Shown here: in pieces, positions 1-64,000 of the stretch
Position numbering within the stretch: position 1 is the stretch's first letter
Layout: each line of letters starts with the position of its first letter
Virus record (IMG/VR): IMGVR_UViG_3300014204_000107
Location: 203,468 to 267,467 of that record
Length of the DNA: 64,000 bases
Reading direction: 5' to 3' (one strand)
Source of the DNA: a virus
Lineage: Duplodnaviria; Heunggongvirae; Uroviricota; Caudoviricetes
Position numbers and translations under genes: made by a program
The notes under the pieces: model-generated
The model's input: only the letters and a program-made list of their open reading frames with translations
Told to the model about the DNA's origin: nothing
The model's database searches: none

Positions 1-1
1 T

Positions 2-850
2 CCGTGCGATTATAGGATATATGATAGATATCTTACAAATAGGGAAGTCGAATCAATATATAACGGTGGGTTAGGGACATTTCACGATACTTATAAAATA
101 GGTTACCCAACAATTCATGAACCAACATATTGGTATAAATTTCAGGAATCCTTTCGGTTGGTTGAATATAAAAAATATGCCGGTGCTGGCGTGTATGATG
201 CGGTGGTTAATGATAGCGGCCATAATAGTGATACATTACGTGGATTTACCAGTAACGCATATCCCCCGGGAACTAATTATTTTGGAACCTTACATTCTTC
301 ATCATTTGCCGATAATAAATATGCCATTCGGAACCCTTATTTGGAAACATCACCAAACAGTAGGAATTATTATAAACTAATGGTACCAAATTTTAGTATG
401 TGCTGGTGGATGAATTTATCATCCTTATACAAAGAACTTGAAAGGCATACTTTATTTGAGTCGATGGACCAAAAGTTTCAAATAACATTTACATCTGAAG
501 ATATATTATTAGAGTATGCAGGGGAGGACACAAATATGCACTCTGAAAAATATATTTTGAAACCATGTGATGATGAGTGGCATCATTATAGTATAGTGCA
601 ACAATTATATGATAATAAAACAACATCATATACGACTTGTTCATATATGATGTATATTGATGGCCAAATTATTGATACAAAATATGATAACATGACAACC
701 AGCAGCGTGGGATTTTGTATTGGTCATGCATCTGGATCAATAATAACATTGACTGGAAGTATGGCTGATTTAAGAATTTGGACCAACTCATCATTAACAA
801 ATGAACAGGTACAAAACATATATAATAACGGATATGGATTGTTATATTAA
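2..850 (+). CDS. LamG/concanavalin A-like domain protein, tandem domains, 5'-truncated (likely virion/tail-associated)
   Basis: Frame is open from position 2. Two LamG-type C-terminal motifs: DYRIYDRYLTNREVESIYNGG and ADLRIWTNSSLTNEQVQNIYNNG; also EWHHY and MYIDG. Confidence 0.7.
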   Translation, partial: PCDYRIYDRYLTNREVESIYNGGLGTFHDTYKIGYPTIHEPTYWYKFQESFRLVEYKKYAGAGVYDAVVNDSGHNSDTLRGFTSNAYPPGTNYFGTLHSSSFADNKYAIRNPYLETSPNSRNYYKLMVPNFSMCWWMNLSSLYKELERHTLFESMDQKFQITFTSEDILLEYAGEDTNMHSEKYILKPCDDEWHHYSIVQQLYDNKTTSYTTCSYMMYIDGQIIDTKYDNMTTSSVGFCIGHASGSIITLTGSMADLRIWTNSSLTNEQVQNIYNNGYGLLY

Positions 851-900
851 AAGGATGATAAAAAATATTTATTAGGTATTTATTAGAAAGAGGAAATATA

Positions 901-3106
901 ATGGCAGCAAGCACATCATCATACAGTTTAATGTTAAAAAATAATCAATATTATTTGCATAAGGATAAACAAACATTTAGTATTGGTGGTTATGATAAAG
1001 CAATGAATTATTTAAAGAAACATTGTTTAATTACGCCATCTGAAATAGAAAGAAAATTAGAATTTGCTAAATATGGGGATACTAATATTTCGGTATTGAC
1101 TACTCCAAGAACTGCTGTCTACGATAGTGATATTGCATATCCATATAGGGCAGACTTAAAGAACGCAGAACCTGATTCACAGGAAGATGGTTTAGGGCAA
1201 ACATACATTGATTCAGATTTAAATACGGTTAGACATTTTGTTACTGAAGCAAGTGGTGTGCACCAAACAGTTTGCATTTATCCGGGCAGGTTTCAGCCAA
1301 TGGGAAAGCACCATGCTAAAGCATATTTTTGGTTAAAAAAATATTTCAATTTATTATTTATTGCAACTTCTAATAAAACAGAATATCCAATTTCGCCATT
1401 CACTTTTGATGAAAAGAAGAAAATAATTCAATCTTATGACATACCAGAAGATGCAATTGTGCAAGTAAAGAGTCCGTACAACCCAAAAGAAATATACCAA
1501 GTATTGCCCGATAATACATCTGTTGTATTTGCGGTAGGTAAGAAAGACGCAGATAGATTGGCAAATTCTAAATTTTATTCCTTGTGCACAGTAGAGACAT
1601 TGCAGGATTGCAATAAACCATTTAGTGAAGGTGCATATTATTTAATTATTCCACATATTTCTATTGAAAGTGAGTTGGATGAATTAAGTGGCACCAATAT
1701 AAGAAATATTTTATCAAGTGATAAACCAGATGCAGAAAAAAAGAAATTCATTAATAAAGTACTTGGCATTAACAATTATGGTGTATCACAAATGATGATA
1801 GACAAGTTTAAATACTTTACTGAAAGCTTTGCAAATCGATTTACCTACAACCTGCTCAACTCTTTTAACTTAAACGAGTATGAGCATCTTTTAGTAGAAT
1901 CGGGTGGATATGGTCACATGGCAAACTTGTGGGAAGACATTAGCTTATCGTTTGCGGACATTAAAAAGATAATTGATATTTCTTTGCAAGGGCATTTAAA
2001 TTTAGAAGAAACAGTTGCAGAAAAAGTGGATGGTACTAATATTATGGTAACATATAAAGATGGTGAAGTGTATATAGCAAGAAAACCTTCTCAATTAGCT
2101 AATCCAGTTATAATATACGACATAGAAGAAACATTCAAAGATAAACCATATTTACAGACAATGCTTGGTAATGTAGCTCAAGATTTATATGCTGCATTTA
2201 ATGGTACAAATAAGAAAGAAATTGGGCAAATGTTTGATGACGGCAAGAATTTTTTAAATCTTGAGATCATTTATGACAACGAAGTAAATGACATATTATA
2301 TGGTGTGCACGCGTTAGTTTTGCATGGATTATTAAAATATGAAAATGAAAAACTATTAGAACTTGGCGTTAAAACGGCCCAGGAATTATTTAATAAAATA
2401 AAGCAAAATAATACTGCGGAGCAAAAGAATTTTAAAATATTGCCTCCAAAAGAATTGTTGATAAAAAAGCATATTAATTTTGATGAGAAAAAAGAATATT
2501 TTATGTCCGCGGTAGCAAACATACAAGGTAAATATGATTTACCAGATAATGCTACTATTGGTGAATATTTAGTAATGTGGTGGACAAGCTTTTTAAATGG
2601 ATTACAAGATAAATACACAATGAATTTGCCGTCTGATGTGATTAAATTATTAGCAAATAGATGGGGGTTGGATGATAAAAAACAAAATATTAAATATTAT
2701 TAAATTAGCAGATAATGAAAAAGCAAAAAAATGGATTCAAGAATTTAATAATAGCAGTAAGTTGCAAGAATTAAATTATACTGCAATTAAAGACATTAAA
2801 TTAATATTTTTAGAGCTATCAGTAGAAGTATTGCAAAATGTAGAGCAATTTCTTTCTGTAATTCCTGATAAAACTATTCAAAAAATAGTTAAAGAATATG
2901 AAAGTGGCATAAATATATTAAAAGCAAAAGATGATCCGCAAACCATAGCAAAAATTAATAAACATATTGAGGAAATTGAAAAAATTGGCGGGATTGATAA
3001 ATTAATGCCGACAGAAGGCCTTGTATTTACATACAATGGCAAAAAATATAAGATGACGGGGTTATTTACTCCAATTCATAAAATATTAAGTCTAATTAAA
3101 TTTTAA
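901..3106 (+). CDS. Cytidylyltransferase-like (HxGH superfamily) domain plus ATP-dependent ligase-superfamily domain; split by a frameshift near 2675-2700
   Basis: YPGRFQPMGKHH and VVFAVGKKD (NTase Rossmann fold). EKVDG (ligase motif I) lies in 901..2703, while EGLVF...YK (motifs IV/V) lies in 2672..3106. The ORFs overlap at an A-run. Confidence 0.65.
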
Positions 3107-3155
3107 TTAATAATTTCATACTAATTATTTATACATAAACAACAGGAGAATTAAA

Positions 3156-3884
3156 ATGGATTTTGTTTCTTGGTTCCTCCAAAACTTCGAAAAGCTGCCA
3201 GCACCTATAAAAGATATTGTTAGTGTTTTACTTGTTGCAGTATTATTATTTTTTGCAATTAAATATCTATTAGACATTATTAGTGGTGGTAGGAAATTAT
3301 TTGCCCGTCCTCGCACACATAATAAATTATCATTAGAAGATTTATTTCATCACGAATTATTTTCAAAAAGTGAAAATTGGCATGAAATGATGATAAATAG
3401 TATATTTTTTGGTGACGAGGACAGAAATTTTATATTTCGTACAATCATAAAATCAAGAATTTCTGCAATAACTAATAAATTAAGAATATTTTTATCTAAT
3501 AATAATGATATTAATACTTTCGATTCACACAATTTTGCAAACAGAATGTTCAATATTCTTGCTGAAATAATAAATGTTTCTGACCAAGAAGTTCAAAATG
3601 CAATAATGGAAATGCACCCAGATACGGGGCATTCTATATATTGTCTTGTAATGGAAGACAAGGATAAAGGATTTAAACAATGGCATAACAGCACAATATC
3701 ATATTTAGAACAGATGATTAATGATATAAGTCACTCTAACATTTATTATGATAATTATAGCAAATTGTATGTTATACTTGATCTGTATAAATCATCAATT
3801 GATGTGACCATACCACATATGGAAAAAGCATTTAATTGTTTTAATGGAGAATTAACAATATTATTAACTGATATTAAAAAATAA
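3156..3884 (+). CDS. Membrane-anchored hypothetical protein
   Basis: Hydrophobic segment IVSVLLVAVLLFFAI; AGGAG SD upstream. Confidence 0.6.
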   Translation: MDFVSWFLQNFEKLPAPIKDIVSVLLVAVLLFFAIKYLLDIISGGRKLFARPRTHNKLSLEDLFHHELFSKSENWHEMMINSIFFGDEDRNFIFRTIIKSRISAITNKLRIFLSNNNDINTFDSHNFANRMFNILAEIINVSDQEVQNAIMEMHPDTGHSIYCLVMEDKDKGFKQWHNSTISYLEQMINDISHSNIYYDNYSKLYVILDLYKSSIDVTIPHMEKAFNCFNGELTILLTDIKK

Positions 3885-3887
3885 CGC

Positions 3888-4472
3888 ATGGGATACGATA
3901 TAGAGCAAATAGAAAAGATTTTAGACGGTGATGATACTAAAAGTAGCCAATATGGTGGATATAAAAGAAAACAAACAGACCACAAAGAGGGCGATATTTG
4001 GGAAGAAGACGGTATAAAATGGACAATTAAAGATGGTATCATACAAACCATTAATAAAATGGATGGTTTGCGTGAACAAATTAAATTCCCGTTGAGTTGC
4101 CCAAGTTGCGGGAAAAAAATGATAGCACGAATTGATGCTAGATTTTGGCAATTAAATAGAACATGCATGCATTGTGTTATAGAGGAAGATACAAAAAGAA
4201 TGGCTAATGGCACATTTAAGCAATATGAGGAAAGAAAAATATTAGGTAATAAACTAACTACGCTAAGAATGTTAAGAGATTATTATATTGAATATTTAAA
4301 TGATATTGACACAAACCATTTTGTAACTGAGCAGGGGGATATTGAAGATTGGTCTAATCAATATGATAATACTAAAATAAAAGAGTCTATTCACGCTAAA
4401 ATATTAGACATTGGTGAGCAAATTAAAAAAATGAGTGAATTATTAAAAATTGCGGGGAATGAAGTTGTTTAA
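3888..4472 (+). CDS. Hypothetical protein with zinc ribbon
   Basis: CPSC...CMHC motif. Confidence 0.6.
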   Translation: MGYDIEQIEKILDGDDTKSSQYGGYKRKQTDHKEGDIWEEDGIKWTIKDGIIQTINKMDGLREQIKFPLSCPSCGKKMIARIDARFWQLNRTCMHCVIEEDTKRMANGTFKQYEERKILGNKLTTLRMLRDYYIEYLNDIDTNHFVTEQGDIEDWSNQYDNTKIKESIHAKILDIGEQIKKMSELLKIAGNEVV

Positions 4473-4791
4473 AAATTATATGGGCGATGACAAAGGTGAA
4501 TCTTCTATACGGTTGGCATTGATATGGAGTTTACTGCTATCAACCGCATGTTTTTTTGCTATGCTATTTTATATTATATATAATACGCTTGAAAATAGGC
4601 CAATTGAATGGTATGGGCTGGCAACATTTGCTGGTGGTGTTTCATCATTCTTTCTTGCTGCTGTATATGGTAAAGTAACCCAGAAAAAATATGAAATAGA
4701 TTATAGTCAGCCACAAATGCCGTATCAGCCACCGTTTGACCCTGGTATGGTGGGCCAACTAATGAATACTGATAGCTCAATGAAAGGATAA
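4450..4791 (+). CDS. Small two-TM membrane protein (holin candidate)
   Basis: Two hydrophobic helices and an SSIR motif; holin function is inferred only. Confidence 0.45.
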   Translation: MRGMKLFKNYMGDDKGESSIRLALIWSLLLSTACFFAMLFYIIYNTLENRPIEWYGLATFAGGVSSFFLAAVYGKVTQKKYEIDYSQPQMPYQPPFDPGMVGQLMNTDSSMKG

Positions 4792-4796
4792 TTACA

Positions 4797-5633
4797 ATGG
4801 AGAAAACAATGGATAATAAAGTAGAAAAGTTAACATATGCAAAGGGAACTGCAAAGTTACAAAAGGAATATAATGAATTGGCCGATATATTAATCCCTGA
4901 ATCAGGCAAAGCTGAAACAAATTACGGAGAAATATTAAGATGCGCGTCAATTATATATGATTTTATAGTAAAGAAACCAACAGAAGCAGTATCATTGGCG
5001 TATGAATGGAATGTAATTGAAAGCAACGAGGCAACTATTAAAAAATATATGGGGGATGCCAATGATTTTGATAAGTTTGCAGCAATGTTTGAAAATTTAG
5101 ATCCAGAAAATGCAAGCTTTCCAACAGACGGCTCGATGTGGACGGGCGATGAATTAGCTGATAAAGTTATGGACGGCATTGTTAAATGTGTTAAAGAAAA
5201 TTACCAAACAGAAATTCAAAAGAATAAAGAAATGGCGAAGGAATCATTTACAGTTTATAGAAATTTAAAGAAAATATTGCTTGAAGAAGAGGACCCAGAA
5301 ACTAAATTGGCCTTGAGAGCTGCAAGTGTTGGTAATTCGTCCATAAAAAAAATATCAGCAGATATTGAAAATATTAATAAACAAATGGAACCGCTAAGAA
5401 AACAGCGGGAAATAGAATTAGCCCACTACAAGAAAGTAAAAGATAATCCTACATTAGCACCAGCATCTGTTGCTAAGCTTAAACAAATTGGTGAGAAAAT
5501 TAATCCATTAAAACTTAAGAAAGACCAATTACTTAAACAATATGAAGAAGCAGTAACTGCAGCAGAAAGAACAGTTGGTAAAAAAGGTTTGGATATTTCC
5601 GCGGACGAAGAACCAGTATTATATAATGATTAA
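4797..5633 (+). CDS. Hypothetical protein with C-terminal coiled coil
   Basis: Long ORF with acidic/charged composition; internal KILLEE. Confidence 0.6.
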   Translation: MEKTMDNKVEKLTYAKGTAKLQKEYNELADILIPESGKAETNYGEILRCASIIYDFIVKKPTEAVSLAYEWNVIESNEATIKKYMGDANDFDKFAAMFENLDPENASFPTDGSMWTGDELADKVMDGIVKCVKENYQTEIQKNKEMAKESFTVYRNLKKILLEEEDPETKLALRAASVGNSSIKKISADIENINKQMEPLRKQREIELAHYKKVKDNPTLAPASVAKLKQIGEKINPLKLKKDQLLKQYEEAVTAAERTVGKKGLDISADEEPVLYND

Positions 5634-5644
5634 GGAGAATCAAA

Positions 5645-5939
5645 ATGAAGTTAAAAGAATTAAAACAATTAATAAAAGAAGAGATATCCATTGTATTAAA
5701 AGAATACGGCGAAGATTCAGGTGGTCAAGATATGACATGGGGGTATTTATAATAGACCAGCGGAACATAAAGATAGTGGAAATACTGATTTTATTGAAAA
5801 AGGCAAGGAAGATTATGATGATGGTGTTCCTTTTGATGCATGTCCATATGCATCCGGCGTTAATAAATGGTATAATATTGATTTAGCTGAATATTGGAAG
5901 CGTGGGTGGCAATTGGCTAAAAAAGAAAGTGAAGAATAA
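5645..5939 (+). CDS. Leader-tagged protein with ribosome modulation factor (Rmf/CrpP)-like motif; frameshifted at a G5 run (~5739-5743)
   Basis: AGGAG SD, then MKLKELKQLIKEEISIVLKE. Removing one G gives ...WGIYNRPAEHKDSGNTDFIEKGKEDYDDGVPFDACPYASG...AEYWKRGWQLAKKESEE*. Not in the ORF track. Confidence 0.6.
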
Positions 5940-5967
5940 TTTTAAAATAATATAAACGAGGTATGAA

Positions 5968-6642
5968 ATGCCAGCAAAATCAAAACAACAATTAAAATAT
6001 GTCTATTCAATGAGAGAAAAGCACCCAAATGCAAAAAATGCATGGTATTGGGATGATGAATGGACTGATGTTAAAATGAAAAGCTTGCCATCCAAAGTAG
6101 ATGAAACAATAGAAGAAGCAGTATTGCGCTACCAAGTTAGAAAACTCTTGAAAGAAGAAATTGGTGGCAATGCTATTGAAGATCGTATTTCATATACTAT
6201 CCAATTAGGTAATGGCCAAAGTGCTACCTTATTCTATAAAGTAGAAGGCAAAGAATGGATGATATATTATGAAATTGAAGGTGGTGATTCTATCTTTAGC
6301 GGAGCACCTATTACAATTGCAACTATTTCAAAAGATTTTATCAATGAAAACCAATTGAAGAAAATCGTGCAGTATTTCCAATACCTATATACTAAAAATG
6401 TTAAGGTTAAGCCTGAAGGTGGTGTTGTGCAGAATGAAGAAGAGCCAGTTGAAGGTGAAGCACCAGCAGCACCTGCTGAAAATACTCCTTCTGGTGAAGT
6501 AGAACAAACGCCCGGAACACCAGAAAGGGGCCCAGGTGGCCAATTCTTACCAAAAGGTGAAGAAGAAACACAAGCAGCACCGGAAGCAGGCATCGAAGAA
6601 CCAGCACCCGCAGAAGAGGAAGAAGAAAACCCATTTAAATAA
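5968..6642 (+). CDS. Hypothetical protein (MPAKSKQQ N-terminus, acidic Pro/Glu-rich tail)
   Basis: ORF with SD; internal degenerate leader LRYQVRKLLKEE. Confidence 0.6.
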   Translation: MPAKSKQQLKYVYSMREKHPNAKNAWYWDDEWTDVKMKSLPSKVDETIEEAVLRYQVRKLLKEEIGGNAIEDRISYTIQLGNGQSATLFYKVEGKEWMIYYEIEGGDSIFSGAPITIATISKDFINENQLKKIVQYFQYLYTKNVKVKPEGGVVQNEEEPVEGEAPAAPAENTPSGEVEQTPGTPERGPGGQFLPKGEEETQAAPEAGIEEPAPAEEEEENPFK

Positions 6643-6654
6643 CGGAGAAATAAT

Positions 6655-6897
6655 ATGAACAAACAAGAATTAAAACAATTAATAAAAGAAGAAATAAATA
6701 ATGTGCTAAAAGAATCAGTTGCATCTATGGCTAAAGTTGATATATATTATAGATATAAAAATGGTAAAACTGGTAGTTTATTTATTACGCATGCAAATGT
6801 TGATTTAGAAGAAATTCTCAAGGAATATTTCACAGATACACAATATTTGTCAAGTGATACAATAATAGATTCTGTAACAATAGAGGAGATCAGTTAA
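6655..6897 (+). CDS. Leader-tagged small protein
   Basis: MNKQELKQLIKEEINNVLKE; GGAG SD. Confidence 0.75.
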   Translation: MNKQELKQLIKEEINNVLKESVASMAKVDIYYRYKNGKTGSLFITHANVDLEEILKEYFTDTQYLSSDTIIDSVTIEEIS

Positions 6898-6898
6898 T

Positions 6899-7137
6899 AT
6901 GACACGCAAAGAACTTAAACAGTTAATAAAAGAGGAAATTAAGAGTGTCCTTAAAGAAGCAATAAAAAAACCGTTACACAAGAATTTGAAATTGGTGATG
7001 GCAAAATAGCAAAACCAGGGGATACTATTGTTTTAAGAGATAGAGATGCCGAACATTACTTTATAATTAAATTAAATGATAAAAATGTTTTTTCAATTTG
7101 GAAAAGAAAACCGTGGGTTGACTCCCATACAAAATAA
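6899..7137 (+). CDS. Leader-tagged small protein, frameshifted at an A-run (~6964-6970)
   Basis: MTRKELKQLIKEEIKSVLKEAIKK, continuing in another frame as TVTQEFEIGDGKIAKPGDTIVLRD...HTK*. Not in the ORF track. Confidence 0.6.
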
Positions 7138-7142
7138 ATATT

Positions 7143-7895
7143 ATGTGGAACAAAGTACAAAATTACATCACACCAGCATTATTCGTAATGCTATTAATAG
7201 CTTTAATATTTGGAAGCCAGCAATGCACGCAAAATAAAAAGCTAAAAAAAGAAGCAGCAATAAAAGAACAAGTAATGCAGCAAAATTATAGAGCATTAGT
7301 TGATACTTTGCGTGAAACGAAGAATAAACTTGGGCAAATAGAATATAACCAAGCAGCGTTTGTTGCCAATATGAATGAATTAAAAACATTAAACCGAGTA
7401 TTATATGATAAAATAGAAAAGGTAAAAGGTGATGTAATTAACTTTATAGCCGCGGGCGTCACAGTAAAAAGTGATACATTAAAATTATCGAATGATTTAG
7501 TCAAAATAGATAACGAAACATATGGATTAAAATTTAAAAATACCTTTGCGGAACCAGGATTTTCTAATTCTCTGGTAGGAATGAGTACTTTTAAGCTAAG
7601 AGATTTAACTGTTTTTCCGGGGATGACTACAATCAGTGAGAATACGTTTAAAATCGATTTAGAGATGGGAGCAAAAGTCGTAAATAATCAGTACGAACTA
7701 TTTGCGACTTGTCCTTCAAGTCGCGTCAAAATCAACTATTTGAACGGAGTCGTGAAGAAGGATATGATAATACCACCATCGCCACGAGTTAAGAAATTTC
7801 ATGTTGGACCATATATTGGTATTGGAATTGATCAAACTTTTAAATTTGTACCCCAAATAGGTATTGGATTAAATTATAGTTTATTTTCATTTTAA
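7143..7895 (+). CDS. Membrane-anchored coiled-coil protein with C-terminal amphipathic beta-hairpin (spanin-like candidate)
   Basis: N-terminal TM, coiled coil, C-terminus FHVGPYIGIGID...QIGIGLNYSLFSF. Confidence 0.5.
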   Translation: MWNKVQNYITPALFVMLLIALIFGSQQCTQNKKLKKEAAIKEQVMQQNYRALVDTLRETKNKLGQIEYNQAAFVANMNELKTLNRVLYDKIEKVKGDVINFIAAGVTVKSDTLKLSNDLVKIDNETYGLKFKNTFAEPGFSNSLVGMSTFKLRDLTVFPGMTTISENTFKIDLEMGAKVVNNQYELFATCPSSRVKINYLNGVVKKDMIIPPSPRVKKFHVGPYIGIGIDQTFKFVPQIGIGLNYSLFSF

Positions 7896-7902
7896 AGGAT
7901 AT

Positions 7903-9546
7903 ATGCCCACTACAGAATTAATATCAACAGGAGAAGTCCAACAATTCAATTTAAAAGAAGTCATAAAGCAGGAATACAAGAAATGTTATAATGATCCTGG
8001 TTACTTTATGAAGAAATATTGCTTTATACAGCATCCAAAGCTGGGCAAAATTAAATTTGAACTATACCCATTCCAAGAACAAGCAGCAAGATATTTTAAA
8101 GAACATAGATTTGTCGTTGTTAATAAAGCAAGGCAGATGGGTATATCTACACTTGTTTCAGCATATGCTGTATGGTTAATGTTATTCCATAATGACCAAC
8201 AAATATTAGCAATTGCTACAAATAGAGATGTTGCAAAGAACTTATTAAAGAAAGTAAAATTAGCTTATACAATGCTTCCTGTTTGGATTAAAAAGGCAGC
8301 ATTGCAAAATGAGGAAACTCCTGAGGAAAGTAACATATTTAAATTTACATTATCCAATGGTTCTAGCTTTACTGCCGCATCAAGTACAACATCAACAGGA
8401 CGTTCAGAAGCGTTATCATTGTTAATTATAGATGAAGCAGCATTCATTAATAAAATAGATGAAATTTGGACATCATCGCAGCCAACCTTATCAACTGGGG
8501 GTAGCGCAATTGTATTATCTACTCCAAATGGTATTGGTAATTTTTTCCATACTATGGTTGTCCAAGCAGAGGCAGGAGAGAATGGATTCTTCCCTGTAAA
8601 CATTCCTTGGTATTTACACCCAGAAAGAGACCAACAATGGCGTGATAATGAAGATAGGAGAATGGGATCATTAGCAGCAGCGCAAGAACACGATTGTAAT
8701 TTTAGAACATCCGGCAATAATGTAATACCGGTTGAAACTTTAAAATGGTATGAAGAAACATATTTGCTAGAACCATTAGAAAAAGGTTGGTTTGACCATA
8801 ATTTATGGCGATGGAAATATGCTGAACCAGGAAAACAATATGTGGTAATAGCGGACGTAGCTAGAGGGGATGGTTCCGATTATTCAACTTTAGAAGTATT
8901 TGAAGTAGAAGAAATGGACCAAGTAGCGGAATATAGAGGAAAAATATCGCCAACTGAAATAGGTGATTTAGGCGTAAATATCGCTACTGAATATAATGAT
9001 GCTCTATTAGTAATAGAAAATACAGGTATTGGGTTTGGGGCAGTACAAAAGGCCATTGATAGACAATATAAAAATGTTTACTATACAAACAGGGATACAA
9101 ATGTCGTAGACCCAGAACTTTATTTTGTTAAAGGGTACGATACAAAGGACAAATCACAGTTGGTACCTGGGTTTACTACGTCAACTCGTTCAAGACCATT
9201 GATTATTTCAAAGATGGAACTATTTATGCTAGAACGTATTCCAAAAATACATTCAAAACGATTATTTAATGAATTATATGCATTTGTTTGGATTGGGCAA
9301 AAGGCGCAAGCAAACCAAGGCAGCAATGATGACTTGGTAATGGCGTTTGCAATAGGAATTTGGGTTAGAGACACAGCAATACGGTTAAGAGGTACAAGTC
9401 TTGAAATGTCAAGGCAATTAGTTGATAGTATTGTAGTCACGCACAATACAAATCAATATACCGATAATAGAAGATTAAAAGTTTATAATCCATACTTATT
9501 AAATACTGGCAAAGGCACAGAAGATTTTAGTAGGTGGATGTTTTAA
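7903..9546 (+). CDS. terL: Terminase large subunit (T4 gp17-like)
   Basis: Walker A KARQMGIST, Walker B LLIIDEAAF, STPNG coupling motif, nuclease motifs ADVARGDGSDYS and DDLVMA. Confidence 0.95.
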   Translation: MPTTELISTGEVQQFNLKEVIKQEYKKCYNDPGYFMKKYCFIQHPKLGKIKFELYPFQEQAARYFKEHRFVVVNKARQMGISTLVSAYAVWLMLFHNDQQILAIATNRDVAKNLLKKVKLAYTMLPVWIKKAALQNEETPEESNIFKFTLSNGSSFTAASSTTSTGRSEALSLLIIDEAAFINKIDEIWTSSQPTLSTGGSAIVLSTPNGIGNFFHTMVVQAEAGENGFFPVNIPWYLHPERDQQWRDNEDRRMGSLAAAQEHDCNFRTSGNNVIPVETLKWYEETYLLEPLEKGWFDHNLWRWKYAEPGKQYVVIADVARGDGSDYSTLEVFEVEEMDQVAEYRGKISPTEIGDLGVNIATEYNDALLVIENTGIGFGAVQKAIDRQYKNVYYTNRDTNVVDPELYFVKGYDTKDKSQLVPGFTTSTRSRPLIISKMELFMLERIPKIHSKRLFNELYAFVWIGQKAQANQGSNDDLVMAFAIGIWVRDTAIRLRGTSLEMSRQLVDSIVVTHNTNQYTDNRRLKVYNPYLLNTGKGTEDFSRWMF

Positions 9547-9558
9547 TATAAGAGATAA

Positions 9559-12500
9559 ATGGAAGAAGAAAAACAAAGTGCATTTTTCGATGGTTTAAAT
9601 AAGATGATGTCATCTGCAGTCATGATTCGGGGCACTACCGATAAGAAACTGCGAGTGATAGACTTAAATAAAGTTCAAGTCCAATCGAATTTGGAAACTA
9701 ATAGGTTAATAGACCGTTTTGCACGCGTTATTATGCCAATTAGAACATATGGTTATGACTATTCATATGCATTCCAAGGGTCCAGAATTGAAATATACAG
9801 GGACTATGAACAAATGGATATGTACCCCATATTGTCCAGTGCTCTTGATATTTATGCTGATGAATGTATAGGATCCGCAACAATTGTGCCAATGGTGGAT
9901 GGCAGAAAAATAACAATCAAAGAATTATATGATAATAATGAAAAGAATTTTTTAATATATGGCATTGATGCAAATAGTAAAAAAATTAAAATAATTGAAG
10001 CAAGTCATATTGCATATAATGGAAAAAAACAAGTATATAAAATTACGCTTGATGATAGCACAGAAATTAAATGTACTGCTAATCATGAGTGGGTTCGATT
10101 TGATAATGAATTAATAAGAACAGATAAATTAGCAGAAGGTGATTGGCTTTGCGCATTACCACAAGAATATCAAATAATTAAAATAGAAAAATTAGAAGGA
10201 TTATCTGATGTATATGATATAGTAAATGCAGGAGACAATCATATATTTGCAATTGAAACTAATGACGGTGGTAAATTATTTACACATAATTGCACTCTAA
10301 AGAACTTATATGGCAGGATTGTGGAAATAAAAACTGACAAAGACTACATAGCCGACTCTCTTAATAATTTATTTTACGATGTTTTAAATATTGACTTTAA
10401 CCTTTGGGCATGGGTGCGAAATCTCGTAAAGTACGGCGATTTTTGGTTAAAAATGGATATCACAGAAAAGCTTGGTATTACTAATGTAATTCCATTATCT
10501 CCATATGGTGTGCAAAGGGTAGAAAACCCAAACAACCCAGAAATGACTGAATTCCATTATGATGCGGCACTTGGCAATTATATGTACGGACAATCATTAC
10601 AGAAATTTAAGAATTATGAAATAGTGCACTTTAGATTGCTTTCCGATATGAACTATTTGCCATATGGGCGGAGCATTTTTGAATCAGCAAGGCAATTATG
10701 GAAGCAAATTGTATTATTACAAGATGCAATGCTTATTCATAAGTTAATGCGTGCGCCAGAACGCCGCGTTATTAAAGTAGATATAGGTAATATACCACCA
10801 GCTGAAGTTGATAACTACATGAATTCAGTTATTAATAAAATGAAGAAAGTTCCATATTTGGATGAAAAGACTGGGCAATATAATTTACGTTTTAATTTAA
10901 TGCCTGTAGCATATTATACGAATATTCCATTATTAGATGGTAGAACTATAACAATCAAACAATTAGCAGAGGAAACGAAGAAAGGCAAGAAAAATTATGT
11001 TTATTCTATAGATAGGGAAAATGATAATAAAATTGTATCTGGAGAGGTTCAGAGATGCGAATTAACTAAAAAAGATGCGGATATTGTTCGTATTTGGTTG
11101 GATGATGATAGTTATATAGATTTTGAATTAGAACATCCAGTAATGTTACGAACTGGTGAATATAAAGCAGCAAAAGATTTAATTGAAAATGATAGTTTAA
11201 TGCCATTTTATAGTAAATTTTCAAATGAAAAAGGCATTAAAGATTATGAAATGATTTTTGACCCAGCAGACCAAATATTTAAATATACTCATAGGGTGAT
11301 TGCTGAGCAATATAATATTGATAATTATATTGAAAATAATCATGTTGTTCATCATGCGGATTTTAATAGAAAAAATAATATTCCAGAAAATTTAGATTGT
11401 AAGATGACATTTGATGATCATATTAAATATCATCGAGATAATATTAAACTTTGGTTAAATACATTAACACCACAACAATGGGAAATCATTAATAAGAAAC
11501 GCAGTGATACTTGGAAAAAGAATAGAATTCTTGGTAAAAATAAATTATGGAACGAGGGAGAAACAAAAGAAACAAATGAATTAGTAAGATTATTAGGTGA
11601 AAATATATCAAAAACATTCACCCCAGAAAAAAAGAAGAAATATGCAGCTAGATTAAGAGGGAAACTAAATCCGGTACACTCAAAATGGATACAAGAAAAT
11701 TTTGTTCCATATGAAAGAACTGAAGAGCATAAGCAAGTATTAAGAGAAAAAATGTCTGGTGATAATAATCCAAATTATGGTAAGACGTGGGAAGAAATAC
11801 ATGGTAAAGAAAAAGCGGAAGAATTAAGAGAAAAAGTAAGTAATGTATCCCGTGATAAATTTTTAAAAAATAATCCAATGAAAACAGATGCTCAGAAAAA
11901 ACGGGCATCCAAAGTTATGAAGTTTGAAAATGGTAAACGGTGGTCAGATAATAATTTTAAAGAAAAAGTAACTATTGCAATGAGTCATACATATGATTCA
12001 TGGTTGATTGAGCAAATTAAAAAACAAATAAAATTATGTAATTTAAAAAATCTTAATGAAATTGTTAATCATTTAAATAAATGTAATGATATTGTTTCTT
12101 ATTTTGCAATTTTGAATGAAACAAAAAAAGGAACTGGTAAATTTTCAAGACATTCTATTGCAAAATTTGCAATCCGATTGGGCTATAAAAATATTGCAGA
12201 ATTAATTTTAGATGTAAAAAATAATTATATTATCAATCATAAAGTCAAGAAGGTAGAATTTTTAACTGAAAAAATTGATGTATATTGTATGTTGGTCAAA
12301 GATTATCATAATTTTGCAATTGATAGCCACGGTGGAAATATTCGTGATGGTATTTTTGTAAAAAATACTATGCTTGAAGATTTTTATTTACCAGTTAGAC
12401 CAGGGCAAGTAAATTCATCTATAGATACATTGCAGGGTTTAGTAATGGATTTCACGCCAGATTTAGAGTTCTTATTAAGCCAAATGTTTGCAGCAATAAA

Positions 12501-13359
12501 GATACCCAAAGCATTCCTGGGTTATGAAGAAGGCCTGAGTGCTAAGAATGTTTTATTAACGCAGGATGTAAGGTTTGCTCGCACAATAGAACGCGTTCAA
12601 CGTATTGTAGAATCTGAACTGTATAAAATAGCAATAATACATTTATATTCGCAAGGATATACTGGCGATGATTTAGTTAATTATAAGATTCAATTAACGC
12701 CATCTTCAATATTATATGAAGAAGAAAGAAATACATTATTAACTAATAAAGTTGATTTAGTTGGCAGAATTCGCGAGCAGAACTTATTACCTGATAAATA
12801 CATATATGAAGAATTATTTAATTTCAGTGAGCAGGAATGGCATCAGATGCGCAAGGATATGATTGAAGATTTAAAATGGCAATATAGAATAAAACAAATT
12901 TCTGACGAAGGTGTTGACCCATATGAGGAAGCAAATAAGATTAAAAACTTATTAACAAAGCAAGAAGGTGCTGGTGAGTTTGATTTAGCAAAAGGTGAAG
13001 AACAAGGCGGTGGTGCAGGGGAAGACATATTTGGTGGTAGCTCATTTGGCGGATTAGGTGGTGGCACTGAAACTGAAGGTGGAACGGAAGATATATTTGG
13101 TGCAGGAGAAGTAGGTGGGGCAGAAGGAACGCCCCCAACAGAAGGTGGACCAGAAAATATTACCGCTGGATATAAGAGTGGTAAAAATTTATTATATTCT
13201 CCAAATAATATAATAAGATTAAAATTAACAAACTATATTAAACAGCGGGGCAATACTAAATCATCAAAGTATATATTGTCTGAAGTACTCAACCAATTAG
13301 AGCATGAGCAGGAAGATATTTTTAACTCTGGCTATTTTGACGAAAAAAACTTAGAATAA
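9559..13359 (+). CDS. Portal protein (T4 gp20-like) containing two inteins
   Basis: ALDIYADE, YGRSIFE, RAPERRVIKVDIG, MLEDFYLP, KIPKAFL motifs; directly follows terL. Confidence 0.93.
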   Translation: MEEEKQSAFFDGLNKMMSSAVMIRGTTDKKLRVIDLNKVQVQSNLETNRLIDRFARVIMPIRTYGYDYSYAFQGSRIEIYRDYEQMDMYPILSSALDIYADECIGSATIVPMVDGRKITIKELYDNNEKNFLIYGIDANSKKIKIIEASHIAYNGKKQVYKITLDDSTEIKCTANHEWVRFDNELIRTDKLAEGDWLCALPQEYQIIKIEKLEGLSDVYDIVNAGDNHIFAIETNDGGKLFTHNCTLKNLYGRIVEIKTDKDYIADSLNNLFYDVLNIDFNLWAWVRNLVKYGDFWLKMDITEKLGITNVIPLSPYGVQRVENPNNPEMTEFHYDAALGNYMYGQSLQKFKNYEIVHFRLLSDMNYLPYGRSIFESARQLWKQIVLLQDAMLIHKLMRAPERRVIKVDIGNIPPAEVDNYMNSVINKMKKVPYLDEKTGQYNLRFNLMPVAYYTNIPLLDGRTITIKQLAEETKKGKKNYVYSIDRENDNKIVSGEVQRCELTKKDADIVRIWLDDDSYIDFELEHPVMLRTGEYKAAKDLIENDSLMPFYSKFSNEKGIKDYEMIFDPADQIFKYTHRVIAEQYNIDNYIENNHVVHHADFNRKNNIPENLDCKMTFDDHIKYHRDNIKLWLNTLTPQQWEIINKKRSDTWKKNRILGKNKLWNEGETKETNELVRLLGENISKTFTPEKKKKYAARLRGKLNPVHSKWIQENFVPYERTEEHKQVLREKMSGDNNPNYGKTWEEIHGKEKAEELREKVSNVSRDKFLKNNPMKTDAQKKRASKVMKFENGKRWSDNNFKEKVTIAMSHTYDSWLIEQIKKQIKLCNLKNLNEIVNHLNKCNDIVSYFAILNETKKGTGKFSRHSIAKFAIRLGYKNIAELILDVKNNYIINHKVKKVEFLTEKIDVYCMLVKDYHNFAIDSHGGNIRDGIFVKNTMLEDFYLPVRPGQVNSSIDTLQGLVMDFTPDLEFLLSQMFAAIKIPKAFLGYEEGLSAKNVLLTQDVRFARTIERVQRIVESELYKIAIIHLYSQGYTGDDLVNYKIQLTPSSILYEEERNTLLTNKVDLVGRIREQNLLPDKYIYEELFNFSEQEWHQMRKDMIEDLKWQYRIKQISDEGVDPYEEANKIKNLLTKQEGAGEFDLAKGEEQGGGAGEDIFGGSSFGGLGGGTETEGGTEDIFGAGEVGGAEGTPPTEGGPENITAGYKSGKNLLYSPNNIIRLKLTNYIKQRGNTKSSKYILSEVLNQLEHEQEDIFNSGYFDEKNLE
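9865..10290 (+). mobile_element. Mini-intein 1 in portal (142 aa, no endonuclease)
   Basis: Starts CIGSAT..DG; block B TANH; block F VYDI; ends HN followed by Cys(+1). Confidence 0.9.
10903..12366 (+). mobile_element. Intein 2 in portal with HNH endonuclease; starts with Pro (class-3-like)
   Basis: Removal restores RFNLM|TMLEDFYLP. Starts PVAYYTNIPLLDG; HNH motif VVHHADFNRKNN; block F VYC; ends KN followed by Thr(+1). Confidence 0.85.
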
Positions 13360-13407
13360 AACTGTTTTTTTATCATATTATATATTTATTAAAAAAGGAA
13401 TATCTGA

Positions 13408-14256
13408 ATGAAAAGCAACCACGCAAAGCTTAAAAATACGGGCATATTATTTGAATTGCTTGTTAGGCAGGCTACAAGTGATATAATTTCCGAAAAAGAA
13501 TCAAAAGCAGTTAATATTATTAGACGATTCTTTAAAGAAGGCACGGAACTTAATAAGGAGCTAAAGCTATACAAAACATTAACTGAAGATAAATACCACG
13601 ACGCCAGAAAAGCTGAGAATTTTATTGAGGTAGTATTGTCTGAACGCAAGAAAATTAATAACACCCAATTAAAGAGTGAAACATATAATCTTGTTAAAGC
13701 AATTAATGAAGCATATACTATTGATTTTTACCAAGCAAAAATTAATAATTATAAAGTATTAGCTTCAACTTATAATTTATTTGAATATGTATTGGGACGC
13801 TCGGTACCTCCAACTGATGTGGTAAATTCAAAATTTACTATATTAGAACATATCGCAGCCAAACAAGCAGAAAAGAATGAAGTAAAAGATAAGGTGCTTG
13901 AAGCTTATGACCAGCAAGATAAAGATATTAGATTGCTCGCTTATAAGTTAATGATTGAGAAATATAATCAGAAATATAACGCGCTTGATAACAGGCAAAA
14001 ACGATTATTAAGAGAATATATTAATAGTGTTACTGATAGTCCTAAATTAGCTGAATTTGTTAACAATGAAGCAAACATTGTTAAATTTGAATTAAAGAAA
14101 TTATTGAAGAAAGTGGACGATGAAGTAATGCAAGTTAAGCTTGAAGAAACAATAAATCAAATTGATAAGCAAGTAATATGCAAATCTGTAAAAGAAGACC
14201 ATATATTGCAGTTAATGAAATATTATGAATTGGTAAAAGAATTGCAACAAATATAA
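13408..14256 (+). CDS. Probable prohead core/head assembly protein
   Basis: KNTGILFELLVRQ motif; helical; located between portal and protease. Confidence 0.55.
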   Translation: MKSNHAKLKNTGILFELLVRQATSDIISEKESKAVNIIRRFFKEGTELNKELKLYKTLTEDKYHDARKAENFIEVVLSERKKINNTQLKSETYNLVKAINEAYTIDFYQAKINNYKVLASTYNLFEYVLGRSVPPTDVVNSKFTILEHIAAKQAEKNEVKDKVLEAYDQQDKDIRLLAYKLMIEKYNQKYNALDNRQKRLLREYINSVTDSPKLAEFVNNEANIVKFELKKLLKKVDDEVMQVKLEETINQIDKQVICKSVKEDHILQLMKYYELVKELQQI

Positions 14257-15161
14257 TGGAACATAAAAGAATATATACAAAATCATTACATGACCGCTTT
14301 AGACGCTCAATTGAGTATGATAGTACTTTAACAAAGCCGAAAAAGTCGCCAAAGAAACGAGCACAAGAGCATGAATGGGATGAAATGAATAAAGAAAGCG
14401 GGCATAAAAATCCAAAAGATATAGAGGAAAGCAATATGAATCAAGAAGAACAATTAAGAGAAATGATTCGTGCAGCAATAAAGGAAATATTTGCTGAAAC
14501 AAACGAAGAAGAGCAACTTAATGAATTTATGGCAACGGGAGCACCAGCAGGAGCTGCACCAGCAGCAGGTGGTTCTAATGCCGCACAAGGTCCATACCAA
14601 ACGCCTGCAGCATTTAATAGAAAGAATACAAGCACTGATAATAAAGGTACTAAATCTTCTACTAATGCTGGATGGACTAAAGTCGATGAAAGCCAACCAC
14701 ATAGGTGGGGCATTAAATACGGTGAAGCATCAACTGAATATGAACGTGCAAACCCAAGAATGTATAGGCTAAAGAACGAAGTTAAAACTATTAATGAAGC
14801 AGTAAAGAAATCAGCAAACGATGATAATTTTGAAAAGTTATACAGGAAAGCATGTAAGCATTTTGAAGTTGAAGAATTAGTAGATTTAAAGCCTGAAAGG
14901 TATGAAGAAGCTATTGCATATATGAATAAACTAACAGATGCAGATGATGCAAGAATAACTAAACAACAAGTTAGAAAAGCAGCAATAAAAGAAGCATTTG
15001 GGCAAATAATAACTGAACAGTCATTTACAATTGTAAATAATGATAATATTGATAAGATTGCCGATTATATTGCAAAATATAGGACTGATAAAACTATGAC
15101 CCCCCATAGAATTGCACGAGACATATTACGAATTATTGAAAATATGATGAATGGAGTATAA
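14256..15161 (+). CDS. Hypothetical head-associated protein
   Basis: Degenerate leader QLREMIRAAIKE; several LNE/INE/ITE motifs; true start may be ~14436. Confidence 0.55.
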   Translation: MEHKRIYTKSLHDRFRRSIEYDSTLTKPKKSPKKRAQEHEWDEMNKESGHKNPKDIEESNMNQEEQLREMIRAAIKEIFAETNEEEQLNEFMATGAPAGAAPAAGGSNAAQGPYQTPAAFNRKNTSTDNKGTKSSTNAGWTKVDESQPHRWGIKYGEASTEYERANPRMYRLKNEVKTINEAVKKSANDDNFEKLYRKACKHFEVEELVDLKPERYEEAIAYMNKLTDADDARITKQQVRKAAIKEAFGQIITEQSFTIVNNDNIDKIADYIAKYRTDKTMTPHRIARDILRIIENMMNGV

Positions 15162-15164
15162 TAT

Positions 15165-16877
15165 ATGATTAAACAATCAATAGGGTATTCAGCAATACCA
15201 TTTATAGTAACACCACAACAGTTACAAGAGTCAATGCGTAAGAACAATGGCATTGTTATTGTATCCGGTGTTATACAGCGTGCTGATTCATTAAACCAAA
15301 ATAAGCGCAAATATCCTAAACAAATATTATTGCGTGAAGTAGAAAGGTATAATAGTGATTTTATTAAACAAGGCAATGCCCTAGGTGAGCTTGATCACCC
15401 GGACTGCGTTCTTCCTGATACCAAGATACTTACAAAAGATGGTTGGAAATATATTAAAGATATATCAGAAGACGAAATAGTTGCAACACTGAATACCGTT
15501 ACTAACGAATTAGAATATCAACAAATAGTGCGAAAAATAGAACAGCATTATGCTGGTGAAATGATTGAATTTAAAAATGCAGTTTTTAGTGCATGTGTGA
15601 CGCCAAATCATAAATTTTATGTTATGCGAGGGGTCGACCGGCAGCGTGGTGAGTTTATTGCAGCAAATGAATTATATAAAACTGACGTAATTAATAAAAA
15701 ATGCAAATGGCAGGGTACTGACCAATTAGTTATGACATTTCCAGCAACTGGTATTAAAGAATCTTATTCTGTTGATACGGAGGCATTTTGTAATTTTTTG
15801 GGTTGGTATATAGCAGAAGGATATATTAGTCAATATAAAGGTAATATGGTGTATATTAGTCAATCTAAAAAAGAAGGCAAAGAACAAATAATTGCAATGT
15901 TAGATCAAATGCCATATCACTGGAATTATTATGTTGGTAAAAATGATGAGTGGGTATTTTATATTATTGATAAGGCATTATATGAATATTTAAAACCATT
16001 GGGTGGCAGTTATGATAAACATATACCGCAAGAAATCAAAAATCTTTCACCCAAATATTTAAAAATATTATTACGTTCATTAATGTTAGGAGATGGTACT
16101 ACAAATGGAAATGATTATTATACTGTTTCTCCTCAATTGGCCAGTGATGTTAGTGAGATAATTATTAAATGCGGATTATCAGCATCTATTACTGAGATTG
16201 ATAGAATTGATAATTATTATGTTATTAAAAATAAAGAAACTGGTGAAATTGAAACAATTAATAATATTTATTGGTACACCAAACCAAAATATGCAATTAA
16301 AGAAAATTTTGAAATTGTTGATAAAATAAAAAAGAAAAACGGAAAGATAATGTATATAATAAGAACCAAAGATTCTTCACATTATTTTTTTAATGAAATG
16401 GATAAAACCATTATTGATTATGATGGTATGGTATATTGTGTAGAAGTCCCAAACCATACTATATATTTAATGCGCGATGGTAAACAATTTTGGTCTGGCA
16501 ATTCAAGTATCGTTGAATTAAAAAATGCTTCACACCGCATATTAGAAGTATGGTGGAGTGGTGATGATTTATTAGGTAAGATAGAAATATTGCATGATGT
16601 AACACCGGCAGGGCACATATTATATAAATTATTTGAACGTGGCATTAAAGTAGGTATATCATCAAGGGGATTAGGTTCAGTAAAGCCTATTAATGAAGAC
16701 GGGGCAGTGGAAGTACAAGATGACTTTGAATTAGTTGCTTGGGACTTTGTTTCCAATCCATCTACCCAAGGTGCATATATGACAATGTTGCATGAAGGCA
16801 TTGACCCAGCAAATATGAACTTACATAAATTTATGAAAATGGAATCTATTATAAACTCAATATTAAGAGGTGAATAA
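15165..16877 (+). CDS. Prohead protease (T4 gp21-like) containing one intein
   Basis: NQNKRKYP, GELDHP (catalytic His), GISSRGLGS (catalytic Ser), DFVSNPS. Confidence 0.93.
   Translation: MIKQSIGYSAIPFIVTPQQLQESMRKNNGIVIVSGVIQRADSLNQNKRKYPKQILLREVERYNSDFIKQGNALGELDHPDCVLPDTKILTKDGWKYIKDISEDEIVATLNTVTNELEYQQIVRKIEQHYAGEMIEFKNAVFSACVTPNHKFYVMRGVDRQRGEFIAANELYKTDVINKKCKWQGTDQLVMTFPATGIKESYSVDTEAFCNFLGWYIAEGYISQYKGNMVYISQSKKEGKEQIIAMLDQMPYHWNYYVGKNDEWVFYIIDKALYEYLKPLGGSYDKHIPQEIKNLSPKYLKILLRSLMLGDGTTNGNDYYTVSPQLASDVSEIIIKCGLSASITEIDRIDNYYVIKNKETGEIETINNIYWYTKPKYAIKENFEIVDKIKKKNGKIMYIIRTKDSSHYFFNEMDKTIIDYDGMVYCVEVPNHTIYLMRDGKQFWSGNSSIVELKNASHRILEVWWSGDDLLGKIEILHDVTPAGHILYKLFERGIKVGISSRGLGSVKPINEDGAVEVQDDFELVAWDFVSNPSTQGAYMTMLHEGIDPANMNLHKFMKMESIINSILRGE
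15405..16502 (+). mobile_element. Intein in prohead protease with LAGLIDADG endonuclease (366 aa)
   Basis: CVLPDTKILTKDGW start; TPNH; FLGWYIAEG and LMLGDG motifs; ends GN followed by Ser(+1). Confidence 0.9.
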
Positions 16878-16878
16878 T

Positions 16879-17115
16879 ATGAATAAACAAGAGCTAAAGC
16901 AACTTATAAAGGAAGAAGTTAGAACAACATTAAATGAATCATTTAATAGAACAGCATATAATTGGGAAATAAATAATACATCTGGTGAGGTTCTTGCTAA
17001 TTCAATGAAAGAAGCAATACGTTTAGCAGTAAATGATTATCTCGAATATATGGGTGATAATATAGATGATAGCGGTCCAGAATATTTTGAATTACATATA
17101 GAATCGATATATTAG
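16879..17115 (+). CDS. Leader-tagged small protein
   Basis: MNKQELKQLIKEEVRTTLNE; ATG at 16879. Confidence 0.75.
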   Translation: MNKQELKQLIKEEVRTTLNESFNRTAYNWEINNTSGEVLANSMKEAIRLAVNDYLEYMGDNIDDSGPEYFELHIESIY

Positions 17116-17127
17116 GAGAATGTATAG

Positions 17128-18594
17128 ATGACAACAAAAGAAATATTAGATACTCTTAATGGCTGCGAAGTCAATTCATTAGAATTTGAAGGATGCGTTG
17201 GTATTAATAATGGTAAGATATATCAAGACGGAGAAATAATTAGAGCAACGCCAAAACAAATTAAAATCTTATGGGACGAATATATAGAGGAAGAAGGTAT
17301 CCATAGCGAATTTTCTGACTTATTCGGTGAAGATGAGCCACGAGTTAGAGATTTAATTGGTGAAGAAGAAGGCAATTTACAAGAAGGTAAAATGAAAGAT
17401 TTAAAAACATCTTTATATGACGCATTATATAATGATGTATATGATAATTATAAAGGTGATGCTGAAACATGGTACAATAATGGCAGGCCTGATACTAATA
17501 GTGAAGTAGAATCAGTATTAGAAGATATAATGGCAGTTGTTGGTATGGATAACGCCGGAGAACTTTTTAGTGAAGTGGCGGAGCAAGTATATGATGATGT
17601 AATAGCATTAAATAATACAGAAGATACACACGACTATATGCAAGATGATTTTGAATCAAGCTTTGAAACAATGGACGAAAGCAAAGATGAAGGAGAAAAT
17701 CCAATGATAACAGCAGGAGACGAGGTAAAAGTTTATATACCAAGCAATAATAAATATATTACTTGCTATGCTGAAGATAGTGAAACAAAAAATGATTACG
17801 GTGAACGCGTGGTTGATGTTAGTTGGATTAAAGAACCAGAAAATGTCTTTACTGTTGTATGGGATGAAGATGCTAACCAATGGCAAGAAATTGAAGAACG
17901 CGAAATTAAATTTAAAGAAAATAAAGGGGATAATAAAATGAATAAAAATACAAAATTAACTGAAGCTTTAGACTTTACCAATGGCGGATATGCTAAGTCA
18001 TTATTTCGTTCCAATACAAAAGAATATGATGAATTAAATACAATGGACGACGCAGACTACCAAGAATTTATTGGTATAATGTCTGAAAAAGGCATTACGG
18101 TTAAATATGATAAGGTTCATGATGAATTTATCATAACTGATCCCCAAGGAGAAGGCAAATTCTTTGGCACTCCAAAGACCCCAAAAGAAATGGGTGTTAG
18201 GGGCAAAAATATGTATGACCCAATGCCAAAGAGGCTTATACCAAGAAGGCTTAAAAAGCTTGGTGAAAACGAAGAATATGATGACACAAAATATGTTGAT
18301 TTAAAACCATTTACAAACGAGGTACTGAGTATGAAAAATTTAAGATTAACAGAAGAATATGCTGGAACAATGCAACCTTCTATTAACATGAAAGCATTAG
18401 AAACAATGGGCATTAGCACTACTCCAAGAAAATATGGTAGTGTTGCATTAACTGAAAAGCAAGAAGACTTAAATGAGGCTATTGAAAAGGTTAATAGTGC
18501 TATTCAAATATTAGCAAAATACAAAGAACAGCAAAAATTGAATGAATATTTGATTAAGCTTAAAAATGTATTAATCACTGAAAGCAAAAAATAA
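17128..18594 (+). CDS. Acidic multi-segment hypothetical protein (possible internal head polyprotein)
   Basis: Many LQE/LTE/LNE/ITE motifs separating segments. Confidence 0.55.
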   Translation: MTTKEILDTLNGCEVNSLEFEGCVGINNGKIYQDGEIIRATPKQIKILWDEYIEEEGIHSEFSDLFGEDEPRVRDLIGEEEGNLQEGKMKDLKTSLYDALYNDVYDNYKGDAETWYNNGRPDTNSEVESVLEDIMAVVGMDNAGELFSEVAEQVYDDVIALNNTEDTHDYMQDDFESSFETMDESKDEGENPMITAGDEVKVYIPSNNKYITCYAEDSETKNDYGERVVDVSWIKEPENVFTVVWDEDANQWQEIEEREIKFKENKGDNKMNKNTKLTEALDFTNGGYAKSLFRSNTKEYDELNTMDDADYQEFIGIMSEKGITVKYDKVHDEFIITDPQGEGKFFGTPKTPKEMGVRGKNMYDPMPKRLIPRRLKKLGENEEYDDTKYVDLKPFTNEVLSMKNLRLTEEYAGTMQPSINMKALETMGISTTPRKYGSVALTEKQEDLNEAIEKVNSAIQILAKYKEQQKLNEYLIKLKNVLITESKK

Positions 18595-18613
18595 TTTTAA
18601 CATAGGGGATACT

Positions 18614-19075
18614 ATGGAAAATAGCAATAGATTATTGAGGAAAGTCCTTAAAGAAGGCCTTGAAGATGAATTTTTAACAAGCGATAGAAAGAAGGAATTC
18701 ATTGAGGATGTATATAATTACTCTAATATGGGTGATGTTATATACCGCGGTGATGAACTAAAAAAAATTGCTGCTAAAATTAAATTACTTACCCAATTAG
18801 CGGAACCAGTAGTTTTAGCATCTGTTGATGAATGGTTTGATATGCAATCTGTTAAGAAAGATATGAAGATCATCCGTGAACAAGGCATTATGCTTGAAAA
18901 AACAGCAAAAGAAGTAGCAGTCTTACAATACAGATTAGAATCTGCTTTTGATGATATTGGCGTAAAGCTTAATAAATATTTTGATATGGCAGACAACGTA
19001 GCAACTGGCGAGGAAGAAGAACCTGAAACGACAGAAGAAATACCGGAAGAACCAGTTGAAACGCCTGAAAAATAA
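18614..19075 (+). CDS. Hypothetical head-cluster protein
   Basis: ORF with SD; degenerate leader LLRKVLKE. Confidence 0.6.
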   Translation: MENSNRLLRKVLKEGLEDEFLTSDRKKEFIEDVYNYSNMGDVIYRGDELKKIAAKIKLLTQLAEPVVLASVDEWFDMQSVKKDMKIIREQGIMLEKTAKEVAVLQYRLESAFDDIGVKLNKYFDMADNVATGEEEEPETTEEIPEEPVETPEK

Positions 19076-19084
19076 GGAGTAATT

Positions 19085-19360
19085 ATGAAAATACTTGAAT
19101 TACGCAAATTAATTAAAGAGGAAGTTGAAAAATCACTTACTGATTTTAATGCATTACCAAAGAAATTTGAAGATGTTGAAATTGGCAAAGAATTTGGTGT
19201 ATTTGATACAGATTGCGGTGGCATTGTAAAATGGAAAAAAATATCTGAAACAGAAGCAAAACTTGTGTCAAAGCAGGAAAAAGAAAGCGATATTAAAAAA
19301 GGCGATGAAGCAAATTTCTCAAAGACTACAACTGTGCAAGTAAAAGAATCAAAAAAATAA
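19085..19360 (+). CDS. Leader-tagged small protein
   Basis: MKILELRKLIKEEVEKSL; AGGAG SD. Confidence 0.7.
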   Translation: MKILELRKLIKEEVEKSLTDFNALPKKFEDVEIGKEFGVFDTDCGGIVKWKKISETEAKLVSKQEKESDIKKGDEANFSKTTTVQVKESKK

Positions 19361-19376
19361 ATTTAAAATTAAAACA

Positions 19377-19622
19377 ATGGATTTACAACCAAAGAAAGGA
19401 AAAGTAAGCTATTTTGGCAACAATGTAAAAGTAATTAATGGTAACATTGATGAAGCATTACGCAGATTAAAAGGAGCAGTAAAAGATTCTGGTGTTATGT
19501 TTGAATTAAAGCAACGGCAAGAGTTCTTACCGCCATCTGCCATAAAAAGAGAAGTTAAACAAAAGGCTATTAGAAAGCAACAATTAATTAGTTTACGCGA
19601 AAAAGAAGACAGATTAATATAA
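19377..19622 (+). CDS. rpsU: Phage-encoded ribosomal protein bS21
   Basis: VKVINGNIDEALRRLKGAVKDSGVMFELKQRQEFLPPS matches the bS21 pattern (ALRRFKR...GV..E.R.REFYEKPS); basic C-terminus. Confidence 0.85.
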   Translation: MDLQPKKGKVSYFGNNVKVINGNIDEALRRLKGAVKDSGVMFELKQRQEFLPPSAIKREVKQKAIRKQQLISLREKEDRLI

Positions 19623-19669
19623 TTATTTCGAATATTTTTCGATTTTTCTACAATAGAGCATACTTATTT

Positions 19670-19695
19670 ATAGATAGCAGTCAACTGCTGTCTAT
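19670..19695 (+). terminator. Hairpin between bS21 and scaffold
   Basis: ATAGATAGCAG-TCAA-CTGCTGTCTAT followed by an AT-rich tract. Confidence 0.45.
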
Positions 19696-19792
19696 TTATA
19701 TTTAATATCCTATGATAAATATAGGGTTCGTGCACAAAATAAACATATTATAGCTTAAAATAGTTATAGAGCACAAACAGGAGATATACAAA

Positions 19793-21025
19793 ATGGAATT
19801 TTCCAAAGATTTTATTAAAGAAGCTGTAGCAGATTCAAAAGCATTACGCGAAACTGCATTGATAAATGCAAGAAAACAACTTGCTGAAGCATTTGAACCC
19901 AAAATAAGAGCAGCAATTTCAGACCAAATTGGTAAAGAAGTCGACGAAATGCCGATTGATCCAATTGACGCTGAGTTTGAAGGAATACAAGATTTAGCAA
20001 CAGATATGCCGGTAGACACAGAAGGCTTGCCAGTAGGTGAACAACCAGAAGAAATGGAACAAGAAAGCCTTGGCATTAGTGACGAAGACGTAGATATGCT
20101 ATTAAAAGAACTTGAAGGTGACGAAGAAGAAATGCCGAAAGACGCCGAACCAGAAGCAGAATTAGCAGCACCGGAAGATTCACCAATTTCTGCCGATGAT
20201 TTAGCAGGCGACGAATTTGGCGGAGACCAAGAAATTGATTTAGATAATCAGCAACTTGATGTAAATGTAGATGATGCAACTGCACCAGAAGCAGACGAAG
20301 TAGATGATTTTGATTTTGAAATTGAAATGGACGACGAAGGTGGCGAAACACAAGAAATTACAGTAGAGCCAGGTGAAACCGTAACATTAAAAATTAATGC
20401 TGTGCCTGAAGGTGAGGAAGCACCAGAAAATGATATTGATATGGGCGATGACGAAGAAGTTATTACATTAGATGACGAAGAACCCGTTAAAGAAGAAGGC
20501 GTGCAAACATTTAGTGATGACGACGAAATCATTTCATTAGAAGAATTAGCTAATGACTTAGCATCTAATGAACAAGAAGACCAAAAATATAAACTTGAAC
20601 TTGAAGAAGCTAATAAAAATTTAGCTGACGCATATAACGTAATCGAAGAATTGCGTGCAAAAATAAACGAAGTGGCATTGTTAAATGCAAAACTATTATT
20701 TACGAATAAACTGTTCAAATACGGTTTAAACGAACAACAAATGGTTCGTATTGTTAACTCATTTAATAAAGCAGAATCACTACGAGAGTGTAAATTAATT
20801 TATAATACACTCAATGAGTCTCTTAAGAATAAGCAAGTTCTTAAAGAGAAGAAAGAAACCACCTTGTTAGAACGTGCAGGTGTGCAATCAGCTGCAAGGC
20901 CAACAAGAACAACTAATGAAAGAACACTATTGAAAGAAACTGCTGAAACGCAAGATGATATTCAATACATACTTCCGCCAGAAGTTGTAGACAAATTACA
21001 AAGATTAGCAAAAATAAAGCAATAA
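19793..21025 (+). CDS. Prohead scaffolding/core protein (T4 gp22-like)
   Basis: Very acidic, coiled coil, INEVALLNAKLLFTNKLF; many LxE sites; directly before MCP. Confidence 0.8.
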   Translation: MEFSKDFIKEAVADSKALRETALINARKQLAEAFEPKIRAAISDQIGKEVDEMPIDPIDAEFEGIQDLATDMPVDTEGLPVGEQPEEMEQESLGISDEDVDMLLKELEGDEEEMPKDAEPEAELAAPEDSPISADDLAGDEFGGDQEIDLDNQQLDVNVDDATAPEADEVDDFDFEIEMDDEGGETQEITVEPGETVTLKINAVPEGEEAPENDIDMGDDEEVITLDDEEPVKEEGVQTFSDDDEIISLEELANDLASNEQEDQKYKLELEEANKNLADAYNVIEELRAKINEVALLNAKLLFTNKLFKYGLNEQQMVRIVNSFNKAESLRECKLIYNTLNESLKNKQVLKEKKETTLLERAGVQSAARPTRTTNERTLLKETAETQDDIQYILPPEVVDKLQRLAKIKQ

Positions 21026-21042
21026 TTTTAAAGGAGAAAAAA

Positions 21043-22737
21043 ATGGCTGAAAATTTAATGAACGTTTTCGCAAATGACGCAAAGGCAGCCTATCGTAATC
21101 AACATGAACAATCCAAGAAACTCATTAAGAAATGGGAACGCACTGGTTTGTTAGAAGGTATCAAACATGAATACGATAGATCGACTATGGCAGTCTTGCT
21201 TGAAAACCAAGCTCGCCAGTTAGTGACAGAAGTATCACGTACTGGTACTGCACAATACTCAGAAGAATGGAGTGGCGTAGCCCTTCCATTAGTTCGACGT
21301 GTATTTGCAGAAATCGCTGCAAAAGAATTCGTTTCTGTGCAGGCAATGACACTTCCAAGTGGACTTGTATTCTACTTAGACTTCAAGTATGGTAGCGGCG
21401 TAAGTGGGTTTACTACATCAGAAGGTACCAGCGACCAATGGGGCTGGCAAGAAAATTCTGTATATGGTAAAACTTCAGTAGCAGGTGAACCTTCAGGTGG
21501 TCTTTATGGTGCAGGCAAATTTGGATATTCTATTAACCAATTTACTACTCATTCTGCAATTGTATCAACCGGCTCAGCAGCTTGGTCAGATGTAAACTAC
21601 GATCCTACATTGTCAGCATCAATTGGACAATATAAGAAAGTTGTTATTGATATGGCAACTGCAAACATGGACCCGGAAGGCGTTCGTGCTTTTGCATTGA
21701 TCGATGGTGCCGGTACTGCTATGAACTTACCTACATATACTGCACCAGTATATGCAAGCAGCGCATGGTCACGAATCCAAATGATTGTAACTAATTCAAT
21801 TGAAATGGCTCCGTCAACTAATACGGCATCCATTGAATATAACAAACAACCAGGCGCATATAGCCGTGGTGATTTTGAAGCAACCGGTGACCCTTCATGG
21901 GGTAACGGAACAGGTGTGGAACAATATGATCCATCAGCTGGTAGTGTTGGTACTAATGCACTTCAAATTCCTGAATTAAATGTATCCTTACGTTCAGTTC
22001 CTATTGTTGCTAAAACAAGAAAATTGAAAACCGTATGGACACCAGAATTTGCTCAGGACTTAAATGCATATCACTCAATTGATGCTGAAGCCGAATTAAC
22101 TTCATTGTTAAGTGAGTATATGACCTTAGAAATTGACTTGGAAATCCTTGACATGCTTATCGAAAATGCTATTACAGTAGATTACTGGAATGCACAACCA
22201 GGTAAGATAATTGGAGCTACTCAAACTAATGGAGAATCAGATTGGCAAGCACAAGGTTTTGGCAGCACTTCAATGTTCTACACTCAACCAACATGGTTCC
22301 AAACTTTAGGCATTAAATTGCAGAAAGTTTCTAATTTAATCCACAAGAAAACCTTACGCGGTGGTGCAAACTTTATCGTATTAGGTCCTACTGTAGCAAC
22401 TATTATCGAATCGATCCCTGGCTTCGCTGGAGATACTGACGGTAATCAGGTGAAATTTGAAGCTGGTATCCAACGTATTGGTAGTCTTTCAAAGAGATAT
22501 ACGGTTTACAAAAACCCATATATGAAAGAAGATACAATCCTTATGGGATTCCGCGGTACTCAGTTCTTAGAAACTGGTGCTGTTTTCGCTCCATATATTC
22601 CATTGATTATGACGCCATTGATCTACGATCCAGTGAACTTTACACCTAGAAAAGGCGTAATGACGCGTTATGCAAAGAAAGTCGTTCGCCCCGAATTTTA
22701 TGGTAAAATTTTTGTAGGTGGAACAAACTATATTTAA
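21043..22737 (+). CDS. Major capsid protein (T4 gp23-like)
   Basis: LLENQ, LPLVRRVF, PSGLVFYLDF, AKTRKLK, ELAQDL-like EFAQDL, YIPL, GVMTRY motifs. Confidence 0.96.
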   Translation: MAENLMNVFANDAKAAYRNQHEQSKKLIKKWERTGLLEGIKHEYDRSTMAVLLENQARQLVTEVSRTGTAQYSEEWSGVALPLVRRVFAEIAAKEFVSVQAMTLPSGLVFYLDFKYGSGVSGFTTSEGTSDQWGWQENSVYGKTSVAGEPSGGLYGAGKFGYSINQFTTHSAIVSTGSAAWSDVNYDPTLSASIGQYKKVVIDMATANMDPEGVRAFALIDGAGTAMNLPTYTAPVYASSAWSRIQMIVTNSIEMAPSTNTASIEYNKQPGAYSRGDFEATGDPSWGNGTGVEQYDPSAGSVGTNALQIPELNVSLRSVPIVAKTRKLKTVWTPEFAQDLNAYHSIDAEAELTSLLSEYMTLEIDLEILDMLIENAITVDYWNAQPGKIIGATQTNGESDWQAQGFGSTSMFYTQPTWFQTLGIKLQKVSNLIHKKTLRGGANFIVLGPTVATIIESIPGFAGDTDGNQVKFEAGIQRIGSLSKRYTVYKNPYMKEDTILMGFRGTQFLETGAVFAPYIPLIMTPLIYDPVNFTPRKGVMTRYAKKVVRPEFYGKIFVGGTNYI

Positions 22738-22773
22738 TATTTTTTATATACTATTAAGCTTAAATGCGGTAAG

Positions 22774-22802
22774 AAAGAGGATCAATTTGATCCTCTTTTT
22801 TT
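22774..22802 (+). terminator. Rho-independent terminator after MCP
   Basis: AAAGAGGATCA-ATT-TGATCCTCTTT plus T-run. Confidence 0.85.
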
Positions 22803-22869
22803 ATAAATTATTTTTCGAAAAAACTTATTCTTTTAGAATTTTATACTATATATATAAGAAAAGAATAGT

Positions 22870-24438
22870 ATGAAAAGCAAAAAAACAGTAATATGTGTGA
22901 TATGTAATAATGAATATAATGCTAGAGGGTTTCATAATCATATAACCCAGCATCATCATATGTCATTGGATGAATATAAAAAATTAGATTATAATCATCC
23001 GTTTAAAGATGGTCACGAACCAGCGTATCATCGAAAAAAAGAAAAAAGAAAATGTTTAATATGCGGAGCAATATTGGAATCCGAATCATTGTTATCTTAT
23101 CATATTAGACTATTGCATCACATGGACAAATTAAGTTATATTATTAAATATGAATTAAATGGAATAATCCCAGTATGTAAATGTGGGTGTGGTAAAAATG
23201 TTAAAATTTTAAAGCAACCACCGTATAAGCGTGATTATATCATTGGGCACAATGATAATCCGATGATTGGGCGAAAGCATACAAAAAAATCAAAGAATAT
23301 GATGAGTAAGAGCGCAAAAAATCGAATCAATCAAGATAAAACTAATGGAATTATTACTTCTTGGCATTCACCAACTGCTATAAAGAAACGAAGTATGGCA
23401 TATTCAGCATATTGGTTATCAAAAAAATTAGATATGTATAATGTAACGTTACTGTGCAGCCACCAAGATTATATTGATAATAAGATTAAATTTAAATGCA
23501 ATGTGTGTGGTAGGATCCAAGAACAAAATCATAAATCATATTTATTATGCGATAAATGTTATCCAAGAGTTAGATCTGCAGCCCAAACAGAAGTTGCAGA
23601 ATTTATTGAATCATTAGGAATTAATGTAGTATTGAATACCAAAAGTGTAATTAAAAATAAAGAATTGGATATATATTTGCCTGATTATAAATTAGCTATA
23701 GAATATGATGGTTTATATTGGCATAGTTTAATTGCCGATAATAAATATCATATAAATAAATCTAAGGAATGCGAGCAAATTGGAATTCAATTAATTCATA
23801 TTTTTGAGGATGAGTGGATTTTTAAGCAAGAAATAGTAAAATCAAGATTATTGCATATTGTTAATAAAACACATAATAAAATATATGCAAGAAAGTGTAA
23901 AATTGTAAAGTTAACCAAAAAAGAAAAAGATGAATTTTTAGAATTAAATCATATACAAGGAAAAGATATATCCTCTATTTATTATGGATTAATGTACGAT
24001 GATAGTATTGTTTCATTGATGACATTTTCTAAGCCAAGAATAATATCAAAAACAAAAGAATTAATTAATACATTTGAATTAGTAAGATATGCTAGCCATA
24101 TGAATTATAATATTGTTGGCGGGGCAAGTAAGTTACTAAATAAATTTATTATCGAGAACAAGCCCAGTAAAATAATATCTTATGCCGATAGAAGATGGAC
24201 AACCACGATCAAAGAAACGGTGTACGATAAATTAGGATTTATTAAAGTTAAAGAAACCGTACCAGATTATTGGTACATTAAATCCCAGCGCCGACTGCAT
24301 AGATTTAATTTTGCTAAACATCGATTAGTTAAAATGGGTTATGACAAAAATAAAACGGAATCACAAATTATGAAAGAAATTGGATATGGAAAAATATATG
24401 ATTGCGGCAGTTTAAAATATGAAATGAAATTTGATTAG
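22870..24438 (+). CDS. Free-standing homing endonuclease (Zn fingers, NUMOD3, Vsr/PD-(D/E)xK-type Hef-like)
   Basis: C2H2 fingers, CKCGCG, GRKHTKKSK, ELDIYLPDYKLAIEYDGLYWHS, SYADRRW, IYDCG. Confidence 0.8.
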   Translation: MKSKKTVICVICNNEYNARGFHNHITQHHHMSLDEYKKLDYNHPFKDGHEPAYHRKKEKRKCLICGAILESESLLSYHIRLLHHMDKLSYIIKYELNGIIPVCKCGCGKNVKILKQPPYKRDYIIGHNDNPMIGRKHTKKSKNMMSKSAKNRINQDKTNGIITSWHSPTAIKKRSMAYSAYWLSKKLDMYNVTLLCSHQDYIDNKIKFKCNVCGRIQEQNHKSYLLCDKCYPRVRSAAQTEVAEFIESLGINVVLNTKSVIKNKELDIYLPDYKLAIEYDGLYWHSLIADNKYHINKSKECEQIGIQLIHIFEDEWIFKQEIVKSRLLHIVNKTHNKIYARKCKIVKLTKKEKDEFLELNHIQGKDISSIYYGLMYDDSIVSLMTFSKPRIISKTKELINTFELVRYASHMNYNIVGGASKLLNKFIIENKPSKIISYADRRWTTTIKETVYDKLGFIKVKETVPDYWYIKSQRRLHRFNFAKHRLVKMGYDKNKTESQIMKEIGYGKIYDCGSLKYEMKFD

Positions 24439-24499
24439 TTTATAGTATATTTTATTTTATATCTATATTTATATAAGCACAAATCTAATATGGTAAACT

Positions 24500-25030
24500 A
24501 TGAACCGTGATAATTTAAATATAGTAAAAAAAGGCATTAGACGCATTATTTGTGAAGTATTAGATGAAACATTGAATACTATACAAAAAGTGGGGTGGTC
24601 TTATGATGGTGAAGCACAGTTCACAGCCAGCAATGGTAAAGAATATAATATTCAAATATATCCACTCCATTTGATAGTTGTGAATTCGAGGGCGAAGAAA
24701 TTATTAAATATTGGAAAGAAGCTACTGGGGGATGATTTATGGTTAAAGTTTTATGCATTTGGATATATTATTGGGTTTGCTGATGAATATGAACGAGATA
24801 CCATATTAGGCACTGGTAATGCTGCAGAAATTTTTAGTATTGTTGGTCATGCTGTTATAGATAGAATAAAGGAGAAAGATATTGAATATATTTGCTTCGA
24901 TGCAAAAGAACCAAGTAGAAAAAGATTATATGCAAGGCTTGCCCAATTATTAGCAAAAGAATTAAATTATAATTTAGTAATATCCCCAGATGGTGGTATA
25001 TTTTATTTATATACAAAGGAGTTAGCATGA
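24500..25030 (+). CDS. Hypothetical protein
   Basis: Degenerate leader IRRIICEVLDE; GTGNA...SRKRLY segment. Confidence 0.6.
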   Translation: MNRDNLNIVKKGIRRIICEVLDETLNTIQKVGWSYDGEAQFTASNGKEYNIQIYPLHLIVVNSRAKKLLNIGKKLLGDDLWLKFYAFGYIIGFADEYERDTILGTGNAAEIFSIVGHAVIDRIKEKDIEYICFDAKEPSRKRLYARLAQLLAKELNYNLVISPDGGIFYLYTKELA

Positions 25031-26151
25031 AACTGAAAGAATTACGGCAATTAATTAGAGAATGCATTAATGAAGAATTGCAATCGAATACTAAATTTGA
25101 AATCATATTTCGTAGTGATATTGATGATGATGTAGTAGTGCAAGAAAAGTTTAATTCTAAGCAGGAAGCAATGGATTGGGCGGATAGTTGTGAATATAAT
25201 TATGACGATATTGTATTAGATGATGGTGGTAATGATATATGGAAAACATTTTATAGATATTACAACCCAGAAGATGGTGAGAATCATTATACTGGCTATG
25301 AAGTACGCCCAGTGATGCCAATAAAAGAAGAAACAAATAAATTTGAAATGGTGCAATATAAAAATAAAAAATATTATGCAAATGCAAATGATATTAATGA
25401 TAGCACTATTAGTAAATTATTTTTATATGTTGACTCACAATTGAATAATGTTGTTAAAATTAATGGTAAATCATTAATGGTTAGCAAGTCTGAATTAGCT
25501 GATAAATTAAAAGAAGAAATAAATAATAATGTATTTTATAATCGGGGTGATGTTATAAGATTAAATGCAGATGCAGAAGTATCATTGAGCTATAAAGAAG
25601 GCTCGCCGCCAAAGACTTTAATAAAAAATGCATTGTGGGTGGTAGACGATTATGAGCTAGATGAATTTAGTGATATTGGAGGACAAATTTTAAATCTATC
25701 GACATTTGAGCCTGTGGGGGGTTATAATGCCGGTTCTTTTTGTTGTTTTGTGCACAGCGACGATGTTAAAGAAAAATCAAAAGCATACCGAATGAAAGAT
25801 AATATTAAAGAAGAATATATAGCAAATTTTAATGAAGAAGTGCCAGTTGAAGTAGTATTGGATAAATCAAATCATGCAGGAGAGCGTCAATATAGGCACG
25901 GGGAAGAAAATATTATATCAGATGAAGAAATAGTAGAACATATTAAAAGGGCATCTAAAAAAATATTGCGTGCAATGATATTAAATAGTATCAATATTGG
26001 TGACTCAATGTTAGTGCGAGACCAGCAAAAGGATTTAAATGTAGTTTGCATGTCCGCAAGAAGTGGTGCGGGTGTTAAGATAATTATTATAACAGTAATG
26101 CGTAAGCATGGTTTCTTTGCAAAACCAGGAACTAAAATAGTTGATATTTAA
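25027..26151 (+). CDS. Leader-tagged multi-domain protein
   Basis: MKLKELRQLIRECINEE; internal IKEE/LKEE/IKEE spacers. Confidence 0.7.
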   Translation: MKLKELRQLIRECINEELQSNTKFEIIFRSDIDDDVVVQEKFNSKQEAMDWADSCEYNYDDIVLDDGGNDIWKTFYRYYNPEDGENHYTGYEVRPVMPIKEETNKFEMVQYKNKKYYANANDINDSTISKLFLYVDSQLNNVVKINGKSLMVSKSELADKLKEEINNNVFYNRGDVIRLNADAEVSLSYKEGSPPKTLIKNALWVVDDYELDEFSDIGGQILNLSTFEPVGGYNAGSFCCFVHSDDVKEKSKAYRMKDNIKEEYIANFNEEVPVEVVLDKSNHAGERQYRHGEENIISDEEIVEHIKRASKKILRAMILNSINIGDSMLVRDQQKDLNVVCMSARSGAGVKIIIITVMRKHGFFAKPGTKIVDI

Positions 26152-26163
26152 TAAGGAGACACA

Positions 26164-26409
26164 ATGAACAAAACAGAATTAAAGCAATTAATTAAAGAGG
26201 AAATTAAAGTTGTATTAAAAGAATCTAATTATACTGAAATGTTTAGAGAATTATTGAATGATATACGAGACGATATTGCAAATAATGTATCTATTCATGA
26301 CGTACCATATGCGTTAGGCGATACCTGGGACGTAGAAATAGATCCAATATCGATATCGGCCGCTGTTGACGCAGTATTTAAAACATTGCATAATTATGAT
26401 TTATTATAA
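26164..26409 (+). CDS. Leader-tagged small protein
   Basis: MNKTELKQLIKEEIKVVLKE; AGGAG SD. Confidence 0.75.
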   Translation: MNKTELKQLIKEEIKVVLKESNYTEMFRELLNDIRDDIANNVSIHDVPYALGDTWDVEIDPISISAAVDAVFKTLHNYDLL

Positions 26410-26418
26410 GGGACCACA

Positions 26419-26853
26419 ATGAATAAGCAAGAATTAAAGCAATTAATTAAAGAAGAATTATCAAAATATGTTGGTGGTTTGTTTCAATCCAAGGAAGGAG
26501 ATTATATATCAATAGGAATTGAAGGCAGCAGATACAGGCATTTTGGTAAAGTTGTTAAGATACTTGATGATAAAAAAGTTAAAGACGATAATGGCAATAT
26601 ATTCTATCCGGTCGGAAGATTATACAGAGGCGGCAGCACTATATTTCAAAAACAATATAATAATAAAAATGTTGTATCAGCAAAGATTATAACACAACAG
26701 GAATTTGATAATCAGCATAAGCAAATTAAAGTTAATTTTATAAGACAGTTTGATTATAATAGAGTAGATATTGCAACAATAGAGGCTATGATAGATTTGC
26801 TCCCTGTTAAACAAGCAAGCACATTAAATACATCAAGATTTAAAGACAAATAA
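26419..26853 (+). CDS. Leader-tagged protein
   Basis: MNKQELKQLIKEELS. Confidence 0.75.
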   Translation: MNKQELKQLIKEELSKYVGGLFQSKEGDYISIGIEGSRYRHFGKVVKILDDKKVKDDNGNIFYPVGRLYRGGSTIFQKQYNNKNVVSAKIITQQEFDNQHKQIKVNFIRQFDYNRVDIATIEAMIDLLPVKQASTLNTSRFKDK

Positions 26854-26854
26854 C

Positions 26855-27487
26855 ATGAAAAAATTACTTTTATTTTTAGTAGGATTATTTATAGTCATAT
26901 TATCAACGTCATGTCATATTCAACGTGATCTAACAGACGTTCAACCAAGAGTTAATATAGACTATAACTTGTATTCGAACGTCGATCTAATCGACCCGTA
27001 TTACATTTCCTATGAAAGCAGATTACGCCATTTCCATTCTTCCTATTATTTTGGGCTATATTATGGGTATTGGTACAATCCTTATTTAGATTATACTTAT
27101 TACTATTATACTCCATATAATTGGTATTATTATAACTATCCTTATTATTGGCAATACCAACAACATTATTACCATAATTGGCAACATAATTGGAATAATA
27201 ATACTAATATTTATTATGGTCCGCGAAAGCCAAGAACAAATAATAACGGAACACCAAATAGCCAACCAAGAAAGCCAAGAGTAGTACAAAAAGAAGATAA
27301 CCGGGCATATTGGCAGAAAAAGCAGCCAACCGTTACGATACATATGAAGCAAGATGTAAGACAAACACCTAAACAGAATATTAGGCAGCAAGAACCACGA
27401 AAGCGGGTTCAGCAACCCAAACCCAATATAATACCTAATAAAAGTCAATCAAAGCCTATATATAATAAAACCCCACGGAGACGATAA
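26855..27487 (+). CDS. Lipoprotein with Tyr-rich region and basic disordered tail
   Basis: Signal peptide II MKKLLLFLVGLFIVILSTS-C; Y/W/N-rich segment. Confidence 0.7.
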   Translation: MKKLLLFLVGLFIVILSTSCHIQRDLTDVQPRVNIDYNLYSNVDLIDPYYISYESRLRHFHSSYYFGLYYGYWYNPYLDYTYYYYTPYNWYYYNYPYYWQYQQHYYHNWQHNWNNNTNIYYGPRKPRTNNNGTPNSQPRKPRVVQKEDNRAYWQKKQPTVTIHMKQDVRQTPKQNIRQQEPRKRVQQPKPNIIPNKSQSKPIYNKTPRRR

Positions 27488-27488
27488 T

Positions 27489-28109
27489 ATGAAAAAAATT
27501 ATAAAAGAAGTCAATAACGAGCAAACCAATGAGGCTCTTGAACTTATAAAAAATTCAAAATTATGCACTGAGTATGGGTGCAATGCGGAAGCAGTTGAAA
27601 AAGAAGTCAAAAAGCATGGAGAACCAATTAAACTTAATGTGATACAAGTTTCTGGCATGAAAGATGAAGGCAATGATCCAGATCCTTGCTTTGACTTTGT
27701 AAAAGAATTATTGGAAAAGAATGGTTTTGAAATTAGGGCAAGCCAGTGGCGCAATATTTATAGGGAAGATGTTCCTTGGAGATGCCTTATGTTAGTTGAT
27801 AAATCACCAGTCACCGAAGAAAAGCAAATGATAACTGAAAGAGAATGGGGATTAACAATTGATTTATCTGATGTGTGGCCTCAAGAAGATGAATTTGTTT
27901 TTGAAGAAGTGCGAGACGCCATTGTTAATAAGTTAGAACAATGTGAGGATGATGTATTAGCATTTTCAGAAGATATTGTTATGGAATACGAAGATTTAAT
28001 TAGCCAATTAAAATATGCAGAAGACGAAGATGAGTTTGATTATACATTGGAAGAGCTATATAATTGGGCCGATGATAATAATGTATTTATTGAAAAATTT
28101 GGAGGTTAA
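27489..28109 (+). CDS. Acidic hypothetical protein
   Basis: ORF in the operon; VTEE/ITE sites. Confidence 0.55.
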   Translation: MKKIIKEVNNEQTNEALELIKNSKLCTEYGCNAEAVEKEVKKHGEPIKLNVIQVSGMKDEGNDPDPCFDFVKELLEKNGFEIRASQWRNIYREDVPWRCLMLVDKSPVTEEKQMITEREWGLTIDLSDVWPQEDEFVFEEVRDAIVNKLEQCEDDVLAFSEDIVMEYEDLISQLKYAEDEDEFDYTLEELYNWADDNNVFIEKFGG

Positions 28110-28111
28110 TA

Positions 28112-28417
28112 GTGATAGAACTAAATCCATATACAGGATTGCCAGTTTATAGTTATCAAAAATTTCAAGTTTTTGAATCGAGCTTATACCCTGTGCCATA
28201 TGACGCGTATGAAGTAGCAGCAAGAAATGATGCTGGAATGCCGACACAAACTATATATTATACTATAAACCCATTATATTCAGGGAGTTTTGATGCAATT
28301 ACTGGTAGTATGAGTACATACTCGGCAAGTGCGTCCATATTTACGAAGGTATTTACACAATATATGACAACAAGTGGTTCATCCATACAAACTATTCATG
28401 TATTAAGAAATGTTTAA
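28112..28417 (+). CDS. Hypothetical (probable structural) protein
   Basis: Ser/Thr-rich ORF just upstream of the neck gene. Confidence 0.5.
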   Translation: MIELNPYTGLPVYSYQKFQVFESSLYPVPYDAYEVAARNDAGMPTQTIYYTINPLYSGSFDAITGSMSTYSASASIFTKVFTQYMTTSGSSIQTIHVLRNV

Positions 28418-28429
28418 TAGGAAGTAACA

Positions 28430-29653
28430 ATGGCATATGCACAATATGAACAAATAGATATATGGAAAGATAGTCCGCAAGTAATAACTGCTACTAATGG
28501 ATTAACTCCGTGGGGTTATTACGATGATGACAGTGCATTTCAAATAGATGCATATAATTTTTCCAAATTTGCTGCTAGGTGGCTCGGATATCCTATTATT
28601 GATATTGAATTGCAAGATATAAATTTTTATACTGCATTTGAAGACGCAGTAAATGAATATGCCAACCAAGTTAACCAATTTAATATTAAAAGTTATTTAT
28701 TTTCATTGCAAGGATTGCCAACTGCGTCAATACAAGATGGCAATTTAACGCATAAACATATTGCTTCCAATTTAACAAATACAATGTTGATATCTAGCCA
28801 ATATGGTACAGAAGTTGGATTGGGCCCAAATGCTAAATGGTATGCGGGTGAAATTAATATAGTTATGGGTGAACAAGATTATGACTTGACTCCCATTATG
28901 GAAGCAGCGGGTGGTGAAGGATTTACATATGAAGTTCGTAGAGTATTCCATGAAGCACCACCAGCAATTGTTCGTTATTTTGACCCGTATGTTGGTACTG
29001 CATTAGCAAATGCAAATTTAATGGAATCATTTGGTTGGGGTGGTATGTCCCCTGCTATTAACTTTATGATGATGCCACTATATGGTGATATATTAAGAAT
29101 TCAAGCAATTGAAATGAATGACCAAGTTAGAAAATCTGCATATTCATTTGATATTAAAAATAATGTTTTAAAAGTATTTCCCGTTCCAAGTCGCGATTAT
29201 ACTACATATTTTCAATTTGTAAAAGTTGAAGAAAAGATGAATCCGTTCATGCTTGGCAGGAAAGAATTTAATAGCTATTATGGCAAAAACATGCCGACGG
29301 GCAATGGATTAATAGCTGACTTTTCAAATATACCGTATATGGCAATGTCATATGGTCAAATAAATTATCCAGGTAAACAATGGATTAGGCAGTATGCGTT
29401 AGGCAGTTCTAAAGAAATGTTAGGTATGGTTCGTTCTAAATACGCACAAATACCGGGGCCTAATGAAAATGTTACATTAGATGGTGATACACAGAGAAGT
29501 GAAGGTGCAGCAATGAAAGCAGACTTAATTACAAAATTAAGAGAAATGCTTGAAGCAACAACACAAACAGAGCAATTAAAACGCGAGCAAGAAAAAGCTA
29601 CCGCAATGGTAGAAATACTAAATAAAATTCCACTCCCGATTATAGTGGCATAA
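28430..29653 (+). CDS. Neck/head-completion protein (T4 gp13-like)
   Basis: LGYPIIDIEL, WIRQYALGSSKEMLGMVRSKY, VTLDG motifs. Confidence 0.8.
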   Translation: MAYAQYEQIDIWKDSPQVITATNGLTPWGYYDDDSAFQIDAYNFSKFAARWLGYPIIDIELQDINFYTAFEDAVNEYANQVNQFNIKSYLFSLQGLPTASIQDGNLTHKHIASNLTNTMLISSQYGTEVGLGPNAKWYAGEINIVMGEQDYDLTPIMEAAGGEGFTYEVRRVFHEAPPAIVRYFDPYVGTALANANLMESFGWGGMSPAINFMMMPLYGDILRIQAIEMNDQVRKSAYSFDIKNNVLKVFPVPSRDYTTYFQFVKVEEKMNPFMLGRKEFNSYYGKNMPTGNGLIADFSNIPYMAMSYGQINYPGKQWIRQYALGSSKEMLGMVRSKYAQIPGPNENVTLDGDTQRSEGAAMKADLITKLREMLEATTQTEQLKREQEKATAMVEILNKIPLPIIVA

Positions 29654-29668
29654 AACGCAGGAGGCACC

Positions 29669-30235
29669 ATGGATAAGTTGCAAGAATATGAACAAAAAAA
29701 AGACCAATTAGAAGATAAATTTGAACTTTTATCTAAAGAATATAATGCATTAAGGCACGCGGATGATTATAGGGGATTTGGCTGGGAATTTGATGTCAAA
29801 CTCCATAATGTAGTAATGCCGCATGATTTAAGGGAATTATTTAAATTATATCCAGATTTAGAAAATGAATCAATAGATATATTTGAAGATTTTATTGCAA
29901 TTAAAGCAGATGATTTAGTATCAGATTTACAGAGAACATTTAATTGGATTGGTGAAGGATTTCAAGTAGGTAGAGGTAGCGGATGGCTTGTATTAATTGA
30001 TAGAGATTATGAAAATTATGAATATAATATGAGCGAAATTGTGAATAACATATATTATAATGACTTTGAAGAAGCAGATAACGCGTTTTTAGATTGCTAT
30101 TCATATGTTAACGATAGAGCAGCCGAACTTAAAACCATTAAATCATATATTCACGAATATATTGGCAATCTTGGTGACTGGTTTTATGGTTATCTTAAAG
30201 AAAAAGGCATAATAAAAGATTATACAGGAGAATAA
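29669..30235 (+). CDS. Hypothetical protein
   Basis: ORF with GGAGG SD. Confidence 0.6.
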   Translation: MDKLQEYEQKKDQLEDKFELLSKEYNALRHADDYRGFGWEFDVKLHNVVMPHDLRELFKLYPDLENESIDIFEDFIAIKADDLVSDLQRTFNWIGEGFQVGRGSGWLVLIDRDYENYEYNMSEIVNNIYYNDFEEADNAFLDCYSYVNDRAAELKTIKSYIHEYIGNLGDWFYGYLKEKGIIKDYTGE

Positions 30236-30536
30236 TATGAAATTGGCTGAATTGAAACAATTGATTAAAGAATGCATTAATGAAGAAATAATTGCAGAGG
30301 GGGCAAGAATTAGATGGCGAAATTTACGAGTTGGTGATTATTTAATATGCATTAAAAATAAATTTGATGCTAAATTAGAGGTAGGGAAAAAATATAAAAT
30401 TATAAGTGTGTCTGAAAAAATGCATAGAATTTCAATTGAAATAGATGATAATCATATACCACACGGAATCACTGTTCCATCACCATATTTAACTCAATTT
30501 AGATTAATAAAAGATTATATAGGAGAATAATATGAA
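30210..30536 (+). repeat. 32-nt direct repeat (30210-30241 and 30505-30536) flanking the 30237 cassette
   Basis: TAATAAAAGATTATA(C/T)AGGAGAATAATATGAA, one mismatch between copies. Confidence 0.85.
30237..30530 (+). CDS. Leader-tagged small beta-rich protein
   Basis: MKLAELKQLIKECINEEIIAE. Confidence 0.75.
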   Translation: MKLAELKQLIKECINEEIIAEGARIRWRNLRVGDYLICIKNKFDAKLEVGKKYKIISVSEKMHRISIEIDDNHIPHGITVPSPYLTQFRLIKDYIGE

Positions 30537-30786
30537 CAAATTAGAATTAAAACAATTAATTAAAGAAGAAGTTAGAATTGCATTGCAAGAAGATTCAAAC
30601 GAAGAAAGATTGGCAAAATTGAAGCAATCTGACCCAAAAATATTTCAAATAATAGACGCAGTAAGGGCAGCCGATAAAATACCAGAATCAGAAATTGATT
30701 ATATTGGTGAGCGTGATTATATAGCATATAATGCCGTGCTAAATATTGTTAGGGTTAAAAGAATTGAAACGCCATATGACGATTAA
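30532..30786 (+). CDS. Leader-tagged small protein
   Basis: MNKLELKQLIKEEVRIALQE. Confidence 0.75.
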   Translation: MNKLELKQLIKEEVRIALQEDSNEERLAKLKQSDPKIFQIIDAVRAADKIPESEIDYIGERDYIAYNAVLNIVRVKRIETPYDD

Positions 30787-30811
30787 TTATTAAATAAAAT
30801 AGTAGGATTAT

Positions 30812-31312
30812 ATGCCCTTATTTGGCGGTAAAAGAGATATAAGTTTATTTAGATTCATTAACAGGGAGTTAATTAATAAGATAGTTGACACGGCAGTTGA
30901 TGTATATAAGATAAGTTTATCTTCAACCAAGGCAAATTTATATGGAGAATCAACTAATAAAATTTATAAAGTAGCATTACGTTTACATTGTTTAGTACAT
31001 GACTTAAGAGAGCAAGAAATGAGCTATGAGGAATATGGCGTCACTGTAAACCAAAACGTTAATTTTACATTCTTAAGAGATGAATTAATGGATAAACAAT
31101 TAGTAATGGAGGCAGGAGATATAATTCAATGGAATGAAAAATATTGGGAAGTAGATACAGTAGTTGAAAATAAATTGTTTATAGGCAAAAATCCAGATAC
31201 AAATAAAGATTATGATGGCACGCATGGTTGGGATGTGGGTATAACGTGCAATACACATATGACAAGAAGAACAAAACTTAATATTGAACGTGCCAGAGCA
31301 GGCAATAATTAG
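30812..31312 (+). CDS. Head-closure/neck protein (gp14-like)
   Basis: NLYGES and GDII.W..KYWEV motifs; located between the gp13-like and gp15-like genes. Confidence 0.65.
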   Translation: MPLFGGKRDISLFRFINRELINKIVDTAVDVYKISLSSTKANLYGESTNKIYKVALRLHCLVHDLREQEMSYEEYGVTVNQNVNFTFLRDELMDKQLVMEAGDIIQWNEKYWEVDTVVENKLFIGKNPDTNKDYDGTHGWDVGITCNTHMTRRTKLNIERARAGNN

Positions 31313-31321
31313 GAGTATAAT

Positions 31322-32629
31322 ATGAAATTAAAAGAATTAAGGCAATTAATAAGAGAATCTATTCAAGAAGTATTACTTGAAAGCTACGGTGACGGACTTA
31401 AACAGTTTGAAACAGATAATTATCATTTTAATAATCGAAATTCTTTTGATATTGCTGTTAAAAATATCAATAAATATTATAAAGATATAGATGTTGGTCA
31501 TTTTGATATGATTATTTCCCTTCCAAAAGGCAGTAAAATAGTTGATAAATTTGGTGTATCTGCTGATAGTTATAAACTAATTGATGAGGTGGTTCAAGAA
31601 ATATTGATGGCATCTCCTATGGAAAGCAAGCATTTTTATGATTCTCACCGAGATATCATATTACAAGATATAGAGCAATGGGCAAGTGAAAGCATGACAC
31701 TAACAGATGTAGCATTGGAGTTAGGATGGGACGAAGAGTCCGCAGCAAATAATTCTGATAGTACATTATATGGTGATTATGCAATACATATTGCAGGTAA
31801 TTACGATAAATATATTGGTAATCTAGAAGAGATTGAAGGAATGATAGATTTAAGAAATGATGTTAATGAAGAAGTATATAAAACAGGCGTAGATTCATCC
31901 AAATTTACTACTGCCGAAATAAAAGTAAAAATTAAACAGTTAGAAGATGATATAGAAGCATCAAAGAAAAGAAATGGGTCGGATGAATTCGTTCAAAGCA
32001 GGACTAAAATACTTAATAAATTTAAAGATGCATTAAATAAGACTAATGAATCAGTAGCAAGACCAAAAAGGAAATTTTTACGCGAATCTATTGATTTTAC
32101 CCAATTACAAAAAGGGCAACGATTTATCTTTACACATAAATATTCAGGCAAACAGCTTACTTTAGCCTATAAAGACGATGAAATATATAGCGGACAAAAA
32201 CTATATAATTTTAAAGATGTTGATACAAAACGTGAATATACAGATACAAAATATGGATTTAATGAAAAATATGATATAGATAAATTGCCGGATGCAGAAA
32301 CTACAAGAAAAGGCGGAGGACCGAAAGGGCCAACTGGCGCAAGAGGACCACGCAAATATTATACTAATTTAAGTGATAAGTATGCTAATAGATTAATTAA
32401 AGACTTTGTGCAACCATGGAAGTGGGAATTAGAACAATGGGGTGCAGAAGGTAGTGCTGATGCATTAAATGGTGGATTACCATATTCTAAAAAGCACTAT
32501 TTAGATTCAATTAGGGGATTTTTTCAAGATAACGGCGGAAAGAGGGAAGATAGTATTTATATATGGATGAAAGCATCAGGAATCGAAAACCCAGTGCAAT
32601 ATTTATTTGATGAAATGAGTTCAAGTTAA
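31322..32629 (+). CDS. Leader-tagged multi-domain protein
   Basis: MKLKELRQLIRESIQEVLLE; internal VNEE/TNES/LRES spacers. Confidence 0.7.
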   Translation: MKLKELRQLIRESIQEVLLESYGDGLKQFETDNYHFNNRNSFDIAVKNINKYYKDIDVGHFDMIISLPKGSKIVDKFGVSADSYKLIDEVVQEILMASPMESKHFYDSHRDIILQDIEQWASESMTLTDVALELGWDEESAANNSDSTLYGDYAIHIAGNYDKYIGNLEEIEGMIDLRNDVNEEVYKTGVDSSKFTTAEIKVKIKQLEDDIEASKKRNGSDEFVQSRTKILNKFKDALNKTNESVARPKRKFLRESIDFTQLQKGQRFIFTHKYSGKQLTLAYKDDEIYSGQKLYNFKDVDTKREYTDTKYGFNEKYDIDKLPDAETTRKGGGPKGPTGARGPRKYYTNLSDKYANRLIKDFVQPWKWELEQWGAEGSADALNGGLPYSKKHYLDSIRGFFQDNGGKREDSIYIWMKASGIENPVQYLFDEMSSS

Positions 32630-32640
32630 TAGGAGAGTAT

Positions 32641-32964
32641 ATGACAAAGCAAGAATTAAAACAATTGATTAAAGAAGAGCTTAAAATTGCTTTAAAAGAA
32701 AGCAAAATTGATTATCAAATATATCACGGATCATATTCTTCTGCAATACAAACTGCAATAGAATATGCTAAAAAACGAGGGTATGATGTAGACGAAGATG
32801 ATATATGGAATAGAATATCTGTTGGGCCTGCGAAACCGCAGGATGGTAAAACAAATAGATTTAGTATTTCATTGATAAAAGATGGCAAAGAACAAAAGAA
32901 AACATTAAATATACAAATATATGGTATGGGTAATAAATATGAATTAAATTGCTATATTAGCTAA
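32641..32964 (+). CDS. Leader-tagged small protein
   Basis: MTKQELKQLIKEELKIALKE. Confidence 0.75.
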   Translation: MTKQELKQLIKEELKIALKESKIDYQIYHGSYSSAIQTAIEYAKKRGYDVDEDDIWNRISVGPAKPQDGKTNRFSISLIKDGKEQKKTLNIQIYGMGNKYELNCYIS

Positions 32965-33782
32965 TGTCAAGAAGACTTAAAAATAAAACACCTGCAGCTG
33001 CCACACAAGAAGAAATTTTTACTGGCATTCAAACACTTGAAACAGAGGATAGGGCAACCCATATTCGAGAAGATGCAACAATAAAGCAAACACCTGATTT
33101 CACTGTTACTTTGCTTGATATAGATGAGGCAATTGAATATTATTTTAAAAATATAATCATACCAAAAGTAGAAGATAATGGCAGTATAATAGATGTACCA
33201 ATAGTATATGGCACACCAGAAAAGTGGAAAGCAATGCAAAAAGATGGTTATTACCATGACCAGCAAGGTAAAGCATTAATACCATTAATAATGTATCGTA
33301 GAAGCTCTATGCGGAAAAATAGAACTTTAACAAGAAGCCAAGACGCAAATAATCCAAGGTTACATTATTATTATGGTGCTATATATTCACCAAAAGATAG
33401 GTATGATAAATTTTCATTACTCAATGGCAGCCACCCACCTAAACAGCATAAAAAGGTAGTTGTGCCAGACTACGTGACCCTAGCATATGACTGTATAATT
33501 TGGACTGACTATGTAGAACATATGAACAAAATACAAGAGGCAATTGAATATGCTGAAAGTTCATATTGGGGAGATAAAGAACGGTACCAATTTTTATGCA
33601 CTATTACTGACTTTGCACAAGATTCATCGAGCAATGCAGGTGAAGATAGAACTATAAAATCTACGTTTACGATTAATTTACTTGGATATTTAGTACCAGA
33701 CGCATTACAAAAAGAACTTACAAAACATTCCGGCTTAGATTTTTCTCTTTCAAAAATCATTTTTTCTGAAAATTTAAAATAG
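32964..33782 (+). CDS. Tail terminator/sheath stabilizer (T4 gp15-like)
   Basis: VPIVYGTPEKW, P.YV.L.Y...IW motifs; located before sheath. Confidence 0.7.
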   Translation: MSRRLKNKTPAAATQEEIFTGIQTLETEDRATHIREDATIKQTPDFTVTLLDIDEAIEYYFKNIIIPKVEDNGSIIDVPIVYGTPEKWKAMQKDGYYHDQQGKALIPLIMYRRSSMRKNRTLTRSQDANNPRLHYYYGAIYSPKDRYDKFSLLNGSHPPKQHKKVVVPDYVTLAYDCIIWTDYVEHMNKIQEAIEYAESSYWGDKERYQFLCTITDFAQDSSSNAGEDRTIKSTFTINLLGYLVPDALQKELTKHSGLDFSLSKIIFSENLK

Positions 33783-33836
33783 CTATAAGCTGAGGGTTTC
33801 GAAATAACAAAATAACAATTTAACAGGAGGTTACAA

Positions 33837-34118
33837 ATGGAAAACAATGAAATTAAGTTCTCAACAGAAGAACTCGAAAAAATCAAACAATTACAAACAC
33901 GGTCAGCAGAACTAACATACCAGTTAGGCCAAGCGGTCGCCCAATTAGAATTTGTAAATAAACAAATAGACCAGCTAATTATTACTAAAGAACAAACAAT
34001 TACTAATTTATTTGACTTACAAAAAGAAAGTGAAGAGTTCACAAAAACGCTTCAATCTAAATATGGAGATGGTCAATTAAATTTGGAAACCGGCACATTT
34101 AGAAAGTTCTCGACATAA
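33837..34118 (+). CDS. Small coiled-coil protein
   Basis: AGGAGG SD; ends KYGDGQLNLETGTF. Confidence 0.65.
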   Translation: MENNEIKFSTEELEKIKQLQTRSAELTYQLGQAVAQLEFVNKQIDQLIITKEQTITNLFDLQKESEEFTKTLQSKYGDGQLNLETGTFRKFST

Positions 34119-34236
34119 ATATTTAGCTAAAATTCATTCTTGATTAAGTTTGCACTATATATTGGTAGCAAACTTTTTCTATGATGGCATGCATCATAAA
34201 TAATAAATGTTAATATTAACAAACAAGGAGAAATAA

Positions 34237-36663
34237 ATGGAAAAATTAATGTCGGCAGGCGTATTTACAAATGAATACGACCAAACCTACCTCCCTACTG
34301 GTATCAGCAATATTGGAGCTGCTGTCGTAGGGCCTACGCCAAAAGGACGATCTTTTGTACCAACAAAAGTTACGTCAATGGTAGAGTACGAAACATTATA
34401 TGGCAAGTCTGATGGAAATTCATATGTGCCTTATACTGTTGAAAATTATGTAGCAGCAGGCGGCTCAATTACGGTACAGAAAGTATCATTGGATGCTGGA
34501 TATCAAGTGGCAAGTCCAGGTGTATTTTTAATCCAATCAGCAAGTATAACTTATGGTGTAATGCATCCAACCCAAAATACACCGACTGCTATGCCTACCA
34601 CTGAAGCGACATTTACACCTATTTTAATAGATAGTGCAAGTGTTATTATAACTACAACTGGCAGTGGAATTGCATTAACAGGATATACTGCATCAGTAAA
34701 TCCAGCAAAATCAAACTATATTGGTAAATTATTTGGTTCTAACCCAAAAGAGGGAACTGCAAACCCAAAATACATATATAATTATATGTTATTTACTGAC
34801 GCATTGACTGCACTTAATTCCTCGAGTTATAACAGTGCGAGTGTCGGATTATTTGGTTCTGGTTCTGTAACTCTTAATTTGATGTCGTCAAGTAATACAG
34901 TTACCCCAACACAAGCATGGAGAAGCGCACATACACCATGGGTTACATCACAGTATACTAATGGAACCAGTACTGAAAATTTATTTAGAGTATGGCATTT
35001 AGGTGATGGTACTGCAACTAACAACGACATTAAAGTTTCTGTTGAAGATATTAAATTTGGTGGTGAAGTAGCAGGAACTGATTATGGGCAATTTATTATA
35101 ATTGTACGTGATATCACTGACACTGACAAACAGCAAAAAGTACTTGAACAATTTATTGTTAATTTAGACCCAACATCAGAACGCTATATTGCTAAAGTGA
35201 TTGGTGATAAATATCCGTCAATTCAGACCATACAAACATCACAGGGACAAGTAACCAAAATTACTTTTACTGGTGACTATGATAATAAATCTAAGTATAT
35301 TAGAGTTGAAGTTACAACTAATGTGAAAAATGCACAGATTGACCCAACATTGGTTCCGTTTGGTCACGCTGCATATGTACAACCGATATCGGGTAGTATT
35401 ACATTACCAATAATGCCATTGATTACAACCCAATCATATAATAGTCTTTATACACCGTTAGTTCATTTTGGTGCAGACTATACGACTGTTGATGCATATA
35501 ACTATTTTAAACCATTACCACTTGGTGCTGGTGTAGGTAGTAATGCTGCATTTAGTTTATACCAATGTTTAGTACATGCGTCAGCTCCCTATACAACCTA
35601 TGCTGGTATGAATATTGGTGCTATTGCAACTGGTTCTTATGGATTTACTTCAATACCAGCTACTTGCCGTAAATTTACATTAGGTTTACAAGATGGTTTT
35701 GATGGCATGAACCCAGCACAACCAAGAAACATGGACACTGCTATCACTTTGGCAAATATGAATGGTCTTGATTTAACATCAATTACATCAACTGGTGCAG
35801 CGGCATATACAAGAGCAATTGATATTTTAGCAAATGCAGACGATTACGATATTAATTTATTAGTAACTCCAGGTGTTGTTGATAATATAAGTGGTACGAC
35901 AACTTCAAACGGCCATACTGCAGTAGTAAACTATGCTGTACAAATGGCAGAAGCACGTGAAGACTTAATGTACATATTTGACCCATGCGGATTTAGTGGT
36001 GACTTAACAACAGTTGCTCCATCAGCAGCACAATATGATACAAATTATGCAGCAGCATATTATCCTTGGATAAAAATTTATGACAGAAACTTAACAAAAT
36101 ATGTTTGGGTTCCAGCAACTACATTAGTAGCAGGAGCAATTGCATATAATGATAAGGTTGGTTATGAATGGTATGCACCTGCAGGTTTAAATCGTGGTGG
36201 TTTAACAAGCGCAGTAGATGTTAATTACAGACTTTCAAAGAAAGAACGTGATGACATTTATGAAGCACGCGTTAACCCTATTGCATCATTTAAAGAAGGT
36301 ATTGTTATTTGGGGACAAAAAACATTACAATCTAAACAAAGTGCGCTTGATAGAGTTAATGTTCGTAGGTTATTAATTGCAGCCAAGAAATATATTGCTT
36401 CGGCAACTAAATATTTGGTTTTCGAACCGAATGTAAGCGCTACGCGCAACAAATTCTTAGCTCTTGCTAATCCATACTTTGATTCAATCCAACAGAGAAA
36501 TGGACTTTATGCATTTAAAGTAAAAATGGATGAAGAAAATAACACTAATGAAATGATTGACAGATTAATATTATTTGGTCAAATCTGGCTACAGCCTACT
36601 AAAGCTGCAGAATATATCATATTGGATTTTAATATCACACCTTCTGGGGCAGTTTTCAGTTAA
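34237..36663 (+). CDS. Tail sheath protein (gp18-like)
   Basis: SAGVFTNEYD, WYAPAGLNRG, VNPI, WGQKTL, LDRVNVRRLL motifs. Confidence 0.95.
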   Translation: MEKLMSAGVFTNEYDQTYLPTGISNIGAAVVGPTPKGRSFVPTKVTSMVEYETLYGKSDGNSYVPYTVENYVAAGGSITVQKVSLDAGYQVASPGVFLIQSASITYGVMHPTQNTPTAMPTTEATFTPILIDSASVIITTTGSGIALTGYTASVNPAKSNYIGKLFGSNPKEGTANPKYIYNYMLFTDALTALNSSSYNSASVGLFGSGSVTLNLMSSSNTVTPTQAWRSAHTPWVTSQYTNGTSTENLFRVWHLGDGTATNNDIKVSVEDIKFGGEVAGTDYGQFIIIVRDITDTDKQQKVLEQFIVNLDPTSERYIAKVIGDKYPSIQTIQTSQGQVTKITFTGDYDNKSKYIRVEVTTNVKNAQIDPTLVPFGHAAYVQPISGSITLPIMPLITTQSYNSLYTPLVHFGADYTTVDAYNYFKPLPLGAGVGSNAAFSLYQCLVHASAPYTTYAGMNIGAIATGSYGFTSIPATCRKFTLGLQDGFDGMNPAQPRNMDTAITLANMNGLDLTSITSTGAAAYTRAIDILANADDYDINLLVTPGVVDNISGTTTSNGHTAVVNYAVQMAEAREDLMYIFDPCGFSGDLTTVAPSAAQYDTNYAAAYYPWIKIYDRNLTKYVWVPATTLVAGAIAYNDKVGYEWYAPAGLNRGGLTSAVDVNYRLSKKERDDIYEARVNPIASFKEGIVIWGQKTLQSKQSALDRVNVRRLLIAAKKYIASATKYLVFEPNVSATRNKFLALANPYFDSIQQRNGLYAFKVKMDEENNTNEMIDRLILFGQIWLQPTKAAEYIILDFNITPSGAVFS

Positions 36664-36699
36664 TAAATAATTATTTTAATGCTTATTTAGCAATATTAG

Positions 36700-36732
36700 G
36701 AGGGAATAAAGAAATTTATTCCCTCTTTTTTT
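36700..36732 (+). terminator. Rho-independent terminator after sheath
   Basis: GAGGGAATAAA-GAAA-TTTATTCCCTC plus T-run. Confidence 0.85.
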
Positions 36733-36788
36733 GATTATTTAATTATTGTGCCATATTTATTACTATAAACTAAATTTAGGGGAATAAT

Positions 36789-38057
36789 ATGGAAAGTTTA
36801 AAATGTAAATATTGCGGAAAAGAATTAAAAAAAGGATTAAAATCATTTTGTAACCGTGAATGTTCAAGCAAATTTCAAAATAAGCAAGTAACAAAAATTT
36901 GTTTAGAATGCGGAAAAGAATTTGTAGTTGGATTAAATAGAGCAAATGCTGCTAAATATTGTTCATATGAATGTAAAGGCAAAGCAAAAATAAAAGAAAC
37001 GCATGAAATTAGAATATGTAAAGTATGTGGCAAAGAATTTAATGAATATAAAAATAAAAAAAGAGAGATATGTAGTGACAATTGCAGGAAAGAATGGAAT
37101 GCAAAATCAGAAAATAAAATTGCTAGGTTGGCAGCTACTGAGCAAGGTATTATTAAGAAATACGGAGTTAAAAGAGTTACAATGTTACCCCAATTTAAAG
37201 ATAAAGTTAATAATACAAAACGCGTAAAGTATGGTGATAAATTGGAACAAATAGTTAAAAAAGGCAAAAAAACTAAATTAGAAAATCATGGGAATGAAAA
37301 TTATAACAATATAGAACAAGGTCGCAAAACTAAATTAGAAAACCACGGAGACGAAAACTATAATAATCGCCCAAAATTTAACGAAACTATGCAAGAATTA
37401 TATGGTGTTGATTGGGCCATGCAGTCAGAAGAATTAAGACAACGAGCAATTAATACTTGGTTAATTAAATATGATGCTAATAATCCAATGCAAAATGCAA
37501 ATGTAATATTATCTGTTAAAAATACAAAAGATATAAAATATGGCGATTCTGGTTATAATAATTTTAATAAAACCAGGAAAACTAAAAAATTAAAATATAA
37601 TGATGAATATTATAACAATTCAAAGAAAACACAACAAACGTTGATGAATTTATATGGTGTTAATAATGCATTTTTGATAAGAAACGTAAAATCAAATGGT
37701 ATATTAATATCAAAACCACAAAAAAGAGTATATGAAGCAGCGTTATCAGCATATAAATCAGCATTATTGGAAGAATTTTTAAAAGATGTAATGCACAGTG
37801 TTGATATTTACATTCCAGAATTGCATACTATTATTGAAGTATATGGTGATTATTGGCATTGCAATCCAAAAATGTTTGATTCTACTTATTATCATAGCCA
37901 ATTACATATGACTGCACAAGAACGATGGGATAGTGATGCAATACGAATAAAGAAGTTTACAGATAGCGGATATAAAGTTATTGTATTGTGGGAGCGTGAT
38001 ATTAAAAGATATAAGAAAAAAGGTGCGTTAGTAGAATATATTAAAAAGATGCTATAA
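36789..38057 (+). CDS. Free-standing homing endonuclease (Zn ribbons, KYG repeats, Vsr/DUF559-like nuclease)
   Basis: Repeated CxxCGKEF...CS..C; repeats KTKLENHG.ENYNN; VDIY...IEVYGDYWH; VLWE. Confidence 0.75.
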   Translation: MESLKCKYCGKELKKGLKSFCNRECSSKFQNKQVTKICLECGKEFVVGLNRANAAKYCSYECKGKAKIKETHEIRICKVCGKEFNEYKNKKREICSDNCRKEWNAKSENKIARLAATEQGIIKKYGVKRVTMLPQFKDKVNNTKRVKYGDKLEQIVKKGKKTKLENHGNENYNNIEQGRKTKLENHGDENYNNRPKFNETMQELYGVDWAMQSEELRQRAINTWLIKYDANNPMQNANVILSVKNTKDIKYGDSGYNNFNKTRKTKKLKYNDEYYNNSKKTQQTLMNLYGVNNAFLIRNVKSNGILISKPQKRVYEAALSAYKSALLEEFLKDVMHSVDIYIPELHTIIEVYGDYWHCNPKMFDSTYYHSQLHMTAQERWDSDAIRIKKFTDSGYKVIVLWERDIKRYKKKGALVEYIKKML

Positions 38058-38112
38058 TTTTTTTTGATTAATATATATTAGAAAGACATTAAAATAACTC
38101 AAAGGAGATATT

Positions 38113-38346
38113 ATGAATAAGTTAGAACTGAAGCAATTAATTAAAGAGGAAATAAAACTTTCTTTAAAAGAAAATATGTCCATGTCTGCTTACGGAAAGC
38201 ATAAAACACAGTCAATTAGTATTACGAGATGGGAAGAAATATTGAGAGATTTGGCATATAATTTTAGAATTAAATATGGTGCATCTGAAATGGAATCATA
38301 TTCTTTTAAAGAATGGATGAATCTTTTTTTAAGTGAAATTAAATAA
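38113..38346 (+). CDS. Leader-tagged small protein
   Basis: MNKLELKQLIKEEIKLSLKE; has its own putative promoter motif, SD and terminator. Confidence 0.75.
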   Translation: MNKLELKQLIKEEIKLSLKENMSMSAYGKHKTQSISITRWEEILRDLAYNFRIKYGASEMESYSFKEWMNLFLSEIK

Positions 38347-38365
38347 AACGTGAGTCTGGTATAAT

Positions 38366-38395
38366 AAAAAAGAGCAAAATGATTTGCTCTTTTTT
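38366..38395 (+). terminator. Rho-independent terminator
   Basis: AAAAAAGAGCAAA-ATGA-TTTGCTCTTTTTT. Confidence 0.8.
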
Positions 38396-38439
38396 ATGAA
38401 AAAATGTATATTCATATATTTATTATAAAGTAGTAAATT

Positions 38440-38748
38440 ATGGGATATGTATATTTAATAGAGGCGTCAGATAATAATCAAACCATATATAAAATTGGAT
38501 ATACCAAGCATAAATTTAAAAGTAGAATACAAGGATTGAATACTGGCACAGCTGCCGATTTAAAAGAATTATATAAATTTGAAACAAAATATGGTAGATT
38601 GCTTGAAACATCTATGCATAATTTTTTAAAACATAAGCAAGTTAAGCGAGAATGGTTTGATTTAGACATTAATGATGTAATTAATTTTTTGCCGATGTGT
38701 AAGAAGATTGAAAATAATTTAGATATAATATCGAGGAATATAGCATGA
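38440..38748 (+). CDS. GIY-YIG family (T5orf172/MUG113-like) nuclease
   Basis: GYVYLI...YKIGYT...R...L...E...H...EWF. Confidence 0.8.
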   Translation: MGYVYLIEASDNNQTIYKIGYTKHKFKSRIQGLNTGTAADLKELYKFETKYGRLLETSMHNFLKHKQVKREWFDLDINDVINFLPMCKKIENNLDIISRNIA

Positions 38749-39515
38749 ATAAAATGGAATTAGTTCAATTAATTAGAGAATGCATTAATGAAGAAATATC
38801 TAAATTTAAAGGTAATACAATTCGCTTAACTGAAGGTGGCAACGTATTTAAAAATGCTGATAATACTCCTGCGACAACAAGAATTAATAAAGAAGATGTA
38901 CTGCCGACTATTAAATGGTTGGAAAGTATAACAGGGTTGCCATTAGTAAATAATACACTTGGTAGTACTGGCATAGCTGCTCAATCTGGAGATTTAGACC
39001 TGGCAGTTGACGTTAATAAAATATCTAAACAAGAATTAGAAACTATTTTAAAACAATGGACTGCTAAAAATGGGCTTGATCATAGACTATTTATAAAAAA
39101 GACTGGTGATTCTGTGCATTTTAAAACACCAATTGTTGGAAAAACAGGAGAATATGTGCAGACAGATTTCATGTTTAGTGATAATTTAGAATTTACGAAA
39201 TGGCGTATGCGAGGCACGAGCCCAACATCAAAATACAAAGCACAACATAGAAATATATTAATATCGAGCATAGCAACATCATTAGGACTTAAATGGTCAT
39301 ATTTTAATGGTTTGGTAAGTAGAGAATCTGGTAAAGTAATAACAGATAACCCAGATGAAATAGCTGAAATATTATTAGGCCCCGGGCATACTGATAAAGA
39401 TTTAATATCTGTTGAATCCGTATTAGATGCAATTAAAGACTTGCCGAATAGGGATAAATTAATTGCAGACGCTAAAGAAACATTAAGTAGATTATATAAT
39501 GTAAATATTGAATAG
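38745..39515 (+). CDS. Leader-tagged Pol-beta-superfamily nucleotidyltransferase-like protein
   Basis: MNKMELVQLIRECINEE...LTE|GGNVF; LGSTG...SGDLDLAVD (GS...DxD); VQTDF. Confidence 0.65.
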   Translation: MNKMELVQLIRECINEEISKFKGNTIRLTEGGNVFKNADNTPATTRINKEDVLPTIKWLESITGLPLVNNTLGSTGIAAQSGDLDLAVDVNKISKQELETILKQWTAKNGLDHRLFIKKTGDSVHFKTPIVGKTGEYVQTDFMFSDNLEFTKWRMRGTSPTSKYKAQHRNILISSIATSLGLKWSYFNGLVSRESGKVITDNPDEIAEILLGPGHTDKDLISVESVLDAIKDLPNRDKLIADAKETLSRLYNVNIE

Positions 39516-39519
39516 TGGT

Positions 39520-39870
39520 ATGAAATTAAGTGAATTAAGGCAGTTAATTAGAGAATGCACTAATGAGGTATTATCGGAAAAAATTAGTGATAGAATATAT
39601 AGTAAAGAGGGCCTTATTGCTAGCAGAACTATACCACAAGAAATGAAAGATAAAATATTGCCATATGTTACATCACAATCATATTATATGAATAAAAAGA
39701 TGTTTGATCTTGCAATACCTAAAATTAAAGGAAAAAGTTTCAATGGCGTGGACATTGGTGCTGATAAAGATGGTTTTTTTGTATTTACACATCGCGCAAG
39801 ATCTAAATCTTATTCTACTATTGCAGACATTCCTAATAAAGATATAAAATTTATAGAAAGCACAGGTTGA
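39520..39870 (+). CDS. Leader-tagged small protein
   Basis: MKLSELRQLIRECTNEVLSE; ATG at 39520. Confidence 0.72.
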   Translation: MKLSELRQLIRECTNEVLSEKISDRIYSKEGLIASRTIPQEMKDKILPYVTSQSYYMNKKMFDLAIPKIKGKSFNGVDIGADKDGFFVFTHRARSKSYSTIADIPNKDIKFIESTG

Positions 39871-39871
39871 T

Positions 39872-40846
39872 ATGAAATTAAGCGAACTCAAACAGTTAAT
39901 TAGAGAATCTATCAAAGAATACCACGAAGACGCAATATCTGATAGTGAAGAATATCTATATACTGGTGCTTCACAAATAACAAATGCTGGTGATGGATTA
40001 TTTACTGCAATCGATATATACAAAGGAGAAATAATTAGTGAATTTAAAGGTGAAGTTCTTACTTATCAGCAATCATTAGAAAGAAAAAAAGAAAGTGGTG
40101 ATGATTATTTTATGGATTTGCCGAATGGCAAGGTATTAGATTGTAAAAGAACAAATGGATTTGCTAAATATGCTAATGATGCAGAAGGTTTTGGTGCAGG
40201 ACCACATAAAAATAATGCAAGAATTGAATTAGTATATGCTAAAGTTTGCTTGGTTGCTACAAAAAATATAAAAGCAAACAGTGAAATATTTGTTGGATAT
40301 GGCAAGAATTATTGGAATAATTTTAAAACAAAACATGCTATGACGGAAGAAGTAAACAATGAATTACCCAAATTAGTTTTATTAGTTGGCATCCCAGGCA
40401 GTGGTAAATCTACTTGGATTAATAGTAATAAACCAAAATGGAAAAATACAATAGTAATATCGCCAGATAATATAAGAAGAACAATGCTTGGTGATGTTAG
40501 TTCGCAGGCAGATAATAAAGCAGTTTTTGATATGGCAAAGAATAATACAATAGACGCATTAAAGAAAGGTACTAATGTAGTATTAGATGCAACGAATGTA
40601 AATACTCAATTACGAAAAAATTGGGTTAATAGTGCGCAAAGTCAAGTTAATTGCAAATTACAAGCTAAATTATTTTGGGTAGATAAAGAAAAGGCATATC
40701 AAAGAATATCTAGGGATATTGTAAATAAAGTTGATAGGGCAAACGTACCAAAAGAAAATATAGATGTAATGTATATTCAGTTTCTGCAATCTGTAAAACA
40801 TTTAAAAAGTGAAGGATATGAAATTATTAGAGATTATTTAGAATAA
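39872..40846 (+). CDS. Leader-tagged SET-domain methyltransferase fused to P-loop kinase (AAA_33/PNK-like)
   Basis: GDGLFT..DI.KGE, AKYAND, ATKNIKANSEIFVGYG (SET). LVGIPGSGKST, ISPD.IR, VVLDATN (kinase). Confidence 0.8.
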   Translation: MKLSELKQLIRESIKEYHEDAISDSEEYLYTGASQITNAGDGLFTAIDIYKGEIISEFKGEVLTYQQSLERKKESGDDYFMDLPNGKVLDCKRTNGFAKYANDAEGFGAGPHKNNARIELVYAKVCLVATKNIKANSEIFVGYGKNYWNNFKTKHAMTEEVNNELPKLVLLVGIPGSGKSTWINSNKPKWKNTIVISPDNIRRTMLGDVSSQADNKAVFDMAKNNTIDALKKGTNVVLDATNVNTQLRKNWVNSAQSQVNCKLQAKLFWVDKEKAYQRISRDIVNKVDRANVPKENIDVMYIQFLQSVKHLKSEGYEIIRDYLE

Positions 40847-40924
40847 AAATCAGCTAAAAAAAGAAGAGAAAAAATATTAACGACTATATATAAGCAGTAA
40901 CATAAAATATAAAATGGAGAAAAC

Positions 40925-41308
40925 ATGATGAAACGAAATACCAATGATACGTTTGATTATTATTTAGGAATAACTTCTGGCTCAACGTATGCACCATATA
41001 AACAATATACTTGTTTATTAGATGTGAGTTCAGTATTTACTTCATCTGCAACGGTATTAAATAATACATTAGGATCTACTGTAGCTTGGTCGTATGATGC
41101 ACCAAATGCTGCTCTTTTAGCAATTGCAGCAAATAAATTTACGGCAAATAAAACATGGATTTTAACTGGCCCGGCCGTAGCAACAGGTTCAACGGCAGCA
41201 TCATCTTCTGTTCATGTTATTGGTATTTGGGTTAACGCAAGTACTTGTAGTTTTTCAGCAAGTGCAGTACCATTTATTAAATCACCTATTGAAATAAGGG
41301 TGTACTAA
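40925..41308 (+). CDS. Hypothetical Ser/Thr/Ala-rich (probable structural) protein
   Basis: GGAG SD; composition; upstream promoter-like motif. Confidence 0.55.
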   Translation: MMKRNTNDTFDYYLGITSGSTYAPYKQYTCLLDVSSVFTSSATVLNNTLGSTVAWSYDAPNAALLAIAANKFTANKTWILTGPAVATGSTAASSSVHVIGIWVNASTCSFSASAVPFIKSPIEIRVY

Positions 41309-41392
41309 AAATAATTTAAAAAATATGTCTTTTTTTATTATGTAATATATATAATAGAAGCAAAGATAACAATAAATAAAAGGAGATGCTAA

Positions 41393-41884
41393 ATGGCACA
41401 ATTAATTTCCCCAAACGAAATTTTCTTCACTAATTTTGAACCTAAGGTTAAATTCCGTTTCATCATGTATGTAGATGGCATTCCGGCATATCTTATCAGA
41501 AAAATAGATAGACCAAAAATTGAATCCCAAGAGATTGAATTACCGCACATCAATGTACAAAGATGGGTTAAAGGTAAATCAAAATGGAGTGAAATTACAA
41601 TGGAACTCTATGACCCAATTGTACCTTCTGGCGCGCAAATTGTAATGGAATGGATACGATTAGGCCACGAATCAGTAACCGGCCGCGATGGTTATTCCGA
41701 TTTCTATAAGAAAGATGTAACTATTAATGTACTTGGCCCCGTCGGTGATAAAGTAGAAGAATGGATTTTAAAGGGAGCCTGGGCCAAAACATTTGACGGC
41801 GGTGACTTAGATTGGGCCGATGAATCTACATTTGTAGGTATCACTTGTACAATAAGATATGACTACGCACTGCTAAACTACTAG
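41393..41884 (+). CDS. Tail tube protein (gp19-like)
   Basis: FEPKVKFRF, W..IT..LYDPI, EEWILKGAW, YDYA motifs. Confidence 0.9.
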   Translation: MAQLISPNEIFFTNFEPKVKFRFIMYVDGIPAYLIRKIDRPKIESQEIELPHINVQRWVKGKSKWSEITMELYDPIVPSGAQIVMEWIRLGHESVTGRDGYSDFYKKDVTINVLGPVGDKVEEWILKGAWAKTFDGGDLDWADESTFVGITCTIRYDYALLNY

Positions 41885-41980
41885 ATTTTATGCTATAGTA
41901 GCACTATTTAGATTAATACGCAATATTAGCAATGGTTTTTAGTGAAGTAATTCATTAAGAACATTTCTATATATATTGGT

Positions 41981-42237
41981 ATGGAAAAAAGAAATTGTAA
42001 ATTTTGTAATAAAGAATTTGAAGTGATCCCATCGAACCCCAAGCAATACTGTTCAAAAGAATGTGTTAGAATGGTAAAAGATATCATCGATATTCATACA
42101 GAAAAAATGCATTGCATGATAAATTAAAAATATTTGATCCATCATTATCCGAATGGCAAAATATGCAATTAAATGGCTATGATAGAATATGGGATTGCGG
42201 CAGTATGAAATTTGAGTTGATTTTAAATAAAAGTTAG
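41981..42237 (+). pseudogene. Internally deleted Hef-like homing endonuclease remnant
   Basis: N-terminal MEKRNCKFCNKEF...YCSKEC joined out of frame to HRYSYRK...SEWQNMQLNGYDRIWDCGSMKFEL, which resembles the C-terminus of 22870..24438. Confidence 0.75.
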
Positions 42238-42317
42238 AAAAGGCAAAAGAAATTCTAAAACACCCATATATATTATGGAACAATAAACTGGTTATAATTT
42301 AATTTAAGGAGTTACAA

Positions 42318-43208
42318 ATGGCAAAAATCACTGATAATGATAATATTGGCATAACCGATGCTGATCTTAAAACAAAAGCTGCCGCAGAGTGGCAACCTCT
42401 TCCAATGAACAATCCAACAATGGCACAATCGGATGAACCTGTGAAAACAGTATATCCAACTGAAATGGTAGATTTGCCATCAAAAGGATTAATATACGGT
42501 GAAAATAGTGCATTACGAAAAGGTAGTGTAGAAATACGGTATATGACTGCTAAGGAAGAAGACATTCTTACATCACCATCACTTATTCAAAAGGGATTGG
42601 TATTTGATAGATTGCTTCAAACGCTTATAGTAGATAAAATTAATTTGGATGAAATGGTATTGGGTGATAAAAATGCTTTACTTGTTGCCATTCGTAGATT
42701 AGCTTATGGTGATGAATATGCAGTAGATATTACATGCCCTGAATGTGGTGCTAAAAATAAAGATGTAAATGTCGATTTAAGCTTGATAGAAGATAAAGCA
42801 TTTCCAGAAGATAAATATAACGGTGTTAATGAATTTGATTTCTTCCTTCCTGCGACTAAAGTTGGTATTACATTTAAATTATTAACCCACGTGGATGAGA
42901 AAAAAATTAATGATGAATTAACGTATCTTAAAAAGATTACGAAAGATTCAAAAGTAAATCCAGAATTATCAACAAGGTTAAAATATATTATCACATCAGT
43001 TAATGGTGACAAAGGCCAAAAACGCGTTCGTGAATTTGTTGATAAAGAATTATTATCAAGAGATAGCCTTGCATTAAGAAATTACATTAGGGAAATTTCA
43101 CCTGATGCGGATATGACATTTGGGTTTGCATGTACTGAATGTGACCATGTTGGCAAGTTATCTATTCCTATGGAAGTTCAGTTTTTTTGGCCTAACGCCC
43201 GAATATAA
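42318..43208 (+). CDS. Tail assembly chaperone / baseplate hub assembly protein (T4 gp26-like)
   Basis: LPSKG..Y, MTAKEEDIL, CPEC...CTEC zinc ligands; ends FFWP. Confidence 0.8.
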   Translation: MAKITDNDNIGITDADLKTKAAAEWQPLPMNNPTMAQSDEPVKTVYPTEMVDLPSKGLIYGENSALRKGSVEIRYMTAKEEDILTSPSLIQKGLVFDRLLQTLIVDKINLDEMVLGDKNALLVAIRRLAYGDEYAVDITCPECGAKNKDVNVDLSLIEDKAFPEDKYNGVNEFDFFLPATKVGITFKLLTHVDEKKINDELTYLKKITKDSKVNPELSTRLKYIITSVNGDKGQKRVREFVDKELLSRDSLALRNYIREISPDADMTFGFACTECDHVGKLSIPMEVQFFWPNARI

Positions 43209-43431
43209 ACGAATTAGGCTAGACCAATGTCTAGAATTAGGTTATTATTCAGAAGGGGCGTTTTCGTTTGAAAGTGCTTATAATTTACCAATTGCTTGGC
43301 GTATATATGCTTATAATTGGTTAGCAGATAAGAAGAAGAAAGAGCAAGAACAAATTGATAATGCTAACAAGGGCAAGAAAGGCCCTCCAAAAGTAAATAG
43401 ACCACATTTTGACCAACCATCTAGAAAATAG
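43180..43431 (+). CDS. Probable frameshift extension of the tail chaperone (gp51/gpGT-like)
   Basis: No ATG in this frame; overlaps the upstream ORF at a T7 run; AYNLPIAWR motif. Confidence 0.6.
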   Translation, partial: SFFGLTPEYKRIRLDQCLELGYYSEGAFSFESAYNLPIAWRIYAYNWLADKKKKEQEQIDNANKGKKGPPKVNRPHFDQPSRK

Positions 43432-43451
43432 ATCTAGATGGTTGTTTTTTT
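43414..43451 (+). terminator. Rho-independent terminator
   Basis: CAACCATCTAGA-loop-TCTAGATGGTTG plus T-run. Confidence 0.8.
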
Positions 43452-43492
43452 ATAGCTTCTAATATTTATTAATAGCAAAATGGAGACTGGTT

Positions 43493-43813
43493 ATGAACAA
43501 GGCTGAACTCAAGCAAATTATACAGGAAGAAATATATAATGCATTAGTTGATACATTTGAGCACAAATTATTAACTGAGGGAGTTGCTACGAGCATTGCA
43601 GACATGATATTTAAAATTATTGAAAAAAATAGAATACAGAGTCTTATGAATAGGGCGCAAAATATAGATCCTGAAATAGCTCGCCAAGTAAATAACTTTA
43701 AAATTGCATCAAAATCTCTTAAAGATTATTTAGAACAGGATTATGGTCGGGGTTCTAGCCCAAAAGATAAAGCAGAATTAATTAGCGTGTTACGAAACAT
43801 TAATAAAAAATAA
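43493..43813 (+). CDS. Leader-tagged small protein upstream of tape measure
   Basis: MNKAELKQIIQEEI...LLTE. Confidence 0.7.
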   Translation: MNKAELKQIIQEEIYNALVDTFEHKLLTEGVATSIADMIFKIIEKNRIQSLMNRAQNIDPEIARQVNNFKIASKSLKDYLEQDYGRGSSPKDKAELISVLRNINKK

Positions 43814-43826
43814 ATAGGGTTGCTAA

Positions 43827-46800
43827 ATGGCGGACGAAAGGCCTGTAATATCAAATGAGGAATTAGAAAATTTACAGCTGGCTTCCAAAGCATGGGATAG
43901 TATTGCTATGTCTTTAGGTAGTCTTGCCATGGGCAATATTGAAATTGAAAAATTAGTTAAATCTATAACAATAATAGAAGATTCAATAACCACTACAATA
44001 AATAAGGTATTAGAGCTAAAAACGCCAGATAAATTATTAAAATCAATATCGAAAATTGAAACATCTATTGCTGGTATATCAAATAACTTATTAAATTTAC
44101 AAAAACCAGTTAGCATAAAAGTTATGTTAGTTGATAACATATCATCTAATATTGGAAAAGTATTAAGTGAAATACAACAAATTCCCGATTCTAAATCTAT
44201 TAGGTTAGATATAGTAGACGATATAAGTAAAAACATACAAGGTATCAACCAACAGTTAGAGTCGATCAGAAACGATAAAATCGTTACTGTAAATCTAACT
44301 GATACAAATAATCAAATATTAGCTATTACTGATGTTATTACAAAATTACCACATTCAATTGAAATAATAGTTAATGCTATAGATAAAGTAACTCCTGTAT
44401 TACTTGATATTGAAACTGCACTTAATTTATTGCCAAATGAAAAAAACATAACTGCCAATATTAATGATAATATTACATCACAAATACCAACTATTTCAGC
44501 AGGACTTCAAGAAAATTTAAATATTGCCTCCACATTAGATGCAAGTAAATTAGATTCGAGTATCAATTTACTTATTGGAACTATTGGTAATTTACAAAAT
44601 TCAATAAACCAAATATCTGCATCAAGTAAAGATGCAGGTATTGCAGTAGATACTGAATTTAGTGGGATGTCACAGAAATTACGTTCATATTCAGATCAAC
44701 TTAAGACTGCAATAAAGAAGATTGGAACACAATCTTTAACTAATGAATTTAACGATTCCAGAAAAGCACTTGCGGATGTTGCAAAGGATTTTATGAATAT
44801 GTTTAAAAAAGGCACATCCACCATAGCAAGCACGCAATCTGTTTTTAAACGATTCAAGGAAGATTATTTAGTTGATATGATGAAAGATGTATCACAACTT
44901 GGCAATCAATTTAGCATTCTCAAAGAACAAACAGATGATATAGGTTATGATAAAGCATTTGATATACATTTGAAATCTTCATCTGATAGTATTAAAAAAT
45001 TAACGGCGGACGCAAAAGATTTTAGTATTGAAATTATGGGAGGTATCAAGAATCTTGATAGTTTAGGAAATACATTGATAAATATTGTAAAATCAAAGGA
45101 ATCATTGACAGAAGAGATTAATAAAGACAGCGAAAAATTAGTAAATTTAGCATTAAAACTAAAAGAAGCCACAGAAGTTAATGATGCCGCACGAATTAAT
45201 AGTTTGGAAAAACAAATCAATGCAACAAACCGAAATGTGCAGGCCGGAAAAGAATTAATATATGGTTTAGATATACAATATACTGCAATAAAGAAAAATC
45301 ACGATTTACAAAAATCAGGTTTGAATGAAATAATATCATTTCAACAAGAACATTCACGAGAGTTGCTTGAAAATGAAATGCAAAATCAAATGTTCCTAAA
45401 GCAACGCATCGATTTATATTCAAATATTGAAACATTATTATATAGCAATAACAATTTGTCATCTACTGAAAGGGCAGGGTTAGAGAAAAAATTGTTATTG
45501 TTAAAATCTGCAAATGTTATATCCGTGGACGATGTTAATAATATCAAAGAGCAAAATAGAGAATTAGCAATACAACTTAAGAAGAGAGAATTATTAGGAA
45601 ATATTAAAGATTATATGTACGGCGAAGAGTTTATTAATTCGTTAGAGTTAACTAAAAATAGCGCCGATGGTGCATATGCATCTTTAAAAAAATTAATGGA
45701 TGAAGTTGCAGCAGGAACGACGGATGTAAAAGTATTACAATTAGAATTTGAAAAACAGAAGAAAACTGCAAAAGATATTGCTGCTTTAACGGCCATTACT
45801 GGGGAATTTAATAAAAAATTAACAAACCAAACAACTGTAATACAGCGGCTTATTGCACTTAAAGAAAAATTAAAAACAGGCGATATTTCATTAATAGAAA
45901 AAACTGAACTTGAAAATTTAGCAAGAGCCGGAGGATATCTTAAGAATTTAGGTGACAATATTGATAAGTTGCAGTCAGAGCACGTTGTACTTGCTAATAT
46001 TGGTGGAATGTCTAAAACATTTAAAAAAACTAAAGCTGATATATTAGCTACGAGCGAAATGATTACATTAGCAACGGAAGCTATGTCAAAGCTAGGTGAA
46101 AAAGCAGATCAAACATCAGCAGATATATCTAACCAACAGCAAAAAATTATGCAATTAACAAATGAAATTGCAAATTTAAGTGGTGTTGCAAAAATTAGTA
46201 AAGAGGCTGAATTGGCCGTATTGCAAGATGAATTGTCATTAAATCAAAAACTATTAGATGAAACTAAAAAATTATATGATGAAACATCCAATAGGGCAGG
46301 CGAATCCACAGAAAAATTATTAATACTTGATAAAAAAACCGCCGATTATGAAAAAACATTATCTACATTAAGACAACAAATACAACAAACTGGCATTGAT
46401 CCATTATTTGGTAATATATTGCAAGGGTTTAAAAATTTAACGTCCCAAGTAGCAACATTTATAGATAAACCAAAGATTGCATTTACATTGCTAGGTGCAG
46501 CACTTAAGAAAAATTTCTTCAATCCTGTGTGGGATGGATTTATGAAAATCGGCGGTGGTGCGGCTGATTTATCTAAACTATTCACCACTTCAGTTGGCGC
46601 AATGATGAGTTTCGAGGCAATTGGCATGGGTGTTGGTATGAAGGACGCATCAGAAGCAGCAGCCGCATTGACACAAAGTTTAGGAACTACTGGCGATATT
46701 AACAAAGATTTAGTCCGCGAAACCGCAATATTACAGTCAAGATATGGAGTATCTGCGCAAGAAGGAGCAGCATTAGCACGTTCGTTAAAACCATTAGTAG

Positions 46801-49403
46801 GTGGTTCTAATATAGCTGCTGCAAATACTATGAAGATGGCAAGAAATATGGCTACTGCGGAGGGAGTACCCATTGGTGAAATGATGCACGATGTAGCAGC
46901 ATCAACAGAAGATTTTGCTTTATTTGGCAAGCAAGGTGGTAAAAATATATTTGAAGCATCCATATTTGCTAGGAAATTGGGTGTTACAATGAAAGAAATT
47001 GGCGCTATTGCTAGAGGATTGCTCGATGTAGAAAATTCATTGCAAGCAGAAATGGAAGCACAGGTAATGACTGGCAGAAGCATGAATTTAAATAAAGCAA
47101 GAGAATTAGCATTAAGTAATGATTTAGAAGGTGCTACAAATGAAATGTTAAAACAAGTTGGTGGTATCAATGAATTCAATAAAATGAATTATTACCAACG
47201 ACAGTCAATAGCAAAAATGGCTGGTATTGAAGCAAGTCAATTACAACAAATGCTATCACAAAGAGAAGAAGAAGCAAGAATATTGCGTGATAATGGTAAT
47301 TGGTTAGGTACGGCAATAATTAAGATGCAAATGGTAGGCAAATCTGTAATGGAGAATAAAGATTCCCTTATGATGCTTGTTATTGCTGCTGGTTCATTAG
47401 GGAATGCGTTAAAGACCGCCGGTGCATTTGCACAATTAATAGGGGGGGGATTTAAGAGTGCATTAATGTGGTCTGGAAGGTTGGTAGCAAGTATATGGCA
47501 AGCGGTTTTTGGCGAGAGAGGAATGTTAGCAGCTATTCGTGCAAGCACTGCAGCTAGAGAAGTAGGTGCTGGTGTATCAATGGCAGCAGGCAAAGTTGGT
47601 GGATTTTTAGGAAAAGCTACTGGTGTAACGAAAGTACGTAGATTAATGGCAGCAAGAAAATTGGCGTCTACTGCAGGTGGTGCTGCACCAATAACTAAAA
47701 CAACGGACGCACTCGACAAATCCCGGCGAGTCGGCTCAAAGATACCAAGTAAAGCTGGCAGTGGTGTAAGAGTCTTTTTAACAAATTTGGCTGGTGGATT
47801 AAAAGCAATGGGTAATGTGAAAGTATTATTTGGTGCACTTAATTTAATTCCAGCGTCAATAGGATTAGTAGCATTATTGCCAGCAATACCGAGTATGGCA
47901 GTAATATCAGCGTTGGGAAAATTTGTTGGTATTGGATTAAAAGGATTAGCAAATGGTTTGGGTATTAAAGGTATGGCACAACCAGGTGTTACTATGGGAG
48001 CAATAAATTTACTTGCTGCTGCCGGGGCATTATTAGTCGCAACTGCTGGAATTCCAGGTATGATAGTTATTAGTGCTTTTGGGTGGCTTACGGGGCAAGG
48101 ATTAATAGGATTAGCAGCCGGTTTAACTGCTATGGCTGGTACATTACCTGGCAGTTTAGCACTACTTGCTGCTGGTGGTGCATTATTAGTGGCTACTTTA
48201 GGAATCCCGGGTATGATTGCAATTAGTGCATTTGGATGGTTAGCCGGGCAAGGATTAATTGGGTTGTCTACTGGATTGACTGCGTTAGGTACAGCTGCTG
48301 CATCAGGAGCGCCATTGACTGGAATTGGTTTAATTGCATTATTTGGATTAGCATTAATACCATTAACATATGCACTATCAAAATTAGCACCATTAATAGA
48401 ACCAATAGGCAAAGCAATTGGAACCGTAATCGAAAGCATTGGAACTGCAATATCAACAATAGTACAAAGTATAGGTAATTTAATAACTACATTATCGGCA
48501 ATACCATTAAGTAATTTAATTGGATTATCAATTGGGTTTATGGCAATTGCTGGTTCTTTAACTGTATTAGCAGCATCGCTATCAATAAGTATTATTCCAT
48601 TAACATTGGGAAGCATTGCACTTGGCATATTTAGCGGTGCATTAGTTTTAGCAGGAATGGGATTACAAATGGTAATGCCACAATTAACTAATTTGGGCAA
48701 CTTCTTTAGTACATTTGATACTTCAAAATTAGCAGCATTTGGTGCAGGAATGTTACAAATGTCAATGTCATTATTATTGGCAGCACCTGCTATAATTGGT
48801 GCATCTTTTGCAATGTTAGCTTCAGTTATTCCATTAGCAATTGTTGGTAATAGAATGATAAAAGTAGCAGAAGCATTAGAGCGTATTGGTAAGAGTGTAA
48901 ATAATATTCAATTATTGCAACAATCATTAATATCAATAGCTGGAATATCCAGCGGCATTAAAGAGTTAGCAGCAAGTTTAAGCATGCTATCTATGGGTAT
49001 CACGGATGTTGCTAAATCAAGTTGGAAAGCAGCATTATCACCAATGATGCTTATAATGGGAACATTAAAAGCAGTATCTGGTGCAGCACCATCTACATTA
49101 ACTTCTAATGCCGTAACATCCACGCCAACAGCAACGGCGGTTACACCAACAGCCCCTGCTGCTGCTATGCCAACAACAACTGTAACTAAAGCGGCTGAAC
49201 CAATTAAACAACCAACACCACCGGTATTACCAAATACAGAAGAGCAAAAACAGCAAGTTAATATGAAAAATGTAGAAGATTTATTAGGAAAGTTAATATC
49301 TATAATGAACGGAGGATTTAAGCTTGATGTAAATTCTGGAGAATTAGCATTATTTATGCAAAAGAAAGCAGCAATAGCAAAATCCAATTCTAGCGTTCAT
49401 TAA
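43827..49403 (+). CDS. Tape measure protein
   Basis: 1858 aa, helical, Gly/Ala-rich hydrophobic repeats; follows tube and chaperone. Confidence 0.85.
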   Translation: MADERPVISNEELENLQLASKAWDSIAMSLGSLAMGNIEIEKLVKSITIIEDSITTTINKVLELKTPDKLLKSISKIETSIAGISNNLLNLQKPVSIKVMLVDNISSNIGKVLSEIQQIPDSKSIRLDIVDDISKNIQGINQQLESIRNDKIVTVNLTDTNNQILAITDVITKLPHSIEIIVNAIDKVTPVLLDIETALNLLPNEKNITANINDNITSQIPTISAGLQENLNIASTLDASKLDSSINLLIGTIGNLQNSINQISASSKDAGIAVDTEFSGMSQKLRSYSDQLKTAIKKIGTQSLTNEFNDSRKALADVAKDFMNMFKKGTSTIASTQSVFKRFKEDYLVDMMKDVSQLGNQFSILKEQTDDIGYDKAFDIHLKSSSDSIKKLTADAKDFSIEIMGGIKNLDSLGNTLINIVKSKESLTEEINKDSEKLVNLALKLKEATEVNDAARINSLEKQINATNRNVQAGKELIYGLDIQYTAIKKNHDLQKSGLNEIISFQQEHSRELLENEMQNQMFLKQRIDLYSNIETLLYSNNNLSSTERAGLEKKLLLLKSANVISVDDVNNIKEQNRELAIQLKKRELLGNIKDYMYGEEFINSLELTKNSADGAYASLKKLMDEVAAGTTDVKVLQLEFEKQKKTAKDIAALTAITGEFNKKLTNQTTVIQRLIALKEKLKTGDISLIEKTELENLARAGGYLKNLGDNIDKLQSEHVVLANIGGMSKTFKKTKADILATSEMITLATEAMSKLGEKADQTSADISNQQQKIMQLTNEIANLSGVAKISKEAELAVLQDELSLNQKLLDETKKLYDETSNRAGESTEKLLILDKKTADYEKTLSTLRQQIQQTGIDPLFGNILQGFKNLTSQVATFIDKPKIAFTLLGAALKKNFFNPVWDGFMKIGGGAADLSKLFTTSVGAMMSFEAIGMGVGMKDASEAAAALTQSLGTTGDINKDLVRETAILQSRYGVSAQEGAALARSLKPLVGGSNIAAANTMKMARNMATAEGVPIGEMMHDVAASTEDFALFGKQGGKNIFEASIFARKLGVTMKEIGAIARGLLDVENSLQAEMEAQVMTGRSMNLNKARELALSNDLEGATNEMLKQVGGINEFNKMNYYQRQSIAKMAGIEASQLQQMLSQREEEARILRDNGNWLGTAIIKMQMVGKSVMENKDSLMMLVIAAGSLGNALKTAGAFAQLIGGGFKSALMWSGRLVASIWQAVFGERGMLAAIRASTAAREVGAGVSMAAGKVGGFLGKATGVTKVRRLMAARKLASTAGGAAPITKTTDALDKSRRVGSKIPSKAGSGVRVFLTNLAGGLKAMGNVKVLFGALNLIPASIGLVALLPAIPSMAVISALGKFVGIGLKGLANGLGIKGMAQPGVTMGAINLLAAAGALLVATAGIPGMIVISAFGWLTGQGLIGLAAGLTAMAGTLPGSLALLAAGGALLVATLGIPGMIAISAFGWLAGQGLIGLSTGLTALGTAAASGAPLTGIGLIALFGLALIPLTYALSKLAPLIEPIGKAIGTVIESIGTAISTIVQSIGNLITTLSAIPLSNLIGLSIGFMAIAGSLTVLAASLSISIIPLTLGSIALGIFSGALVLAGMGLQMVMPQLTNLGNFFSTFDTSKLAAFGAGMLQMSMSLLLAAPAIIGASFAMLASVIPLAIVGNRMIKVAEALERIGKSVNNIQLLQQSLISIAGISSGIKELAASLSMLSMGITDVAKSSWKAALSPMMLIMGTLKAVSGAAPSTLTSNAVTSTPTATAVTPTAPAAAMPTTTVTKAAEPIKQPTPPVLPNTEEQKQQVNMKNVEDLLGKLISIMNGGFKLDVNSGELALFMQKKAAIAKSNSSVH

Positions 49404-49423
49404 TTAAGTTATAGGAAATTATA

Positions 49424-52400
49424 ATGGCACTACGAAAATCAAATACAAATTTAGCAACACACCATACACCAGATATTGATACTTTTAATTATAGTAGAAA
49501 TATACCTATGGACCAAGCTATTTTTGAAAAAGCATTAGTAGATAAAGTAAATAAGGTAGTATATCCTATAGCAATCAATATACCTAAATATATTATTATT
49601 GGAACTGATTTTGCTAAACCATTAAGTATATTAGAATCAAGCAATATAAAAATTACTAAATCTAAAAGTGAAATACTTAATATTCCAAAATTTAAGCTTG
49701 CAACGCCAGAATCTAATGTTATAACCATCCCTGAAGTTAAATTAAACACTCCTATCGGGAATATGGTAAATGCCCCAAATATAATACCTAATATACCTAA
49801 TCAAAATGTAATAACAGATCCAAATACTGTAATTGTACCGCCCAATTTAAATTTAATTATTGATCCTAATACACCAATTAACAATGTAATTCCAATTAAT
49901 CAAGTTAGTAATATTGCTACTTCACCATTTATAAATAGCGTGTATGGTTCTTGGGCATCATCCTTTATACAAATTGTACCATTTTTAAATACAACAATTA
50001 ATATAACAGCTGAAACGCCACCAATGTTGCCATTTATTAATAGTATTTATGGGCAAATGCAAAATTCATTTGTGCAAATAATACCATTTATGAATTTTTC
50101 TGCTAAACCACAACTACCACCATATGCGGCAAACTTAAATTATTTATGGAATGCACTTGCAACCCCCATGAATATTCCAAACCAATATAAAAACATATTA
50201 TTGTTTGGAACCAATGATATTGCACCACATATACCGTCAAGTATTATAATATCTAAATTTATTAATCAAATATATGGCAATTGGAAAACAACCCCTACTA
50301 TAATTAACTTTTTTAGTAGCGGACAAATGAATGTTCCTGCAGCATATGATAATATTATATTGCTTGATTCAACTTTTGATTTACCATTATCACAGTATAA
50401 TTCGCCAGTTGTTCAATCTAGCCACATAAATTATACAAATATAACGGCATTAAATACTGCGACTAAAGATAATTTCTTAAAGGATTTTAAATTTTCGTGG
50501 GGATTTAAAGATTATGATTCATTCTTTATGCCCGTGCATTTTAATACTTTAAAAATTGGTGCAGGGGATAATGTACAACCATTTATAATGCATGCACCTG
50601 GAAATGTATTTGAAATTGGTAGAACAAGTATTAAAGAATCAATGGGCGTACCAAGGAGGTCATCAACTGAATTTATTAGGGGAAATGAACAATCAGTACT
50701 GAGCATAAGTGAAGATGTTTATAGAATGACTATGTTTAGTGCAAGCCCTGCTGGTTTATTATGGAATATACAGCAAGCTGGTATGCAATTAATGAACCCA
50801 TTAACTGATAAAACAACGGGGCAATTAATACAACCAACTCGTATATATAACCCATTGATACCAATAGTTCAAGCAGGAATAAATCCAATTGGTGGGCACA
50901 TGCCTCGCCATTTATATTTGCTTAATAATTCTGATTATGAATCAGTAACTCGCGTAAATAACGACAATGAAACATTTGAAAAAACAAATAGATTAGCAAA
51001 AATATCGCAGGATTTAGGAATATTTAAATATCACATTGGGTATCCATTTTCTGGCGATCCTATTAAGAATATATCTGGTTTTGGAGGCCCTAATTCAGTC
51101 TATGGTGTTGGGTGGACTGATTTTTATGTAGCACAAAAGCAAAATTTTGCATTTGATGCACAAATGACAAGTTTATTTGGTAATGAATTAGATGCAATAC
51201 GGAAAAAATATTTATCTTATTACGATGCAGGTAAGTATCCGCAATTGCAATATTCAACAGACGGCAAACATTTAAACATATATTCACAAATTACTGAAAT
51301 ATATGGTAGTAATATTATTGGAGATGAATTTGAATTTACCAAAACTCCTATAGCAAATGCTAATCATAATACTTATCATGATATGATAATTGATACTAAT
51401 GGGTATTATTATAACAATAGCTTGGTAAATAATATTATTTTTATTGGTGATGCTGGTGCCAAATATCAGTCATATACATATCCATTTAATAATTGGGATG
51501 GGGATGATTCAAAAGCAAAAATATCATCTTACATTAATATGCAAAAATTGATTGATTCAAATATAATTAATATATTTGATAACACTGCAAATAGCAAAAA
51601 TCAAGATGATAGACAATTTTTTACATTCGATGATATATTTGCGTATTCAACGAGCATTTTAGATAATGAATTAAATACAAAAGATGCCACTATTCCAGCA
51701 AACATCAGCAGTCAGCAGGATATTAATATCAGTCCTATTGTTGGTATGTTTAATGATACTATTTCAAACAGTGAATTTGCAGTTGACAATGGAAATCCAT
51801 TAGATAAATCTGGCGTTATTTTAGCAGATAATCTAATATCCGCACCAGTTGGTAAAAATTGGAAAGGCGGATTTGATACTACATATAACTCATTTTTAAC
51901 TTATAAAAATCTAAAATCGTTAGCAGACTTTCCAGGTGTTGGAGCAGGATTACCAGATAATATAGAAGGGTATCGACAATTAATGATTGATAAAATAAAA
52001 CCAACATATCCACCCGTAGAAGGCATTAATAGAATGGAACGTAGAGTTGGCATCTCCGATGCAGGAAATGATAATGCAGATTGGATGTATGATAACACGC
52101 AATATTATAAAGATGCTGAAGGCCAGCAAGTTGCAATCAAGCAAGATTTTGTAAAGTTTTATATCACTATAATTAGATATAAGGAAGATGGCAGTAATGA
52201 TAGTAAAATATCTAAACAACATATCCAATTTAGAAATACAATTGCATCGCTAACATATAATTTTTCACCTACTTGGCGGGGCATAGATTATATAGGGAAT
52301 CCAGGTAAATCATATATATTCCAAGATTTAGTGCGTAAAATATCGACTAAATTTATTGTTGCGGCCCAATCACGAACTGAAATGGCGGAAATATATAAAA

Positions 52401-52726
52401 AACTTAATTTATTAGCAAGGCAAGTAGCGCCAAGCTATACGATGGCTGGTAATATTATGAGTCCGATGGTTGAATTAACTATCGGTGATTATATTTCGCA
52501 AGAGCCTGCAATTATAGAAGGGCTATCATTTGAAGTACAAGATGACTTTATTTGGGATATTGGTTATAATAAAGTTAAAGATGGTGCAGATGACCCACGT
52601 TTTGGCCCAAGTGAGCAATATGAATTGCCAATGTATATAAGTGTAAATGCTGACTTTACATTTCTTAATAAAGAAACGCCGGATAGAGATTTATCAAATT
52701 TCTTTGGCCCTGATAAATGGTTATAG
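49424..52726 (+). CDS. Baseplate/tail-tube initiator-like protein
   Basis: C-terminal W....YIG....Y......R.....F and P.VELTIGD motifs; position after TMP. Confidence 0.55.
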   Translation: MALRKSNTNLATHHTPDIDTFNYSRNIPMDQAIFEKALVDKVNKVVYPIAINIPKYIIIGTDFAKPLSILESSNIKITKSKSEILNIPKFKLATPESNVITIPEVKLNTPIGNMVNAPNIIPNIPNQNVITDPNTVIVPPNLNLIIDPNTPINNVIPINQVSNIATSPFINSVYGSWASSFIQIVPFLNTTINITAETPPMLPFINSIYGQMQNSFVQIIPFMNFSAKPQLPPYAANLNYLWNALATPMNIPNQYKNILLFGTNDIAPHIPSSIIISKFINQIYGNWKTTPTIINFFSSGQMNVPAAYDNIILLDSTFDLPLSQYNSPVVQSSHINYTNITALNTATKDNFLKDFKFSWGFKDYDSFFMPVHFNTLKIGAGDNVQPFIMHAPGNVFEIGRTSIKESMGVPRRSSTEFIRGNEQSVLSISEDVYRMTMFSASPAGLLWNIQQAGMQLMNPLTDKTTGQLIQPTRIYNPLIPIVQAGINPIGGHMPRHLYLLNNSDYESVTRVNNDNETFEKTNRLAKISQDLGIFKYHIGYPFSGDPIKNISGFGGPNSVYGVGWTDFYVAQKQNFAFDAQMTSLFGNELDAIRKKYLSYYDAGKYPQLQYSTDGKHLNIYSQITEIYGSNIIGDEFEFTKTPIANANHNTYHDMIIDTNGYYYNNSLVNNIIFIGDAGAKYQSYTYPFNNWDGDDSKAKISSYINMQKLIDSNIINIFDNTANSKNQDDRQFFTFDDIFAYSTSILDNELNTKDATIPANISSQQDINISPIVGMFNDTISNSEFAVDNGNPLDKSGVILADNLISAPVGKNWKGGFDTTYNSFLTYKNLKSLADFPGVGAGLPDNIEGYRQLMIDKIKPTYPPVEGINRMERRVGISDAGNDNADWMYDNTQYYKDAEGQQVAIKQDFVKFYITIIRYKEDGSNDSKISKQHIQFRNTIASLTYNFSPTWRGIDYIGNPGKSYIFQDLVRKISTKFIVAAQSRTEMAEIYKKLNLLARQVAPSYTMAGNIMSPMVELTIGDYISQEPAIIEGLSFEVQDDFIWDIGYNKVKDGADDPRFGPSEQYELPMYISVNADFTFLNKETPDRDLSNFFGPDKWL

Positions 52727-52738
52727 GAGTGCAATATT

Positions 52739-53038
52739 ATGGATAGGTACAAAGCAACAAAAATTGAAACGAACGATGATAATAATAGAGTATATGCAAC
52801 AACCATTTATTCTGCTATTAAAATGACGGAAAATGATAAATATATCATATCAAAGTTGGGTGATAGGTTTGATTTGTATGCAAAAAAATATTATGATGGG
52901 CAAATATCTATGTGGCCAATTATAGCACACGCAAACCAATTGGGAAAAGGAACATTAATGGTTCCACCGGGAGTACAAATTAGAATACCAATATTGCCAA
53001 GTTTTGACTTTCATTTAGAAGATTTACAAAACATTTAA
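52739..53038 (+). CDS. Baseplate wedge/tail X protein (LysM-like, gp53-like)
   Basis: GDRFDLYAKKYY....WPIIAHAN....VPPGVQIRIP. Confidence 0.75.
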   Translation: MDRYKATKIETNDDNNRVYATTIYSAIKMTENDKYIISKLGDRFDLYAKKYYDGQISMWPIIAHANQLGKGTLMVPPGVQIRIPILPSFDFHLEDLQNI

Positions 53039-53055
53039 AATAAAGAGGTTACAAT

Positions 53056-56052
53056 ATGTCATTTTTAGTTACACAAGCATATCCCTGGCTTTTTAAGGTT
53101 ATTGAGCACCGGGAAGAAAATGTGGCAAGTGCAGTGGGAGGAAACTGGTTTAATCAGCGGGCACCATGGATAAGAATAATGTCTTATGCAATACCATATA
53201 CAAAGGTTAATGATAAATTAAGTGAAAACTTCACACCAGCACCAACCACGCAAAACTTATTTGAAAATGCATCGTTCAATAAGACTGCTAATGAGTTTAC
53301 ATATGACGATGATGAATTAAGAAAAAAATGGGTTTTATATGGTGGCGTAACAGATGACCCTGAAAAAGCAGTACCAAAAAATGAAAATAGAAAAAAGTTT
53401 TTACAAATATATGATAAAACATTTAGGCCAATGCCTAATGTTACATCATTAGAAGTAACAAATAAAGGTTCCTGGGGTGCAGTAAGGGAAGCAACAATTA
53501 AATATACTGTTTGGTCATTAGAGCAATTAAATGCAATTGAAAAATTATATATGACGTTGGGAATCCATTGTGCTGTTGAATGGGGGTGGTCAATAGGGCT
53601 GAATCCAGATGGTGGATTATTAGATGTTATTCCTCCTAACGATTTATATAATTTTAATGGCGACCCATATGATTTTTTTAGAGAAACTTTGCCTAAATTA
53701 AGGGAAAATAATAATGGATGTTATGATGGAATGCTTGGTATAATTACGAATTTTGAATGGTCATTAAATGATGCTGGCGGATTTGAGTGTTCAACTACTG
53801 TTGCGTCAATGGGTTCTACCATATTGGCAGCAGATGTTAAAAGTAAAAGCAAAATGGTGCAATGTAAAGAAGAAACCACGGATGAAAATAAATCAACTAA
53901 AAACTTTGGTCTTTCAACTAATATTGATTCTACATTATTAGCAGTCAATGATGCGATTGATTCGGTTGGCAGTGGCGAGGCGTGGGACGGAAAAATAAAT
54001 AACACCGAAGGTAGAGTTACTGCCGCATGGGTTAAAGAAAATGGATATCCAGGTGTTAAATTATTGCTAGATACAAGTAGTGATGCAAACCCGCAATTAA
54101 ATACTGATACTGAAAAAAGATTTGTTACTTGGGGATATATTGAAGATCATTTAATAACTGGCAATTTAACTTATTATAAAGACTGTAATATAATTGGTGA
54201 CAAAAAATTATTTACTATAAATTCGGGCAATAATACAATATATAATCATGCCGAATTAAAATCAGCAAACCCATTAATATGCATACTACCAGGACAATTT
54301 AATCCAGGTAGCACTACCACCGTAAGAAAAATATTAACACTTGGAACAGATAGAACTTATAAGGATATATCAAATAATATAAGAAAATTTGCATATCCTG
54401 CGGTAGTTAAAGATATAAATCTTGGTAAGGATGCTAATGACCGATTGGCAATTGCAAGATTTAATGCTAATGCAAAAGTATATGCACAATGCCAAAGAGG
54501 TTATATTAGAAATATATTAGTTGAAACAGCATACATAAAAAATACCTTTGATGAATCAAGCACCCTGGAAGAGTTTATAATTAACATGCTTAAAGGTATA
54601 TCAGAAGCATGCGGAGGCATATGGGATTTTAGTATAATGGTTAATGAAGATACCGGCAATGTAGTTGAAATTATAGACCAGTCAGAAAAAAGTTCAGAAA
54701 CAAAGATAGAGCCCGTTATGTTTCATGGATACTATGAATTTGGATTATTGAAAACAGTTAGTTTAAGCACACAGTTAGATGCTAATATGAAAGGTATGAT
54801 TATGTACGGTACCAATCGCCAACAAGATAATCCAATAGATGTGCACAAAGATGGCACATCTGCATATAGTGAGTTTTTCGGACAATCAATAAAAGATAAA
54901 TTATATAAATCAGGCCTATGTCCTGAAACTCGTAAATCTGATGACACAAAGGAAGAATGCCCGGATGCAAAGATTGTAGCAACTAAGCAAGAATTTGATA
55001 CAAAATTAATAGAAGACTTGCAAAATGCATTTAAAGAATTACAAAGTAAGGTAACCCAGTCAAGAATAAATACTGCACAAAATGCATTAAATCAATATTT
55101 AATTGGAACTCGATATCCAAGAGCCACTACTGGTGCAAATAATGTAAAATATTTAACATTGCCAATAAAGCTTAAATTAACAATTGATGGTATATCAGGA
55201 TTTCAATTTGGGCAAGTAGTAGATTTAGATTATAAACCAGCCAGATATAGCGATAGAGCAGTATTTATGATTACAAATGTGACGCATAGAATAACACGCG
55301 ATGGATGGGAAACTGAATTAGATACTATTTTACGCCCATTTATTGATACGCGTGCTGCTGCATTAGGTGGTACTGGTGTAGTAGGCGGAGTGCCAACTAA
55401 TCCGGTGACGCAACTTGATACAAGATTCAGCACCCCATCAGGCGCAGATAGAATATCTGGTTATCTTAAAAGATTTCCACCGAAGAAACGTAAAGTTTTA
55501 AAAGGAATCCATGCAGGTGAGTTCGTTGATAACGGTAAATTGCCATTAGATAATGCGGTTATACGTGCAATTGATACAACTCATATTAATTTAACATCAC
55601 CAGCAAAAAAACAATATTTAGAACTTACTGCTGCAGCCAAATTTGAAGAAATGGCAAAAGCATATTCTGATCAACACAACGGTAAAAAATTGCTTGTTAA
55701 TAACACTTATAGAACATATGAAGATGGGGCATACTTATACCAAGACTATACTGAAAAGGGCAAAACAGTAGCATCTCCGGGTAGAAGTAACCATGGTTTT
55801 GGTACGGGAATTGATTTAAATTATGGTGTTACTGCTAATAAAGTTGGATTAACACAAAAAACATTAATGCAGCAATCACCAATGTATTCTTGGCTTGTAA
55901 ATAATGCAAGTAGATACGGGTGGAAGCAAGAAAAGTTTGCATATGAACCAAAACCAGGCAAACCAACTGATATGGTGCATTGGGATTATGCTGGTATTGA
56001 TACCGTTTATCATAATACTGCAGGGAAGATGAGCCCAGAAAATACAGTATAA
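53056..56052 (+). CDS. Baseplate hub protein with C-terminal M15 (VanY-like) peptidoglycan peptidase
   Basis: Hub-like LTIDGISG...V.H.I...GW.T; peptidase YRTY, SPGRSNHGFGTGIDL, WL..NA..YGW, HWDY. Confidence 0.75.
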   Translation: MSFLVTQAYPWLFKVIEHREENVASAVGGNWFNQRAPWIRIMSYAIPYTKVNDKLSENFTPAPTTQNLFENASFNKTANEFTYDDDELRKKWVLYGGVTDDPEKAVPKNENRKKFLQIYDKTFRPMPNVTSLEVTNKGSWGAVREATIKYTVWSLEQLNAIEKLYMTLGIHCAVEWGWSIGLNPDGGLLDVIPPNDLYNFNGDPYDFFRETLPKLRENNNGCYDGMLGIITNFEWSLNDAGGFECSTTVASMGSTILAADVKSKSKMVQCKEETTDENKSTKNFGLSTNIDSTLLAVNDAIDSVGSGEAWDGKINNTEGRVTAAWVKENGYPGVKLLLDTSSDANPQLNTDTEKRFVTWGYIEDHLITGNLTYYKDCNIIGDKKLFTINSGNNTIYNHAELKSANPLICILPGQFNPGSTTTVRKILTLGTDRTYKDISNNIRKFAYPAVVKDINLGKDANDRLAIARFNANAKVYAQCQRGYIRNILVETAYIKNTFDESSTLEEFIINMLKGISEACGGIWDFSIMVNEDTGNVVEIIDQSEKSSETKIEPVMFHGYYEFGLLKTVSLSTQLDANMKGMIMYGTNRQQDNPIDVHKDGTSAYSEFFGQSIKDKLYKSGLCPETRKSDDTKEECPDAKIVATKQEFDTKLIEDLQNAFKELQSKVTQSRINTAQNALNQYLIGTRYPRATTGANNVKYLTLPIKLKLTIDGISGFQFGQVVDLDYKPARYSDRAVFMITNVTHRITRDGWETELDTILRPFIDTRAAALGGTGVVGGVPTNPVTQLDTRFSTPSGADRISGYLKRFPPKKRKVLKGIHAGEFVDNGKLPLDNAVIRAIDTTHINLTSPAKKQYLELTAAAKFEEMAKAYSDQHNGKKLLVNNTYRTYEDGAYLYQDYTEKGKTVASPGRSNHGFGTGIDLNYGVTANKVGLTQKTLMQQSPMYSWLVNNASRYGWKQEKFAYEPKPGKPTDMVHWDYAGIDTVYHNTAGKMSPENTV

Positions 56053-56110
56053 GCATATTTTTAACTTATTAATACAATTATGAAATTATCAAATAAATAC
56101 CATATATATA

Positions 56111-56599
56111 ATGAGATACACTCCTGATAAGATACAACAACTGCAAACTGATAGTATCAGTGATGCAATTGCTACGCAAGATGATTCAGTATTACAACCT
56201 GATATTAGCGTTATATTTTATGATAACTTGACAGGCAATAAATTTATAACAGTACCCTTGCCCAAAAGAGATAAAATATCACCAACAAGCAAGGACTATA
56301 CTGCAGGCATTTTAAAGCGCTATTTTATTCAAAGAAAGAACGATATGGTTATAATTGAAGTAGGCAAAAAGCAATTTGAATACTACACAGATGCATTTTT
56401 ACTTACGGTTTATCGAAAATTAGATTTAGATTGGAAGATAATTGGGCCGCGAAATGACGTGGTTGATATTATGGGAAAAATTCTTGTATATGGCATAGAA
56501 GACACCAATTTGAGAACATTAAAACTTAAAGAAAAAGAAATGCGTGGTATAACGCAAACGTTACAAAATTTATCAGAATTCGCAATAATTACAGAATGA
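56111..56599 (+). CDS. Hypothetical protein
   Basis: ORF; DY..G...RYF motif. Confidence 0.6.
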   Translation: MRYTPDKIQQLQTDSISDAIATQDDSVLQPDISVIFYDNLTGNKFITVPLPKRDKISPTSKDYTAGILKRYFIQRKNDMVIIEVGKKQFEYYTDAFLLTVYRKLDLDWKIIGPRNDVVDIMGKILVYGIEDTNLRTLKLKEKEMRGITQTLQNLSEFAIITE

Positions 56600-57948
56600 T
56601 AATTGATACAATAGTTCAATTTGAAGCATTTAAGAATGAAATAATTGGTAAAGATGTGATTGTTCTCCAAGTATTGGACGATTCAAACTTACACCCTTGC
56701 ACAGCAGACCTATCTATGCTATATATATTTAATGTACAAACAGGCCATGAATATAGCATATTATTTAATCATTCCGAAAAAATAATTGATATTAGCAAAG
56801 AAGATGTTATTATAGCATTAAATAGTGCAAATATTAAATTTTCTATTAATAAAAAATATTTGTTACATTCTTTATATATAGATAATGTATATGATTTGCT
56901 TTTATTATATTATTTGAGATCTCACAAGCTCTTTGATATGATCGACGAGAATGACATGATAATATATAACTTCTACTCCCGTAAATTTTCGAGTGTACGG
57001 GGACGTAATAGAGTCATACCGGCTGTCAAGCATATTGAATATTGTAGGAAAATTAAAAACTCATGTATGTCTATCCTAAACATAATAGACACAGATGATA
57101 TTAATAGTTGTTATGAATATTATAATAATAGCGTTCTTAATGCATATTATAACATAGAAAAGAATGGTTTATTTATTGATACTTTTATACTAAATGCGGA
57201 AACAATAGATGATAAAGTATTTAGTGAATATAACTTATATACATCAACAGGAAGGCCATCAAATAGGTTTGGTGGTGTCAATTTTAGTGCACTAAATAAA
57301 AAAGATACTACAAGAGAAGCATTTATTAGTAGATTTAAAGATGATGGACTATTAATTGAATTTGATTTTGGAGGATACCATTTAGCATTAATTAATGATT
57401 TGATAGGGTATGACGTGCACAATGAAAATATGCATGAACATTTGGGTAAACAATATCTATCGGCAAACATTATAACTGAATATAACCACGAAATAGTAAA
57501 ATCTATGAACTTTCAATACTTATATGGTGGGGCACCCAAGGAAGTGTATGATAAGATTGAATACTTTAGATTGATTAAAGATTTTATTGATAGTATATGG
57601 GAGCGTGGCAAATATACATCAAAAATATCAGGTAGAGAAGTTAGAAGTGCGTTTATTGATAATGTAAATCCACATAAATTATTTAATTATGTATTGCAAT
57701 TAACGGAAACAGAAAGCAATATTAGTAAAATAAATGAAATTAATGCATTTTTACAAGGATATAATTCAAAATTAATATTATATACATATGATAGCTTTTT
57801 AATTGATTTTAGCAAGTCGGATGGTGCAAAGGTATTAAATGAAATATACAGAATATTAACAGATAACAAATATATTGTCAATGTCAAAGCAGGAAGGAAT
57901 TATAAAGATATGGTAGACATTACAAATAAATTTAAAGGAGTTGCATAA
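56596..57948 (+). CDS. Divergent family A DNA polymerase-like protein
   Basis: TSTGRPSN, motif A EFDFGGYHLALI, motif B KSMNFQYLYG, motif C YTYDSFL. Confidence 0.7.
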   Translation: MIIDTIVQFEAFKNEIIGKDVIVLQVLDDSNLHPCTADLSMLYIFNVQTGHEYSILFNHSEKIIDISKEDVIIALNSANIKFSINKKYLLHSLYIDNVYDLLLLYYLRSHKLFDMIDENDMIIYNFYSRKFSSVRGRNRVIPAVKHIEYCRKIKNSCMSILNIIDTDDINSCYEYYNNSVLNAYYNIEKNGLFIDTFILNAETIDDKVFSEYNLYTSTGRPSNRFGGVNFSALNKKDTTREAFISRFKDDGLLIEFDFGGYHLALINDLIGYDVHNENMHEHLGKQYLSANIITEYNHEIVKSMNFQYLYGGAPKEVYDKIEYFRLIKDFIDSIWERGKYTSKISGREVRSAFIDNVNPHKLFNYVLQLTETESNISKINEINAFLQGYNSKLILYTYDSFLIDFSKSDGAKVLNEIYRILTDNKYIVNVKAGRNYKDMVDITNKFKGVA

Positions 57949-59894
57949 TGCAAACATTAATAGAGAGAATATTGTCAGAATTGTCAATGGAATTTGGTAT
58001 AGTTGATTTTACTAAAGAAGAACAATTACAATTAATGCATAAAATACTTATTAAAAATGGCATACCACTAACAGAGGCATCAAATATTACTAATTATTTT
58101 CGCATAAGTGCAGAAGATAGACAATTATTAAAAGAAAAGAAAGTAAAAGAACCAAAACCCAAAAGAAATACTGTTGAACAAGCAGTATCTATGATAGGGC
58201 AAGAATATGGGATACAAACGGGTGCAAAATCATTATATATTGGTAAAAATTATGATATTAATGCATTAATTGATAAATTAAATACAAATGATTCATTAAA
58301 ATCAATACTCAATTATGAACACGCAAAAGAATTAACTCCTGATCAACCGGGAGCTATGACATCGTCAATGAATACATTGGCATTATATAATGCGGAAGGT
58401 AATATTATTTATAAATTTAAATTGACAACAATATTTTCTGCTACGGGCGGTGAAGGAGAAGAAGGTACTGGAGAAATACCATCAGATTTATATGAATTAG
58501 GAATCGCAGTTGCATATAATATGTTAATGGGTGCAGATAAAGAAACTGCATTAATAGATGCAGGAATAACTAAAAAGATAGCATTAAAAAAGTTTAATTC
58601 ATTTGAGCAAGATATATTACCAATCGGACAAAAAATTGCCTCTAAAATAAAGGCTGACAATATAATGGAATGGACGGGTGGGAAATCATCATTTGATACT
58701 TCCCCACTTTGGCCGTCTGACAATAAAACGCCAAAAACAGATTTATATTCTGGTGCGGAAAATAGAATTTCTCTTAAAAAAATGGGTGGGTCACAACTTA
58801 TGAGTGGCGGAAAGGGGGACACTGCCGGTGTATTCAAAGCAGCATTAAAATATTATGATGTCCATGACGGCGCAAGAAGAAGAACATTAATATCAGAATT
58901 TATTAAAGACGTAGAGAACAAATTTAAATATTATAATACTATCTCCGGTAGCACGGTTATTAAACAAAATTTAGTAAATCAATGGACGGAAAAACGCATT
59001 AATGAAATATTAGATGAATTAACTACCAAAGAAATAAGAGGAACGGGTATTAATACGGAAAAACAACGAATAGAACGTGCTAGACAACATGCAATAGCCG
59101 AATTGATACAAGCAAATTTATCAGATTTTCATTCAAACTACAAATCTTGGTTTATTAATGGAATAGAAGATAAATCAATCTCCGCAGCAAAATGGTTTAA
59201 AGAAGAATTTTTAGCAACAGTTAAAAACTCAGACATTGTCGCAGGCATGATAAACACTGCCGTTGACCATAGAGAATTAACTACTAAATTAGATACTATA
59301 TTTAAAAAAGACCCCGAATTTAAAAAATGGATTATTTATGAGGCTGCAACAGGATGTTATAAATTTACTGGTGATGTGCAAGATACAATACTAATGCCAG
59401 TTGCAAATAAAATATTATCATTTAGTATTGATGGTGATGCAAAGATGATTCCCATTACCGTCCAATGGGCCAAACAATTATCTGATACTGTGGTAACTAA
59501 TGTTGGATATAAGACATCAAATGGCAGAACTGAATCTAGTTTTAGAATACTGGTTAAAGATAAAATTAAAAATGAAAACATTGCACCAATAGATGAACAA
59601 CCATTTGAATTTGAAATAGCAATAACTGAAATTATTGCGGATTCAATGGATAGAACGATTAATATATTTGATGTTCTTAATACTGAGATTGATTTACTTG
59701 AAGAAGGAAGTTGGAAGGATGGATTAAAAAATGCATGGAAGTCGATAGTTGACACCGTAGAACGCTTTTATAAAATTGTTATCAGTAAAATTATTCAAAC
59801 ATTATTTGAATACGCAGAAAAAGGTATTCAATATTTTGCAAATGCACTTGGTATAGAAATAGTTGGTGAAGGGTATGCCGACGTGGAATTTTAA
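57948..59894 (+). CDS. Hypothetical protein with possible PD-(D/E)xK nuclease-like core
   Basis: E...TPKTDL...RISLKK pattern; LTE/LKE/LEE sites. Confidence 0.5.
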   Translation: MQTLIERILSELSMEFGIVDFTKEEQLQLMHKILIKNGIPLTEASNITNYFRISAEDRQLLKEKKVKEPKPKRNTVEQAVSMIGQEYGIQTGAKSLYIGKNYDINALIDKLNTNDSLKSILNYEHAKELTPDQPGAMTSSMNTLALYNAEGNIIYKFKLTTIFSATGGEGEEGTGEIPSDLYELGIAVAYNMLMGADKETALIDAGITKKIALKKFNSFEQDILPIGQKIASKIKADNIMEWTGGKSSFDTSPLWPSDNKTPKTDLYSGAENRISLKKMGGSQLMSGGKGDTAGVFKAALKYYDVHDGARRRTLISEFIKDVENKFKYYNTISGSTVIKQNLVNQWTEKRINEILDELTTKEIRGTGINTEKQRIERARQHAIAELIQANLSDFHSNYKSWFINGIEDKSISAAKWFKEEFLATVKNSDIVAGMINTAVDHRELTTKLDTIFKKDPEFKKWIIYEAATGCYKFTGDVQDTILMPVANKILSFSIDGDAKMIPITVQWAKQLSDTVVTNVGYKTSNGRTESSFRILVKDKIKNENIAPIDEQPFEFEIAITEIIADSMDRTINIFDVLNTEIDLLEEGSWKDGLKNAWKSIVDTVERFYKIVISKIIQTLFEYAEKGIQYFANALGIEIVGEGYADVEF

Positions 59895-59908
59895 TATAAG
59901 GAATTTGA

Positions 59909-60343
59909 ATGTTACAAAAACCAGAACAAAAGCAGTTATTAGCTACTTTTTCGTATAGGCATCAAATATTGCCAACATTAAAGAATATACTTGAATATTA
60001 TGTTCTTGCTAATGGATGTATTTATATATTTGATAACGAAGATAATAAGCGTGAAGTAATATTTACATATAATATCTACCATAGCCAGAACGATGGCATG
60101 TTACCGAATACTATTTTGGTGCATAGAAAGAAAGAATCTAATACATTATATACAATCAATGCTCTTAATGCATTAATTATGGAAATAAATAATGGTGTAT
60201 TGGACATAAATTATCAACTGAGTTGGAAAAATTATGAAAATATGCTTATAATCATAAGTTCTGATATATTACAGAGAATTAGGATAAATTTAAGTGAAGT
60301 AATTAAGTTAAAATCTGTCAAAAGTTCACACTCGTCGAACTAA
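59909..60343 (+). CDS. Hypothetical protein
   Basis: QLLATF, HRKKESNTLYTINALN segments. Confidence 0.6.
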   Translation: MLQKPEQKQLLATFSYRHQILPTLKNILEYYVLANGCIYIFDNEDNKREVIFTYNIYHSQNDGMLPNTILVHRKKESNTLYTINALNALIMEINNGVLDINYQLSWKNYENMLIIISSDILQRIRINLSEVIKLKSVKSSHSSN

Positions 60344-60481
60344 AAATTAAAAAAAGTTTCAAATTTTCTGATTTAATCGAAAAATTATACTATTTATTTA
60401 TAACAATCACGACATGGTGTCCATCGAGACACGGCATGGTGATTTATCTAAATTATTAACAAATTAAAAAAGGAAAACAAA

Positions 60482-61345
60482 ATGGGAATTAACTTAGACG
60501 CTGCAAAGCAAAAGTTGGATGACATGCAGAAAGCATCATCGGCAGGAAAACAAAACAAATTAATCTGGAAACCAAAACCAGGTAAGAATGTGATTAGAAT
60601 TGTGCCGTATCAATTTAATAAAGATTGGCCGTTTATCGAACTTTATTTCCACTATGATATTGGAAAAAAGAAATCGATGATTAGTTTAAAATCATTTGGC
60701 GAAAATGACCCGATTGTAAACTTTGCAGAAAAGCTACAGTCGAACGGAAACAAGGAAGATTGGAAATTAGGTAAAAAACTTGAGCCTAAAATTAGAATTT
60801 TTGCACCGATTATTGTGCGTGGGGAAGAAGGAGAAGGTGTTAGATTTTGGGGATTTGGCAAGCAGATTTATAAAGAATTACTTGCTATTTTAAACGAAGA
60901 AGATTACGGTGATATTACTGATTTAAACAACGGTAAAGATGTTACTGTAACATTTACTACTGCAAAGGAAGCAGGAAATGATTTTGGTGAAATTAAAATT
61001 ATGGTTAAGCCAAAAGATACCAAAGCAACTGAAGACAGGGACGTTGCGAATATGATCGTTAATGGGCAAACTAATATTGAGGAAGTTTTTCCACGCGTTG
61101 AATATGCTGAAATTAAAGCTGCGCTCGATGCATGGCTTAACGAAGGCACATCAGAGGACGAGGAAAACGTACCAGCTGCTAACTCAGTAACTGTAAATGA
61201 TGACCTCCCTTTTGATAAAGATGTTGACGATACACCTACTAAAGCTACAAGAGCTGCAAAGAGTGCATCAACGGCAACATCTAAAACTGGCACAAATGCC
61301 AACATAGATGCAGACTTAGATGAATTATTTGGTGGTAAAAAGTAA
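60482..61345 (+). CDS. Single-stranded DNA-binding protein (T4 gp32-like)
   Basis: WKP..G...IRIVP, YGDITD...G.D, acidic C-terminus DADLDELF; adjacent to recombinase. Confidence 0.8.
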   Translation: MGINLDAAKQKLDDMQKASSAGKQNKLIWKPKPGKNVIRIVPYQFNKDWPFIELYFHYDIGKKKSMISLKSFGENDPIVNFAEKLQSNGNKEDWKLGKKLEPKIRIFAPIIVRGEEGEGVRFWGFGKQIYKELLAILNEEDYGDITDLNNGKDVTVTFTTAKEAGNDFGEIKIMVKPKDTKATEDRDVANMIVNGQTNIEEVFPRVEYAEIKAALDAWLNEGTSEDEENVPAANSVTVNDDLPFDKDVDDTPTKATRAAKSASTATSKTGTNANIDADLDELFGGKK

Positions 61346-61350
61346 TTAAT

Positions 61351-62559
61351 ATGGCAAAAACTACTAATGGTAAATCCGGCAAGGCTTCGAAAGAAGCCTT
61401 GCCTGTTTTAGAAAAAAAGAATAACAGTTTAGACATATTAGCTACTGTTCTTAAAAATGAACTAGAAAAGCAATTTAAGGGAGAAAATGTATCCTATTAT
61501 TTAGATGGTTCAGAAGATACGCCAGCTGACGTATTAGATTGGATTTCTACTGGATCAACACTCTTAGATGTAGCAATATCAAATAGAATAGACGGAGGAC
61601 TACCTACTGGTCGTATAGTAGAATATACCGGACTTGAGGGGAGCGGAAAAAGTTTAGCTGCAGCACATGCAATTGCTAACACACAAAAAAAAGGTGGTAT
61701 TGGAATTTTAATAGACACAGAAAATTCTATTTCGAAAGAATATTTAACAGCAGTTGGTGTTGATTTAAATAAAATGTTATATGTTCAATTAGATACAGTT
61801 GAAGATATTTTTGATGCTATTGAAAAAGTAATATTAAAAGTCCGCACAGAATATCCAACTAAGCTTGTTACTATTGTTATTGACTCTTTAAGTGCTGCGT
61901 CTTCAAAAGTAGAAATGGAAGCTGGGTATGAAAAAGAAGGTTATGGAACAGCAAAGGCAGCATTAATTAGTTTGGCAATGAGAAAATTAACTTTGGTTAT
62001 TGCTAAATATCGTATTCTTCTTATTATTACTAACCAATTACGTTTTAAAGTTGGCCAAATGGTTGGGTTTGGTGGAGATCCATACACAACTTCAGGTGGC
62101 AAAGCCGTGGCATTTCACTCAAGTGTGAGGGTAAGATTTAAACAAGTTGGTAAGATTAAGGGGGATGTAAATGGCATTGAAAGAATAATTGGTGTTAATA
62201 GTATTGGTGAAGTAATAAAAAGTAGAGTTGGGCCACCACATGGTAAAGCAGAATTCAATATTTATTTTGCAAGTGGAATAGATGACTATGGCGGATGGTT
62301 TGATACGTTGAAAAAACATAAAATAATTACAGGCGGTGCAGCAGGTAAATATGAATTAATTGATGAATCTACTGGCGAAGTAATTGATATTAAATCAACA
62401 ACTTTTACTCAGAATATGAGAGACAATGAAGTAACGCGTAATAAAATAAAAGCAATATTATGTAATAAATTTATTATGCCATATTCAAATATTAATACTT
62501 TTGACTTAGATGCTGTTAAAGTAGCGGCACCAGAAGATGATGTTGCAGATGAATCATAA
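61351..62559 (+). CDS. uvsX: RecA/UvsX recombinase
   Basis: ISTGS..LD, GGLP.GRIVE..GLEGSGKS, IDTE, IDSL, NQLR, GGKA..FHSSVR. Confidence 0.92.
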   Translation: MAKTTNGKSGKASKEALPVLEKKNNSLDILATVLKNELEKQFKGENVSYYLDGSEDTPADVLDWISTGSTLLDVAISNRIDGGLPTGRIVEYTGLEGSGKSLAAAHAIANTQKKGGIGILIDTENSISKEYLTAVGVDLNKMLYVQLDTVEDIFDAIEKVILKVRTEYPTKLVTIVIDSLSAASSKVEMEAGYEKEGYGTAKAALISLAMRKLTLVIAKYRILLIITNQLRFKVGQMVGFGGDPYTTSGGKAVAFHSSVRVRFKQVGKIKGDVNGIERIIGVNSIGEVIKSRVGPPHGKAEFNIYFASGIDDYGGWFDTLKKHKIITGGAAGKYELIDESTGEVIDIKSTTFTQNMRDNEVTRNKIKAILCNKFIMPYSNINTFDLDAVKVAAPEDDVADES

Positions 62560-62624
62560 TAATTAATAAATAAATGTAGAATCCCTTGCTATTATGTAGT
62601 AGGGGATTCTTATTCTTGGAAAGT

Positions 62625-63653
62625 ATGGAAAATAGAATAAAAGAATTATTCAAAGATATTAATATTATCGATGATAATAAAAAGAGAGTATTAATAATCG
62701 ATGGTACAAATCGATTTATAGCTGCATTTAGTGCATTTGATCTTATAAATGAATCTGGATATCACATAGGTGGTTTATATGGATTTCTTGCGAGCATGTG
62801 TATAGCAATAAGAACAATACAACCAGATAAATTAGTAATAACGTTTGATGGCAAAGATGGCTCTCTACGCAGAAAAAAGATATATAGTGATTATAAAGCA
62901 CATAGCAGTCCTAAATATAAAATGCGTGACTTATCTTTTACAAGCGATAATGAAAAGGAGCAGTCAATGATACAACAGTTTAGACGACTTATAGAGTATT
63001 TAGATATGCTGCCAGTGCAAATTATATCATTAGATAATATAGAAGCGGACGATGTAATAGCATATTTAATTACAGATGTATATACTGAAGAAAGCACCGA
63101 ATGCTATGTTATGTCAACAGACAAAGATTTCTTACAGCTTATAAATGACAGGGTATTCGTTTGGCATCCACAACTAAAGAAAATAATAACAAAAGGAGAT
63201 ATATTGAAAGATTATTTCGTCACTCACCATAATTATATAATGTACAAGGTTTTGGTTGGAGACGTTTCTGATAATGTTAAAGGAATTAGAGGGATTGGCA
63301 GGAAGACAGCATCGAAATATTTTCCAATACTTAATGAAAATAGAGTTATAACCATTGATGATATGCTACAATATGCAAAGGATCATCAGCTCAAATACAA
63401 AATTTATGAGAATATATTAAAACAAAGAAAATTGCTTGAAATGAATTTCAAATTAATGCAGTTATCTGATGTTAATATATCTGGTATAACTAAACTTAAG
63501 ATACAAAGCATGATTAGAGATAATAAAAATACATTAAATCGGGCAAGAATAAACCAAATGTTTAAAGAAGATGGGTTGCTCGATAAAATAAAAGATCCAA
63601 TAGAATGGATAAATAAACATTTTTTAAAACTTAGCTTGCATACTGCAAGATAA
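62625..63653 (+). CDS. 5'-3' exonuclease / T4 RNase H-like flap endonuclease
   Basis: LIIDG, FDG, RKKIYSDYK, EADDVIA, STDKDFLQL, GDVSDNVKGIRGIG. ATG at 62625 is preferred over the upstream TTG. Confidence 0.9.
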   Translation: MENRIKELFKDINIIDDNKKRVLIIDGTNRFIAAFSAFDLINESGYHIGGLYGFLASMCIAIRTIQPDKLVITFDGKDGSLRRKKIYSDYKAHSSPKYKMRDLSFTSDNEKEQSMIQQFRRLIEYLDMLPVQIISLDNIEADDVIAYLITDVYTEESTECYVMSTDKDFLQLINDRVFVWHPQLKKIITKGDILKDYFVTHHNYIMYKVLVGDVSDNVKGIRGIGRKTASKYFPILNENRVITIDDMLQYAKDHQLKYKIYENILKQRKLLEMNFKLMQLSDVNISGITKLKIQSMIRDNKNTLNRARINQMFKEDGLLDKIKDPIEWINKHFLKLSLHTAR

Positions 63654-63666
63654 AGGAGAGATTATA

Positions 63667-64000
63667 ATGAAGAGAAAAGGAAAATTTACTATTTACAAAG
63701 ACATACAAAAACAATATAGATTTAATCTTAAAGGTAGCAATGGACGAATTATTGTATTTAGTGAAGGTTACCACAATAAAAAAGATTGTGTTAATGGTAT
63801 TAGCGTAGTTAAAGAATGGGCAATAAAATATACAAAAGATTCAGCACAAAATTATATTTGGGTGCGGAAATCAAAAAACGAACAATATTATTTTGTTATT
63901 AAATCTACAAATGGTAAGAAAGTAGCAATTAGTGAAACATATAAAACCCTAACTGCAGCAAAACATGGGCAAATTACTGTTAGTGAAATAGCAGCAGATG
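63667..64000 (+). CDS. YegP/DUF1508 tandem-domain protein, 3'-truncated
   Basis: KFTIYKD..QYRFNLKGSNGRII..SEGY..K..C.NGI..V and second repeat QYYFVIKSTNGKKVAISETY. Confidence 0.8.
   Translation, partial: MKRKGKFTIYKDIQKQYRFNLKGSNGRIIVFSEGYHNKKDCVNGISVVKEWAIKYTKDSAQNYIWVRKSKNEQYYFVIKSTNGKKVAISETYKTLTAAKHGQITVSEIAAD

Follow-up and report, generated by a model that had tools for sequence, protein, structure and literature searches.

Mullaney and Black reportedly described, in 1996, a capsid targeting sequence (CTS) on the internal proteins of phage T4. The internal proteins IPI, IPII, and IPIII carry this sequence, which is removed by the prohead protease gp21, and the diverse internal proteins of T-even phages have only a CTS in common (PMC9026906, PMC3012670). 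Within the T4 CTS, targeting depends on residues 4 and 7 and processing on residues 8 and 10 (PMC9026906). The ipII and ipIII products begin with MKTYQEFIAE↓A (arrows stand after the Glu of the motif), and N termini of the same motif class are found on T4 gp22 (MLKEQLIAE↓A), gp24 (MAKINELLRE↓S), gp21 (..QLLIE), and gp67 (..GLIE↓A). In phiKZ, 201phi2-1, and SPN3US, many head-internal proteins are cut after Glu by a gp21-related protease, and the conserved N termini of paralogous ejection and inner-body proteins in giant phages have been proposed to act in prohead targeting (PMC5694885, PMC7411985). These giant-phage propeptides span 80 to 130 residues with S/A/G-x-E sites and do not amount to one short tag across dozens of unrelated proteins. 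Encapsulin cargo-loading peptides are likewise short and portable and direct unrelated cargo into an HK97-fold shell. They differ from the leader described below, as it is proposed to work, in that they usually sit at the C terminus, attach to the shell itself, undergo no proteolytic removal, and belong to nonviral compartments.

The window analyzed here is a 64,000-nucleotide stretch of a 299,351-bp phage genome. It encodes TerL, a gp20 portal, an S77 protease, gp23, and tail sheath, tube, and hub proteins, and its head module includes the following features.

9559..13359, + strand: gp20-type portal with inteins and an HNH endonuclease (Pfam Portal_T4, 172 bits; PHROG)
15165..16877, + strand: gp21-type prohead protease (Peptidase_S77), interrupted by an intein (Pfam, PHROG, alignment to T4 gp21)
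19793..21025, + strand: candidate scaffold in the gp22 position, very acidic, with conserved helical ends (position, composition, family conservation)
21043..22737, + strand: gp23-type major capsid protein (Pfam Gp23, 238 bits; PHROG)

PHROG matches agreed with Pfam on the protease, capsid protein, and portal. The gp21-type protease reported by the first-pass annotation was borne out, as the ORF at 15165 matched PF03420 (Peptidase_S77) with 85.3 bits against a cutoff of 27, in two pieces flanking the intein, and its GELDHP and GISSRGLGS motifs align with GELNHP and GVSSRGLGS of T4 gp21. The His and Ser aligning with H85 and S140 of T4 gp21, which we take to be the catalytic residues of that enzyme, are conserved. 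The candidate scaffold has a CTS-like N terminus (MEFSKDFIKE↓A; M.DLLKE↓AIAD in its family). In this clade, LLE↓G, ILLE↓N, and QL(V/L/I)xE↓(V/A) are retained in the gp23 propeptide, the last being QLVTE↓V in this phage; these motifs stand where T4 gp23 has its sites and fit an (L/I/V)-x-E rule.

Seventeen ORFs of the window had been proposed to share an N-terminal leader. Each of the 17 was found to open with it, by sequence, regex, and HMM. They are listed below, with the leader HMM as evidence unless another source is named and HMM scores given in bits.

5645..5752, + strand: leader ORF, 35 aa (MKLKELKQLIKEEISIVLKE...), 45.3 bits
6655..6897, + strand: leader ORF, 80 aa, subtype 1, 47.3 bits
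6899..7009, + strand: leader ORF, only 36 aa, 43.2 bits
16879..17115, + strand: leader ORF, 78 aa, starting 1 nt past the protease gene, 48.7 bits
19085..19360, + strand: leader ORF, 91 aa (MKILELRKLIKEEV...), 35.8 bits, the lowest of the 21 strong members
25027..26151, + strand: leader ORF, 374 aa, subtype 2 (..LIRECINEE..), cargo without an assigned family
26164..26409, + strand: leader ORF, 81 aa, subtype 1
26419..26853, + strand: leader ORF, 144 aa, with I-K-E12 but without L-x-E at residues 18 to 20
30237..30530, + strand: leader ORF, 97 aa, subtype 2
30532..30786, + strand: leader ORF, 84 aa, subtype 1
31322..32629, + strand: leader ORF, 435 aa, subtype 2, cargo without an assigned family
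32641..32964, + strand: leader ORF, 107 aa, subtype 1
38113..38346, + strand: leader ORF, 77 aa, subtype 1
38745..39515, + strand: leader ORF, 256 aa, subtype 2
39520..39870, + strand: leader ORF, 116 aa, subtype 2, phrog_3666-type cargo domain (domain and homologue searches, AF2)
39872..40846, + strand: leader ORF, 324 aa, with leader, SET domain, and AAA_33/zeta-toxin-like P-loop kinase (domain searches)
43493..43813, + strand: leader ORF, 106 aa (MNKAELKQIIQEEI...)

Most of the 17 are preceded by an AGGAG-type ribosome site. The two very short ORFs each continue in another frame: that at 5645 breaks at a run of five G (5737 to 5741), with the +1 frame carrying on to 5939, and that at 6899, whose open frame goes on in +2, may be truncated or frameshifted. 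When all six frames of the window were searched with a core-motif regex, the same 17 ORFs and no others were returned, all on the + strand and none internal, with the core motif at residue 5, after the Met. Against the six-frame translation of the complete genome, the leader HMM gave 21 matches at 36 to 49 bits and 5 more at 12.7 to 22.5 bits, the best match below these 26 members scoring 6.4 bits. All 26 lie on the + strand at the N terminus of an ORF, and this genome-wide scan identified no internal copies, so the suggested check for N-terminal restriction came out as predicted. The degenerate versions claimed at 5968, 14256, 18614, and 24500 were not upheld, scoring ≤3 bits. Both subtypes distinguished by the first-pass annotation (MNKxELKQLIKEE... 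and MKLxELRQLIRE(C/S)I...) are real and recur in other phages. I10-x-E12 is invariant among the genome's members. The second motif, which had been placed near residue 20 in most members as (L/I)-x-E, stands in part: (L/I/V)-x-E occupies residues 18 to 20 in most members (of the 21 strong ones, 12 have E20 and 3 have D20), but some lack the site.

Outside this genome, the leader opens at least 580 protein clusters in public data and is widespread in uncultured aquatic phages; it stood at residue 1 in 131 of the best 143 matches examined. The wider family profile, taken from the 143 top-listed members of those clusters, has the consensus MKKSELRQ(L/I)I(K/R)EEIxK(V/A)LxE. Among these 143, residues E5, L6, I10, and E12 are ∼99 to 100% conserved (L6 in 141, I10 in 142, E12 in 143), L or I occupies residue 9 in 141, L18 is present in 126, and E20 is present in 120, with D20 in 11 more. 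Residues 18, 19, and 20 carry 2.9, 1.2, and 2.5 bits of information, and from residue 21, where S, N, D, E, and A predominate, the content falls to 0.7 and then ∼0.2 bits. Conservation thus spans residues 1 to 20 and collapses directly after E20. The leader forms an amphipathic helix whose hydrophobic stripe comprises residues 6, 9/10, 14, and 17/18.

At the nucleotide level, the leader copies are 61 to 80% identical over 71 nt, which could support homologous exchange, and the ∼28 nt 5′ of 30237 are nearly identical to those 5′ of 30532. Codons rich in AAA after the ATG are common among highly expressed genes of AT-rich genomes. These features would suit a DNA- or RNA-level element, either a cassette for shuffling genes by recombination or an enhancer of translation initiation, in which the peptide is incidental. 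Such an element is nevertheless highly improbable, as synonymous codons at the invariant residues track genome usage (Leu6 uses six codons), the DNA upstream of the leader genes is unrelated past the ribosome site except in the 30237/30532 pair, and conservation follows amino acid chemistry (K/R, L/I, I/V) across phages whose core proteins are 40 to 55% identical. Because codon choice at the invariant residues is that of the genome and the upstream DNA is unconserved, selection is, on this comparative evidence, acting on the leader peptide; recombination may be a side effect rather than the selected function.

The claim that the proteins are unlike past the leader was confirmed, with no cargo pair among the genome's leader proteins reaching BLASTP E < 0.1 beyond about residue 24. 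Cargo variability between relatives had been proposed as a check, and no cargo similarity to syntenic relatives was found. The folds and families of the cargo differ, comprising the SET domain and kinase at 39872, the phrog_3666-type domain at 39520, and a DnaJ domain on one family member from elsewhere; 59 of 60 larger family members scanned had no Pfam domain. Cargo charge is unbiased, whereas T4 internal proteins are basic. For the 39520 cargo, ∼50 metagenomic homologues were identified, all without the leader and with homology beginning at residue 21, and AF2 predicted a helix at residues 3 to 21 followed by a separate, confident globular domain. By these comparisons, the leader is a self-contained module on truly unrelated cargo.

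Tandem arrays are also seen in duplicated families, and an amphipathic helix with a hydrophobic stripe could pair with itself. One fast-diverging paralogous family, or a self-associating (coiled-coil) helix with no common receptor, is nonetheless improbable given the different folds of the cargo, the nil similarity between cargos, and the many leaderless homologues of the phrog_3666-type domain; a self-pairing helix could also drift, yet E5, L6, I10, and E12 are nearly invariant in the 143 top-listed members. The same layout of conserved N-terminal leader, hypervariable remainder, and tandem arrays is found in RiPP-like precursor peptides such as the prochlorosins, in which a modifying enzyme reads the leader ahead of a hypervariable core. 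That identity is barely conceivable here and is disfavored: the products are 35 to 435 aa long in the window and include folded enzyme domains, no maturase family was present among the scanned neighboring genes, and the leader terminates in the motif of the T4 protease and not at a GG/GA site.

Residues Y4, F7, I8, and E10 of the T4 CTS correspond to L6, L9, I10, and E12 of the leader at an offset of 2 residues, a pattern match over ∼7 residues at four mapped positions that is too short for statistics. Like the T4 CTS, the leader is short, N-terminal, and carried by otherwise unrelated proteins, and it presents two hydrophobic targeting residues followed by I-x-E with the same spacing. The phage also resembles T4 in having an S77 protease, gp23, and gp20, and its leader cargo genes, as with the ip genes of T4, are variable and lie partly outside the head gene cluster. 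The leader shows no significant sequence homology to MKTYQEFIAE. It also differs in that the T4 CTS has 10 residues and the leader 20, with two candidate cut sites, and in that three genes are tagged in T4, compared with 26 in this genome and at least 580 cargo clusters in metagenomes. Further differences are the two conserved subtypes and cargo that is not mainly basic. The propeptides of T4 gp22, gp24, gp21, and gp67 share their N-terminal motif class with both the leader and the candidate scaffold, but they belong to essential structural or core proteins, one gene each, whereas the leader is a portable module on accessory genes. The CTS principle is already known from T-even phages, from which this phage departs in the sequence of its leader and in scale.

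The best reading, to which we assign a probability of roughly 55%, is that the leader is an expanded T4-type CTS, that is, a capsid-loading tag released by a protease. In its favor, the invariant residues match the four mapped CTS positions, conservation ends exactly at the L-x-E cut motif, the head genes are of T4 type (among them that for the S77 protease, with the conserved His and Ser), and the gp23 propeptide follows a like (L/I/V)-x-E rule. Selection on the peptide, the modularity of the leader, its unrelated and changeable cargo, its distribution among relatives, and the T-even precedent also speak for it. The leader helix would anchor its passenger protein to the scaffolding core of the prohead during head assembly, presumably through the candidate scaffold at 19793, and the S77 protease, the presumed processing enzyme, would cut behind the Glu of I-x-E at residue 12, that of L-x-E at residue 20, or both. 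Cleavage would free the cargo inside the head, where it would stay with the packaged DNA and probably enter the host alongside it. Since the tag is self-contained, genes could gain or lose it, which would give tandem, fast-changing arrays of cargo genes. In both T4 and this phage, scaffold N termini and cargo tags have a motif in common, which points to a simple rule for the origin of such tags, with cargo tags copying the scaffold's own N terminus. Two observations on the cut sites count against capsid loading: Glu13, directly after E12, is unusual for a T4-type cut, and several members have no site at residues 18 to 20. The unbiased charge of the cargo, in contrast to the basic internal proteins of T4, likewise counts against it.

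A broader proposal, in which the portable leader serves a general effector-delivery system that loads dozens of interchangeable proteins per virion, frees them by proteolysis, and injects them with the DNA, is advanced only tentatively. Equally tentative is its elaboration into two address classes (..KEE(I/V)xxxLxE and ..RE(C/S)I(N/K)E..) with cargo that includes the SET-kinase fusion; the two classes may specify different copy numbers, cut sites, or fates. If the tag works as proposed, the cargo would be far larger and faster changing than the few internal proteins of T4, mostly of unassigned function and likely aimed at host takeover or defense evasion. Its list could be read straight from sequence, here as 26 genes and in public data as at least 580 protein clusters, turning what large uncultured phages inject into a testable question, and the 20-residue leader would be a ready packaging signal for engineering phages of Bacteroidota-type hosts.

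The restriction of the leader to late virion genes, as first described, holds inside the window but not beyond it. Of the 26 members, nine map beyond the window: five form a tandem array after an S9 peptidase, and single leader genes adjoin tail-like genes and the genes for a CCA-adding enzyme, a glycosyltransferase, and ribonucleotide reductase. The principal arrays of related phages are found among replication genes, between GroEL/clamp loader genes and an exonuclease. These positions outside the structural module speak against capsid loading and make co-expression with the head genes uncertain. The original capsid-targeting and protease-release idea therefore survives as the best-fitting explanation (head genes, CTS positions, L-x-E edge, modularity) but without its late-gene argument and its degenerate members.

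The genome encodes a Clp-like AAA+ (AAA_2) protein and the relatives encode GroEL, either of which could be another receptor and to that extent weighs against capsid loading. That hundreds of unrelated proteins conserve the leader so strongly calls for a single partner acting in trans, whichever it may be, and the leader could instead be a docking helix for a partner other than the prohead core, such as a phage-encoded or host unfoldase or chaperone (Clp-like AAA+, GroEL, DnaK), or an address to another intracellular site. The GroEL-adjacent arrays, the ribonucleotide reductase, CCA-adding enzyme, and glycosyltransferase beside some members, and the DnaJ domain on one family member would agree with this, and the leader would then, in what we regard as an unlikely scenario, govern how a large set of accessory proteins is folded, turned over, or localized. 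The argument from neighborhood is weak because T4 ipII and ipIII themselves sit outside the head gene cluster, among non-head genes. Docking elsewhere also leaves unexplained why the invariant residues reproduce the targeting and processing positions of the T4 CTS, why conservation stops exactly at L-x-E, and why the same motif class opens the candidate scaffold and marks the capsid propeptide.

A search of 185,579 prokaryote genomes gave no match to the leader. Co-oriented tandem arrays were identified in metagenomes (102 ORFs in 39 loci) and in viral fragments (7 to 12 leader genes per fragment), and 30 of 50 leader loci have other genes in common with this genome. Three leader-like ORFs occur in Flavobacterium phage vB_FspM_immuto. 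The lineage is one of aquatic T4-related phages that probably infect Bacteroidota, and a 96%-complete, 156-kb relative carries an S77 protease together with eight leader genes.

All 17 ORFs listed by the first-pass annotation open with the leader, a common 20-residue N-terminal helix, and most have an AGGAG-type ribosome-binding site upstream. A core-motif regular expression run over the six frames of the window returned the same 17 and no others, each at residue 5 after Met. The genome is one contig of 299,351 bp with direct terminal repeats, classed as complete in IMG/VR, and the window spans its bases 203,468 to 267,467. A leader HMM searched against all six translated frames of this genome gave 21 matches at 35.8 to 49.0 bits and 5 at 12.7 to 22.5 bits, with noise at or below 6.4 bits. 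All 26 were at an ORF N terminus on the plus strand, in agreement with the proposed N-terminal restriction. The four ORFs put forward as degenerate members (5968, 14256, 18614, and 24500) scored 3 bits or less and are not members. Nine members lie outside the window, five of them in tandem and the others as single genes adjoining tail-like genes, a CCA-adding enzyme, a glycosyltransferase, and a ribonucleotide reductase. The tandem group and two very short members are as follows.

Genome 142,591-144,835, plus strand: five leader genes in tandem, straight after an S9-family peptidase
Window 5645-5939, plus strand: leader ORF 5645, stop after 35 amino acids, with a +1 open frame from a run of five G (5737-5741) to 5939
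Window 6899-7142, plus strand: leader ORF 6899, 36 amino acids only, with a longer open frame continuing in +2

The frame break in ORF 5645 may reflect a sequencing error, pseudogenization, or programmed frameshifting, and the part downstream of the break had no Pfam match at an E value of ≤0.05. ORF 6899 may likewise be broken or shifted. The S9 (prolyl-oligopeptidase-family) peptidase, of 614 amino acids, overlaps the first of the five tandem leader genes by 4 nt (genome 140750-144835; L016:2751-6836, where L016 is a piece of the same genome).

The long ORFs of the window are all on the plus strand (G+C, ∼32%), and its leader genes are dispersed among head and tail genes, for which the following T4-type landmarks were identified.

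7903, plus strand: large terminase
9559-13359, plus strand: portal, gp20-type, with intein splicing domains and an HNH endonuclease
15165-16877, plus strand: prohead protease, Peptidase_S77, split by an intein
21043, plus strand: major capsid protein, gp23-type
28430, plus strand: head-tail adaptor
34237, plus strand: tail sheath
41393, plus strand: tail tube
42318, plus strand: baseplate hub

Leader genes often start 1 to 12 nt after the preceding gene, and 16879 starts 1 nt past the end of the protease gene; from this close spacing, they are likely cotranscribed with the head and tail genes. Free-standing homing-endonuclease-like genes (HNH type; GIY-YIG/T5orf172) were also found between structural genes, at 22870-24438, 36789-38057, and 38440-38748. 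The N terminus of ORF 26855-27487 resembles a lipoprotein signal (MKKLLLFLVGLFIVILSTSC), an unusual feature within a head-tail gene block.

Leader DNA copies are 61 to 80% identical over 71 nt. Synonymous codons at invariant leader residues are distributed as they are genome-wide, with six codons used for Leu6 and three for Ile10, and the DNA upstream of leader genes has only the ribosome-binding site in common, except in the adjacent pair 30237/30532, where ∼28 nt are also shared. Selection thus acts on the peptide, and the spread of synonymous codons makes it very unlikely that the leader is a DNA- or RNA-level element. The DNA repeats may nevertheless help cassettes to recombine.

The cargo, that is, the protein part after the leader, proved as unrelated as first described: beyond approximately residue 24, no pair was matched by BLASTP at an E value of <0.1. 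In ORF 39872 (39872-40846), the cargo pairs a SET domain, which has the lysine methyltransferase fold, with an AAA_33/zeta-toxin-like P-loop kinase; searches turned up no other protein of this architecture, and homologues of the kinase in other sequences are without the leader. The ORF 39520 cargo falls in phrog_3666, a small family with ∼50 metagenomic homologues. The leader was present in 0 of 30 aligned, and the homologue alignment starts at residue 21, right after VLSE. AlphaFold2, run with this alignment, predicted a helix at residues 3 to 21 (pLDDT, 58 to 78), a short break, and a globular domain with pLDDT of >94. The leaderless homologues of the 39872 kinase and of 39520, together with this break, show the leader to be a separable module fused to preexisting domains. 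Foldseek searches of the PDB with the model of the 39520 cargo identified no fold match, and searches of the ESM Atlas with the 435-aa and 374-aa cargo gave no usable match. The size and folded domains of the cargo contradict a RiPP-like leader, the least credible of the explanations weighed here.

The T4 internal proteins ipII and ipIII start with MKTYQEFIAE↓A, and internal-protein propeptides in T4 are 10 to 19 residues long (PMC9026906, a review of Black's work). In the capsid targeting sequence (CTS) of IPIII, targeting depends on residues 4 and 7 and processing on residues 8 and 10 (PMC9026906). A shift of two residues places these four positions on L6, L9, I10, and E12 of the leader, which with E5, E13, and Q8 are its most conserved residues. 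Other T4 prohead proteins have N termini of the same motif class (gp22, MLKEQLIAE↓A; gp24, MAKINELLRE↓S; gp21, MNEPQLLIE; gp67, MEGLIE↓A). A scaffold candidate (19793-21025) occupies the gp22 position, is highly acidic with conserved helical ends, and begins MEFSKDFIKE↓A (family consensus, M.DLLKE↓AIAD); the ORFs at 13408 and 14256 are candidate core proteins. Matching no Pfam or PHROG family, it belongs to a large marine family of at least 692 metagenomic proteins (alignment A3) with an invariant N-terminal helix, LLKEAIADAKAVRETALANAK, repeated internal IIRELEGD motifs, and a conserved C-terminal helix, NEVNLLNAKLLFTNKLFR.

The protease retains a His and a Ser that align with H85 and S140 of T4 gp21, which we take to be the catalytic residues; its intein bears a LAGLIDADG domain and is inserted directly after the catalytic-His motif GELDHP (15165-16877). 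The capsid propeptide of the clade keeps LLE↓G, ILLE↓N, and QL(V/L/I)xE↓(V/A), for which the T4 gp23 counterparts LLE↓G, IFE↓N, and FLTE↓A were matched by eye because automatic pairwise alignment was poor. Given these propeptide motifs and the retained His and Ser, the cleavage rule (L/I/V)-x-E plausibly holds in this phage. Two such candidate sites occur in the leader: the second (L18-x-E20) is followed by typical small or polar residues and the first (I10-x-E12) by Glu, which is unusual. Unlike the T4 internal proteins, which have a basic bias, the cargo has a median pI of ∼7, with basic and acidic members about equal in number. Overall, we favor, with a probability of roughly 0.55, the reading that the leader is a T4-type CTS in expanded form, with putative loading of the cargo into the capsid.

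Searched against 1.84 billion representative proteins, a profile built from the 17 leaders identified at least 580 at an E value of ≤0.001. Among the matches listed, 143 were inspected, and in 131 the leader was at residue 1, the rest having a few extra upstream residues or being fusions of adjacent leader genes. The family consensus was MKKSELRQ(L/I)I(K/R)EEIxK(V/A)LxE. E5 and E12 were present in 143/143, I10 in 142/143, and L6 in 141/143; at the second site, L18 was kept in 126/143 and E20 in 120/143, a further 11 having D at residue 20. Residue 20 carried 2.5 bits of information, compared with 0.7 for residue 21 and ∼0.2 for those beyond, a drop that partly mirrors the query profile, yet positions 18 and 20 were more conserved in the matches than in the query. 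It is improbable that the proteins are fast-diverging paralogues or that the helix serves self-association, as either is hard to reconcile with the unrelated folds of the cargo and with this near-perfect conservation of the leader. Among 60 larger family members, a Pfam domain (DnaJ) was identified in one. Some database proteins carry two or three leaders per chain, and the metagenomic cluster P0027 holds 123-aa and 251-aa forms, which suggests either that adjacent leader genes are read as a single protein or that they are truly fused.

Co-oriented tandem arrays were found in IMG/VR and metagenome contigs, with 3 to 12 leader genes per viral fragment; the metagenome loci held 102 leader ORFs in 39 loci, with up to 7 in a row. 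Other genes were common to this genome in 30 of 50 loci. In one locus, L012, gene order is the same as in the window (sheath, leader genes, tube, leader gene, hub), yet no cargo is common to the two. A relative of 156 kb (96% complete) has eight leader genes in addition to an S77 protease gene; five of the eight form a tandem array ∼85 kb away from the protease gene. A search of 185,579 prokaryote genomes turned up no leader with this motif. When the leader and a metagenomic leader protein were used as TBLASTN queries against 50,697 phage records, one match was obtained (E value, 4; LR756508), short queries being weak in such a search.

The earlier statement that leaders occur only among late genes describes the window, where they lie among head and tail genes, but not the genome as a whole, where the setting is mixed, or the relatives, whose arrays lie near replication genes (in the window, the replication genes SSB and UvsX are at the end). 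The main arrays of relatives are between GroEL/clamp loader genes and exonuclease and glycosyltransferase genes, near DNA polymerase and clamp genes. In five smaller relatives (L009, L011, L013, L026, and L030), the main array consistently sits between GroEL/clamp loader and exonuclease, and the corresponding position here (∼290 to 299 kb of the genome) has no strong leader gene; arrays have therefore moved or been rebuilt between lineages. The proximity of GroEL to these arrays, and a Clp-like AAA+ protein encoded at ∼95.2 kb of this genome, would suit a helix that addresses proteins to another common partner, which we rank as the main rival while considering it rather unlikely. Array position is weak evidence against a capsid tag, since T4 ipII and ipIII, between denV and the lysozyme gene, are also far from genes 20 to 24. 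In a late-promoter search, TATATA(T/A) recurred upstream of several structural genes; with counts of 294 and 317 on the two strands and a density merely 1.6-fold higher in noncoding DNA, it is too unspecific to sort expression timing.

The CTS principle itself is already known. T-even phages have diverse internal proteins with only the CTS in common (PMC3012670), reviewers have suggested the CTS as an evolutionary device for loading various proteins (PMC3012670; PMC9026906), and in giant phages, long propeptides serve this role (PMC5694885). The leader motif strings had no occurrence in the literature searched. Within that literature, what is new is the leader family itself (20 residues, two sites, two conserved subtypes, MNKxELKQLIKEE and MKLxELRQLIRE(C/S)I), its scale (26 members in a single genome, at least 580 clusters), the organization of leader genes in tandem arrays, and the host lineage of the leader.

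No nucleotide-level match to the genome was found in the phage collection. By capsid protein, the closest cultured relatives are Microcystis phage Mel-JY01 and Flavobacterium phage vB_FspM_immuto (∼52% identity), followed by the uncultured 484-kb phage LR756508 and Rhodothermus phage RM378. Three ORFs of vB_FspM_immuto (MW353176.1), with starts at 81481, 102250, and 113144, are leader-like. Phages of the "moraphage" lineage from aquatic metagenomes have a comparable size and core gene list, with a predicted Bacteroidota host (PMC12619734); the term "N-terminal" is absent from the text of that paper (PMC12619734). The small ORF 19377-19622, flanked by the protease region and the scaffold candidate, occupies the slot annotated as ribosomal protein S21 (RpsU) in Mel-JY01 and is likely a phage bS21.

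Follow-up and report, generated by a model that had tools for sequence, protein, structure and literature searches.

We analyzed a 32-nt direct repeat (R) that brackets t97, a small leader-tagged gene located among the late structural genes of a 299-kb T4-like phage, and that joins at each of its copies the end of one gene to the start of the next. The R pair is real and non-random, and very probably it is a recombination footprint of some kind. A more specific reading, in which we have fair but lesser confidence, is that R is the scar of a cargo-cassette recombination that added or exchanged the tagged gene t97. A recombination scar is the most likely origin of R because, in other phages with the same tag, close relatives gain, lose and swap genes at such repeats.

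The repeat and its genomic setting

The phage genome is a single contig of 299,351 bp with 32% G+C and a 123-bp terminal overlap. The window, i.e. the whole stretch of 64,000 nt that was analyzed, corresponds to its positions 203468-267467, and all coordinates refer to the window unless genome positions are indicated. The genes and sequence elements relevant to this work are the following:

15165-16877, + strand: T4 gp21-type prohead protease (Peptidase_S77), split by an intein-like insert
28430-29653, + strand: gp13-like neck/head-completion gene (PF26809), the conserved left border of the island
29669-30235, + strand: A188, an ORFan of 188 aa without leader, the last seven codons of which lie inside R
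30210-30241, + strand: copy 1 of R, comprising the 3' end of A188 (…IKDYTGE), the stop codon, the Shine-Dalgarno (SD) sequence and the ATGAA of t97
30237-30530, + strand: t97, a leader-tagged ORFan of 97 aa bracketed by R, leader subtype MKL.ELKQLIKEC.NEE
30249-30272, + strand: DNA of the t97 leader core (ELKQLIKE), matching the t84 core (30544-30567) in 22 of 24 nt
30505-30536, + strand: copy 2 of R, comprising the 3' end of t97 (…IKDYIGE), the stop codon, the SD and the ATGAA of t84
30532-30786, + strand: t84, a leader-tagged ORFan of 84 aa, leader subtype MNK.ELKQLIKEE…LQE
30812-31312, + strand: core gene of 166 aa at the gp14 position, the right border of the island
31322-32964, + strand: second island, with the leader-tagged genes t435 (31322-32629) and t107 (32641-32964)
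61456-62283, + strand: RecA/UvsX-type recombinase (PF00154, E 1.4e-50)

The late genes follow a T4-like structural order: portal, gp21-type protease, acidic scaffold-like protein, gp23 major capsid protein and gp13-like protein and, downstream within the same module, the 166-aa gene at the gp14 position, a gp15-like gene and the tail sheath. The nearest isolated phage is Flavobacterium phage vB_FspM_immuto, to which a 6-kb query aligned over only 12% of its length, at about 66% nucleotide identity. The Peptidase_S77 match of the 570-aa protease ORF falls into two parts (profile positions 44-94 and 95-189), separated by about 370 inserted residues whose borders are intein-like. The portal ORF (9559-13359, 1266 aa) also appears interrupted by intein or homing-endonuclease-like segments. 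Between the scaffold-like gene and a tagged gene there is a basic ORF of 81 aa (19377-19622).

The comparison loci were recovered with the gp13 homologue, at 37-47% identity. In nearly all of them (43 from IMG/VR and 65 from metagenomes, with four exceptions) the gp13, gp14-position and gp15 genes are contiguous, whereas in the studied phage A188, t97 and t84 separate gp13 from the gp14-position gene. Since about 100 relatives have these two genes side by side, the three intervening genes constitute a derived, lineage-specific accessory island. The second island (t435 and t107) sits between the gp14-position gene and the gp15-like gene (32964-33782). Word-index searches of 5.8 billion proteins returned A188, t97 and t84 only as their own homologues, and A188 had no match in IMG/VR. 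An exhaustive HMMER search with the t97 payload gave weak matches only (E 2.5e-8 to 7e-5), to repeats in large proteins and to no informative family; its AlphaFold2 model, computed from the single sequence, had a mean pLDDT of 50.3, too low for use.

The two copies of R match in 31 of 32 bases, the sole difference being C versus T at position 16, and their spacing (the repeat period around t97) is 295 nt. Both copies are read in the identical frame: two nucleotides of an isoleucine or leucine codon, I-K-D-Y-(T/I)-G-E, the stop codon TAA, a single T and ATGAA, with the AGGAG of the SD encoded by the codons for G-E. The chance expectation for such a pair is 0 (100 dinucleotide-preserving shuffles, up to three mismatches), and no third copy occurs on either strand of the whole 299,351-bp genome at up to eight mismatches. 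The initial annotation of this DNA had described the repeat at these positions, spanning a gene end, SD and start codon so that two unrelated proteins end alike, and this description was exact: A188 and t97 show no protein similarity outside their last eight residues, and they are the sole real gene pair of the genome with a common C-terminal heptapeptide. The borders of R are of two kinds. On the 5' side, the similarity between copies drops abruptly to random level, next to the 97% DNA identity of R itself. On the 3' side, the ATGAA is followed by a divergent patch of about 10 nt with an offset of one codon between the copies, beyond which the leader cores match again (22/24 nt, as listed above). 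The 5' 16-17 nt of R, which encode the ends of unrelated proteins, are absent from every other junction; the other 21 leader genes have only the SD in common with the R junction and do not have the 5' half of R.

The same structure is found in the Logan assembly SRR6484787, which is 100% identical over 20.3 kb, and in the JGI metagenome contig 3300035208, which differs by four SNPs in 2,581 nt, none of them within R. As two independent assemblies show it, the structure is not an assembly artefact.

Two readings of R that involve no recombination were considered. First, A188 and t97 might be old tandem paralogues of which only the tail is still recognizable. The genome does carry paralogues in tandem, namely the pairs at genome positions 40783-41888 (183/185 aa) and 1071-1711 (100/113 aa), each with near-identical internal DNA repeats of 31 nt, and these pairs show that local duplication is active in this genome. 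However, A188 and t97 are unlike beyond the tail, the leader is present in t97 and not in A188, and an identity of 97% within R beside random-level similarity upstream is incompatible with uniform divergence. Paralogy was thus rejected, and we regard it as highly improbable. Second, R might be a selected functional cis element, such as a late promoter, an RNA processing site, or a signal for translational coupling or re-initiation. The genes follow one another closely, without an intervening terminator, and the 3' 15 nt of R (SD, spacer and ATG) resemble other junctions, e.g. those upstream of the genes at 6655, 16879 and 31322. Plausibly, only these 15 nt are under functional constraint. Against a functional role for the whole repeat, (i) only two copies exist in 299 kb at up to eight mismatches, (ii) the 5' half is missing from the other 21 leader genes, (iii) the RNA folds no better than shuffled sequence around either copy (z 0.3-0.4), (iv) there is no excess of promoter-like sequences (31 found, 35.9 expected), and (v) R, searched as an exact or a degenerate-codon DNA pattern, gave no matches in IMG/VR or in JGI metagenome contigs. 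A cis element is therefore improbable; an RNA hairpin at R was rejected on the folding result, and a sigma-70-type promoter or terminator in R was rejected because no promoter excess was found and no terminator separates the genes.

The target-site duplication of a transposon was rejected as well. Such an insertion would bring a transposase or terminal inverted repeats and a short duplication (2-15 bp), but the 295-nt unit encodes only the ORF of 97 aa, has no terminal inverted repeats and is flanked by a duplication of 32 nt. Elsewhere in the genome, outside the window (genome positions ~88500-105100), a dispersed motif of about 27-36 nt (…TACTTACCTTTATTCTATAACAATAAA) occurs between genes at least six times and is probably a phage promoter or regulatory element.

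A leader shared by unrelated late genes

The leader of t97 and t84 belongs to a family found at the N-terminus of 23 ORFs of the genome, 16 of them inside the window, as defined by the pattern M-x-K-x-E-L-K-Q-L-I-K-E-E or its variant M-K-L-x-E-L-(K/R)-Q-L-I-(K/R)-E-(C/S). The payloads behind the leaders are ORFans or mutually unrelated. Most tagged ORFs have a further (L/I/V)-x-E near residue 20; t97 carries (L/I)-x-E sites at residues 10-12 (I-K-E) and 19-21 (I-A-E), and t84 at residues 10-12 (I-K-E) and 18-20 (L-Q-E). No Pfam family covers the leader, and a full-text literature search for the peptide found no paper. The 24-aa leader found no counterpart among isolated phages by tblastn, a negative result that is probably due to the shortness and low complexity of the query. 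In IMG/VR, a degenerate DNA pattern of the core was found at 70 loci, at the very N-terminus of an ORF in 62 of them. These loci often form tandem arrays of up to seven tagged genes and, since one array contig encodes a T4-type large terminase and a portal, at least some of the contigs correspond to T4-like phages. Four environmental T4-like contigs (L041, L044, L063 and L064) have tandem arrays of 4-7 small leader-tagged genes, many of them preceded by a ATATTTATA-like motif that could be a late promoter.

Related stretches occur beyond the 23 tagged ORFs. The gene at 38745-39515 has a further leader variant, MNKMELVQLIRECINEE, which fell outside the regular expression used for the tagged-ORF search and includes a 30-nt exact match with the leader at 25027. 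Two untagged ORFs contain leader-like stretches, internally in the case of 14256-15161 (EEQLREMIRAAIKEIF) and near the N-terminus in the case of 24500-25030 (NIVKKGIRRIICEVLDE), which hints that core or scaffold proteins share this helix type.

In T4, an N-terminal capsid targeting sequence (CTS) of 10 residues sends unrelated internal proteins to the prohead core and is cut off by gp21, which cleaves after the motif (L/I)-x-E (PMC9026906, PMC3012670; motif as defined in PMC9026906). By analogy, the leader described here probably acts like the T4 CTS, as a propeptide that targets its protein to the capsid and is then cleaved off by the gp21-type protease. This is the leading reading because the leader is shared, its motif matches, a gp21-type protease is encoded and the tagged genes lie among late genes; the protease at 15165-16877 is the enzyme expected to cut the (L/I)-x-E sites of the leaders.

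At the DNA level, exact matches of up to 30 nt connect the leaders of distant genes. The initial annotation had seen in the leader DNA a dispersed repeat that a phage RecA/UvsX could use to shuffle cargo genes, and had asked whether its conservation exceeds the expectation from codon bias. We compared nine core codons of the 23 leaders with 1,000 simulations drawn from the codon usage of the genome: the fraction of identical residues encoded by the same codon was 0.633, against an expected 0.587±0.035 (z ~1.3). The likeness of the leader DNA is thus accounted for by the constraint on the peptide together with the strong AT-biased codon usage, and the simulation gave no sign of concerted evolution or DNA-level homogenisation among the 23 leaders. 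The leader DNA homology is real but a by-product of coding constraint. Of the original proposal, the phage RecA/UvsX is supported by the recombinase gene (PF00154); conservation beyond coding has to be dropped.

Exchange of tagged genes and the origin of the repeat

The exchange of tagged genes can be followed in other T4-like contigs with the leader. In the IMG/VR locus L040, a tagged gene of 90 aa is directly followed by a tagged gene of 122/147 aa. Between these two, L042 has an extra tagged gene of 91 aa (a 278-nt unit), and in the slot of this cassette L031 has an unrelated tagged gene of 90 aa (279 nt). The L042 cassette is bracketed by an exact direct repeat of 41 nt, in which 10 nt from the end of the upstream gene are followed by the ATG and another 28 nt of leader; L040, without the cassette, has a single copy of the repeat, and its flanks are 100% identical to those of L042 over 275 nt on the left and 200 nt on the right. 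L042, L040 and L031 are therefore a natural set of filled, empty and replaced sites that resolves the recombination joint to single-base precision, and the L040/L042 pair bears the signature of a very recent and precise homologous exchange within the tail, ATG and leader repeat. Besides, the homologue of t90 (a 90-aa gene) in L050 sits between two untagged genes that are adjacent to each other in L022. Taken together, these two sets of loci indicate that each tagged gene is a mobile unit of its own, bordered at the start codon and leader.

We infer that the process seen in L040, L042 and L031 also made R, and the direction and order of the events proposed here have the same standing. The junction module (last seven codons, stop codon, SD and start codon) may have been duplicated when the ORFan t97 was added or exchanged between the neck genes. 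At least one of A188 and t97 would then have gained its C-terminus by recombination and not by descent, the other junction having supplied it with the last seven codons, the stop codon and the downstream initiation region. This transfer of the tail could have taken place during the insertion of t97, upon the arrival of A188 or as a short conversion patch. R and the leader core together leave t97 flanked on either side by interrupted homology of about 60 nt, through which a UvsX-type system could delete, re-insert or swap the 295-nt unit while keeping the translation signals and the tag. The precise loss of t97 is predicted to join A188 to t84 through one R.

The initial annotation had proposed an insertion, or a duplication with replacement, at the SD-plus-leader junction. 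The derived character of the island and the exchange observed among L042, L040 and L031 at the tail, ATG and leader, with one hybrid repeat at the empty site, speak for this proposal. Its simplest form, however, leaves the 5' half of R unexplained: as a crossover within SD, ATG and leader would duplicate about 16 nt (AGGAGAATAATATGAA) and not the 16-nt coding part, the scar reading needs an extra step. Two further observations stand against a scar, namely that the patch between R and the leader core differs, so that the homology is not continuous, and that the leader DNA has no homogenisation beyond codon bias. The variant that would have the island without t97 and with a single repeat left behind, which had been suggested as a check, was not found: no empty site or alternative cassette of the t97 locus was detected among the carrier contigs, all of them at least 99.8% identical. 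All four contigs that encode t84 also encode t97, but as these are all at least 99.8% identical to the window, their co-occurrence is uninformative rather than contrary. The closest relatives recovered in the gp13-based searches have a gp13 identity of 47% at most.

A rival explanation is gene conversion of a patch without gene gain. According to this explanation, t97 was already present and one junction (tail, stop codon, SD and start codon) was copied onto its neighbor, overwriting the original last codons of one of the genes, so that R marks homogenisation and not insertion. It accounts for the common coding tail, which a simple SD/leader crossover does not, and it fits with R being short, sharp-bordered and frame-preserving at two adjacent, functionally equivalent junctions. 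Nevertheless, a conversion tract seeded by the leader homology should include leader codons 2-4, which differ; neither DNA-level homogenisation among the 23 leaders nor any other converted junction pair was found in the genome. We consider conversion without gene gain rather unlikely, and the addition or exchange of t97 remains our preferred reading.

A further direct repeat was noticed outside the window. At genome positions 136563-136620 and 137292-137349, two copies of 58 nt with one mismatch enclose 729 nt. The second forms the 3' end of an ORF of 86 aa that overlaps the next start; the first, an orphan duplicate, adjoins a minus-strand ORF of 235 aa whose N-terminus is GIY-YIG-like. The pair is possibly a further insertion scar.

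Relation to known shuffling systems

Modular exchange of small phage genes has precedents. The T-even internal-protein (IP) loci comprise over 30 variants tagged with a CTS, with which short conserved elements at the junctions are associated, as summarized in PMC2839356 from Repoila et al. 1994, and PeSL-like elements occur at these loci (PMC2839356). The parallels with the present case are clear: a short N-terminal leader on unrelated small proteins (CTS: PMC3012670, PMC9026906), a gp21-type protease with the (L/I)-x-E motif, and genes that vary strongly between relatives and have at their borders short conserved sequences to which the shuffling is attributed. The differences are also several. 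The leader described here appears distinct from the T4 CTS in sequence and is longer (about 12-20 aa, with an ELKQLIKE core); 23 tagged genes spread over the late/structural region here, in contrast to two small loci there; and the repeat reaches into the coding part of the upstream gene. In the studied phage, packaging of the tagged proteins and cleavage of their leaders are predictions.

In phages RB49 and phi1, ORFans flanked by PeSLs are missing in the sister phage, which retains one chimeric PeSL; mini-circles of about 400-1400 bp have been detected, and the crossovers lay in the interval from the -10/SD region to the ATG (PMC2839356). As in those phages (Arbiol et al. 2010, PMC2839356; PMC4122927), a single ORFan lies here between direct repeats of a gene-junction module, PeSL units and tagged cassettes are alike in size (about 300-700 bp), and the filled and empty sites with one chimeric repeat are matched, within the leader family, by L040, L042 and L031. 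R, however, has neither the early promoter nor the stem-loop of a PeSL, and consists of a coding tail, SD and start codon running into a protein-coding leader. Integron cassettes offer a more distant comparison, being promoterless single-ORF units arrayed at a recombination site and expressed from upstream signals, as the tagged genes are. Unlike in integrons, neither an attC-like structured site nor an integrase was seen near the arrays, and the exchange of tagged genes appears to rely on general homologous recombination. By these comparisons, the case of R would be analogous to the shuffling at T-even IP loci and PeSLs and not a new principle.

It is tempting to speculate further that a plug-and-play system for capsid cargo is widespread in aquatic T4-like phages, with the SD-ATG-leader junction as its exchange site and ORF units of about 280-300 bp as the parts that move; we put this broader proposal forward tentatively and hold it to be doubtful. 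Under such a system, promoterless ELKQLIKE-tagged ORFs would move within and between genomes, possibly as mini-circles, by homologous recombination at the leader; each gained gene would automatically be translated, packaged, cleaved and injected; and R would be a fresh scar in a jumbo phage with 23 accumulated cargo genes.

For the annotation of phage genomes, the case carries a warning, as a short tail at the C-terminus of a phage ORFan can have arisen as a by-product of recombination. If the scar reading holds, the logic of the T-even IP loci, in which short junction repeats serve to shuffle variable cargo behind a constant tag, extends to a different leader family, which is common in environmental T4-like phages and present in a 299-kb phage with 23 tagged genes. 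The leader would then serve as a sequence rule by which candidate injected effectors of uncultured phages, anti-defence or host-takeover proteins for example, could be recognized.
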